Source of the DNA: Epiperipatus broadwayi
Lineage: Eukaryota > Animalia > Onychophora
NCBI GenBank assembly: GCA_028023455.1
Contig: JAQFVV010000005.1
Coordinates: 6,820,001 to 6,884,000 of the forward strand
Direction: 5' to 3'
Length of the DNA: 64,000 nt
The notes under the pieces are model-generated. The model was not told the origin of the DNA. It saw only the letters and a list, made by a program, of their open reading frames with translations, and did no database searches. This document shows positions 1-64,000 of the stretch, piece by piece. Positions within the stretch are counted from its first letter, which is position 1; each line of letters begins with the position of its first letter. Position numbers and translations under genes: made by a program.

Positions 1-2340
1 AGTTGTAGACAGTTTAAAATCTTAACTTTCAAAGAAATTAAAAGTAATTATTTTAATTAATGTCGTGTAATTAATCCAACATTCAAAAGGTTTTTTTTAT
101 TATTATTATCTTTTACATTTGATTAAATTTTAATTTATTTGTTTAAATTTTATTTAGTTTAAATTTTAAACAATAGAGGGCAAACAACCATAGACCGTTA
201 TAGTGAACTTGCATCAATCATTCTTTTATAACATAATGTAATAATGTATTTTAAAATATTAACGACATTTGTACAGAAAGTCAAAGGAAAATACATTAGA
301 AATAATAATACCTCAATATTAAAAATCAAAGCTGAAAACATTTTCATTTTGAACAGTAATTTAAAATTGAAAAACATTTCTGAGTTCTGCATATAATATC
401 ATTTAGACAAACAGAATGTTCTTTAAACTTATGATATTTGAAGAATCGCTTATATGTATTGCATACAATTGTAATTTTCTCAGAAGTTCAGCGTAAATCA
501 AAATAAATAAATAGTAAAAAAATATCCCTCTAGTGCAATGAAAATGTATTATTTTCAGAAATTCAATTACGTTTTCAGTTCAAAGGTTTAGATAATAAAT
601 TTATATTTAATGCGAAGATCTAATAAATAAAACTAAAACTCCAAAAAATATCAATTTTTTTATTATTAGAAATTAAAAAATAAGTTTTGGAAAACAATAA
701 ATAAATAATTTCAATTATTCACGTTATAAATTTAAAATCTACGTTTCAATGCTTGTTGAGATATAGATCTATAAATAAAAATCATACAAATTTATTTAAA
801 GATATGTAAAAAAAAAAGTTGATTGTTAGCAATATATATCGGGTTAATAAATCATTACTTCAACTAGAAAAATGATTTACTTCTCGATTTTTTCAGACGC
901 TCATTGCTAAGGTTTACAGCCTTGTTAAAAAACTATTCTCGCTATGATGGAAATTTACGTTTGTAAGAGGAACTGATTGATGTGATGTGATGTACTGTAG
1001 CTTCTCCTTAAACGAAGTCAAGAATCTCTGAGCAATTATGCCCATAGAAACCTGTTAGCCACTTTATTTGTCATTCCCCAGTCTAAGTTTTCCCATATTC
1101 TGCTGCCCTCTCGCGTCTAAACATGGAATGATTATTAGAAAGTTTATAAAAATGCAACTAATTGAATTGTATTTTAAAGATTAATGAAAGAAAATATAAT
1201 ACATAATTTGTGGACAATATATTAACTTATGCGGCTGAAAGGATCTTGTTGTTATTTGAAAGAAGAACCTTTGAATCTTCTTTGAGACTTAAGGATATGA
1301 GAAAAGTAATGTCTTAATGCCAACTCCATACGTTCTTGTCATTGCACCTGCTATTATTATATTATTATTTATGTAATGACAAAACCTGGATGGGTTGCTT
1401 ACCATTAAGCAATATCTATTATAATGAATTTATTAGATTTTTAATTCTGGCATTAAGATTATGAAACTCCATGGTCTTCTCATTTTGCTTAATAGCTCTT
1501 TAGCCAAGATATGAGTGGTGTTTCTTGAAGGCATGACGATGTCCCCAACTATGACTGAGCGATCAGCAAACAAATGTACAATAAACAATAATGGCGAAAG
1601 TTTTTGCTACTCACACAATAAATATATATAGTTCACTTTTGATTCACTTCTCCGGCGCACTTCACAACTGACTACTTTCTGCACGGTTTCCCAAACTCTT
1701 TGGCCCGGTCCTGCTGCTGCTTGCGAACATGTTGGCTTTGCACTAGAGCGTTGCACCGATACTTAAGCTTTTTTGAGCTATTGTCACTTAAGTTCTCTCT
1801 GCACTCATTCACTTGGTAAGTTCACTGGAAATCAGAACAACGCACTTTGTTGCTTTCTCTAATTATAGTTTGTTATCATATGATGGAATTCATCTTAACT
1901 TTTAATTACACACACAATTAATTACTTATTTCCATGTAAGGCAATTCTCCATCTCTTTAAATTAATTAGTCTCTTATCAAGAAATATTTATCGATCGCAA
2001 TTAACGTCAATTTATTAATTAAATTTAACGCTTATTATTTAGCCATGTAAAATATATTTTCTACTTTTTCTGGAGTGCACAAACTTATACTTAATGTAAA
2101 TATTTTTACAAAATATAATAGTGTATATGAGTGAATTTTTTAAAAACATATATACTGTAAATAATGAAAGACAAAACAAAATGGCATCCCTTATTTAAAT
2201 TCACCAGTCGCAGTTGTAGACTCAAACTGATATTCGATGATAACATTTTATTTAGATACTAGATTGTGAAAATTGGAAAAAAGGCTAATATTAAATGGAA
2301 TATTGTTGAACTTTTTGTAAAAAAGAAAATGAGATGTCAA

Positions 2341-2411
2341 ACGTTGGTGGTCCAGCGGTTACCATAGCTGCCTTCCAAGCAACTTGCCCGGATTCACTTC
2401 CGGTCAACGCA
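2341..2411 (+). pseudogene. tRNA-Gly-TCC: tRNA-Gly(UCC) retropseudogene
   Basis: acgttggtggtccagcggttaccatagctgccttccaagcaacttgcccggattcacttccggtcaacgca matches the conserved eukaryotic tRNA-Gly-TCC sequence (GCGTTGGTGGTATAGTGG...GCTGCCTTCCAAGCAG...CCGGCCAACGCA). The T-loop/B-box is damaged (gattcac). An A-rich tail follows, and a 15-bp direct repeat aaaagaaaatgagat flanks it (2321-2335, 2433-2447). Confidence 0.85.
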
Positions 2412-2923
2412 TTTGACATAAAAAAAAGAAAGAAAAGAAAATGAGATAAAATTGATTTAAACTATTGATGTGTATTTTACTACAAATACAGAATATACTG
2501 AAAACTCATGTATGGTGTCATTCATTAGAAATAAAATATAATAATAATATTTAAAAAAATTGATGGTATATGAGACAGAATAGTAATATTAGTTATTCAA
2601 ATTAATGAAATATATCAAATGCACATAATTCAGGTTTATTCCTGAAGCCTTCCAAGCAACTTGCCCGGATTCACTTCCGGTCAACGCATTTGACATAAAA
2701 AAAAGAAAGAAAAGAAAATGAGATAAAATTGATTTAAACTATTGATGTGTATTTTACTACAAATACAGAATATACTGAAAACTCATGTATGGTGTCATTC
2801 ATTAGAAATAAAATATAATAATAATATTTAAAAAAATTGATGGTATATGAGACAGAATAGTAATATTAGTTATTCAAATTAATGAAATATATCAAATGCA
2901 CATAATTCAGGTTTATTCCTGAA
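2370..2923. repeat. Tandem duplication, 2 x 277 bp (2370-2646, 2647-2923)
   Basis: Both units begin gccttccaagcaacttgccc and end caggtttattcctgaa; no differences seen by eye. Confidence 0.95.
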
Positions 2924-3255
2924 ACTAGTTCTCATTACGATGAACAAATATAGGATTTTTATATGAATGTACAAAGTGCATTTTATCAGACTAAAGAACA
3001 TTTTAAAATTGTCATTGGAGACATTAATGCCGAAATTGATAAATTATTGAAAAACAAGTGTTTGAGGGTAAATTTGGTTATGGTGATTGAAGTGAAAGAA
3101 CACTCAGACATGTGAAATTTTCAGGAAACAATGTATTATGGATTCTTTCTTTGAGAATTAATGCAAATTTAAAATTTAAATAAAGTTAAATTTTTTAAAA
3201 GACATTAATTACTCAATAATCCAATATATAAATACAATTAAAATGCCATCATCAC

Positions 3256-3912
3256 TGCAGTGTCCTCAGCTGTAGCTGAACGATCACAAATATTAATATT
3301 TAATTATAAATAAGAATCACTGACTAATTTACACTAAATCTTTATTGGTACATAATAATTCACACTAACAACAGTTATGGTAATTGGTTAACATATATAT
3401 ATATATACATAATCTGACTGCATTAAAGTTCAAATCCCCTTCTCTGTCTACAGTAATATAAAACGCACAGTATCTTGACTAGGTGATGAAAATAACCCTC
3501 ATAAGAGCTACTTAGGGCATTTAAAAATTATATTAAGACCGGTGCGGTCTGCTTTTACTCTAATCGGCCGGATTCACCTACAGGTGCTGAGAACCTGGGA
3601 TCGCAGTCCGAAAAGCAGCAGCACTCATGAAGAACAAAAACACAAGGTGCGATATATCTTTTTTCCCCTGCTCTTTTTTATATTGCCACATTTTGAAATT
3701 CCACTCTCGTCACTTTTTTTCTGGAGTATTAATACATTTTCTCGCGTGTGTGTAAACGGCTTCATTTGGTTATTAATACCCTTGATAATCCAATCTGTTA
3801 AACAACGCCTCTGTAATTACTTTATTTAGTTAATGCAGCCTGATCTAATTACTTTTATTTTCACTTAATTAATGTGTGCCTTTACTGACTCTATTTACAT
3901 ATTTATATGACA
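3256..3912 (-). repeat. 3' LTR of the Mag-like element
   Basis: Starts tgcagtgtcctcagctg, ends atatgaca; direct repeat of 7803-8453 with scattered substitutions. Confidence 0.93.
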
Positions 3913-3921
3913 CCTCCCCTT
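3913..3921 (-). other. Polypurine tract (aaggggagg on minus strand)
   Basis: cctcccctt directly abuts the 3' LTR. Confidence 0.85.
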
Positions 3922-4118
3922 ACTCCAGAAAAGATAGTTGTGTAATGGCACTATATATAGTCTTTTAGTTTGTCCGGTCTCTGGATTTTCCGTTTTGGTC
4001 TCACTGTATTGCTTTGTGTTTCATCTGGCTTTGAGCTTCATTCTGTATCATTCTCACTATTCGTTGGTGCTGTCTCTGTCTCCATTGGTCGCTGTTGTTT
4101 CATTTCTGTGGTTTGCTG

Positions 4119-7100
4119 CTAATTCAACAATAACTGTCTTCCAGGTAACATTTGTATTTCCTCTACAACTCGCTGACGGACGTGGTTTACGTGTCTTCTA
4201 TAGTTAGTACCATCCTGTAGCTGCACGATTACTATTTGTTGAGACAACAGTTTCATAATTATTCCCTCTACCCATTTCTTTTGCAACACATCCCGGACCC
4301 AAACTTTATCCCCGATTACGAACTTATTTACATTTTTGTCGCTGTTGTCATTTTTGACAGGATCTGGCAGTAATAAGTCTAATTTAATACACAGTTTCCT
4401 GCCATTAACAGTTCTGCGGGTGATTTCCTGGTGGCCGTTGATGGCATTGCATGTTGCCACAACATCGCGTTATCAATTTCTTGTTGTAAATCCCTATTAC
4501 TTGATTTCTTTAATGCCTTTTTGATTATTTGGACAGCCTTCTCTGCCACACCATTTGACTCCAGGTGATATGGTGGTGTATGTATGTGTCTGGTGCCATT
4601 ATCATGAAAATAGCTTTCTATTTCCCTAGCTATGAACGCAGTTCCGTTATCAGACACGATGGTTTCCGTAAACTGTGACACGAAACACAGCATTTAACAT
4701 CTTAACTGTTTCAGTAGCAGTTAAATCTTTTACAATTTGGCACACTGTCCACTTTGAGAAAGCATCTATGACTATGAGCAAGAGTTTTCCATTCACCGGT
4801 CCAGTATGGCCTATGTGGACCCTTTGCCATGCTTTTGTGGGGGCTGAGCACAAATTGTATATCTTAGCTCTCATGTTCATTTCTGTTTGACATGCCGAAC
4901 ATTTTTTGATATTTCACTCTATGTTGAAGGGTGGCCCTCGTGCAGTAAGTTGAATACTTGCTGTCGGCTTTCTATTGGTATCACGACTTGATCACACATT
5001 AATATGCATCCTTTGCATATAGATAGTTTATTACGATTTGTCCAGAACCCTGGGTCAACGTACTGAGGCTTTGAAGATGGCCATCCATTTTTGATCCATC
5101 CCATAAGTATCTGATAGCCCTGATCAGAGCTCGTCCAATTGGCTACGCATTTGCTAATCAGTATTTCTGAGTTTAGGGTGTCAATATAATTTATTTCTGC
5201 CTCCATCGTTGATTGTTCTTGCTTGTCCAGCATTCTTGATAATGCATCGGCATGTGCAATCTCTTTTCCTTTTTTGTATTCTAATATGTAGTCATATGCT
5301 GGCATTATGTTTCTCCAGCGCATCATGTGTGGGCTTAAATGTTCAGAAGCTAAACGATCATGGCCCAAAATACCCAGTAGTGGCTTGTGGTCCATAATTA
5401 TGTGGAAATTCCTACCGAACAGGAATTGATGGAATTTTTTAAGGCCGAACATTATAGGCAAAGCCTCCTTGTCAATTTGGCTATAGTTTTTCTCTGATTT
5501 TGAGAGAGTTCTCGATGCGTAAGCAATAGGGCATTCCCCTTTGTGACATGGGTGAGATAGCACCGCCCCCACTCCCCACTCTGATGCATCAGTTATTAAA
5601 CGTACTTCTAAACTATTATTATAATGCACCAATAGTTTCTCAAATGCACCAATAGTTTCTCAGATGACAATAAAGTTTTTATCCAACAGAATGCTTCTTC
5701 GTGAATTCTAGACCAATGCCACTTCTGATCTTTTTTTAATAGTTTGTATAATGGCTTAGTTATGTGAGCTTTACCTTCCAAGAAGGGCTCAAAAAAATTT
5801 ATGAGACCTAAGAAAGCCTGTAACTGTTTAATATTAGTAGGTGGCGATGCATTTTTCACTGCATTTACTTTCTCCAGGGATGGTCTCTTCCCTTTATCAG
5901 AAATCAAATAGCCTAGAAATGTCAATTCTTTTGACATCCATATGCTCTTGCTGGCATTTAATTTAACCCCAGATTAATTAAGTTTTTCGCATACGATAAA
6001 TAGTCTGTTGCGCAACATTTCTTGTGATGTAGCTGTGATAAGTATGTCATCATAATAGGGAATGACCCCCCTTGGAGACCCTGTAGTAACACATTGATCC
6101 TTGACTGAAATATATTTAGGACTGTGGATATGCCAAAAGGTAAACGATTGCACCTAAATAGACCATATGGGTCGTTAAAGCCAAGATTTCCGCTGATTTT
6201 TCAGTAATCTGAATCGGGTGGAAAGCAGAATTAAGGTCTAGCTTCACAAAATAGGAAGCATTTTGCAGAATGGCCAAAACTTCCCTTACATTTGGGACAG
6301 GATAAGCTCCCCTGTTTAAAAATTTATTTACCGTTATTTGGTAATCTCTGCATAATCTAATATCCCTGTTAGGCTTAGTTATTACAACTAAAAGCGTGGC
6401 CCAATCAGATGTTTCGATGGGCGTCAACACTCCTTTATCCACCAATGACTTTAACTTGTCTTTGACTTTAATTTTTTGCGCAAACGGAATTTTACGCGGT
6501 TTACAAACATGCAGTCGCGCATTTTCCGATAATTCTATTTCTACTGGTTTTGATGCGATCAATCCCAGTTTTCATTGAACAGATCTGGATATTTATTAAC
6601 TAGTTCATCTTCCAAAGAGATTTTCTTTATATTAATTTGTATCCCGATCTCACGAAACGATTCCCTCCCTACAATGGGGCTAATTTTACCATTTACAATA
6701 TATAGGGGTAGATTCGCTTTTTTGCCATTGTATTTAATTGGCGCTTTAACCTGACCAATTATTTTGAGGGCATTACTATTTACGTCTCTCGCTTTAATAT
6801 TTGTTTTTTCTAAAACAATGTTTGCCTTATCATATAATTTTTTCCAATCTGACCGTGAAATTATGGAAATTGCCGATCCGCTATCAATTTCCATTTCTAT
6901 TTCTTTGCCATAAATTTTAAGTTTAATCATAAACTGGTGTATACTTTTAATGTCTAGACTTTTAATTATATGGGGGGTTGCAAATTTCCCTCCCCTATCA
7001 TGAGGCATGTGGGAATGTTCTTTTATTTTTCCTTTGTCATCTTGTCTACAGACGCATGACAAATGACCTTTTTTGCCCCATTTAAAACACACTTCTTTCT

Positions 7101-7769
7101 GCCATTTGCATTCTCTTGAAATATGGCCTGTTTTGCTACAACAGAAATATTATTTTAGCATTACTAGTATTTGACTTCATTGGGCTTTGATTTCCTCCAT
7201 ATGTTTTGAATACCCCCATTTTTATGGTTTCATCTGATTTACATCTAAAAGCTTGTGCCTGCTCCAATATCAGCTCACACGCTATACCTTTTTGATGGCC
7301 ATTTCATAGGTTAACTCCATCTCTACTAGCAATTGCTGTCTGAGCCTATCATCAGCCATGCCCCAAAGTAGCTGATCCATTAAAATTTCGTCAACGAAAT
7401 CACCATAGTTACAATCTTTAGCCAATTCTCTTAAATCTAGATTATAATCATTAATTTTCTCACTGCTAAATTGTTTCCTATTTCGGAGAGTTAATCTAAC
7501 TATGTGGCGAGAGGGACGGGGGCTAAACTGATCATCTAACTTCTTGTTCACTTCCTCATACTTGACCTTCTCAGGCAAAGGCACTTCAAAATTTTTATGA
7601 ATAACCTCAATTACTCTTTCATGCCATAACACATTAGGGCCGCTGTTTTTCTCTTGTTATCATCAATCGCGTTCAAAGTAAAGAAATTTTCGATCTGTGT
7701 TCTATATAACGGCCATTCGAACACGTTACTGGCATCGAATTCACCTATACTATTCTGCCCTAATGACAT
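4119..7769 (-). pseudogene. gag-pol of the Mag-like element (gag, CCHC knuckle, aspartic protease, RT, RNase H, integrase), broken into several ORFs
   Basis: Gag start MSLGQNSIGEFD at 7769; knuckle CFKWGKKGHLSCVC; protease IDSGSAISII; RT IRLCRDY and PYYDDIL (YYDD codons at 6046-6057); RNase H TDASEWGVGAVL and NYSQIDKEAL; integrase HEGH, VIDAFSKW, SDNGTAF, SNGVAEKAVQ. Confidence 0.92.
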
Positions 7770-7786
7770 AATTTAAGGTTGTTTGA

Positions 7787-7796
7787 GACTGTGCCA
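7787..7796 (-). other. Putative primer-binding site (tggcacagtc), tRNA-Ser-like
   Basis: TGG-initial motif 6 nt inside the 5' LTR on the minus strand; the tRNA assignment is tentative. Confidence 0.5.
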
Positions 7797-7802
7797 GAAA
7801 AT

Positions 7803-8453
7803 TGCAGTGTCCTCAGCTGTAGCTGAATGATCGCAAATATTAATACTTAATTATAAATAAGAATCACTGACTAATTTACACTAAATATTTATTGGTACAT
7901 AATAATTCACACTAACAACAGTTATGGTAATTGGTTAACATATATATACATAATCTGACTGCATTAAAGTTCAAATCCCCTTCTCTGTCTACAGTAATAT
8001 AAAATGCACAGTACCTTGACTAGGTGATGAAAATAACCCTCGTAAGAGCCACTTAGGGTGTTTAAAAATTATATTAAGACCGGTGCAGTCTGCTTTTACT
8101 CTAATCGCCCGGATTCACCTACAGGCGCCGAGAACCTGGGATCGCAGTCCGAAAAGCAGCAGAACTCATGAAGAACAAAAACACAAGGTGCGTTATATCT
8201 TTTTTTCCCTGCTCTTTTTTATATTGCCACATTTTGAAATCCCACTCTCGTCACTTCTTTTCTGGAGTATTAATACATTTTCTCACGTGTGTGTAAATGG
8301 CTTCATTTGGTTATTAATACCCTTGATAATCCAATCTGTTAAACAATGTCTCTGTAATTACTTTATTTAGTTAATGCAGCCCGATCTAATTACTTTTATT
8401 TTCACTTAATTAATGTGTGCCTTTACTGACTCTATTTATATATGTATACAACA
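7803..8453 (-). repeat. 5' LTR of the Mag-like element
   Basis: Direct repeat of 3256-3912; ends tatacaaca followed by TSD atcac. Confidence 0.93.
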
Positions 8454-11400
8454 ATCACAATCCATCAGGTATACAATTAGTGAGTTAATATGACAAAAGA
8501 AATGGACATTTTCTGATCATAGTTATTTTAGATCTATTTTGATGCTTTGAAAGCAATATGTGAAATTGAAAAATATCACATTCCTATTAAACCTATCAAT
8601 GGTAATTTTCTTTAGGATAACATTAATATTTCAAACACAGAAAAAATATTTTCATCATTATTTGAATTCAGATACAAGAATTGAGATAATAAATTTTAAT
8701 GATGTATCTATGGAAAGATTGTATATTTGCATAAAATATCTTGAAAGAAGTTTGAAAATATGGTGATGATAAATTTTAGAAATGATGAGTTTTTTTAAAA
8801 AAAAATATGTCCTCAAAATTTGGGTCACTTGATCTTAATGATCCCTCTACTGATCCAATTTTTAAAAACAAAGTAAATAGATGAGATTGTAGTAATTATC
8901 ATAAAATATCATTGTTATCTACTACAGTAAAAGTATTACATGAATCATATTGACTACGTAACTATTAGATACACAATGTGGTTTTAAAAAGCACTAGAAA
9001 AACATTATTTTGTCATTAAACAAATTAAAAAAATTATTGAGAACAAATCACTGTTGGTATTTTGTACCATCTTGGATTAGACTTTAAATAGGTATTATCA
9101 TATACATATAATAAAAAAAATATTATTTTCATTATGCTGTGAGTTATTAATTGTTTAAGGTTGTCAAGTGATATTTTATTTAGTTTTAAATAATTATAGA
9201 AATACAAAAATAATTCATGATTTGTTTTTATTTTTATCTTTTTAAAAGTAATTTGCAATTGATTTTTTTTTTCTCTTTTAAAAATAATACAGAGTAAACT
9301 TATCATCTTATTTTAAAAATTGTTAATAAATTCAAAGACATACATTTTTAATAAAATTATAATAATGCAGTATTTATCTACATATTTCAAAGACAATAGA
9401 TTTAGATAAATGATAAATTACATTTTCACATGTGTGTGTCAATACATGTATTCATGTTTGGATTATTGTTTAAATACAAGATTATTGTTTAAAGATTTTT
9501 AAAATTGAGAATATTTTAAAGGACAATATTTGTTATTCAAAAATATATTATTTGTAACTGCATTTTTTCAGTGCTTAGCTATCAAAAAAATAAAATTAAT
9601 TAAAAATCCATTAGCTTTTATAACTCTTCTTTAAAATTATGAAATTTAGCTTTCTATTGTTAAACTTCTTAACTTAGTTTAACAAAGGCAATTCGTGAAT
9701 GGAAAATGACACTGCAAAGATTGCATTTACTTTAACTCTAAATACCCAAAATTTATTTTTAAAATTAAGATTTAACGTACACTCAAAAGTTAGAAACTGG
9801 TAAATAGTTGTGTAAACATTTCATTATATATGTATGCTATGTGAGATTCTTAGGAAATTACAAAATTAAATCCATACCCATTGTGACAATGGGTTCGAAC
9901 CCAGTCACAAATAATTTATTTAATCGGTAAACATATGTAGACGTAGATATATATAATATTTAATTTTTTATTACGTGGTGATGGTTACAAATACACAAAC
10001 GCGTGGGGAGGGACTGTCATTTTTAAATGATATATATGTGCACGTGACAAATGCATGTATGAATGAATTAGGTAGTGAAAAGAGAGAAACAAGATTTTGT
10101 TTCACGCTGTAAAAACTAGAGGTTTCCGGCAGAATGAGATTCCATTTTTTTGTTATATTACAATAGAAGCTACGACACGAGTTTTCACATGTCTAACAGA
10201 TCTGGTTAGTCCACATTAAAAATTGGAAGTGAGATAAAAAAGAAGCTTCTAGAACAAATGGAGGGGGCTATAAAAGCGTGCCACCCAGAATGCATTTTAT
10301 CTTTTTTCGGCAGAGCTACAACCATGAACACCAAAAAGGTTTTAAATATTTAGCTTATATAATGGCGATTTCAAAAGAAATGTCAGGGTAAGAGAAGACC
10401 GCATCAGATTCAGGTCCCTAATTCCAACCTGCTGCAGCTGCCTCAACCAATAAAACCATTATGCCTCAAAATAACACATAATTCCCAACGTGGAACTAGG
10501 ATGAACCTCGCCGGCCAATGTGCATGAAGATCTCAAACCTTTGCCTTGATTTGCCTGATTTACCTGTGGAATGGAACTCTTTAATAAAGAAATAAATCTG
10601 CTTCTACTACTTCCCTGGGGAAAGCCAGATAACGAACTTTAATCATTGATTTTTAAATTTTCTTTATGAAAAGGAAATTTTGTACTTGCAATAATAAGTG
10701 AAGGGGACATGTGAACTAATTTAATAAGATTTCATTAAAGCCTCATTCCATTACGGACATAATAAAGTAATTAGTGTCGAAAGTCACGTGATACAAACTT
10801 TTTCGCAGTATCGACCTTCACTACTTGAGATATGTATGAGAGATCTATTGGAAAGAATGACGTATGTGTGCGATTTAAAATGACAGAGTAATAAATACAT
10901 TTTTTTATAATATTAAATAAAAATACATAAGCACGTATATTGATACATCATATATATATATATATTCGGTAGAGAACGCCTGTCTAGTGAGAGGTAATGG
11001 GTTTTGTTATAACATATACCAATTAAAGATTTAAAAAGATAAATATTGCACCGTAATATATTACACATTTGTACTTTCAAAATGAAATGTGATGTAATAG
11101 ACTTTTCACATGAAAAATATAATTTCCAAAGCCAACAAATTTAATCAAAATTTAACTGAACTAGCCTTTTGAAATACCTGCTTAGTTTTATTATGACGTA
11201 TTATTTATTTTGTACTGCTACAAATAGAAGTTGTTGGGATTATTTTTATTTTTTGACAGGATTAATATGGATTTTTTTTATGCAGATGAATACAACATTA
11301 AACATACACAAACATTCGGGCAACATTTCAAAATTCCACCTGAAATATCAGTTGCATCTTTTCGGTAATCGTTTTTTACTCAAAATGATAAAAATTTGAA

Positions 11401-12448
11401 CTTTCTTTTTGCTTACTTTTTGTGGAACTATAATTGTTTGCTAATTGTAATCTGCTGTTAATTTGTGCCATCTTTGTTGTATTTTTTTAAACCAAATAAC
11501 CACTGTTATTTAATCTGCTATTACTATTTAAGTCTGTTAAAATCTGTTCTCTAAAAATGTGCAGTTATTATTTAAGTGTCCTGCAATCTGTTTGAAAAAA
11601 AGCTTCTTTAAATAATTTTTCTCCAATAAGCTTCAAAATTTGAATGTTTCTCTAAATAATTTTGCATTGAAAGCCAAAAAATTTGAACCTTCTTTTTGCC
11701 TATTTTTTGTTCATTTCTGCCATCTTTCTCCTATTTTTTAAACCACCAAATAACCACTGGGTGCTGCAATCTGTTCTTTAAATCAAAATAATGTTCTTTT
11801 TAATGGATTTTTATGCTGCAAACATCCAAGTGCCTACTACAAATGCCTGGAATGAAATTGGTAATATTATTTTTTGTGTAATATTTCTATTGCTTTATAT
11901 TTTTTAATTATTGATGAATTTAAATGATATGCTAATTAATTTGATAAATTTTTGGGAGACAATTAGAAGCTCTCGTGTAATGTTATTTTTAGTTTATTTA
12001 AATCGCTGCTTTGGAATCTGATCACAGATGCATATTTGCAAATTTTAAAATCTAAATATTGATGAAATTCTATTTTTGTAACTCCCGCCAGTGTTAATTT
12101 TTTTGACATTTACCGTTAAAGTTTTTCTGTTTTGAATTTCATAGCATTTTTTTTTTTTTTGTAATTTATATTTTACTTATTTTTGAGCCATTTCAATATT
12201 TTGTGTGTGTGCGTACTTTTTTAAAATTTACATATTATTTCACTTGATTTTTTACTTACTTTTGATATCTTGCCTTAGGCTAAATTTTTTACTTGGGTTT
12301 TTTACTTACTTTTGATGTCTTGCCTTAGGCGTTTTAATTTTCCATCGATTTCAGCCGTTTTTGGATTTAAATTTATCACTTGAAGGCTTCTTGGTGGTGC
12401 TGCAATGTCGCCTAGTGGCTACATTACATGTCACTGAACACTACCAAT

Positions 12449-13451
12449 TCTTAATTTATAAATATTATGCCCAATTATTTTTTTATGAATATAATGTGTT
12501 TTATCAGTTTTTCATATCATATTATAGAAATATTATATGATAAATAGTATGTATTTAAAACTATTTTTATATGTTATTTTAAGTTATGCATTTGAAATAT
12601 TATATGCCATAGGTGATATAAATATTGTATGGGCAAATTTTTAGAATATTTATTCTGTCCAAGTCTTTAATATTAGTAATATGATAATAATTATACATTT
12701 GTACATAAGTGTGGAGTTTTGATTATCCCATCATTTTGCCTATCCTACTTATTGATGTTTAGAATAATTGTTGAAGGCATGTGTATTATGACTTATGCCT
12801 TTATTTGCCCTTGATTTTGTAAGAGTTGTTTTGGAAAAGGAAATGGTGTTAATATTTATAGCATGAAAATTTGATATGTAAAGGCTATGATAAAAAATTC
12901 TTTGTCTAAATGTAATTAGTTATTGTGCATAGGCTTAGAAAATTATACATTTTAGTCTTTTACAGTTGTTGGCAACATTATCATTAAAAATTTGGAAGAA
13001 AGGTTCTTATTCTAATGTTCTAATTAAAAAGTCAATCAGATTATAAATGCAAGAGAGAACTTTATTTATTAAAAAATGACAAGTATATTTTCTTTTGTGA
13101 ATTAAATATTGAAATATTATGATTTATTGCATTGTAGTTATATTAAAGTATAAGATATTTATATGTTATATTTTATACTATTAATAAAATCTTTATTTTA
13201 TTCTTAATTAATGACTGCATTTGTTATCATCGTCTTCATAATCAAAAAATTGAAATCACAAAAAATAAAAGTACTTGAATTATAAAAGTAGAAAACATAC
13301 GTCATGTGATTAATGTTTAGACAAGTCAAAGTTACATTAATATTTTAGATTTTTCATTATATTTTAGTTTTAATTATAAGAAAACTTAAAGTGACTTCTG
13401 AGTATAAACAAAATTCTCTTCCATATTCCTTGCATCACAAAGGTTATCACA
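12449..13451 (+). repeat. ~1 kb LTR-like repeat, copy 1 (probable 5' LTR of the old gypsy relic)
   Basis: Colinear with 23142-24100; ends ggttatcaca and is followed by tgttgctgaataag (PBS-like after CpG decay), then gag-like sequence. Confidence 0.6.
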
Positions 13452-15691
13452 TGTTGCTGAATAAGAGTTTTTGATAATTCATATCAGAAATTAAAGGATA
13501 TTATGGATAGTCTATCACAATATAAAACAGAATCTGATGATAAATTTAATAATGTGGGAATGAAAGTAAAGAAATCTAGTGTTAAGTTGACTGAATAAAT
13601 TGCTGTTATTAATACCCAGATTCAGTGTGTCGAGGCACAGTCCAAGCAGTTTATAGAAAATTTTTAAGAATAAATTAGAGCACAGATTTAGAAAGATAAG
13701 TGACAATCATAGTGACATAGAGAAAGAGTTATTTTAATCTCAAGAAAATAAGAGCTAAAATGTAGGTTCAAAACAAGATAGAATTAGAAAAAAATTAGGA
13801 AAGAGTTGATTAGTATAGAAAATGATTCAAAATGGAAATAAAGAAAATCAGAAAATCTAACATAAGGCTAGGTGGTGATGTGAAGAAATTTCAATTAGGG
13901 TTGAGAAAAATGGTGAGCAAAGATAAAAAATTGCCAGATCAAATAGTAAAAATATTAAAAGAATTATATAATTTTAAACAAGAACAAAAAAGTTTTGTTC
14001 AAAATATATTGGAACAAATACAAATAGATGTTAGAATACAAATTGTTTGTCAAAGAATTGAAACATTACAAACTGTTATTGAGAAAAATTTGAATATGGT
14101 TCAATCTAACCCTAAACAGAGTCTAGACAAAGAAGTAGAGCCATACATAAAATATAGGTTTTGATTGGAAAAGGAATTGATGAACCCTAATCTAGAAAAT
14201 ACTCCTTATAAGACTTTAAATGAAATATTCTAATAGAACCAGGCATAGGTAGTGAGGAAAGAACTGTAGGAAATTCTATGGTTCTTAAGTTTATGAAAAT
14301 TAAAGTATTTCAAGGTGAATGTTTAGAAAACCCATCTGAGTATTTGCAGAACTAGGAAAAATTATTTACTTAATTTACCTTAACAGGAAAAAAAGGTTAA
14401 CAACTAATCACTTGTCTCCCACAGCAAAAGATTGATGGCAATTTTGTTTGATTATGGAGATTTTAAACATTTAGTTAATATCTAATTTTTGGGGAGAAGA
14501 CTCAGAATAACATTAATTACCAAGTCTCTCAACAAAAGGGTACTACAAACAAAAGTAGTTATACTCAGTTTTTAGAGGACAGGCAGTCAACCTAAAAATG
14601 TTGATAGTCACAAGTGAGTGTAGTTTTGACTCTAGGCACAAAATCATTAATGAATCCCACAATTATTCCATAGGTAGGATTAATCTTTTACCCATGCAAA
14701 GCCCTATTATAGTTAAAAATTACTAACAGTAAAAATCATAGTAATAAAAGGTCAGTTCCTTATTACAATACTAACTACCATCAAAATAAAAATAAGTAAT
14801 GAAATGATGATTTGTACAAAGCATCCACCAGTGGAATTCAAACTATTCCAAAAATGGGTAATAAGGCAAAAGATAAAACTCATGCATTAAACTAATAAGG
14901 ACTTTGTAAAAAGTTTTTTTGATGTGAGGTCTTTATGCTAATTTGAGGAGGGAGAATGAATATACTATAGATTTAGACATAGATTATTTGGAGCCTTATG
15001 AAATAATGGAACCCCCTATTTTATACAGTTGCCATATTATTAAAATATCTGATGAGGGAATTTTTATAGATGCCTTGTTAGACTCAGGAAGTCAAGCATC
15101 TACATTATCTGAAAACACTTATAACAAAATTACTACTATAAGTCAGTCATTACTTGCTCTACCTAAAAAGCAAATTCATTGGCTAATGGAAAGAGGACTA
15201 AGCTAGCAAATGAATCTGAATTTGGGCATGTCTTTTTAATCATGCCTGGTCTTATTTATGAGGCCATAATTGGATTCAACTGTATGAATTTAAATAATTG
15301 TAGTATTGATTATAAAAGTAAAATTTATATAAGTCAGAATGAAATTTGGAAATTTTGTTATAATTTAAACTCATCAATCTAATAAGTTATTGTGTATTCA
15401 TGAAACTTCCATTGATTTAAATATTAAATTAAATTAGAAAATTATAGCATTCTAAAGTACTATTATAAAGAGCAATTTTATCAATTGATGTTTTGATATA
15501 AAGATATGTTTTCAAAAATCCCAGGCATATTGAAGGAATATGACCATTAAATTAAACTATACAATGAAGAACCTTTCCAACATCAAATGTATTTCATTCC
15601 TTATCAATATTAGGCAGAAGTCCAACAGCAACTAAATAAGATATTAAAGTGGCAAATAGTTATGAAAAGCCCTTCACCATATATAAATTTA

Positions 15692-16183
15692 AACCACTGA
15701 ACATCACATGATCGCCATCGCTTATGCTAGCACATATCTGTTATTAAACAGGCAAAATTCTCCATACAGTAGTGCCACCCTGCACCAATCAGAGTAATCA
15801 ATGGATTCCAGAAGGCTTGTGCATAAAATCCCCATCTAGTGCCTACTCATCCAATAGCCCCAAACACTGAGTTCAGACTTATATGACTATATAAGCTGTT
15901 GAGGTTAGATTCAAAATATTGTGTTTTCATTCTCATAGTTTTGTAGTTAAGTAGAGATAAAAGTTGGCTGCTGGAGGGTTGCATTAGATCCTAAGATGTA
16001 GGTGCAGTGCTCTCAGATCCAAGACTCCTCACTGATGAAGGCCACAAGCCAGAAACTAGTCTCAGGATATTGGATGAGTAGGCACTAGATGGGGATTTTA
16101 GGCACAAGCCTTCTGGCATCTATTGATTACTCTGGTTGGCACAGGGTGGCACTATTGTATGGAGAGTTTTGCCTGTTTAATAT
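15692..16183 (+). mobile_element. Hammerhead-ribozyme short retroelement, locus 1 (inverted arm 15692-15862, sense arm 15863-16183)
   Basis: 14-bp TSD catatataaattta (15678-15691, 16184-16197); removing it rejoins the gypsy RT frame; intact ribozyme core at 16032-16061. Confidence 0.85.
16018..16074 (+). ncRNA. Minimal type I hammerhead ribozyme motif
   Basis: Stem I tccaagactcctca / tcaggatattgga (one C.C mismatch); CTGATGA 16032-16038; stem II GGC-cacaa-GCC; GAAA 16052-16055; helix III AC-TA-GT; predicted cleavage after GTC 16061. Confidence 0.78.
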
Positions 16184-17047
16184 CATATATAAATTTATTA
16201 ATTACTATAAGTTGGATCAATAAAGACTTGTTTAGATGCTCATATGTTAAATCAATTAACCATTCCTGAGCATGACACTCCTTCATGATTTCATGAATTA
16301 TTAGTAAAATTACAAAATAAAAAAAAAATTTGCAATATTTGATTTGACAGCCAGTTATTGGCTGATGCAATTACATGTAAATGACTAAAAATATATCACT
16401 TTTCATTCTGAAGATCAATCCTATGTTTGTAAAAGGATGCCTTTCAGATTGGTCAGTAGTGGGCCTGGTTTGATTAGATGTTTATGATCTTTTCTAAACT
16501 GTTAAAAGAAAAATCATAATGCATATGGACAATATTATCATTGCTTCTAAAAATATTTTTGAGCATCTAAACTATTTGCAGTTATTTTTTCATGAATGTT
16601 CTATCAATGATATAAAACTAAATTTAGAAAAATGTACTATAGCTGCAGAAGAAATTACTTATGGGGTCATTTAATTAATGAGCATGAGATTAAACCCCAT
16701 CCTAAAAAGATAGCAGCAATTCAAAAAAATCCTATACCTAAAACTAGAAAATAATTAAAATCTTTCTTAGGTTTGTGTAACTATTATCATAAATTTTACA
16801 AAAATATTTCCAGTGATACAATTTATCTACCAGTGTTATTAAAAAAGAGTGAGAAGTGGAGAAGAACTATTGAGCATATGTCTTACTTTGAAAAAAATTA
16901 AAGCTACCTTTTTAAAGGAAGTAATTTTAGCCTACCATGATTTTAATAAAAAGTTTTATCTCCAAACTGATAGTAGAAATTATGCTTTAGGAGTAGTAAT
17001 GTATCAGCTTAATGAATTACAAGAGTCTCTAATTTTGTATTTCTTAA

Positions 17048-17226
17048 AACAGGCAAAACTCTCCATACAATATTGCTACTCAGTGCAAGCCAGAGTAATC
17101 AATGGATTCCAGAAGACTTGTGCATAAAATCCCCATCTAGTGCCTACTCATCCAATATCCCCAGACTAGTTTCTGGCTTATGGCCTTCGTCAGTGAGGAG
17201 TCTTGGATCTGAGAGCACTGCACCTA
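17048..17226 (-). mobile_element. Hammerhead-ribozyme short retroelement, locus 2
   Basis: 9-bp TSD atttcttaa (17039-17047, 17227-17235); removing it restores RNase H ILYFLSRYLKG. Confidence 0.88.
17151..17207 (-). ncRNA. Minimal type I hammerhead ribozyme motif (best-preserved copy)
   Basis: Minus strand reads tccaagactcctca-CTGACGA-a-GGC-cataa-GCC-a-GAAA-CTAGTC-tggggatattgga; stem I pairs apart from a 3x2 internal loop. Confidence 0.82.
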
Positions 17227-20200
17227 ATTTCTTAAGTAGATATTTGAAAGGAATTGAGCTTAAATATTCCATAACTGAGAAGGAAGCTTTAGCTGTTGTT
17301 TGAGCTTTCCAAAGTTTTTGTTAAGGTCAGAGATAGTAGTTATGTCTGATTATAGAAGCTTAGAGTTCCTTCATAAAAGTTATTTAAGTAATGAATGCCT
17401 GATTATGAGAAGTCTTTATTATTAACAGTTTCAATGTAGCATATAGTATTATAATGGAAAAAAATATTGTGGCTGACATGCTCATTCACCATCCAGTTGA
17501 ACTAGTTTATCAAGATCCAGACACAAAATATGATAACAAATATTAATTTAACAGTGGACAAATTCATTGAAAAAGATTATGAAAACTTAGTGGTAATGTA
17601 ATCTCAGGATGTTAGATTAAATAAAGAAATTACATTTTTATTTGATCCCTCATTGTCTGTTAAACAAACTAGGTATACAACAAGGATACAAGAAAGATAT
17701 GTTATATCAGAATATCTTAATGTTTAAGTTAAATGTCAATAATGAAAGTTCTTGCAGGATAGTAATGCCAAAAAGTATAATAAACAAATTAATTTATTAT
17801 ACTCACTGTAAGTATGGTGATCAAAAGATCAAGTAGATTCTTAAAAAATATTTTTATTGGCCAAAAATGTATTCTTCTATTGTAAATAGATTAAAATGTT
17901 GAAAAATATGTTTAAAAACTAAATATAGTCAGTGATCATATCCCAGGGTATTTCAAACCATCCTTTGTCATAGGCCTAATGAATTGTTATTGTTAGATTT
18001 TTATGATCCACTTCCACTTTTTAATAGGCAAAAGTTTATATTAGTTACACATGATATTTTTATTAAGTATGTTTCAGCTTATCCAGTTCCTAAACTAGTG
18101 CTAAAAATGTAATAAAATACCTCACTAATTTTCCAATTTTTATTGGTAGGAAAGATTTTATTTATATTAACTAATCATGTTACTGTTTTTATTCCACATG
18201 GAAGAAATGGATTCAAAAACTGAATATTAAGCATATTAAGAACTCTATTAGGAATCCATAAGCCAATAAATGAGAGTTAGGGAGACTTTTTAGACTATAT
18301 GTAGAAAAGAACTATAGGCAATGGGTTAATAAACTTCCCAAAATAATCAATTTTATAAGCATAATCATAAATGAATCCAAAAAATTCATCCCTTTTAGGG
18401 TGCATTTAGAAAGGCATGAACCTTTGCTTATCAAAACTCCTTTACTTATAATTACAAAAGAAATTGACAATAGTAGTGATAGAAAAGGCTAGGATTAATT
18501 TAAAAAGGATGAGTAATAAACATCTTGTACAATCTAAATCTAAGCCACATCTATTTAATATTAATGATTATGTATTTGTTCATAGCCCTCATGTTAGTAA
18601 TCCACAAAAACACAAATTTAAAATGTTCTTACATTTACATGATGGGCCTTTCCAGATTAAAGATTAAGTTGGGGAGAATGCATTTATTCTCTTCATTCCT
18701 GAAGGAATTAGGGGAACTTATAATTCATAGAGTCTAAGATCTTTACCTCTTTAAACTAAAATATATATATTGTAAGCCTTACAAAATAAATCAAAATAAT
18801 TTATTTTTATAAAAAAAAAATTAGATTGGAGTTGATTGTAATGAAATAATAGTAATAGTTAGCTGTGAGTGATAAAGATGATCATTCAATAGCAGTTGTT
18901 TGGAGAGTTGAATGTCTACAGAACATTTAAATTTAAAAAAAAATTTTTTTTTCATGGTTCAGTCTAAAACTGTAACCTTAAAATTTGCTTGAGGAACCAT
19001 ATATATGTATATCTTATTTCTCTTCCAATAAATCAATTTATCTGACAAATGTGGTAAATAGTTTAAACTTTAAAATGTAGATATAAAACTGTTGTTCTAG
19101 GTTATTTCTTTAGATAGATCTAATGAAAAAAAAAAAATTTTTTTAAAATAACATTTAGTTTAATCTTGTAACTTTATGTGTTAAATATCTGGATTTTGCA
19201 TTTTTATTAATTTAATTTGCTCTTAGTTTAAGATACAAATGCAAATCAAATATAGTTTAAAGTAAATAAGTCACATTAAAATAAACATTTTAAATAGATT
19301 AATAATATTTGTATAATATTTTATAATAAAAATAATTAGTACAGATTGTTTAAACATTTCTAGTTAACATTTTAAATCTTACAAATATGTGTAAGTTATT
19401 TCCGCTGAGAAAAAAGTTGATTATAATTAAAGTTTATTGTATAAAGAAGTTACTATTTAATAATATTTAAACTGCAATACTATTGTTACAATTTATTATT
19501 CTCTAAAATATATTTAAGTGTTGAGAACTTTTTAAAAACAATAAAAAAGTGTTTAAATAATTTACCATTACCGTAACATTTTAATTATTGGTAAATAATA
19601 AATTATATATTAGAATTGCAATATTAATTTGTTATGACTAGAAATCCAGACAGTTTTAAAAAGATCTATTATTAGATTTTATGCCTTGACAATTAATTAA
19701 GGTCACATTAAATATCAATTAATAATGCCCCAAATCAGTTGGTCCTTGATTCATTAAGATCACTTGATTTGTATTATAAAAATAGAATACTACATGTTGA
19801 TAACTAGTAAATTAAAGAACTTAGTCTATTCAATTGAATGTAGTTCTAAAAAAATGAAAGGCTAAAACACCATCAGCTGGGCCTTCTTTCAAATTGACCC
19901 ATTCATCTCACTGCAATATATCCATTAAAAATATACACAATTTAGAAACTGCGACAACTTACTGTATCAGAGGAAGGCAACATCAAGCTGTGAAATGAAT
20001 TTGATAACATTAGAAATAGTGTATGTACAAGTATACTATCGTAATTTATTGTTTTGTTTGTGCTAATATTGGAATTAAAATAACATTACTGTGCTGATAT
20101 TATAGATATAAGAAGAATGCTTAATGCTATGAGTAATTTATTAAGCCTTTATTCTAAACTAACTATATGCTTTATAGTGCTTTGCTATAATAATAGCAAA

Positions 20201-20359
20201 TATTTCATTCATCATGCTAAATTTTTGGAAATAAATGTGCTGACTAAAGTAACATTTTTTTTGTCATGCTTAAAGTAATTTTAAACTACACTAATTATGG
20301 ATATCAGAAATATAGTTACCTTATCTTTATAATAAACTAAGTATGGACTCATTAGAGCT

Positions 20360-21010
20360 GAATTATGAGGAGATAGGAAACCATCATCATTCCCAAATAA
20401 ACATATAAAATTGAATATTAATGGAATAATGAAAAACTATGTGCAATAAGCATAGAAATCAACACAGATAATTAATTATAAGTATAAGTAAGTATATGTT
20501 CACCAGCATTTTACAAAACTAATAATCATTAATCATCAAGAATGATTAACAATAAAAATAAATCAGCAGACCATCTTGTGACTGGATTTGAAATAAGTCT
20601 ACTACAGAGCAGACAGATTATTTAGTCCATGTCAGTTTGGGTCAGATTATAAAACCCATAATTTGGGTGCACAAATTTAAGTGCTAATATAACAGTAAAA
20701 ACATAATGCTGGGATAATAAAGTATGCTTAATACATCGATGCATTGGCCATTTAGTACCGTTAATGTAATGGCCAATATAAATTTAATTTCTAATAAATA
20801 CTAAACTAAATAAAATGTAGTGCATGGGCTTTAAAGGATATTCTCTTTGCACTAATCCAGGATCATCATCAACTGGATATCCATAATCATGCATGAATCT
20901 AGCTCAGGAACAAAAGCTCTATAACTTATTAACAAAAAATATACATCTATAATTTATAATATTTTTAATCTATTCAGAATTAATTAAATTCACTGGAATA
21001 ATTTTAACAA
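20360..21010. repeat. Diverged dispersed repeat, copy 1 (partner ~42475-43150)
   Basis: Shared blocks such as aattatg..gagat.g.aaa...cattcccaaataa and ggccaat.taaa..taatttctaataaa...aataaaatgtagtg.a.gg..ctttaaagg. Confidence 0.6.
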
Positions 21011-23141
21011 TGAAATATCAATTTATTAATAACAAAAAATGTAATTAAGGTCTGCAGAATATGGCTATACACAAATTAAGCCTATCAATTTTTATGAATA
21101 CAAAAAGATATCCCCTCTTACTTTGTAATTTATAAATATGTTTCAATAGGTTTATATAAAACACATTTATATATAAGCACACAGATGTGCAGTAAAATAA
21201 TTTATGAACATTTTTGAATTGTTATAAACCTATAAATGAAATTCATTTTTATAATACATAATTAATGATTCATTTAACATATATGTACCTACATGCCACT
21301 CATTTTCATAAGCACAGACATGCTGTAACATATGGAAATTGTCATATAATGGTAAAAAATTCTCACATTTTAATGATACATAAATAATGACTTCACATAT
21401 ATAGGTATGTAATATTTACTGAGGCTGTAACCTCGAGAATATGCATGTAAAATGCAATAGGGTCCTCTACAGGTGTTTAACCACAAGCTTATGTAGCCAT
21501 GGAAATGTGTGGACTCACTGATATTTATATCATTTTATTTTGTCAAAATAATACTTATTAAAAATATATTTTTTACATAACTGCACATGTATGATATGTA
21601 AATACATAAAAATAATAAAATGAATAAAAGTCAGTAATTCATTCATCATTTAATGGTAAAAAAAAGTTTTCACTTTTTAAAACAAATATTAATTTTTCGA
21701 CAGTCCTTTATAAAGGTTTTTTTTTTTAAAAATAATATCAAATCTTTAACAGGTTACTCTTGATTATTATAAACATCTTTAAACATATTCAAGCATGTTT
21801 TTTTATTTCCTAATCTAGAAAGATTTTTGGAGTTTTCTTTTATTAATAAAATAAACTAGAAACACATCTTACTTTTACAAAAAAAAATATTTATAATTTA
21901 AAAAAATTACAATTGTCATTTTCACTAAAGAAATTATATAAAATTATTCATCAGCTGTACTTTGTATATATGGTATAGCACCTACATCTGTATTTCTTTG
22001 CATCTAGATAAAACAGCATATGTATAATTAATTCTTTAGCAAGTTGATATTTCTGTAAAAAACTCTCCTCTAATCTTTTTTCCAACCTTTTATAGTCAGG
22101 GTGAGCAAAAAAATACAGTAATTAAAAATAACTTTTTCCTATCTTGCTTGAAAAAATTAATGATTCTTCAATTCACTTTAATCCTTTGCAAAATAACTTT
22201 AAAGCATTTTTATCAAAATATATTATGCAAGTTTTATTTTTAAAAAAATTTACTCATGAAAATAGATAGTGGAATTTTACAATTACCAGTATATCTATTG
22301 TAACATAAACACATGCTTGTTTTAATTTCAAAATCAGAATTAATAAAATATTAATTAGGACTTTTTAAATGTCTAATTTGTAATAAAAAAAAATTTAATT
22401 CAAAATTATTTAATCCTTAACTGTTATTCCAGTGTAATATAGAAAATATCTACAAAATTTTTTTGTCTGTTTATTTCTACTTTTCCTTTCAACTTTATAT
22501 ATATATATATATTCATGCACACATACTGCTATGTTGTTGTATGCCATGAGACACATAGCCATCTCACTACTTCGACAATGATATGCTTTAATAATTTTGA
22601 AAAATGAAAATAACTGCATTCCCATAAATTGTTTTGTTTTCCAGGATGAGAAATATTCAACCTTCAGTATACATTTATTTTACAATGAATATATTTGTTG
22701 AAGTATGCTCTATTATGTCAAAAATTTATTTGACTTGGATATTAAGAATGTTATCTAAAACTTCACATTGCATTGAAATGTGTCAGTATTTTATTTATTG
22801 TCTCAGATATTAAAGAATTGTTATCCATTTGTTACTTTGAAACATTAAAGCTATTTTTTAATAAAGTAGTCTGGATTATAATGAAATCATCATTTGAACT
22901 GGAATGCTATAAAGTGGGTGTAGAATAAGTGATTTCAGGACTCATAAACTCTGTTTTTTTATGTATATGTTTTGCTAATAATTTATTTATGATTTTTTTC
23001 ATGTAACATGTATGGGTATTTGAGTTCTCAAAATATAATTGCAATATCATATTAACAAAGGTAATATGAATATTTAGTACAGAATTGTTTAAAGAATAAT
23101 TTGAATAAATGGATGAACAGTTGGAGATGATTTTTATAAAT

Positions 23142-24100
23142 TGTTAATTTATAAATTTTATACCTAATTATTTTTTATTATTATGTTTTTTATCAGTTTT
23201 TCATATTGTGTTAGACAAATTTTTATGAAGTTTATTCTGGCCAAGTTTTAATATTAGAGATATGATACTAATTATGCACTTGTAGATAAGTGTGGACTTT
23301 TGATTATCCCATCATTTTGTCTATCCTACTTATTGGGGTTTAGAATAATTGTTGAAGGCATGTGTATTGTGACTTATGTCTTCATTTGCTCATGATCTTA
23401 AAAGAATAGTTTTGGAAATGGTAATCGTGTTTAGCATGAATATTTGATATGTGAAAATGATGATAAAAATATTATTTGTCTAAACATTAGTTATTTTAAA
23501 AACAAGTGTACTTTATGTACATGGAGTCTAGATGTAATGTAGGAGATTTGAACATAGACTTTCCAGCTTTCTTCAGCCATCTACTTTGCTTAGCAAATTA
23601 TATATCAACTTAGTGTTGTTCTGTTGTTGGCAACATTATCTGTCAAAAAAGGTTCCTACGCTAATGGTCTATTTAGAAAGATAGTCAGATTACAAATACA
23701 AGAGACAACTTGATTATTCATAAATGATAAGTATATTTTCTTTTAAGTTTAAAATAAATATTGAAATATTATAATTATTGCATTGTGATTACATTAAAGT
23801 ATAAAACATTTATATTTGTTATATTTTATATTATTAAAATCTTTATTTTATTCTTACTTTATGATTTTCTCTTCATTATCATCATCTTCATAGTCAGAAA
23901 ATTCAAATCACAAAGATATATATGAATTATAAGAATACATAATATATGTCATGTAATTAAAATTCAGGCAGTGTATTGTTGAAGCTACAGTAAGATTTTT
24001 GATTATATTATTTTAGTCTTAATTATAAGAAATTTTAAGGCGACTTTTGAGTATGAACAAAATTCCCTTCCTTACTCATTGTACCACAAAGGTTATCACA
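23142..24100 (+). repeat. ~1 kb LTR-like repeat, copy 2
   Basis: Starts tgttaattt, ends ggttatcaca; colinear with 12449-13451 (e.g. gattatcccatcattttg.ctatcctacttatt and tagaataattgttgaaggcatgtgtatt.tgacttatg). Confidence 0.65.
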
Positions 24101-24584
24101 TGTTGCTGTATAAGTGTTTGAAAATGAAAAGTCTTATCATCAAATAATAAAAGCAATTTTTTTTTTCAGTTTATATAAAATTAATTTCAGAACAATAAAA
24201 TTATCTTATTGCAGATGATATGATAATGATATGAGTCAAACCTAAGATATTCCTATATTTTTGTATAAGATATAATAATAGGTTTGATTTACTGCATTGG
24301 ACCACTTGAAGCCATGGATACTAATGTTATAGCTGGTTCTGCTTTTTATTTCCACAACTGGGGCCATGATTGATTATAGTGATGTTCTGTATTTTTATGT
24401 AACTAAGACCATGATTGTGTTGTCGTTTGTTTATTTAACATATTGATACGAGTGTTGGCTTAGATATCAATTTTACAACTCATTGTTATGGAATTATGCA
24501 TTATAGACTATTTGTGTTTTAATGAAAAGGTTTAAAATAATAAATTTTAGTATTGACACCATATATATTACATCTTTATAATTA

Positions 24585-25020
24585 GTAATTTAGCTTGCAC
24601 TTTACGCAAAAAAATGAAGCTTGTCTCAATCTTCTTACGAGTTATATGGCTAAGCGCTTTCAGAGACCTTGAGTCTCCATAATCATAGCCTACTTTTAAC
24701 TGAAGTTTAGCTGTGGTTTATGTAAAATTTATTGCAAGGGCATTGTGCACTGAATGTAATGATATGAAACGAAAAATTAAAGAGGCATGCTTTATTGCAA
24801 ATGACAATTGTGCAATAAACCGGAAAGAATCGTGCTTTGCAACCTCCAGAAAATGGTCAAAATAAAATTTGCATAAATTTTACATAAACCACAGCTAAAC
24901 TTCAGTTAAAAGTAGGCTATGATTATGGAGACTCAAGGTCTCTGAAAGCGCTTAGCCATATAACTCGTAAGAAGATTGAGACAAGCTTCACTTTTTTGCG
25001 TAAAGTGCAAACTAAATTAC
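24585..25020. mobile_element. Fold-back MITE with ~150-bp terminal inverted repeats
   Basis: Arms ~24585-24737 and ~24868-25020 are reverse complements with about 2 substitutions and 1 indel seen; tta flanks both sides (24582-24584, 25021-25023). Confidence 0.9.
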
Positions 25021-26434
25021 TTACTACTCAAAGATGAAGTAGAAAACTAGTATTTTATATCTTTATAATTGTGTAATTTATATACTAAAAATAAAATTAA
25101 TTTCAGAAAAATAAAAATGCTTTATTGCATATAATGATATGGTAGTGAGATGAGTTGAATCTGAGATATAAAGATAATCTTGTCTTTTTATAAAAGATGT
25201 AATAATAGTTTTGGTTTATTGTGTTGGGTTAGCTGAAGTCATAAATGGTAAGGTTATAATATAAATATATATCTATTAATTGAAAGAACACATTCTCATA
25301 TTACTTATGTGAATGTCTGCATATGTATGAAACATATTGAAATCTATGTGTGTACACATTAATGATGATAAAGTTTTAAAATTAAATTGTATTTTCCTTT
25401 TTTTAGTCCCATCTAAAAGTATAATGTTAATGATAATAGCATTTCTGACAAGCTTAAATAAAGCCCTGAAGTGATTCATTTTTATGTTCATTCTGATTTA
25501 ACACATTTATTCTTAAATTATCATCTAACATTGATATGTAAATTTTATTCTTTCAGAATTAAATCAGTAACTTGCTTGTTTAGGCTTTGAAAAATTATTA
25601 TCATCATCAAATTTGCTTTGAGATCATTGAAAATAAACTTTAAAATTTTTAAAACCTAAAAGAAGGAATTTTAAAATATTTTACAATGATGGGAAGAACA
25701 AGATTAAAATATTCTGTGAGACTGACAAAGACAAAAAATACATATACATGCATTATAATTTTCAAATTTATAATTTCTTTATTTTTTTTTCAAATAGTAA
25801 GTAGTGAGTTTAAACACATGGTGATCAAACTGTATTATGTAAATTATTTTATAAATGAATTTAATGTACATGTACAAGCAACATAGAATATTAATGAAAT
25901 AGATTGTTAATTCAAAGTAAATTAATTATTTTTAAAAAGGGAGTTTGTGATCAATATCAATGAAATTAAACAATGGAATTGCTTTTAACACCAATTGATT
26001 TGATTACTAATATTTTGACTTGAAATCTTCTGAACCATTTCTTTACAAATTCTAATTCTGGTTGCTAAATTTTTTTAGCTTATGTTGATCTTTTGTGTAA
26101 ATTTATCAATTGGCAAAACTGGTGAAAAGAATGGTCTTTAAATATTATAGTTTATCACCACATCAAATCATACAAGACCTTCTTTTTCATTAATTTAATA
26201 TTGCCAAATTTAAGTTAACAATTATTTACCCCACCAACTTTATTTAGGTATTTATGGTAATGCTTAATGTAAGTCAAAGGTAATATTTTTGCTCTTAAAG
26301 AGGTTGAAGGAACAAAATTAAATTTAAAAAAAACATCAAATTTTTTTAATTTTTATATTCTTTTTTAGATTAAAATTATCATTTTCAATCCACTGTAAGA
26401 TAAAAGTCTCTTTAAGCTTATTTTATTTTCTCAG

Positions 26435-26672
26435 AATCAATAAACATCACATGATCACCATTTCCTATGCTTGCTTATAACTGTTATTAAAACAGGACAA
26501 CTCTCTATATGTATTACCACTCACTGACGAAGGCCACGATCCAGAAATTAGTTTAGGGATATTGGATGAGTAGGTACTAGATGGGGATTTTATGCACAAT
26601 CCTTCTGGCATCCATTGATTACTCTGGCTTACATTGAGTGGCAATATGTATAGAGAGTTTTGCCTGTTTTAA
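26435..26672 (+). mobile_element. Hammerhead-ribozyme short retroelement, locus 3 (inverted tail arm 26435-26523, then sense arm)
   Basis: Tail aatcaataaacatcacatgatcacc...aaaacagg, then a strand switch at ctca (26520-26523) into CTGACGA...GAAAttagtt; ends gcctgttttaa. Ribozyme partly degenerate; no TSD found. Confidence 0.8.
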
Positions 26673-27540
26673 AGCCCATTGATGATAATATTAACTCTAC
26701 ACAGTAATATTTCTAGCTCATCATATGGGTATAATCCATGTTATCTAAGATGGTTAGAACATTTATTAGTTCTTGCTGGTTATATTAGTAATGACCTAGA
26801 ATGGTACCATTAGCAACATAGATTTAAACTTTATACCCTTTGAAAAGATAGATCCTTTTAGCTTTTGAAAGTCAATAAATAAATAAATAATACTTCTGTA
26901 TATAATATAAATATAATATAAAATAACAATTCGTGTCAATTGTTAATACAGAGTTTAATATAAATAAATAAAATAATAACAAATAATATTTCCAAGCACT
27001 TTCAACTCTTACGAGTCCTTATCAAGGCAGTGTAAAAAATTCTATTTTCTCCTAGGTGATGAATTTAACATTTCATTGTATTGGCCAGGAACAACTAATC
27101 GGAAAGCTGGTTAATTTCGAATTCATAGCACAAGATGAATTTTGTATAAGATATGATTCTTTAATCTTGTGTTTTTTATCATGTGTTTCGTGCATTTATA
27201 TTGTAAAATCCTTTGGACTACATATATGGACTGTATTATTTTGGTGAACATAAAAAGCTGAATAAACTGTATCATCTTCTCTTGCTCTATTATATGTATA
27301 TTTATGTTGTTGAAGGCGATATTTAATATATATATATATTGTAGTGCAATATATGTTGAAGAAACCAAAACAAATATTATTTGTTATTATTTTATTTATT
27401 TATATTAAACTCTGTATTAACTTTTGAAAGTCACTGATAATGTTAAGTGAGTGAAACAAAACAGATATAAGAACAGTTTTATTTAAGTAATAATGTGCAA
27501 GTTGTCTATATATTTTTTTCACATAATATTACAGCATTTG

Positions 27541-27744
27541 AACCACTGAATGTCACTTGATCACCATTTCTTAGATCTAGGTGCAGTGCTCTCAGATCCA
27601 AGGCTCCTCACTGATGAAATCCACAAGCTAGAAACTAGTCTGGGGATATTGGATAAGGATTTTATGCACAAGCCTTCTGGCATCCATTAATTACTCTGGC
27701 TTGTACAGAGTGGCACTACTGTATGAAGAGTTTTGCCTGTTTTA
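27541..27744 (+). mobile_element. Hammerhead-ribozyme short retroelement, locus 4
   Basis: 13-bp TSD with one mismatch attaca(g/t)catttg (27528-27540, 27745-27757); 30-nt inverted tail, then sense arm. Confidence 0.85.
27597..27653 (+). ncRNA. Hammerhead ribozyme motif with damaged stem II
   Basis: CTGATGA 27611-27617, GAAACTAGTC 27631-27640 and stem I are intact; stem II is mutated to atc-cacaa-gct. Confidence 0.55.
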
Positions 27745-29373
27745 ATTACATCATTTGGTGAGACATTTGCATCACTAGATAACAATATTACATTGACTTT
27801 TCATTTAAATTAATTAAATACACGTACAAAAAAATAGATATTCTATTACCAGATGCCTCATCATGGTTGAAACTATATATATGAATAATAATAATAGATA
27901 ATACACACTTAGAAAAAAAATATAAGTACACATCTTACTCTCAAGTAAACAAATAGAATATATACAGTAGGTGGATCAATATCAAGAAAAAACATGATAT
28001 TAGTTAATAATTAAAACAACCAAGAGAAAGGGGAGAAAAATATTTACATTTGTTTATAAATATAGTGACAAAATAAATAACTACTCTTTCAGTACCTGTC
28101 TTTTATTCTGCTGACTTTTGTCTTTGTCTATTATCTTTTGTCAGCAAAATATTATTTAAAAATTTGACACTTTGTTCCAGAAATGATACTCCTTAGAATG
28201 ATTTTTTTTTTTTACTTTCCATTAGTTCACGGAGGTTTAAAATGAATTTCTCATCTGTTCATGGAGTTTTGAAATATATTTCTCATTTTTCTCTGAGTTT
28301 GAAATGATTTCTTATCCACTATTTACTCCTGTGTATTTTATGATCAAACAATTTTCTCTATGTGTTTTTTTAAAAAATTGTGGATTTTGCCAATTAACAA
28401 AATGAATCGTATTTCATCAATGATCAGATGTAGTTCGCTGGTCATTCTAAGTAAATTTTTCTTCTCTCTTGGTAAGGCACACTTATGTATGCATGTATGA
28501 TAGAGCTGGAATGGAGTAATTCCAAGTTTTTTTTTTACATATTAGCTCATGCAGGTGAATAATTTTATTTTCATTTTCCATGGAGCACTATGCTGACAAG
28601 GTATGGAGTGCATACGTTTTTTTTTTGCAGGTCACTTGTTTAAAATTTAATTTTTATACAAAACAATCACATATTTGATTTACGATGTACAGTTTTTGAG
28701 TTTCCAATTTTTAGTGCATATATTCATGAGGCAATGGTTTTTACAATAAAAAAAAAATCTTGTAGTCCAAGTGATTCTACATCACATGCTTTCATAATTG
28801 TAGACTGATTGACCTTAAATTTTTATTGACAGTCCTTTTCATAGCTTATCAAACTTAATTGCAGTTTAATTAAAAATCCCCTCTATAGTTATTATCAATG
28901 TCTGCTTTTTGATAGTCACGGGAAAGAATAAATTATGATGATTAATCATCATTGAAAATAGAAAAAGGGAAAAGAAAAAATTATTTTATAAATGAAACAG
29001 TTAAAACTTCTATCATGGAGTTGATTGTTTCTTTTCCTTTTTCATTTTTCCCAAATTAATTTTTCAAACTAGTTTCTTTTTGTATTTGTTTTTGTATAGA
29101 AACATTTGTTTGAGATGAAATGAAAAGAAACTTATATGCATATCACTCAAACAAAACTCTTTATTTACTGGGGTTTTAGAATTATACTATTAATTATTAA
29201 CATTGTATAATTTAATCCTTTATTTAACAAGATTTTAGAATGAAAATGCTGTTAATTATTATCTTTTTTATTTGACATTTATATTTAATGTTTGATGTAG
29301 CTACACATAGCTACAGTATATATAATTTCTAATATATTTGATGCTTTATCATTTCCATTTCTACTATTTAGAG

Positions 29374-31919
29374 CAGTGTTTCCCAACCTTTTTTGTGCTG
29401 TGCCCCACCAAAGTCTTTCTAAAATTCTTATGTCCCCCTGACATATACATAATTTTTAATATTCAAAAATTTAAATGTTCACTAAAAAAACTTGAATGAT
29501 AGATTTTAGGACGAAATAACTGGGAAATTATTGAGCAAACACAGTAAGTAAATTTTCAAAACATAATGGAGAACTGAAATTCAAGTACAAAATTTTAATA
29601 AAATATTTTTTTATATTATTTTAATTATTAGTAATTATTTATTATTTAAATTTAGTGAGATCCTTGCACTTGATGCTTGCTGCAAAGAGATCTTAGGTCA
29701 GGTTCCAATTAGTTAACTTCAGTCCCAAATCTCCCCATTTTTTTATATCCAGCCTATTTCTTTTTTTTAGCAGCAAATCATTTATGGCACTAAATCCGCA
29801 TTCAGCTAAATAGAAAGATGGAAATGGCAGCAATAGTTCTCTTGCACATTTGGTTGCATTTGGATATTTGATTTCGGTTTCCTCACAATGCAATGCTGTC
29901 ACTCTTTTTATATCAAATAAAGTTTTAAATGATTCATCATTTTGTATTTTTGCAAGTTCTTCTTGATACTGCATATTTGAAATATCAGACAAATTCACTA
30001 TCATTGGCTGCATCATCCAAGTTGGAAAATCAATTTGTTTCAAATCTGAAAATCTTTCTTTTAAATCAGCCCATAAAATTTTCAGATGATCAACAATAAC
30101 ATGTATAGTGGTATCAGTCACTTTACATTTTTGGGGCCAATGAAACTTTCAAAAATTTTTGTTATAAATATATGTTTGACATAATTCAATAAAGGTACAT
30201 ATCTTTGTTTTTGCATCGACAAGAGTTTTATTTGTTCCTTGAAGTTGTTTATTTAATATATTTAGTTTTTCAAAGATATCGGCTAAATAACTCACAAATA
30301 ACTTACCATCAATCGTTAACAGATTTTTCATTTCAGGTTTGTCACTAAAAAAATCACTAAGAGTACAAATAGTTCCATAAATCTTTTCAAGCAGTTCCCT
30401 TTCGAGATACATCTTACTTCAGTGTAAAGTATAAGTTTCACATGATCTTCATTTTGTTCTTCACAAAATAATTTAGAGTCATTTACATTTGGCACTAGCT
30501 TTAATAACATTGATACACTTTATGACTAAATTTAGCACTTCATTTAGAACAGGAGCAATATTTTTAGCTACCAGATTTTCCCTGTTAATAATACAATGTA
30601 TAAGAAGCATTTCTGGATTCTCATCTTTCATCAATTTTAAGCAACCATTTTTCTTCCCCATCATATATTTTTCATTGGTATATTATTGACATCTAAGTAA
30701 TTTTTTACCTTACTACATATATCTTTGGAGGTAGTGGTGCTGTCTAATGATTCACAGAACATTTCTTAGCAAAATCACCTTTATCAATATATCTTACATA
30801 AGTTATAAATACGGCCTCACTGCCTCTCAAAGTTGATTCATCCATTTCCATTGAGAATTTTCTTGTTTTCAGCTTTTCAACAAGTTGTATTTCAATATCC
30901 TCACTCATTTTGTCTACTCTTCTTCTAACAGTATTGTTACTCAGTGGCATAGCTCTCACGTCTTTTATCATCTTTTTCCAGAACTGTTTTAAGAAATGCT
31001 GATATTGACAGTTTGATTAAATTTTCTCCCATAGTATGACTTTTCCCAGATTTAGTGATGAGCAATGAAATTTGATAACTAGACTCAAGAGTACGATTGA
31101 CAGTTGCATTATGAGCAGTAAATAGAGACTCTTTTTTCAAAGTTTTTCTTTAAAGTTTGAAAGTAATTTAAATCTGAATTAATATGAGCATTATGTTTCA
31201 TCTTCAAATGTGCTTCAAGACAACCTTGTTTCATTGATTTGTTAGTCAAGCATTGTTGGCATAAAAGACAAAAAGGTGACTGTTCATCATTGACAGCGGG
31301 TATGAAACCAAAATTTAAATATTTCTCCAAAAACGGACAATTTTTTTTCTTGCTTGCTCCACTCATTTCACTATGGGCTGAAAAAAATATATAATTAATT
31401 AAAAACTAAAAAAAATAATATGAATTGGAGCAAACATAGACTAAAATTGCATATTTAAATATATATAACACATTTACTTTACAGCAAAAAACATAATTTT
31501 TCATTTGACAAATTTTTCTGGAAAATAATGCTTCTAAAACTGAAATTAATAAAAATTACCAATTAAATTTACATACCATTTATATATCACTTATATTTAT
31601 ACAATGTATATATTTTTTAAAACAAGACTTTTACAACAATTTAAAGTGCGCTTATTTCAAATTATCATCAATGGTAAATGCTGAGCGTTACTGCGAAACA
31701 CTGCTAAAGTGCAATCCCAACATAACCAGTAGTTCAATTTAGCATCTAACAGTGAAATCACGGTTATGAACATAACGGACAGAAGTTATTTATACTGGAC
31801 GTTTACCCAGCTCTAGTAGCGACTGAGAGTCACCATACGGTTAACTTAAACTCTGGACGATTCCATTTTCAAATTGCCCCCCCCCCCGTGGGGCATAGAC
31901 CCCATGTTGGGAAATACTG
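29374..31919 (-). mobile_element. hAT DNA transposon, Buster/Charlie (ZBED8/SCAND3-like) group, decayed transposase ~29693-31366
   Basis: TIRs cagtgtttcccaac / gttgggaaatactg; 8-bp TSD atttagag / gtttagag; transposase remnants KYLNFGF..P.CLLC, LSNNTVRRRVD.MSEDIE, FSMEMDEST, IHCIINRENL, LLLPFPSFYLAECGFSA. Confidence 0.92.
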
Positions 31920-32022
31920 GTTTAGAGTACGGTATATATGAATTTTAAATGTGTACTGAATTATTTGCCAAAATAATATTAATGGGAATTTTAATCTTTT
32001 GGAAGAATGCACTAATTTATTA

Positions 32023-32395
32023 TTCTACTTTACTAACAGGAGTGTGTTCTCTATTTTTTAAATAATAAATGTGATATTTATTGTTTGCTTGTCATTTTAA
32101 AATATTTATTATGTGAATTGTTTAATAAATGAATTCTAAATAATTATTATTTCAAATGTTTTTTTTAATGTTTTAGTGATCTATTTTATCAACTGATAGT
32201 ATTTTTGTTTTAAGGGGAAAGTTTAATTTTTTAACAGATGTTTTTATTATATACTTATTAACTTTTTGAATGAAAATGCATATTATCAAATCGTTAATCT
32301 AATGCAAGAATCTATTAGACAAATGTGGAAAAAATGTCAATTTTATATTGCCGTATTGTATGTATACAGAGATCTGCATCTTAATGTTGCACAAA
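32023..32395. repeat. Dispersed AT-rich repeat, copy 1 (partner 38358-38730)
   Basis: Both start ttctact...caggagtg and share gtttaataaatgaatt.t.aataattattatttcaaa and tttttattatatacttattaact. Confidence 0.7.
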
Positions 32396-33565
32396 GCAAA
32401 GCTTAGCTGTTGTCACTGTACTATATGATCATTTTTTTCTAGTATTTTTTTTCTTTTTAATTTGTTCTATATGCACAGATTAGTAGATATATATTGTATA
32501 TTTTCATTTTTTAAATATAACTTTTGATAGCTCGAATATAAAAGAAATTAATGTGGAAATATGAAAAACTCCAGTGAGCTGGGTGTAAACTAGTTGTCAG
32601 AAAATGTAAGTATAGAATGAAATCACCTATATTTTAACTTTAATCTTATATAAGCACAGTATTTACTAATATACTCATATGCAGGTGTGATTTATGTATA
32701 TGAATGTAATTTCGGGTCAAACATAAGCATATGATCTTTGCATATTGGTGAATACCCCATCCATGTTTGATTACTTAATGAACAATAGTATATTGCCTTC
32801 TCGGTTCCTTAAGTCTTAAAAAAGATTCGAAGATTTTCTTTTCAATTAACAGCAAGCTCCTTTCTGCCGCCTAAATTAATACATTGTCCGCAAACTATGT
32901 ATTACAGTTTTTTCATTAACCGTTAAAATCAATTTTTACATTTTTGTTCTTCTAGGTTTAGACACGAGAGGGCAGAACATGTTTAAAAAAGTCGGTTATT
33001 GACAATGTAAATTTCTGTCACTGTGGGAAATTAATAATTTGTATAGTTGAGGTAATATTTTAGTAACCCGATATATTCTGCTAGTAATGAACTTTTATTT
33101 ATATTCAAATAAATTTCTATGAATTTTTTTTATTATTGTTATTGAAAAGTCAATATTTTTGGAGCTTTATTTTTTATTCATTAGATCTTTGCATTAAATA
33201 TTAATTTATTATCTAAGCCTTTGAGCTAAAACGTTATTGAATTTCTGAAAATAATGAATTTTCATTGCGCTAGGTGTATATTTTTTTACTAATTATTTTG
33301 ATTTATGCAAAACATACGAGGTTAAGTTCATCATTTTATTCTCCAAACATCAAAAGCTTAAAGAACATTTTGTTTGTTTAAATGCTAATATATATAGTAC
33401 TCAATTAGTTGTAACAAAACTTATAGTTGGTATGTGCTTGTTTTGACTTAACTTTGATTTATGCTGAAAAATCATTTCTGTACAAATATTATAAAAATTG
33501 GTAAAACTGACGTTTAGCTACCCGAACATTTCGCCCTCTTATATTGTCTATACTGAAGTTAATGT

Positions 33566-33761
33566 AATTAGAAGGGATTTGAACTCGGATTTTTAAAATT
33601 CCCCATAGTTATCCACCCTATCTTATATAACTAATACACATGATCACATATTGGAGATCATTTATCTTTTTCACGTGTATGTGGTTATGTGTATCAGTTG
33701 TATAAGATGGAGTGGATAGCGGTAGAGAACTTAAAAGTCAGAGTTCGAATCATTTCTAATT
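33566..33761. mobile_element. Diverged fold-back MITE, same family as 50299-50511
   Basis: Arms aattagaagggatttgaactc...cttata and tataag...gagttcgaatcatttctaatt; central tattggagatcatttatcttttt matches the centre of the 50.3-kb copy. Confidence 0.6.
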
Positions 33762-34363
33762 GTAATAAATTTAATAAAGAATTAACAACAAAGGTTATAA
33801 GTACAGAACAGACATAAAGAATTATTACGAAGATACAATTTGGTTATTAATAAGATGTTTACAATTATTTTAACTGAAGCCATATATAAATAACAATAAA
33901 CCAATGAGACCGTTAATAACCATAGATCCATTTTGAGACCTCTGGAGGCGCTCTTTGAGTATCTTGCATTTAATTGTCATGAATATAATTTTAAAAGTCA
34001 GAAAACAATTCTTAAGTCAGCAGAATAACAATGGGTAGAAGGAGTAGGAATCTCTTGTTTTACTTTCCAATTAGTTAATAGTTAAAAACATTTTAATTAA
34101 ATTCCTCCCTAATTATATAATAAAACTCATTATAATTTTTAAAAAAAAATAGATGAATTTTTTGAATAATTTTTTATATGTTCTATTAGTAAATTGTTAA
34201 TAAATAGTAGGTAATATTTTTAAAAAAATTTTCAATATTTATATTTTTAAGACTATATGAAATAGCAGTTTTTAATTTAATTTGTCATAGTAGATTTTAT
34301 ATGTATACTTTTTAATAATAAATTTGATGCCTTATTTTCATGTATAGTGTTTAGAGTCTATAA

Positions 34364-37300
34364 TAGGGATGGCCAAAATGTCGACCATACTTGACTGATT
34401 GATTGCAAGATCTCTGGAAATCGACTGCGAAGCTTACATGAACATTGCCAAATTATAATGATAAATTCAGAGCTGATTTGAATATAAAAAATAAAGAAAG
34501 TAAAAATTCAAAATTATTCTTGTTTAAAAATAGTTACATTTAAAATAACATTTGTTATTGTTAATCTCAAAAATAAACCCAGGTAGGAAGAAGCTAGAAA
34601 GAAATTATTTTTGTGTAATGCTAGAGCTAAAATTCTTAAAAATATTTAATTGCCATTTTTCCGAGGTGAAATGAAAATAACTTGTCCTGAAGAAACAAGG
34701 ATTTTAATGAACTGATTTCAAAACAAAGTAGTTGTGAACTTTTTAAAACACTTTGTCTAGGTAGCAAATAATCCCAAGGAGATTTCAAAAGAAAATAGGA
34801 CTTTTTCCTATCTACGAAAGAAAATAGGTGTCAAAGCAAGAAGCAAACTTTATGTCTGATTATTGTAAAGATTTAGCAAATTTTTGATGCCATACTAGGA
34901 GGGGGTTGTGTTTTAAATTTCCTTACTCGTATTTACTTATTAATTATACAAGCATCTCAAAAAATACAAAAAACAATAATTTTATAAAAATCAAAAAATA
35001 AATTCAGTATTATATTTCGGTAAAATTATTGATTGATTAACTTTAATTTTGTATAAGTTATATATAAAGCCATGTTTAATTACTCCAGAAAAAAGAGAAC
35101 AGAAAGAAAGTTAAATATAGAACGGTATTTTAAGTAAAGAGCAATGAAAAAAGATTGCTGAAGGATAAAATAAAGTGGGAATGGTAATTCAGTAAATGTC
35201 TGTTAGATTAATTATAGAAAAAAGATAGCACTGTTTAATTAGAGTAGAAAGTTATTTTTAAAACTACTTAAACAAAGGAGTAAAGAAGAATTGTTAGTAC
35301 AATTAATAACGAAAAGACTAATTGTAGTGAAAGGAATGTGCATGTATGCAATTAAAGCTTAATGAATAATTTTGGTAAAAAGACAATTCTATCATGAAAT
35401 AGCCCGAAGAAAAATAATGATCATCAATTATAATATTAATACCAGATATATAAACTGTGATAGATATAAATAGTGTGTGCAAAAAAGAGCGGTGTGCTTA
35501 TTTACTTTTCGTGAATGTTACTGCCTTCTGTCGCATTTATTGGACTTTTGAAAAAGGATCCAGAGTGAAAGCTGTCCGGAAAGTTATAGCGATTTTCCGC
35601 CACAAGGGAATTGTTCCCAGAAACTGTAGGTACCAATAGCCAGATAGGGCAAAAACAGATCACAGATCTTTTTATTTGTGTAAGCCTGACGGACTCCAGT
35701 AGGATTGTGCAGAGAAAGACTGTTAGTATAAATAACTTATAATTATTTTAACTCGGGCCAGAAAATAGTAATGAATGATGTTAATCTATTATCAGTGGTG
35801 AATATTAGTATTTACGGAAAATAGTAATTAAAATCAAAGACTTATTGATCGTGTTTACAAATGCCGAACTTTTAAGATCTGTTTTTTATGTGTTTAAAAG
35901 TTAATAAATATTTTTTCATCTTTACTAGTGATAATTTTTCTTAGACTTGTATTTTTTGTTTTGTTATTAGTTGGCAGGTGAATACACAACAGAATTACAA
36001 TGAATAAACCAAGTACAAGTGTGAAAAAAAAATAATAACTTATCGCTGTCATAAAGAATGGGAAGATTATTTTTTTATTATGATAAAAAACAAATGTATA
36101 TGTATTATTTGCAGTATGCATATAGCTTTACTGAAGAAAGCCATTGTTGAAAGATATTTTGCACTGTTCATAAAAATTATGAAGATGATTATCCACAAGG
36201 CACTGCATTAAAAAAGGCTAAAGCACAAGAACTAAAGACACAATTCACTATGCAACAAAATTTTTTTGTCAAGTATAATACAAACTCAAAAACTGCTATG
36301 ATTGCATCATTCAAAGTTGCTGAAACTCTAATTAAATACAATAAGCCCTTTCAAGATGGACAACTATGGAAAGAAGCATTCAACAAAACTAGCGAAGTAT
36401 TATTTGAAAATTTTAAGAATAAATCTGAAATAATGACTTCTATTAACAATATATTATTATCACAAAACACAATCATGCATAGGACAGAAGAAACTAGTCA
36501 AAATCTTGGAATAGATTTTACATAAAAACATTAACAATTGTAACTATCACTACAGCTTGACAAATCTACTGATTATACAGGTAATACGCAATTATGTTTT
36601 TTTATTTGTATGGTTTTTGATGATATGTCAGCCACAGAAGAATTATTAATAATTATTCCAATTCAAAGAAGGACAAGAGGTCAAGATATCTATGATTTAT
36701 TCAAGAATTACATTGCACAAACGGATTTTCCAATTCATTTAGTATCAATAACTACCAATGGAACTCCTGCAATTATTGGCAGTTAAATTGATTTTGTTAT
36801 TCTTTGTAAAAATGATACTGATATACCTAGTTTTATGGACTATCATTGTATTATATATCAGCATGCCTTGTGTTCAAAAATATTGAAATTTAATCATGTT
36901 ATGAGTGTTGCCTTCAAAATTGTTAATAAAATAAGATCAAAAAGCTTATTACATTGTCAATTCTGGGATTTGCTATAGGAATGCGAGAGTGAACATAGTG
37001 AATTATTACATACTGATGTAAGAAAAGGCGAGCAAAATTTTTAATCAGATTCAGAGAACTTCTATCACAAATATGATCATTTTGGGAAACTAAAGGTGAT
37101 TTATATCCATAACTGAATGACAAAGAATGGCTTCTTGACCTCGCCCTTTTCTGTGATATTCCAGAAAAACTAAATAACTTAAATGTAGAACTACAAGGAA
37201 AAGATAAAACAATAATAGTTATGATAAGCACTTTGAAGTTATTCAAGGAAAAATTAAGTATGCTTGTAATACAATTGAAGCATCGTGAATTAAAATATTT

Positions 37301-38358
37301 CAAAAATATGGTTGACGAGTCTAAAGATAAAAAGAATCTAATCTACAACAAATATGTTGAAAATATAATATTCCTCATAAAGGAATTTGAAGGGAAGGTT
37401 CATAAATTGACCAATTTGAAGATATTGCTATTTTTTGTCTTATCCATTTAATGTTAACATCAATATTGAAGATATCACTACGAAATTAAATGAATTTGTT
37501 ACATACAAATTCAGCAGGCATCTAAGAAGAAATAGTAGATATTAAATGTGATATACATTTAAAATCAATGGCTTCACATGAGAGTTTTTCTAGACATTAA
37601 TAAGCAGAGGTAAATATTCAAATATTTGGAGAATTGCTGCATATTTCAATGCATTTTTTGGTTCAACATATTTGTGCAAATCAGCATTTTCCTGCATGAA
37701 TGTGATAAAAACTAAACATAGGTCAAAATTATCAGATCTACATTGGGAATCATGTTTAAGAATTAAAGTTCATGCAAGACAAATTTTGACAAACTTGCCG
37801 AAATTATGCAATTCCAAGTGTCATCAAAATAAAAAAATTATTATTATTATTTTTACTTCATAATTTTTTTTTTTTTTGTAAAATTTGCATCTAATTTATT
37901 TTAATCAAATTCTAAAACATTTGTTTTTTTAAATTTTTTTGAAAATTTAGGCCAGCTCTAGAAAATCATTATTTATGGGTAATTTAATAAATATTTTATA
38001 AAGTGCCATAGATAAATTGTAATACTAGAGGGAGCTGAGATAATTGTATAGTAGTCATAGTAAAATGTCTTCGAGTGTTCGTATTTTAATAGAAAAAAAA
38101 TTCATCAGTTTGTATCTTGTAAAAATATCACCAATATTTGTGAGTGTCTAAAACCTTGATAAAAAAAAAAAAACATCAATACCTAAGGTACATTCTAAAA
38201 AAAACCAGAACTTCGAACTGTTATTTTTTTTTCATTCCAACAAAAATAACATTTTTTTTTCTGGTTTCCAGTTCGAAGCCATGAAAAAAACATACTCGCC
38301 CTCAGGTATACTTGAACCAAAAAAATATCCTCCAACATCTAAAAGTTTGGCCGTCCCT
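34364..38358 (+). mobile_element. hAT DNA transposon, GTF2IRD2/SPIN-like group, decayed transposase ~36030-37850
   Basis: Ends tagggatggccaaa / tttggccgtccct; transposase remnants KAIVERYF..H, ASFKVAETLIKYNKPFQDG, LSQNTIMHR, LDKSTD, YHCIIYQHALC, FGSTYLCKSAFSCMNVIKTKHRSKLSD. Right TSD not recognisable, so the right end is less certain. Confidence 0.75.
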
Positions 38359-38730
38359 TCTACTCTATCTGCAGGAGTGAATTCTTTGGTTTTTAAAATA
38401 CAGTAATAAATTTGATATTTATCTCTTACTTGTTATTTTAAAATGATTATTATGTCACTTGTTTAATAAATGAATTTCTGAATAATTATTATTTCAAAAG
38501 TTCAATATTTCAGTGATCTGTTTTAGCAGCTAATGGTATCTTTGTTTTAAATAGCAAGTTTAATGTTTTAATAGATATTTTTATTATATACTTATTAACT
38601 TGTTGAGTTAATTTTATAAATAGATTTTTCTAAATTATTAATCTACAGCAAGTCTCTAGGAGACAAATCGGGAAATAATGTCAGTTTTTTTTTTGCTTTT
38701 ATTAGTTTATTTAATGTATACAGAGACCTC
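38358..38730. repeat. Dispersed AT-rich repeat, copy 2 (partner 32023-32395)
   Basis: Shares the blocks listed for copy 1. Confidence 0.7.
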
Positions 38731-38848
38731 TACCTTTTTTTCTACTCCTTTTGTTTATTTTTGAAAAATATTCATTTTTCATTTTTCATGATTCTTTAAT
38801 TAAGTACTTCGCAATTATATTTTATTGTAATTTTAAAAAAAATTTATT

Positions 38849-39284
38849 GTATTCATTTATATTTAAAAATCTACAAAGCACATGTGCATTAGCTTTATGG
38901 CTGATTATTAATATTACAGTTTATAAACATAGCGCTATATAAAATAAATATTTTATTTATATATATTTAATTTCAAATAAGAATGACATATCGTAAATTC
39001 TAGAAAATTTCGCAAGCATTATTCATTCAAGCATAGTTAAAGTAATTTACATTAAAGTGATTGTTTAACATCTTCATTCCAAATGCTTAAGATTTTCCCA
39101 TGTATAAATGTTTGGGTCGAAAAGATAGATGGATTCATTCTATCTTTTCACAAAGACTTTATCTTATGTTTGAAAGTGAGAGTATTCATTTATAGTTAAA
39201 AATCTACAAAGTGCATTGCACTAGCTTTATGGCTGATTATTAATATTACAGTTTATAAACATAGCGCTATATAAAATAAATATT
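38849..39284. repeat. Local direct repeat of ~104 bp (38849-38952, 39182-39284)
   Basis: gtattcatttata.ttaaaaatctacaaag...tagctttatggctgattattaatattacagtttataaacatagcgctatataaaataaatatt occurs twice. Confidence 0.9.
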
Positions 39285-42200
39285 ACATTTGTATGTTTTA
39301 TTATGAAATAGCAACAAAAATTTTTAAGATTTTTTATTTTATATCTTTGAAAATTAGATATAAATTTTTCGACATTTTTTCTTTGCAAAAACTCCTGAAG
39401 TTGCTCACTGACAGTTAATATTTAAACTGCACACGATATTTAAAAACAATTTTTTTGAAAAACAGAATTTTTTAAATAATAAGAACCATTAGTTAAATAT
39501 ATATGTAAATAGTTTATACTCTCATATATAAATTTTTTAATTGAATTTTAAGAAGTAACTTTTGTGTGTGTGTGCTTTTTTTAGTTTGGCAATACTTCAT
39601 ATTATAAATTTCGATTCTAAAACACGTTGTATATCATTCTGATTGCTCCTATCACAAAAGCTGAAATACAAGTCTCTAGTATGACTCATTTAAGTTATTG
39701 TAGAAATTTGACAGATCACAAGTTAATAGTAGGTTATCTTTTTGTAACTGTCTATTCTTTGGAGTGATCATAGTTTTGTAGTTTTTTTTAATAGTTATGA
39801 ATTATATAATGTACTTTATGCAGAATAAATGTCTTGGTATATCAATAAATGACTTTCATTATGTGAAATTACTACAATCATTCACAACAATAACTGATGA
39901 TGCAAGATAACTATCAGTTTTTGGGAGGAAAAAATAATCAAATGCTAAAAATTCACTGAAGTATTTATATGATAATATTAAAATATTGCTCTTGTTAAAA
40001 AACTAATTGGAAAGAAAAAAGTTCCATTGAAGATAATTGATAAGTCAATTTCTTTTTTTTTTAAAAATATTTTTAAATTGAAAATTTTAATTAACAATAT
40101 GAATAAAATTTTTAAACTTTTGAATTATACATATAAGAATATTATTCCAAAACATTGAAAATATAATGTTTTGATAATCATTTTAGTTGATTGCACTGTC
40201 GTGAATAATAAGCTTTTGATAGTGAAGAAGTTCTGTGAGACTTTACAATTTGTAAATATAACTTAGTTAAATATATTTCATGTATTGAATGTTTTCATTT
40301 TCTACAATTATTTAACAGACAATCAGTCAGAATATCTGATTATAATTTTTTTTTTAAATTAATAATGATCTGAATTTTTTTCTACAAAATAATCATTATT
40401 TAATTAACATTTGAACATCGATATATACTGCTTTTAATCAATCTCTCTAAATCTGGCTAGAAATATAGATGTCAGATGTATGAATATAGATTTGTTGATG
40501 CATTCTGTTTATGTTTAATTCTCAATGTGGGATTTGGGTCTATTCCACCTTTTGTTCTACTTGCTCTTCTTCCTTCATTATTTTTTGTTTTATTGTTTTT
40601 AACCTTTTTTGTTCACTTTCTTTTTCTCCACTTGTTTCAACTCATCTATTATCCTTTGATTCATTGATTCCACTTGCATCTACACCCTTTCTATCCTTTC
40701 TGTAATTCTTTTTTGGATTATCTATCTTTTGTTTTAATTTATCTGGTTCATCATTAACTGTTTGATTCATTATTTTCACTTACTTCTGCTCACTTCCTAT
40801 TTTTTGATGCAACTGTTCTAAAAAATCTATTTTATGTTCTAGTTGTTCTTTTCCATTCTCTTTCATCTTTCACTATTTTTGCTTTAAGCTGTTTTTATTT
40901 ACTTTCTATCTTTTCCTCTATTCTCATATGATTTTTTTTACTTTTTTATGCTCCCATTATTTTAAATCATCTTCTATCTTTTGATTTGTTTTTGTGCATT
41001 TTTTATCTTTTGAATTATCTTTTCAAATGGTAAGTTCATTTGGCCCATTTCTATCTTTTAATCTAAATGTTTTTCCCTCTGAGTAATGTGCTTAACATCT
41101 CCATCATATGTAGTTTTGATGATGTTGCAACATTCTTTTTAGGAGTTTTTGCATATTCATCCTGTAATTGCTTTTTCTTGATTTGAAGATTTTTTTTGCT
41201 TTCCAATAGACCTGTGTTATCAAAATTTTTAACTGGATTGATCACTGATTCATTTGCAACTTTTAAAGTTCTTGTATGTTCTTTTCTGTCTCCATTCATT
41301 TGTCTTATTTTTCTTACTTTCTTATTATATAGGGGTAATCATTTCCATGCTATTTGTCCATTTCAGATAGTAAGGTATTTATTAGTGTGTAATTTTTTAG
41401 CAGATTTTTAAGCTTATTTTTGCCTCAATATTTTACTATGTAATGTTTAGCTAAATTGACTCCAGAACCACTTTATACTTAACATCAGGAAATTTCAGGA
41501 GTATGCCTTATTTCTATATTGACATAACTAAAAATATATATTTTTTAATATGCAAAGAAAAAGGTGACCAATACATAACCCATTAGCAGTAATACCAGGC
41601 TAAATCACATTTACCATATATTACTGATGAAATGGGCCATGCAATGATAGACAGACCAGACAATTTTTATATAAAAATAATTTAGACAACATTATTTAAA
41701 TAAATAATGGAAAAAATCATAATTTATTTACAAATATATAATAATATAATAGTCAGTACAATATATTATATTATTTTTCTTGAGCAAATTATACATTAAT
41801 TAACTATTATTTATCAATCAGGTACTCATTAAATTTACTATTATCTTAAATTATACTTTCTAATTTAAATAAAATTCATCATTACCTACAATTATAGCTT
41901 AATCTAATGTAATTTTAAGTTACCAGCAATGATTTCTACAAGTCGCCTCTAGATTATCATTTACTTTGTTTCATGAATATATACATAGAAAGATTTATAA
42001 TAACAATTACTTTCTCTAAAATGTCGAAGACTTATTTTGATTAATTTTAAAATGTCATCTTTATAATCACAGTTTAGCCTATAAAATATAATTTTGTGAT
42101 TGAATACGCTTTGCCATTAAATAAATCTTTAGGCCTTTAATGGGTTGTGGATATAATTCTTGGTGTTGTTGACTACATAAATATAACTCATTTATTCAAT

Positions 42201-42474
42201 TCTCTTTAGCTTCATAGCTGACACATACAATGGACCATGAATTGCACTACTTTGTTCCAAGACCTTCTTGCTTTCAAAAGAAATAGCATATGATAGCTAA
42301 CCTTTTAATGATAAGTATTGATTAGAATAGAATACTGATGGTTTATTAAAATGCAAATGTATAGTATTTTTCAATCCACAGATGTGTACATAGCAGACAT
42401 TTTTGTAATATATAAATCAAAATTATAGTATAAACAAAATTTTAAAAAAACATATTGTACTGCTATAGATGATA

Positions 42475-43150
42475 TGGGATAATTATGGTGAGATGGAAAA
42501 CATTCCCAAATAATGAACATGAGCATAATATCAGCACTGAAATAATGATATAAGTAGTTATTCTAATAATACATATAGGCTATAAATTAATACTAATATC
42601 ACCAGCAATTATATATAACAACTCATCAACATTAATCATGATCAATCAAATCCACAATCAGCAATCGACAGTCAATTCTAACTAGATTTAAAAAGGTCTA
42701 TTATAAAACAGGCTACTTATCTATGTACTACTAAACTTGGCAGAATATGACAATTATTCGAATGCATATATAGGTGCTAAAATATCCATCGAAAAATATA
42801 AAAAATGTTGGTACACTGATACATGCTGATAATCATTAATGGTCTAGCTATATAATACTGTGAATGTATTGGCCAATTATAAACGTAATTTCTAATAAAA
42901 AATAAAATGTAGTGAAGGGATCTTTAAAGGTGATACCAATACACCATTCAAAGTTATCTGAATGTCCAAACAAACTCCTATATCCATATAATTAATTGTT
43001 ATGCTCTAGAGTTAGCTCAAGACCACAAGAGTAGGAACTGCAACTGAACAAGAGATAAGTAAATGAAACAGCTTACTCTATTTTAAATTATTTATAGCCT
43101 TCCTCTACTATAATTAAATAGCTTTACTGGATTAATTTAAAAATCTCTAA
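42475..43150. repeat. Diverged dispersed repeat, copy 2 (partner ~20360-21010)
   Basis: Shares the blocks listed for copy 1. Confidence 0.6.
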
Positions 43151-46100
43151 AACTACTAAGCTGTAGTGAAATCTAATCACATGCTGTCAAATCATGTAAC
43201 ATATCTGAAGGCATTAACACAAATATATTTTAAACAGTTATTTAAAAAACTAACTGATTAGTGAAAAAAAATAATTTAAAAAAATGAAGTGATAATATGA
43301 TAATTCAAATTTATACATTTTATCAAAAATATAATTCCATAAAAATATTAACCAATTCATTTTTATTCATTTAATTAATTAGCTTTTAATTTATTATTTC
43401 CTTTTAAATAAAAGTTTGAAAACAACTTTATCAAATGAGAGATAAATTTTAATTAACTAAAAAAAAACAACCTTTTATTAAATTTTGGAAGGAAAATTAA
43501 ATGAATAAAAAAAAAAACATGTCTCCAAAGAAAATGTTAAATTTAATAAAAATCTAAAAACCATTTTTATAATTTTGACGGGAAAAATTGCATTTAAAAA
43601 AATGTTTCAGTTGAAAAACGTACTAATAAAATTATTAATTAATTGCTACTGAATTTAAAAACTATTTAAATATAATGTGGGCATTAAAGAAAATACCTTT
43701 AACCATGGTTTCGTTTTCAGTCCTTTGACACTTTTCCATGAGGAGTTTCTTGAAGGCTTTTCAATTCTAGGTTAATGTGCGCAGTTAATTTTCTTCATTT
43801 TTTTGCAGTAGAATATTTTCAGGTTTCACAGGCTTCCAGGACTTCTATCCATGTAAAGATAGAAACACTCATGCTCTTGAGTAGAGACAAGATTTGAGGT
43901 AGATTACTTCAGGGTATTTTCTCTTTCACATTTTCCCCAGTGAAACAGCTTAATGAGAGTAGATTGTCCTTAGCTTCTAGCTAAAGTTTAGCACATGTTC
44001 TTTAAATTTATTTTAGAAAATATTTTTCTAAACTAGTATGCTATGTAAGTGTATTTCCAAGAGCAATTCCCTTTATCCTATTCTAGAACCAATTTATATA
44101 ATCTTGACAACCCCAGCAGTTTTGTCTTCATTAATAATTAACAAAATTGAACAGAATTTAATGCATTTAAACTTTCTTTTTTATGCATTCAGGCACATAA
44201 CAGAATTATAAAAAAAAATGTTTAAACCCAAGCCAATTCACTTTGTTGTTTGTTTAGATATCTTTCTACTAATATTTTCAGCAATTAGGTGTAGCATATG
44301 CTATTTGTATTTTATTGTATATCATGGGTATTGTCTTAATGGTCAGAACTTTTTTAATCATACATATTTCAAAAATTTAATTAATAACCATGGAATGATT
44401 ACTTTGTAAAGATAATAGTTGTTTTTCTTTTTCATGCTAATTTGATCATTAATTGTTTTAATTTTTTTCTGAATTCTCAAACTTTAATTTGAAATTGAGA
44501 CTATGAGGAGGGGATGTTTGGCAACTCGTATATAATAGGTATTATAAATATGTTGCACAATAACTTATGGTATTTAATATTACCTTTTAAAATGCATTGC
44601 TGATATAGTTAAAAGAAGAAGAAGCATGGTATATAATTTTATAAATGGATATTTCTTACAATACTAAAGACAAAATTTTATTTTAAAATTAATAAACTTT
44701 TTTCTCTCTTTAATTTTAATTGCTATTTTAATAAGAGGAGGATATTTGTTTTTAATTAAAATCATTTACATTGAATCTTAATTCTTATTCATGTAGCTAA
44801 TTAAATATGTGCTTAAATCCTTTTATCAATATATTAATGGTGAGTAATGTACTAATCAATAATAATGAAAGTCATTTTATAACAACAGTCCATATGACTG
44901 GTCATGAACTAACAATGGACAACACATATTACTAGAATTGTTTTTGCTATTAGCCTTTATTTAGTAGAGAACATGCTTTGGCACTAGCTAATACTTTAAG
45001 GTTCACTTTCGCATTGACATTTGGATTCTATTAATTATAGACCATTGCATGCATGATTTAGAAAGAGAATGATGTAAAATAAAATCCTGTTATGACATGT
45101 GGATTAAATAAAAGCTAGAGAAGTCGGTGTGGTTTTGATAGTAAAAAATGTAATTTTAATATAAATAATTAAATATAGTTTATTTTTGAATTTTGTGAAT
45201 GTAAAAAATAAATTGTTTTTTTTTTTTTTTTTGATTTATCTTTGAAACTTTATCATAAATTTTTAGAATTTCTATCTTTGCTAAGTATAATTTAATACAT
45301 TAGCAATTTGAATGCAAATTTTTTAAAAATATATTTTCAAAATAATAGCGATTAAATTTTATATAAATACTTTATATTTTTAGCAATGTTTTATATATTC
45401 ATTTTTTTTTTTTTAGGTTGGCCATAATTCACATAAAAAAATGGTAGTTCTAAAACATCAAAGAATTTCTCTATGAACATAGATATTTTAATAACAGAAG
45501 CTGTAAAACAAATAAGGAATGTTGGATAAACCTTCAGTGACATATCTTAGTTTATTGTTAAAGGTGTGACAAAATATGGTTAATTGCTAATGATTTTAAG
45601 GGCCTCCTATATATATACAGTATTATTATGATCATTTTGAGGAATAAAAAACAGGAAGTAATAATTGATATATGAATTGTACTTTTAAGAAATAATTTAA
45701 TGAATTCAAAATTTTAAATGTTTTGAAATATAGAGAAGATAAGAAATGTTATTTCAAAATATTGGAAGTATAATGTCTTAAAAGTCATTTGAATTGAGGC
45801 TGTCCAGTTTGTATAAATAATGGAGTTAAAATTTCTGAACTATTATGCATATTTTCAGTTACTAAGGTTGTTGAGAGATCATTTATAAGAAACACTTGAT
45901 TTTAAGGAATATTGTTTTGCCAAAATTATTTTCATGAAAACTTTTTTTTAATTTTTTGTATTGAATTTAATAATATTAATACTAAATTAACTTATTTAAA
46001 TAAAAGACTTCATTAAAACATTCATTAAAAAAAAAAAAAGCCTTAACATTTTGTAATTTAATGAAAAACAAACTTGAATATTAAAATATTTATAACAATT

Positions 46101-46415
46101 TCATAAATAATAATAATTGAAAGTAATTATTTTAAAATATAACAATTATTGTGTTTGATGTGAATTCCATTCAAAATGTCTCTGACAAACTGGAAAAAGT
46201 TTAAATTAGATAAAAAAGTGTCAGTGCTATATTTGTGAATGAAAATTACTACACAAAATAATTGCATTAAGTATTTTAAAATGAATAAAAGAATATATAT
46301 ATAGAAGAAAAATTAATTGATGACACATGATTTCAATTTAAATTCTGTAAAATCATATAGTATTAAAATCTGACCATTACAGCATTTACCATTATAACTT
46401 TAGTGTCAAATGTAA

Positions 46416-48137
46416 TTGCAAAATACAAAAAAAAGCTCACAGGAGTATAAATTTTTCATTTCAGTAAATGATTGCAGAATTCAGAAAAATAACTTAAAAA
46501 TAGATGAAAGAACACATACAAAGAGAAAACTTTTCCGGTGCAATATGTACGACTATAGAAATATTGAAGAAATTTTTTTAAAAAAACATGAAAGGGTATA
46601 TATAGGAGAAAGTTGTTCTTTCCACTACCCCTTTTATGATTATCAAGCTACAAGGAAAACAAGTTTTAAGACAGCTGAAAGAACACCTACAGGAGAGAAG
46701 CCATTTAATTGTAATCTTTGTGAGTACAAAACTACATTTAAAACTAATTTTAAAAGGCATCAGCAAACACATACAGGAGAAAAACCTTTCCAATGCAAGT
46801 TTTGTGTTTACAAAGCTATTCAGAAAACTAGTTTAAAGATACATGAAAGAATACATACAGGAGAAAAACCGTTTCATTGTAATTTTTGTGACTATAAAAC
46901 TGCATTTAAAACTAGTTTTAAAAGGCATCAGCAAACACATACAGGAGAGAAAGCATTTCAATGTATTTTGTGTGATTTCAAGGCTAATGGAAAAAGACAA
47001 TTAAAAATTCATGAATATTCTCACAAACCTGAAAAACCATTTTATTGTAATTTTTGTGATTATCAAACTTCAGCTAAAAGTAGTTTTCAAAGACATCATC
47101 AGACACATACAGGAGAAAAACCTTTCCATTGCAATTTTTGCGATTACAAAGCTACTCAGAAAATTAGTGTACAGTTACATGAAAGGACACATACTGGAGA
47201 AAAACCATTTCAATGTAGCTTCTGTGACTATACTGCCACTAAAAAAATAAATTTAAAAATTCACGAATATTCTCACACAGGCGAAAAACCATTTCACTGT
47301 AGTTTTTGTGATTACAAAACTCCTAGAAAATCAAGTTTAGTGTTACATGAAAGAACACATACAGGAGATAAACCATTTCACTGTACCTTATGCCATTTCA
47401 AAGCCAATGGAAAAAGACAGTTAAAAATTCATGAATATTCCCACAAAGCTGAAAAACCATTTCACTGTAATTTTTGTAATTACCAAACAGCAGTGAAAAG
47501 TAGTTTCCAACGGCATGAAAGAATACACACAGGAGAAAAACCTTTCCAATGCAGTCTTTGTGATTACAAAACTGCTGAGAAAACACGTTTAAAAATTCAT
47601 GAAAGAAGACATACAGGAGAAAAACCATTTTACTGTAGCCTGTGTGATTACAAGGCTATTGAAAAAAAACAATTAAAACTTCATGAATATGTTCACACAG
47701 GTATAAGACCATTTCACTGTAATTTTTGTGAATACAAAACTGCTGTGAAAACAAGCTTAAAAATACATTTAAGAACACATATAGGAGAAAAGTTATTCCA
47801 ATGTACCTTGTGTGATTACAAAACTTCGTACAAAAGTGTTTTAAAAAAGCATCAAAAAACCCATACTGGAGAAACTCCTTACCAATACAGTTTAAATGAT
47901 TGTAAAGTTGTTTCTCAGAGTAGTTTGATAAAACTTAAAAAATATATTGATATGAATTATTCTTCTTCTCTAAACTTCCAAAAATTGAAATGTGCACCAA
48001 AAGATAGTCCAAATAATGAAATGTTTAAGTGTCATTTGTGTGATTACAAAGATACTGTAAACACTGTTACGAGAATTCATGAAGCTAGTCATTTCACTAA
48101 TTATGACACTCTCGAGTTCTTTATACAATTGCTGTGA
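46416..48137 (+). CDS. C2H2 zinc-finger protein (14 tandem fingers plus 1 distal; degenerate N-terminal fingers); true start uncertain
   Basis: Uninterrupted 573-codon frame with CxxC-x12-HxxxH repeats and TGEKPF linkers (array 46710-47864). The ORF track starts at a TTG, so an upstream exon or a later ATG is likely. Confidence 0.9.
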   Translation: MQNTKKSSQEYKFFISVNDCRIQKNNLKIDERTHTKRKLFRCNMYDYRNIEEIFLKKHERVYIGESCSFHYPFYDYQATRKTSFKTAERTPTGEKPFNCNLCEYKTTFKTNFKRHQQTHTGEKPFQCKFCVYKAIQKTSLKIHERIHTGEKPFHCNFCDYKTAFKTSFKRHQQTHTGEKAFQCILCDFKANGKRQLKIHEYSHKPEKPFYCNFCDYQTSAKSSFQRHHQTHTGEKPFHCNFCDYKATQKISVQLHERTHTGEKPFQCSFCDYTATKKINLKIHEYSHTGEKPFHCSFCDYKTPRKSSLVLHERTHTGDKPFHCTLCHFKANGKRQLKIHEYSHKAEKPFHCNFCNYQTAVKSSFQRHERIHTGEKPFQCSLCDYKTAEKTRLKIHERRHTGEKPFYCSLCDYKAIEKKQLKLHEYVHTGIRPFHCNFCEYKTAVKTSLKIHLRTHIGEKLFQCTLCDYKTSYKSVLKKHQKTHTGETPYQYSLNDCKVVSQSSLIKLKKYIDMNYSSSLNFQKLKCAPKDSPNNEMFKCHLCDYKDTVNTVTRIHEASHFTNYDTLEFFIQLL

Positions 48138-48611
48138 CACTTAATTTTGATTATCTGGTGATGTTGGTAAATTTTTCAGAATTAAAAAGAATACAAACAT
48201 ACTTTTTATACCAAAAAGAAAAAATAATTAATTAAAATTTCAGCTGCCTGCTCCAATTTGCAATATGATAAACAATTTTTAACATACTGTATGCAAGCAA
48301 ATAATTATTTAAGATTACTATTTTGCAGATCTGTAAGATTTTGAAAATCAGCTTATAATAAATTATTTAGTATGAGTAATAGATACTATTGTTTTCCAAT
48401 ACAGTTTTAATCAAGAATTGGTTTTTAATCTCTAGATTCATCTACTATAAGTCTGAATAATCATTGGATATCAGAGGGCAGGGTATTATAAGTTCCAGAT
48501 CGCCAGACTAATTTCAGCCATTTGTGTTCAATGCTAATTTGTCCATGTAGCAGTTTTCTGTTTTTATTTATTGAGGTACAAACTGCTCGATTTCTATGAA
48601 GATTTTTAATA

Positions 48612-48772
48612 GAACAGGCAAAACTTACTATACGTATTGCCACTCACTGCAAGCTAGAGTAATCAATGTATGCCAGAAGGCTTGTGCATAAAATCCCCAA
48701 TCTCGTGCCAACTCATCCAATATTTCCAGACTAGTTTCTGGCTTGTGGCCTTCATGTGATGTTTATTGGCTT
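48612..48772 (-). mobile_element. Hammerhead-ribozyme short retroelement, locus 5 (ribozyme truncated inside CUGAUGA; short inverted tail at right end)
   Basis: 13-bp TSD aagatttttaata (48599-48611, 48773-48785); strand switch at tcat (48752-48755) into catgtgatgtttattggctt. Confidence 0.85.
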
Positions 48773-48971
48773 AAGATTTTTAATAACTAAATCTCATTTA
48801 TGTTGTATAAGCTGTAAGAAATCAGCTCTTTTTAACACAGAATTGTCTAGGATCTGTTTTAATTTAATTATTTGATTGTGAAAACTTTATTGTAGAAGAT
48901 TGCAAGTGTTAATTGTTTTATTTGAAAATGATTAATGAAATTCAACATTACAAAATCACTAGATTCTTTCT

Positions 48972-49125
48972 GCAATAAACATCACATGATCACCATTTCT
49001 TATGCTTGCTTATAACTTATTAAAACAGACAAAATTCTCTATACGTATTACCACTCAGTGCAAGCCAGAGTAATCAATGGATGCCAGAAGGCTTGTGCAT
49101 AAAATCCCCATCCAGTTCCTATTCA
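48972..49125 (-). mobile_element. Same retroelement family, locus 6 (tail plus 3' part only, no ribozyme core)
   Basis: taaacatcacatgatcaccatttcttatgcttgcttataac..taaaacag...aaaatccccatc; candidate TSD ctttct(g/c)caa at 48966-48975 / 49126-49135. Confidence 0.8.
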
Positions 49126-50298
49126 CTTTCTCCAAGTTACAAGTATTTTTAAGAAAAGCAGTTCTTTTTTCTCTAATTGAGCTCAATTTTGCTTCAATCA
49201 ATGTACTTGTAGGAATTTAAAACCTGAAGGTAACACAGTTATATATCTGGCAGCCATCTTTAAGTTTTTCTATTAAACTTAATATTTTGAACTTAAGACA
49301 GTTTGCTTGAATGTCTATAAACTGGTCTGGAAATGGATATTAAATTGCACTATTATCAAATAAACAATTCCTCAAGATGGTGATAGATTGAAGGAAAAGG
49401 TACTGCTCTTATTTTCAATACACAATCATTGCTTAATAAGTTCAAATATAGTAATGTATATAACTTCTACATACGCATTGAAATATAATTTATAAAAGAA
49501 TCGACTTGAGTTTCTATTTGACTGCAATATATTTCTGTTTTTAATGATTATATAATGTAACTTAATAATGATTGTATAGTTCACCTATTATTTTTTCAAT
49601 AAAAAAAAAAAACTTTTTTATATATATATGAGTTTTCAATTTTAGTAATGATAACAAGCAATAATAATATAGGAGTTATATAGAGGTATATCAATTGCAG
49701 TGTAATCATTATCGACTGAACATATAAAGACAAGAAAAACAAATATCACCTGAATTTTCAGAAACTGTATAGATCAATATATTATAGAAACTTTAAATGT
49801 TTTATAGGAATCATCTTTTTAATTTTACTTATTCTATGGTGTCTTTTTCATACGATATTCTCGAATAATCCTAATTAAAAATGAATTTAAAATTACAAGA
49901 TATTTCATAGTCAAATAAAATTGCAGCAGCATTAGTCTAATTTTTTTTTTTTTTTTAAGTGTCATAGCTTTTGTTGTCTTTTTAAAATGATTATACATAT
50001 AGACTAATTTAATCTTTTTTCTAAAGTACATCTTGATTCACCAGTCTATGACATTTTGCATTCTCCACATATCATTTGATAAATAATATTGCTTTTTTGT
50101 TTTTAGGAATAGGATTTTTAGAATTAATAATTAATTCTTTTACCTTTGAAGGACCATAGAATGGAATATTGTATTTTTCATTAAATATTTTTTAATAAAT
50201 ATAAATTAAATATAACTTAAAAAGGCATCGATATCCATATTACTATTTAGATTTATACATTGTACAGGCTTAAACCTGCATTTATATATGCAATATTT

Positions 50299-50511
50299 GT
50301 GGGGTTCGAACTCAGACTTTCACATGACCCACCACTCTCAGTGCCATCTCATAATGCTGACTCACCTGATCACACACGTTTGCTGGTTTAGCATGAAATA
50401 CGTATATTGGTGATTATTTATCTTTTCAACATGTGTGTGATCAGGTGGGTCAGCAATATGAGATGGCACTGAGAGTGGTGGGTCATGCGAAAGTCTGAGT
50501 TCGAACCCCAC
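50299..50511. mobile_element. Fold-back MITE with ~80-bp inverted arms containing a GTTCGAA (tRNA T-loop/B-box-like) motif
   Basis: gtggggttcgaactcagacttt...gatcacacac is the reverse complement of gtgtgtgatc...aaagtctgagttcgaaccccac; atattt flanks both sides (50293-50298, 50512-50517). Confidence 0.85.
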
Positions 50512-51719
50512 ATATTTAGATTTATGTAATTATTATAAGACGTATTATTCAACTTTTTTTGACATGTGGACAATTTATTTTTAAGGTATCCTACATGCAT
50601 ATTATTTTGGGAAAAAACAGTTCAATATTTAGCATTTAGTCAATTTTATAATTATATAACTTTTCATTACAATGTAAAAAAATTTTATAAGTAGCCATGT
50701 CACGTATTATTAATACACTAAGTTGTCAAAAGTAAGATTTATATAATTCTGTTGTTTTTTATTTGATAGACAATTTAAATTATTTAAATAGTTTAATTTG
50801 CATAAAAGAACTTCAATAATATATTCAGGAGCACAAACAAAAATGTCATTTATATATTTAGCATATACAGTGAAGCCATAAAATAGGCTGTTTCCAAGTA
50901 TTGTACTTCATTTAGACACTATTCAATATAAAATTTAAACAAATTAAAATTCACAAATTTAATTCATTTTTACGAAACTCGAGTAGCCATCTTCCATTTC
51001 TGAGTGCCATATGTGATCATATTTCTAAAAAAGCATAAAATTTGTAAACAAATTTTTAATTACTCTGACCATTTTTCCATCTCAGATTGCTGTAAATAAT
51101 TATGTTCATTGATAAAATTTATTTGTTTGTGTTGAAAGCACATACATTTTATTTTGTCTTTATTATCTTTTTCGAATTTGATGTGCAATATTTCAGGTAA
51201 TAAAAATTTTCTAACTATTGCTAAAAGTTTTACAACCATTTAGAATATACTTAAAGTTAATACTGACTTAAAAACATCAAAACAATTTGAGAGATCATAA
51301 ATGCTTTATAATGACACTAATCTATTAAATTTTTAAAAGAGAAAAAGTAATTGAAAAAAAAAAAAAAGAATATCCAGTCTGTATTTAAATGTGATGAAAG
51401 TCAGACATTTTGCTATTTATTTTATTTAAAAAATAAAAATACATTATAATAAGTTTTTTTCTTATTTTTATTTTTCTGTGAATGAAAAATATGTATAAAT
51501 GTATCCTGTCAATTTATTTTTCATGTTGAAATGTACTGTATACTTGCAATTCAATAGCAATACATATTCTATTCTAATCAAAATTTATCATTAAAATATT
51601 ATGCACCATGTGAGTGAGGGGGGCTTCGAACAAAATATAATATAAATTGCAACTCCACTGTCTTTTCAACATTATTAAAATTGTCATTATTTAAAATACT
51701 TGATTCATAATTAAATTTG

Positions 51720-52135
51720 CCAAACATAGGAAGACTTTTTAGGCAATCTTTTAGCCATTTTATAGTTTTTAAATCAAAGAATAGCAAATGAAAATTATTT
51801 ATGAATTCTTGCAAACACATTTATTTTTAAATATTTAATGTATAGCATTCTCTTGGATACTTTTGAATTGTAACCATTATATGGAAACATAATTTATAAT
51901 GAAGCCATAGTAGCACTATTATCCAATTCAATATTTTTAATATCAATAAATTCAAAAGATGATTGAGTCATATATTTATCAAAATGATGGAGCCATATAT
52001 TTATCAAAATCCAGCATATCTTGAAGCAGTTTACCAATATATTTTGCAGTTAAATAAATATATGCCTCAAAAATCTATTATTAATCTGAGAAGATTTTCA
52101 TCCTAGTGAAGATTAATATCAAATATACGTGGACA
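51720..52135 (-). pseudogene. Penelope-like reverse transcriptase relic
   Basis: Manual translation CPRIFDINLH*DENLLRLIIDF*GIYYLTAKYIGKLL ... SSFEFIDIKNIELDNSATMASL ... WLKDCLKS resembles PLE RT motifs PRIYGLPKIHK..PLRPII, Y.LAKYL..LL and NS.EFI..L. Confidence 0.55.
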
Positions 52136-55026
52136 TACAAAGAGAAGGATATATGAGCTGTTTATTTTGAAAGTGATTTAAGTCCCTTTTTCAAAAAATC
52201 AAGTTGGCTGTTATAGTATTTACAATTTTATCTTTTTATTTTTAAACAATTTGCTACTAATATATTCTAAATCACTTAAATTTTGTAAACAGAAAATTAG
52301 CTAGTTAATAAAATGATAAAAAAAAATTATTTTGAAAGTGGCTTAAATCCATTTTGAAAAGTTTCAAATTGATATGCAATGTATTATGTAAAATTTTATT
52401 AGATAAGAGTTCTACTTTATGTCTTCATTATTATTAAAATAACAATGTTCGATTAGCTCATATAATGATTTTTTAAATAATAGTAATTCCATGAAATATA
52501 TAATTTTAATATATTAACACAAATAATAAAATAAGAAGGATTTTTAATGTCCTTAAAAGATATTAATGGTAACCAGAGTGAGTGCATATACATATATTGT
52601 AACTGTCAGAATTCTGCAACCCACATGAAAATCACCTGAGGACAATTTACATGTGCATTCCATGTTCTGACATCACGGATTAATGATTTTTTTTTTTTGC
52701 AGCCCACTATGGTCAGGGAGAAACAAGAAACTATTTTACTTCAGTTATTGATTGTAAATAATGATGACAAACTGCCAAAAATAATGAGACATATACAATT
52801 TATTTATGTATATACAAAAAAACACATTGGCAGCACTTTAGTTAATTGATTTATAAATTAATTCATGGTAAAGAAACCTTTTTAAATCTTATTAGTATTA
52901 TTTTAATTTATATTACACCCAGATATAGCATACAGTATGTTAAATGACTTTAAACAATTAATATTTGATAATTTCTAATTTAGGATATTATTATCATTAG
53001 TTGTTTTTGAATGGATCCCAATCTACTGTATAGATTTCCAATCGCTCAAACCCCTCATTATCGCTATTCTAAGACTAAACAACTCTGCCAAATGAGATTA
53101 ATATGATATAAACTAAGAATGATTTAACTGACTGCTGTAATCAACTTCAGGTTATTATATTAGTAGAAAATTAAATAATAAAATAATTGTAAAATACATC
53201 TGTACTACAATAGTTTCTGATCAAGAACCAATACATGTATAAATTATACTCATGGTAGGAATTCCACTGCGTACTATCACTATAAGACATATGAAATAAA
53301 GCAGATAATATACAATAGGAACTTTTCATCTATCGCACATCAATGCACTAAATGAATAATGAAAGTAAATTCACAAATGATTTTACAATCATTTAATATT
53401 AATGCATTATATAAAAATGAGTTTCAGATGTAACAAACATAACTTGAATTGATGGTTAACATCTGTCCGTTTCTATCATTTATATCACTGCAAAATCCAA
53501 AATAGTTTGTCAAACTGACCATCTATTTAATATAACCTTTATCTAGTATGTCTACTGCGTGGTTGACCTCCATAATTTATAAGTTTACTGCTTTAATATA
53601 TTAAAGTGGAAATAACAATTAATGTACAACTTTTAATAGCATGGTCAGAGATTATGAAAATATGCTTGAACTGAGTATTATAAAATTATTACTTTAAAAT
53701 TATTGCCGCTTAAATTATGGCTTGCTAAAGAAAATGCAATAATTTCCATACATGCTCATAAACAGATTAGAACTAATAATTATTCATTAACATTTTTTTA
53801 CTAGAATGAAGATTAATGAGAAATTTGTTTAAAGTTCATACCTCTTATTCAGCTTAATTTAGTTCAGTCCTTTGGCTACTTAGATATCTATTTAATTTTG
53901 TTTTGGCAGCTGGTTCTTCCTGAAGCATTGGACATCAGATTTGTTCATATAGGTTAATGCATAATGGACATGTTCAGATAGTTTAATATGTAGACTGCTT
54001 TTACGGAATTCTGCAATGGGTTTTTTTAGCTTGTCCTGCCAGTTTTACAGAGTGAAGCAAATAATGGCTTCTCTACTCTTGCATCATAGATCTGGAAAAG
54101 CAACAGAATAATAATCATCTTAGTATAGCAGACGAATAATGGAAGCAGAATCACAACTGAAAAATAATCGCAGAATTATCTTCTGAATAAATTGTCAGCA
54201 CTATTGATATTCACTGAAGTTAGCTTATCAGTAAAATTCGGATCCATTGCTTGTCTTTTGAATCATTTGATCTATTGGCTATAAATAACTCCAAAGAATC
54301 TGCTGTGGTCCGCTGTTTATTTGCCCAATATTATATTTGCAAGTTCTTATCTTTGAGCAGGAATAACTGCCTTTTTAATTAAATCATGTCAATTATTTAT
54401 CTCCTTATTTTAATCTATCGATCTGTTTACACGTATTTTAATTACTTTTTTCTAGAATGTTATTCCTACTTTTAATTATTGTTAAAAGAAAACACTTTTT
54501 GCTTTTAACCTATTTTTAAGGTAAATATAGAATTAATTAGCTTTTTTTAGAAAATATTTTATTTAAACTGATTTAACAAAATAACTATAATTACCATACG
54601 ATATATATTTATCTGTGCATATAACATATAATTTTTTTTATTAAAAATTTAAAATTTTTTCATGAAATAACATTACTGACATTAAGTATATATGTGTGTG
54701 TGTGCAGAAAGGAGTTTGCTGTTAACTGAAAGGAGACCCTTTAATTCCTCTTGGAGTCCTTAAAGGAACTGAGCAGGGCAAATTCCTAATGTCAATTCCA
54801 TATGTTCTTGTTGTTGCAGCTGTTATTACTATGTGATTATTCATATAGTATAGGAACATGGATGGGCTGCTCACCAGCATGCATTAGCCAGCATAGTGAG
54901 TTTATTGGCTTTTTACCTCTGAGTTTAAGATCAAGAAACACCATGGTCTTTCTTCTCAGTTGCCTGATAAGGCAGAATGAATGTTTGTGTAAATGATAAA
55001 TATTTTTCCAATAGATATATACAATT

Positions 55027-57960
55027 ATGACAGACAAAATAAATCATGGCCCTCATTCCCATGAGGCTGTAAAGTCACCAACCAAGGCAGCAGTTGGTGG
55101 CCGAAGGTGGAGGGTACTAAGAATCCCCTGATTGCAGACCCAGGCTGCCATTTGATGACAACTTTTTATTTAGGTACTTATAATTGCAGATCACTTTCAA
55201 GTGAAGGAAGATTTCAAGAATTAGAAGAACTGTCTTATATTAAATGGGACATTATTGGACTTTGTGAAGTTAGAAGAAAAGGTGAAGAGACAATTGATTT
55301 AAAAAGTGGACAAGTACTCTATTATAAAGGCCCAAACATTGGAAATACAAGTGGAGTAGGATTCATTATAAATAAAAAGTGGAAGAACAACATTGGGGAG
55401 ATTAATGGTGTATTGGATAGAGGGGCAAGATTAGTTATACGACTTAATAGCAGATACCAAATGCAGATAATTCAGGTTTATGCCCCAACAAGTTCTCATA
55501 GTGATGAAGTAATAGAAGATTTTTATATGGATGTACAAAAGGCTTTTGATCAGAGTAAACATTTTAAAATTGTTATGGGAGACTTTAATGCTAGAATTGG
55601 TAAACAAATGAAAGTGCTGTAGGTAATTTTGGTTATGGTAATAGAAATGAGAGAGGACATAGACTTGTGGAATTTGCAGAAAAAGAAAAACTATATTATG
55701 AATTCTTTTTTTGAGAAAAATGTCAAAAGGAAATGGACATGGAAGCATCCAAATGAAGGTACTGCAGAATTGGATTATATTTTGACTAACAGAAAATACA
55801 TATTTCAACATTGTAATGTTCTTAATAATTTTAACACAGGAAGTGATCATCAATTAGTAACATGTAAGATACATGTTAATGCAAAACTAGAGAGACAAAA
55901 ATTATTAAGAAAAACAATATTTACAATTGATATTCCTAATCTTCAGAAACATTCTAATGAATTTAAATTAGAATTTACAAATCGGTTTCAAGTATTAGTA
56001 GATTTTGAACATGATTCCGATTTGAATGAAATTAATATGAAAATAACTGATACACTTTTAAAAACTGCAACAAAGATAGCTGGTAGAAAAAAGCAGCAAT
56101 TGACCCAATAAAATTTCTACTGAGACTAGAGAATTTATGAAGAAAAGAAGGAATATGAAGATATACAAAAATGATGCATTAAAAAGGATTGAATATCTCG
56201 AATTTTGTAAAATGGTGCGGACAAGAGTTGAAAATGATATAAGAAAGTATAACTGAACTAGCAAGGAAAGCTGTAGAAAAGAAGAAAAGTCTCAAGAGTA
56301 TAAAACAACATTTTGGTATTGGTAGGAAAAGAATGTAAAACAACATTTTGGTATTGGTAGGAAATTTATATCTGCAATAAGAAAAAAAGATGGAATTATT
56401 ACTAAAAAGAGATATGACATCATGAAATGGGTAGAAGACTTATCAAGAATTATATAGTAATAAAGAACAAGTATCTCCTATATCATATCTTTTGAATTGT
56501 CCAAAATTTTAAATGAAAAAGTGAGACATGCAATTAAATGTATGAAGAAAGAAAAGGCTCCAGGTAATGATGGAATTATAATTGATATATTAAAAGAAGT
56601 AGGTGAAGAAATATAATTTTTTTTAGCAAAGTTATATACCAAATATCTAAATGATAAAGATGTACCAGATGATTGAAAGAATGCAGTATTAATATTTTAA
56701 AAAGAAGATATTAGAAATTACAAACCTATCAGCCTTTTATCAGTTGTATACAAAATTTTTACCAAGATAATTACAACTCGTCTACAGAGAATATTGGATT
56801 TCCACCAACCAAGAGAACAAGTTGGATTTAAAAGTGGTTTTAGTACAGGAAATTATATCCAGGTATTGAGAGAAGTTATAGAAAGGACAAATGAATATGA
56901 GTTGTCATTATGTTTTGGATTTGTAGATTATGAAAAGGCATTTGATTCTATAAACATTTCTTCAGTGATTAAAGCATTGGATCATCAAGGTATCGATCCA
57001 GGATATTGTCATATTTTAAAGAATATTTATAAAAATGCAATAGCAACAATTAGATTACATGAGGATACTGGGAAAGTCAACATTGAGAAGGGTGTAAGAC
57101 AGGGTGACTTCATATCTCCAAAATTTTTTACAGCAGTGCTGCGAGAAGTATTTTGTGGATTAAAATGGGAAGCTAAAGGAATGAAAGTAAATGGAGATTA
57201 CTTAAGTCATTTATATTTTGCAGATGATGTAGTTGTTTTTGCAAATAATGCTTTAGAACTGCAGGAAATGTTGCAGGAGTTATCAGATGAAAGTAGGACT
57301 AAAGATAAATGTTAAAAAGCCTAAAGTAATGTTTAATGGATTTTCTCAAAATATGAAAATAAAAAATTGATTGTGATGAGTTAGAAAAAGTTAACAGTTA
57401 CAAATACCTTGGTCAGATTATTAATACAGATGGAAACATAATGGTTGAAATTAATCATAGAATTAAACTTTGTTGGATTGCTTTATTGGTAGAAATGACT
57501 TGATACCAAAAGGAAATATGCCTATGTGTTTGAAAAGGAAGGTTTTTAATGTGTTTTACCAGTTCTTACTTATGGATCTAAGACTTGGACACTTAATAGA
57601 AGAGCAATACAGAGACTTCAGACCATTCAAAGAAGTATGAAGAGATGCACGTTGGGAGTAACAAGAAGAGATAAGAAACAATATATGGGTAAAAGAACAA
57701 ACAGGTATTACTGACCTCATTGAAAAAATTAAAGGACTGAAGTGGAGTTGGGCTGGACATATTGTTAGAAGAGATGATAATAGATGGACAATTGAAATTT
57801 TAAATGATTTCAAGAGATTGTAAGAGACCACATGTGAGATGGTTGGATGAAATAAGAAAGTGTGCAGGGGTGATGTGGAGAAGAGAAGCTAAAGATCAGA
57901 GAACATGGATTGAACTTGGAGAGACCTTCATTCTGTAGTGGATTGATAATGGTTGATGAT
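55027..57960 (+). mobile_element. RTE-clade LINE (APE + RT), near full length, frameshifted
   Basis: APE GTYNCRSL, WDIIGLCEVRR, IIQVYAPT, MGDFNARIG, LDYIL, GSDH; RT YKPISLLSVVY, EQVGFKSG, VDYEKAFDS, GVRQGD.ISPK.F, FADD; RTE-type 3' end (tgatgat). The 5' UTR may extend to ~54700. Confidence 0.93.
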
Positions 57961-58399
57961 TATATATATATAGCTTCAATATATATGTATTTATTTAATG
58001 GTAACTTAAAAATGGGAAATCTCATGATAGTACCAAATACACATAACAGATTACTATATTTTCATCCAGTCTGCATTTAAAAATACTTTGAGGAACATTA
58101 TTGTTTCATGGGTTAAAATCTTTTGATTGTTTTTTTAAATTTGGTTTGCTTAATTTTAACTCTGTTTTTAATATAAATTTCAGCATATTCAAAAATGTTT
58201 ACCTTCAAGTTACCTCAGACAGTGATGTATGTAAGTAAAAAAATTGACTTATACATGTTGAAAATAATTCACATAATTAAAAATTGTAACTGAGTTTAGA
58301 TTATTTTTATTCATAGAAATTGTACCCATAAGATTTTATCAGAAAGAGCAGATGATTTAAGTAATAATTCTAATTTTAGAAATATTGGAAAGAGAAAAA

Positions 58400-59134
58400 G
58401 AATTGTAGAAACATGTTCCTCAATAGATGATGAAGATAATATCTTAGTCGATGTTAGCTCTTATTCCACAAAAAAAAAGTGAAGAAAAATGAGTGATATA
58501 CCCAATTCTGGAAACCAAACATGATGCAGAAAAAATATATACTTAAACTGGTAAAATTATATATGCAATTTTTTTTCAAAAACAAAAATGGCCATTGTTC
58601 AAAGGCTTGTATACAATTTTTTAATGCAAAAAGAAGGGAAAATATTTTCCACAGATTTTAGAATTTGGATGATTTTAATAAGCAAAGTATATTGTTTTAT
58701 GAAACTATCAAGCACCTAAATGTCAAAGGAAAACATTTTAAGAAACTAAAGGATTTCTGAGAAATTATTTTATAAGTATTTCATAAATACTACTCGTGAG
58801 AAATTTTCCATTTGTAAAAAATTCTTGAATATCTTTAATATAACCAAAAGAGATGATTAAAACGTTTTAAATCTGAAAATACAGGAAATGCTTTATGTGA
58901 GTATATGAGTGAATCACCATAAAATTTTCTGAAAAAGAAAAAAAGCTGTTCAAAATCATTTGCAAAGTTTTTCTTGATTTGAATCTCATTATACTAGATC
59001 TTGTAATCCTAACAGAAAATATGACACCTTGATCTAAATGTAAAGAAGATATTTAATCCCTTATATATAAAGAAAATAATACAAGCTCTGTTAATGAATA
59101 GATTTATAAAAAAAAATTTCATGAACATTTTAAT
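58400..59134 (+). pseudogene. Sola-like (Sola1-type) transposase N-terminal relic
   Basis: Fragmentary translation gives HLQSF..ESHYTR..N..RKY..DLNVKK..YKKKFHEHFNL, as in the Sola1 ESHY.R...F..FNL region; broken by ribozyme locus 7. Confidence 0.5.
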
Positions 59135-59445
59135 TTAAAACAGGCAAAACTCTCCATACAGTAGTGCCACTCAGTGCAAGCCAGAATAATCAATGATGCC
59201 AGAAGGCTTGTCCATAAAATTCCTATCTAGTGCCTACTCATCCAATACCCCCAGACTAAGGTGGCTGCTGGAGGGTTGCATTATATCCTTAGATCTAGGT
59301 GTAGTGCTCTCAGATCCAAAGCTCATTGATAAAAACCACAAGCTAGAAACTAGTCTGAGGATATCGAAAAAGTAAGGGGATTTTATGCACAAACCTTCCT
59401 GCCTCCATTGATTACTAAGGCTTGCTACTGGATGAAGAGTTTCCT
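59135..59445 (+). mobile_element. Hammerhead-ribozyme short retroelement, locus 7 (inverted arm 59135-59258, decayed sense arm 59260-59445)
   Basis: aaaacaggcaaaactctcc...cccccagacta, then gtggctgctggagggttgc...gaaactagtctgagg; CUGAUGA decayed to ttgataa. Confidence 0.82.
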
Positions 59446-59454
59446 ATTATTATA

Positions 59455-59570
59455 TTACATCTTCTGAAATACCCAACATTTTAAATGAAAAATTGAGATA
59501 TAGAATAAAATCTATGAAGAAAGGAAAAGCTTCAGATAATGGTATTATAACACATCTTGAAACAAGGGTT
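59455..59570 (+). mobile_element. Short RTE fragment
   Basis: PNILNEKLRYRIKSMKKGKASDNGI parallels 56500-56580 of the RTE (ccaaaattttaaatgaaaaagtgagacatgcaattaaatgtatgaagaaag). Confidence 0.6.
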
Positions 59571-59921
59571 AGCAAAGTATAACCTGCTGACAGCTTTCTG
59601 CAACACCCTGTTCATAATTAAAACAACTTGTTATAATGAAATAGTAAATTTATTTTTCAATCTTGTTATAATCAATAAATGAAACAAAAAGATGTACTTA
59701 TATGTTGGATTGATTCCATCACATATCATTATATACTGATAATTTTATTTGCACATAAATGAATTTTACTGTTGATCAAATATGTTATGTTTATGAATAT
59801 AAAGACTTTGTGGAACAATCACATCCATATACACTTGCAAATCATTTATCCTTTTGCACATCAATGCTATTCTGATAAAAGATCCTCTTTCATCTGACCT
59901 TTGGCAGTATATACTGTAAGG

Positions 59922-60223
59922 CAGGGGTCCCCAACCTATGCCTGCAGGCACCATGGTGCCCGCAGACCAATTTACGCATGCCCGCCGCTATCTGAACACG
60001 ATAAAAAATTATTTATCTGATACAAATAAATTTATTTTTTAAGATTTCTTATATATTATTGTATTGTAATCAAATTGTAGGTCATACTATACTTTTACAG
60101 CATAAAAGGGTCTATCAATAACAATATCCAATTATAAATTTACATTGAAAAAATAAATGGTGCCCGCCACCTGGCCGGTATTATAGAATGTGCTTGTAAG
60201 TGCAAAAAGGTTGGGAACCGCTG
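59922..60223. mobile_element. Non-autonomous hAT element (MITE), 302 bp
   Basis: TIRs caggggtccccaacct / aggttgggaaccgctg; perfect 8-bp TSD ctgtaagg (59914-59921, 60224-60231). Confidence 0.95.
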
Positions 60224-61049
60224 CTGTAAGGAAATCAAGCATTGATACCTGAAAAAGCTGAAACTATTTAGCAGTGATCTTAGTTTGTAAATCAATTAAG
60301 CCAGTTACCATTTCAAATATTAATTTAAATTGAATACTAATAATTTTTATCACTCCTAAATAATTCTACTGCTAATCAAATACTAAATGTTCACGAATAT
60401 AAATACTTCCCTGAATTATATCAGCTGAAAGAGTATATCTCTTTTTATCAGACAAAATGGATTGGCATTGATTTATGAAAGAATAAACATATTTGCAAGT
60501 TTATTTGAAAATAGATCATTAGAATCTGCTTGCCATTTGTCATAGTAACAAACTTGAATGTGATTGTTCCCTCAAGTATTTAATAAATCATTGATATTTT
60601 TAGAAAAGAATTTAATTTTCTTCAAATTTTCCAATTACTAGCACACAGTATATACACAACATTTAAAGGGGTATTCTCTTTTTCAGGTGTATCTGGCCTT
60701 AACAGGGGCAGTGCTAGCATGAGAATCAAAACTGGTTCTTTAGATTCTTGAATTTTAAGATAATGTCCCAAGGAACTAAGCTAGTCTGCCAGGTCCAGGT
60801 TTGATTCCCAGCTAGTATTCACTGGTCATCCTGCAACACCCCAAGAAGAGAGAATAATATCTCTTGAAACTTTGTATATATACTAACCTCTTGTTATTAA
60901 GAGTTGAAAGCAATTGGAAAATTATAATAAAGCTTAAAATTTCTTTTAAAAACATTCATGATTTAATGACAGGTTATGGAGATAGTCAATATATAAGTAT
61001 AACTGATATGCATTATCACAAGTCTGCAAGCAAACACTAAGCAAAAAGT

Positions 61050-61285
61050 TAATTACTTGATTCTTTTCAATTGTCGTTTAAATTTATTTCTATTTATGAA
61101 AATTGCCTCCTTTAATTTTTTTTTATTAAGGTTTTTTGTTTCACAAAGAATTTTAACATTTTCAAGATCAAAATTAAATTTATATTTACATGCTCTTTCT
61201 TGATCCAAGAATACTGAAGCTGTCATTAAATCATTATTTTTACTTTTTACATGCACTGCAATTCACTTTTAAATGATAACATGCA
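61050..61285 (-). pseudogene. Penelope-like GIY-YIG endonuclease C-terminal relic
   Basis: YHLKVNCSACKK then FNFDLENVKILCETKNLNKKKLKEAIFI match the PLE endonuclease pattern Y.I.C..C ... FD..NVKIL..E.N..KR...EA..I. Confidence 0.65.
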
Positions 61286-64000
61286 TCCACAAAAAATTTG
61301 ATAATCAACATTATTTTTTTGCTTAACATAAATGACACTTAGAATTATTCACTAACTTATTAACACTATTGGGAACACAAAATGAAATACTAAATCCATT
61401 CTTATTGTAACATTACAGTATCACTGTAAATTGGCTATTATAATTTAAAACTAAAAATTTTACTGGCTTTAATTTTTATAGTTAAGCAAATATATTCATC
61501 ACTAGCATTGGTTGCATAGCATAGAATATAATCAGTATCATGTTTAAATAGTTTCTCATTCTAATGTTTTAGAGAATTATATAATTTTATAAAGCATTTT
61601 GAATGGTTTTCCAACCAGATTTTTTTTTGATAGACTTCTGTATTTGTATAAAGAAAATATGTATGCTTATATTTTGTTATTCTTATTAAGGAGTGAAATT
61701 ATGAGTTGTATAAATCAAAAGAAGTGTTCATGCATAAAAAAAAATCAAAGATATAAATATAGAATAAGAATTATAAGTACAACATTGCAATACAAATATT
61801 TTATTTATGTGTAAAATATGTAAGCATACATGTTTAAAATTTTATTTAGCAAAGATTGATTTAGTTGCTAGAATATTTATTAAATAATAAATTTATTTAA
61901 AAGTCAATTTAAAATTAATATTAGTTTAAAACCTAGAAATAAAAAATGTAGAGATTTAAAAAGACTGAATTATTATTCTTTTTTTTTTTTTTTCATTTTT
62001 AAACAGTGTTTCTAAAATTTTACCATTTTGTTTAAAAATTTTTTAACATGTCTGGCAATAACTATGACAACATTCTGGAACAAATGAAGAAACCCCAATG
62101 CATGATGGATGATATTCTGTAATCCAGACATCATGTGATAACTGATATAAAAGATGAAATTTGGTAAATCCAGTTTCTACAAAATTCTTATTGAAGTTAG
62201 GACCTAAACAGGTTCAACTTTTTTAAATGCTCATTTTGTTTGCCATTTACAAGATGATCAGATAGATTAACAGCTAAGAAGTTGCCTTTGCTAGGCAAAT
62301 GACATCATTCTAGGAGAAAAGTGGACAACAAAACAGAAACCATTATTGATTAATTAATTAATTCTTTATTTCAAGAAATTCATTTATTATAGTCAACTGT
62401 TAGTGGATAAATGGACAAATTGATTTGTGGAATGCTAGCTCACTATTTCAACAATAAATCACTGGATTTCTTCAATCAAAAATAATGGTAAATAGCTGAT
62501 ATGTTTTAGAAACTTATATTTATTAATTACAAATAAATTGCTTATCCTTATTTTTCAAAAATATGGTTAAATAATCATTCTTTTACTTCAGGAAAGTTGC
62601 ATCTAAGTCTCAGTAGTATAAATTTATTCCGTCTTAAATTCCTCCATATAAACTTGTTGCTTAGGGAAACGAATTTTCATTTTAAAAAATGGAAATCACT
62701 TTGTTATGAAAAATAAACTATTTGCTTTATTAGATATATGATCAGAATTACTGTCATCATGGATTAAAGATTTATAAATGAATAGATTAATTTTATATCT
62801 CAAATTAAATAAGTAATAAACACTAATATTTTGCATAAAATTATAGTATCTATTGAAATGAATTAAATCGCTGCAGGGATAAACTGGAATAAAACTACAA
62901 ATGTGTATCCAGTGCTTAAGAAATTGCATTAAGGATTGATTATCAATGATAAGTATTTAAATAACATTCAAAGAATAATGGATTATGAAGCTAAATATTT
63001 AAATGCCACTTCTGAATTGTGGATTTTCAGAGCAAATATGAAATATAATAAACATCCAAATTATAAGCAATCTTAAAAATAGATTGTTAAATATAGATTA
63101 TCTTGGATTAACAAGAATGCTAAGTGAAATTTACTAATCTTTATACTGTTTCTAGAAAAGATAATATTACAAAAATGAAATTAATTGTGCAATAAACTAG
63201 ACAGATTATTTAATGCACTTTCTCATAATTGCTTCTTTTTTATTTATTAATATTATAGTTATTAATGTAATAAAGTTTTCTCAGATATTACTATGCACAG
63301 GTACAGGGAATATTTTTATTTAATATTATTGTTGAGATTGAATGGGGTTTACATTAGATTTAGATTGATAAATATAAATGACTACCAAATTTAGGTAGAA
63401 CTGCTATATTGCAAATATTATATGTTTATGAGTTCTTAAATTTCAACCTCAAAGTTAAGTGGAGTTAATCATCCTTATGAAGATGAGGAAATCTGAAAGG
63501 AATATTTCATGCATTACTCTTCCATGTTAGTATTAATTTTCCACTGTTATAGTATGTAACAAGGCAGCCTAATGATCTAGCTATACTTTGTTAGTAGAAT
63601 AGTACTTCTTGTTTAAACCTGCAATTGAATCCAGTAAAGGAGCTTGAGGCAAAATAAATATGCCCAATATGGTAAATATCATCTAGTTATGCTGAATAAT
63701 GATTTGTATTTGCTTTCTTAAAACAGTGAAAACTTCTCCAATATTATTAAGTAAGGTTGATTAATAATTAATTAGTTAGTGAAACAAACTAATTAAGAAC
63801 AACTATAAAACATTTATATTTTATGGTGATAATTATTATTCTCCAGTATTTAAATTGAGGGTTATTTTGAAATAATAAACTTATTCCTATTTAATATTAG
63901 TGACTCCATAACACTGTCTGATAACATACTGTTCATATCCCAAATTTAAATTAGATTTAGGAAACTAATAATAATATTTATTACATATTTTATATGATTT

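Follow-up and report, generated by a model that had tools for sequence, protein, structure and literature searches.

A short non-coding retroelement family with a hammerhead motif and a Penelope-type insertion footprint in the genome of Epiperipatus broadwayi

Insertions in the 64-kb window

The window, that is, the whole stretch of 64,000 nucleotides analysed, contains seven insertions of one sequence family. Self-BLASTN of the window gave family matches confined to seven loci (E-values 1e-11 to 1e-125), exactly those at which the sequence-only reading had placed seven copies. Its coordinates proved right to within a few bases when compared with the boundaries derived from target-site duplications (TSDs), namely 15691-16183, 17048-17226, ~26433-26672 and 27541-27744 for loci 1-4, and 48612-48773, ~48973-49125 and 59138 to ~59445 for loci 5-7. 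The loci represent insertion events and not simple copies: five of the seven are two-armed and head-to-head, which gives 12 arms in the window. Positions within the repeat unit are given below as unit positions; sites A and B are the two alternative 3' ends of the insertions.

Locus 1, inverted arm: 15691..15865, minus strand; unit ~110-287, outer 3' end at site B, with tail
Locus 1, forward arm: 15866..16183, plus strand; 5'-truncated partial tandem, unit 364-457 followed by 1-236, outer 3' end at site A
Locus 1, TSD: 15678-15690 / 16184-16196; 13 bp, catatataaattt
Locus 2, single 5'-truncated arm: 17048..17226, minus strand; unit 50-229, ends at site A
Locus 2, TSD: 17039-17047 / 17227-17235; 9 bp, atttcttaa
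Locus 3, inverted arm: 26433..26520, minus strand; unit ~197-286, ends at site B
Locus 3, forward arm: 26521..26672, plus strand; unit 80 to ~232, ends at site A
Locus 4, inverted arm: 27541..27569, minus strand; short, tail end at site B only, unit ~258-287
Locus 4, forward arm: 27570..27744, plus strand; unit 42 to ~233, ends at site A
Locus 4, TSD: 27528-27540 / 27745-27757; 13 bp with one mismatch, attaca(g/t)catttg
Locus 5, inverted arm: 48612..48752, minus strand; unit 89-229, ends at site A
Locus 5, forward arm: 48753..48773, plus strand; only ~17-21 nt of the tail end at site B
Locus 5, TSD: 48600-48611 / 48774-48785; 12 bp, agatttttaata
Locus 6, single 5'-truncated arm: 48973..49125, minus strand; unit 126 to ~285, ends at site B
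Locus 7, inverted arm: 59138..59258, minus strand; unit ~106-229, ends at site A
Locus 7, forward arm: 59259..59445, plus strand; older copy, ~80% identical, unit 12 to ~226

Three arms of the window retain an intact hammerhead core with GAAACTAGTC, namely, the forward arms of locus 1 (16032-16061, plus strand; predicted cleavage after 16061) and locus 4 (27611-27640, plus strand) and the single arm of locus 2 (17164-17193, minus strand). The core is degenerate in the forward arms of loci 3 (26524-26554) and 7 (59325-59355), is cut short in the inverted arm of locus 5, where the truncation at 48752 falls within it, and is absent from the other arms. The inner end of the inverted arm of locus 1 lies at the predicted cleavage site or at most 1 nt from it.

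Five TSDs of 9-14 bp had been proposed for these loci. Four of them are clear (13, 9, 13 and 12 bp), while the fifth, at locus 6, is represented by a weak direct repeat of 6 bp only (ctttct). Clear TSDs were also looked for at the flanks of loci 3 and 7 and were not evident. Copies in the window are mostly shorter than 320 bp. The copy at locus 2 is located inside the pol remnant of an LTR retrotransposon.

Repeat unit and genome-wide abundance

The repeat unit is ~455 bp long, non-coding, with a G+C content of 39%; units are arranged as head-to-tail tandems with a period of 449-457 bp and as head-to-head foldbacks. The absence of an ORF, noted earlier for the window copies, was confirmed in natural tandems, in which the longest stop-to-stop frame is 61 aa. 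The GC content of the host genome is 27%.

The core pattern has 100,624 exact matches genome-wide, compared with 3 for the reversed control, and the copy number of the family in the 5.6-Gb genome is at least 100,000. The mean density is one intact core per 56 kb genome-wide, and approximately one insertion per 49 kb was found in 97 kb of unrelated loci; the density of one copy per 9 kb guessed from the window is ~3-6 times above the genome average. Among the genome-wide matches listed, the spacing of cores on the same strand is 414-456 bp, and not ~3 kb.

The unit RNA, taken from cleavage site to cleavage site, folds far better than dinucleotide shuffles (z = -5.7 and -4.0), none of 100 shuffles folding equally well. 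A tRNA head of the Pol III type was searched for with ARAGORN at six loci, and no tRNA was detected; for this reason the A-box-like and B-box-like motifs seen by eye at unit ~300-375, the B-box-like part being half of a perfect hairpin, stay only a lead. The ends of insertions are represented by GUUUAA sites, without A-tails.

Hammerhead motif

Judged by its sequence, each unit is shown to carry one minimal type I hammerhead motif, the helix III of which is the palindrome ACUAGU. The hammerhead fold claimed by the sequence-only reading is present as a complete core in intact copies, in the order CUGAnGA, helix II, GAAA and GUC, and all of these copies read CUGA(U/C)GA, 13 nt, GAAA, CUAGUC. In 60 aligned copies, helix I is open and consists of 6 + 6 bp flanking an internal loop, with 94-96% pairing. 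Helix II comprises three Watson–Crick pairs and, at its base (positions 10.1/11.1), where G-C is usual, an A.A mismatch in 53 of the 60 copies or a U-A pair in 6. The hammerhead pairing scheme left 90.3% of cells paired in the 60 copies, compared with 24-42% when the 3' partners were slid, a control which is weak because the structure was drawn from the consensus. One pair of helix II is represented by G-C in 42,292 cases, A-U in 7,568, a mismatch in 1,530 and G-U in 1,099, probably reflecting a single evolutionary event; no compensatory changes were found in helix I or helix III of the 60 aligned copies. Both major subfamilies, between which the helix II pair differs, retain the core in full.

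The minimum-energy cofold of two copies is a dimeric hammerhead with a 6-bp ACUAGU helix III formed in trans, while the helix III hairpin of the monomer, with its 2-nt loop, is disallowed by ViennaRNA. The stability of the 65-nt motif alone is not clearly above that of shuffles (z = -0.7 to -1.6). Rfam hammerhead covariance models gave no match in the window at the gathering threshold or in stretches of 1.7 kb and 0.8 kb at E <= 10; published surveys of minimal hammerheads of Penelope-like elements (PLEs) needed dedicated descriptors as well (PMC8557442). Since standard Rfam scans miss this type of ribozyme, annotations of the genome of this animal will under-report it. The sole matches obtained with Rfam, to the family 'MIR7533', were rejected as spurious, being caused by the inverted arms.

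The inner ends of arms do not cluster at the cleavage site, near which ~3-6 of ~118 are located; they are most frequent at unit 154-158 and 197-201. Arms starting within 2 nt of the cleavage site were found only at locus 1 of the window and at one sampled locus elsewhere (L008), and two further arms begin 5 nt upstream of it. Run-off of reverse transcriptase (RT) at a cleaved 5' end was rejected, as there is no convincing cluster of arm starts there. The family was found in 15 public runs, all represented by Logan contigs of unrecorded library kind, and the opposite-strand joints present in them suggest that their source is DNA.

Insertion footprint

The end rule and the TSD statistics were obtained from a sample of 60 loci. 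Of the 48 two-armed insertions, 47 combine an arm ending at site A with an arm ending at site B, which lies ~51-54 nt further along the unit. The 3' ends of the insertions face outward, 5' truncation is frequent, and the second arm is inverted. TSDs are mostly 9-15 bp long, with 13 bp as the commonest length, and a TSD of at least 9 bp is present in 30 of 47 insertions, compared with 2.8% of control flank pairs. The combination of one end at A and one at B is the published one-sided tail of Penelope; a PLE insertion footprint matching that of the family is described in PMC8557442.

Units of one insertion share ~2 times more non-majority variants than units of different insertions. This sharing is alike in cognate, non-cognate and tandem pairs, and the outcome shifts with the identity cut-off. 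A rather doubtful reading of the two ends, to which we attach a low probability, is that a single RNA serves as template for both cut ends of the target, each priming at its own GUUUAA site, in a kind of twin priming. Under the twin-priming reading, the second reverse transcriptase may trail the first along the template, and the Penelope 'tail' may correspond to the spacing of two built-in priming sites, and not to resolution by the endonuclease. The palindromic helix III of the hammerhead could help by holding two templates together.

Resident Penelope-like elements

The genome contains at least 10,244 candidate GIY-YIG sites, with open frames of up to 901 aa. Resident PLEs are plentiful and have the same layout as the short family, with a minus-then-plus arrangement and tandems of ~3.1 kb. 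In one sampled PLE family, a hammerhead is located ~130 nt before the 3' end, and two alternative ends lie 45-50 nt apart.

No similarity of the unit to a PLE was detected by BLASTN or TBLASTX among the 30 best of at least 10,244 GIY-YIG loci, a sample that is small relative to the number of PLE sites. The sole matches to the unit among these 30 loci are two incidental insertions of the family itself, and the hammerheads present there are of other types. No RT or endonuclease ORF of PLE character (at least 130 aa) was found within 1.5 kb of 60 copies.

Proposed mechanism and alternative explanations

The family is probably an abundant, non-coding, PLE-derived retroelement, a non-LTR 'retrozyme' in the published sense, propagated as follows. 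Transcription of genomic tandems would give multimeric RNA. Since helix III is represented only by the palindrome ACUAGU, two hammerheads would pair through it, giving a helix III of 6 bp, and the dimer would cleave after GUC, releasing unit-length RNA which a host ligase may circularise. A resident PLE would supply the reverse transcriptase and GIY-YIG endonuclease, which would then cut the target in a staggered manner, and both exposed 3' ends would prime on the RNA at the GUUUAA sites A and B; the expected outcome is a TSD together with two cDNA arms that converge and a tail on one side only. Within this scheme, we infer the activity of the ribozyme, any circular RNA and a PLE as the source of enzymes. 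The earlier proposal of a non-autonomous hammerhead element moved by Penelope-type machinery is supported, as all of its testable structural predictions were found: non-coding tandems of ~455 bp, minimal hammerheads of type I in which helix III is a palindrome, arms truncated at the 5' end, a second arm in inverted orientation, a tail on one side only, long TSDs and a genome rich in GIY-YIG PLEs of like layout.

The same PLE-mobilised element might carry an inactive hammerhead, or one that is a hitch-hiking relic, so that RNA multimers would serve without being cut and the motif would have no role in the life cycle; we regard this as unlikely, though its probability is appreciable. The A.A mismatch at 10.1/11.1 in most copies, the lack of matches to Rfam models, 5' junctions without clustering at the cleavage site and 3' ends of insertions at sites A and B and not at the cleavage site all agree with it. 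Tandem units of the same arm are, moreover, no more alike than units of opposite arms, unlike the result of copying one monomeric circle, and PLE clades without hammerheads proliferate well, so that hammerheads may simply parasitise PLEs (PMC8557442). The retention of the full core in both major subfamilies argues against a relic, as do the compensatory nature of the helix II difference between them and the fact that axolotl motifs of near-identical design do cleave as dimers.

That the copies are no distinct element, being 5'-truncated 3' ends (pseudo-LTR fragments) of an ordinary autonomous PLE, is very improbable. PLE insertions are mostly 5'-truncated (PMC8557442), and 3' fragments consequently dominate any PLE family, with which the small size of most window copies agrees; but ORF-less head-to-tail repeats with the period of 449-457 bp occur at many independent loci, the same-strand spacing of cores among the matches listed is that of the unit and not of a ~3-kb element, and coding sequence for RT or endonuclease is absent from the 1.5-kb surroundings of 60 copies. 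An origin as a LINE-dependent SINE or plain satellite, with a ribozyme likeness arising by chance, has only the slightest probability. The copies are indeed numerous, short and devoid of coding capacity, and remnants of a LINE-like RT and endonuclease are located in the window at 55107-57315. The copies are, however, dispersed and have TSDs, lack a tRNA, 5S or 7SL head (ARAGORN at six loci; Rfam) as well as a poly-A or microsatellite tail, and LINEs do not leave foldbacks with a tail on one side; by simple counting, the chance of the core and helices occurring together in 455 nt is far below 1e-3.

With at least 1e5 copies and thousands of insertions that are complete and flanked by TSDs, and with two subfamilies of ribozyme, the family represents a very large natural data set, which bears on the role of PLE hammerheads and on the origin of tandem, inverted and tailed PLE insertions. 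Otherwise, repeats of this kind are well understood, and no effect of the family on host genes is evident in the window. A full-text literature search with motif strings returned unrelated primers only.

Comparison with known systems

Metazoan non-LTR retrozymes are represented by low-GC non-coding tandems with units of 150-450 bp, one type I hammerhead in each and TSDs longer than 4 bp (Cervera & de la Pena 2020, PMC7229834). The family resembles them in its low-GC non-coding tandems with one hammerhead per unit, its dispersal with TSDs of more than 4 bp, the presence of ~1e5 motifs per genome and the highly self-paired unit RNA. Its unit (455 bp) is at the upper size limit of metazoan retrozymes. 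Hammerheads of invertebrate retrozymes are mostly active as monomers (PMC7229834). The closest design is that of axolotl Rtz_331 / HHR_Amex1, which has the same helix III as the family, consisting of a single pair and a palindromic tetraloop; the 1-bp helix III with such a loop makes HHR_Amex1 a dimer-dependent ribozyme. For the A.A mismatch at the base of helix II, a precedent is the U.U mismatch of HHR_Amex2.

As far as the accounts in PMC6155905 and PMC8557442 go, the family shares with the minimal pseudo-LTR hammerheads of PLEs (Cervera & de la Pena 2014) a type I motif effectively without helix III, located shortly before the 3' end of the element, and, with the PLEs themselves, partial tandems accompanied by an inverted copy truncated at its 5' end and by a tail on one side; the tail is ~51-54 nt long in the family, whereas 30-40 bp is quoted for PLEs in these accounts. 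Unlike PLEs, the family has no RT/GIY-YIG ORF. The sampled resident PLE families have other cores, with GAAACGUUG in helix III, and no sequence similarity to the unit. A proposal equal to that of the sequence-only reading has been published: retrozymes are reported to occur together with PLEs and to look like PLE pseudo-LTRs, and those of animals are described as derived from PLEs (Li, Clavereau & Pollet 2026, bioRxiv 10.64898/2026.07.22.740005); in Xenopus the link is sequence homology to PLE termini (same source), whereas here it is the insertion footprint.

Non-autonomous Chlamys elements, such as MRC1 of Chlamydomonas, are likewise short non-coding PLE derivatives with pseudo-LTRs and multicopy head-to-tail insertions (PMC8557442). 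Unlike the family, MRC1 has a green-algal host, no canonical hammerhead and documented similarity to the 3' end of its autonomous partner (PMC8557442). The family is a clean and very abundant representative of a kind of element described before, and not a new class.

Family of hammerhead-bearing elements in the window and the genome

The seven insertions of the short element in the window belong to one family. In a BLASTN comparison of the window with itself, only the seven loci named by the sequence-only reading matched (E from 1e-11 to 1e-125), and the coordinates of that reading agree within a few bases with the boundaries set from flanking direct repeats. The loci are insertion events, five of the seven being two-armed, head to head, which gives 12 arms in the window; an intact hammerhead core is kept in three of these.

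Intact hammerhead cores in the window
16032-16061, + strand, intact core
17164-17193, - strand, intact core
27611-27640, + strand, intact core

The assembly comprises 5.6 Gb in 18,588 contigs, and the G+C content of the window is ~27%, consistent with an animal genome. Genome-wide, exact matches to the pattern CTGANGA-N11-15-GAAACTAGTC number 50,204 on the forward and 50,420 on the reverse strand, compared with 3 for the reversed control pattern; all 30 loci sampled from the matches at the start of contig 1 are family members. On average, the genome has one intact core in every 56 kb, with core-less and degenerate arms coming on top, and two family insertions were found in 97 kb of unrelated loci. 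The number of insertions genome-wide is estimated at ~1e5 to 2.5e5. The window, with one copy per 9 kb, is several-fold above the average.

Copies 74-76% identical to the unit adjoin a young copy in one genomic stretch (L013:2-179, 300-607 and 631-795) and represent an older subfamily or a sister family. Fifteen public runs (six studies, eleven coded organism labels), all of them Logan contigs with library kind unrecorded, contain 6-50% of the words sampled from a tandem copy, and in three of the runs thousands of contigs align to this copy, foldback joints among them; several labelled organisms carry the family in abundance.

Other repeats and coding remnants are present in the window.

Other features of the window
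4119-7632, - strand, LTR-retrotransposon remnant, ORFs with Retrotrans_gag, aspartyl protease, RVT_1 and RT_RNaseH domains; the GC-richest part of the window (36-39%)
16500-17700, decayed pol gene of an LTR retrotransposon covering RT to RNase H, rich in stops; interrupted by the family copy 17048-17226, beyond which the reading frame, read by eye, continues (...ELKYSITEKEALAVV)
46416-48137, + strand, 573-aa open frame, nearly all C2H2 zinc fingers (zf-H2C2_2, E = 8.6e-97, 13 stretches), ~475 bp upstream of the fifth and sixth family insertions
55107-57315, + strand, LINE-like remnant, pieces of Exo_endo_phos endonuclease and RVT_1 reverse transcriptase
56-58 kb, strong GC skew (+0.36)

Structure of the unit

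Alignment of 30 genomic loci, retrieved with the copy of locus 1 and 92-95% identical to it, gives a full unit of ~455 bp, which recurs head to tail with a period of 449-457 bp (for example, in L005, L018 and L028). The G+C content of the unit is 39%. The longest stop-to-stop frame in natural tandems is only 61 aa; accordingly, the unit is non-coding, as had been read from the window.

The RNA between consecutive predicted cleavage sites folds at -156 kcal/mol (z = -5.7) and -140 kcal/mol (z = -4.0), and none of 100 dinucleotide shuffles folds equally well. By computation, the RNA is thus strongly self-paired, like published retrozyme RNAs, which are called 'highly self-paired' (PMC7229834).

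At unit ~300-380 (L028:2330-2410), in the part present only in tandems, an A-box-like motif TAGGATAGTGG and a B-box-like motif AGTTCAGACCC lie ~64 nt apart, the latter being one half of a perfect hairpin. No tRNA was found by ARAGORN in six family loci.

Hammerhead motif

In 60 aligned copies, the motif is represented by helix I of 6 + 6 bp flanking a small internal loop, the core CUGA(U/C)GA, helix II of three Watson-Crick pairs with a 5-nt loop, and then GAAA, ACUAGU with predicted cleavage after GUC, and the other strand of helix I. At the closing position 10.1/11.1 of helix II, 53 copies have A.A and 6 have U-A. Standard pairs occupy 90.3% of pair cells and 24-42% once the 3' partners are slid, a weak control, the structure having been drawn from the consensus. 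Variation in dead copies is mostly single-sided decay and is uninformative on structure. The genome-wide counts at pair 10.2/11.2 of helix II reveal a second large subfamily with a compensated pair.

Helix II pair 10.2/11.2, whole genome
G-C, 42,292 copies
A-U, 7,568 copies
A.C mismatch, 1,530 copies
G-U, 1,099 copies

This compensation gives helix II real but thin support, since it is probably a single evolutionary event. Helix III is impossible in the monomer because a 2-nt loop would be needed; at minimum energy, two copies cofold into precisely the dimeric hammerhead, with the 6-bp ACUAGU helix III in trans (-38.4 vs 2 x -17.4 kcal/mol). Two results speak against the motif: Rfam hammerhead models did not detect it at any threshold tried, and the stability of the isolated 65-nt motif is not clearly above that of shuffles; for these reasons, the hammerhead activity is considered putative.

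Genome-wide, copies are divided at position N7 between CUGAUGA and CUGACGA, and CUGACAA, carrying the inactivating G8A change, is likewise frequent, a pattern to be expected if an ancestral CUGACGA had undergone CpG decay.

Layout of insertions and proposed mechanism

When 75 insertions, from the window and from 60 loci, were mapped onto the unit, nearly all proved to be foldbacks, in which a minus arm precedes a plus arm and both 3' ends point outward. Two positions on the unit account for the outer ends.

Outer 3' ends of arms
Site A, unit ~229-236, ends ...GCCUGUUUAA
Site B, unit ~278-288, ends ...GUGGUUUAA, 51-54 nt beyond site A

Both ends could be classified in 48 insertions, of which 47 are A+B, one is A/A and none is B/B; about half would be mixed if the ends were independent. 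Exact direct repeats of 9 bp or more, most frequently 13 bp, span the boundaries in 30 of 47 insertions, compared with 2.8% of mismatched flank pairs.

The inner arm ends are widely scattered over the unit, as expected from 5' truncation. Hot spots at unit 154-158 (7) and 197-201 (6), among ~118 arm ends, hint at preferred template-switch or joining points (for example, L014:1208, L021:1205, L016:1204 and window 26520); no convincing cluster was found at the predicted cleavage site in the window and the 60 loci.

The layout is seen directly in the loci; for the steps leading to it, we infer that tandems would be transcribed into RNA, that dimeric hammerheads would cut this RNA into unit-length pieces, which may then be circularised, and that the RT/GIY-YIG enzyme of a Penelope-like element (PLE) would prime cDNA synthesis on either side of a staggered cut, at the two GUUUAA sites (A and B). 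Non-majority variants common to units of one insertion are about twice those shared between different insertions, and cognate, non-cognate and tandem-neighbouring units are alike in this respect. This pattern does not separate a single RNA template for both arms from different templates, or rolling-circle copying from multimeric RNA as the source of the tandems.

Comparison with Penelope-like elements and retrozymes

A GIY-YIG profile search of the genome revealed at least 10,244 candidate sites, with open frames of up to 901 aa; all 150 scored matches exceed the Pfam cut-off. Neighbouring matches among those listed are arranged minus-then-plus or as same-strand tandems of ~3.1 kb, with no plus-then-minus order, a geometry shared with the short family. 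In one PLE family (L044, L050, L055, L056 and L060), a hammerhead precedes the 3' end by ~130 nt, and two alternative ends occur 45-50 nt apart, which parallels the distances between the hammerhead and sites A and B of the short element. Unlike the latter, the sampled PLEs have other hammerhead cores and a GAAACGUUG helix III. Their hammerhead-like motifs (for example, in L044, L050, L051 and L057, ~570-700 nt after the GIY-YIG start) have a non-canonical core, either AUGACUA or UUGAAAA, instead of CUGAUGA.

No similarity of the unit to the sampled PLEs (the 30 best GIY-YIG loci) was found by BLASTN and TBLASTX, and 60 family copies have no PLE ORF within 1.5 kb. The earlier assignment to a non-autonomous ribozyme element moved by PLE machinery is supported by the structure; homology to a named PLE and an Rfam score are not among the features found, and cleavage and circular RNA are predicted ones. 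The design of the motif is that of PLE hammerheads, described as 'minimal versions lacking helix III' (PMC6155905). In structure, the family conforms both to a metazoan non-LTR retrozyme and to a non-autonomous PLE derivative; the proposal to equate the two has already been published (Li et al. 2026, bioRxiv 10.64898/2026.07.22.740005). The family is notable for its copy number and its clean display of the one-sided tail rule, the extension from site A to site B, 51-54 nt here, being somewhat beyond the 30-40 bp published for the PLE tail.
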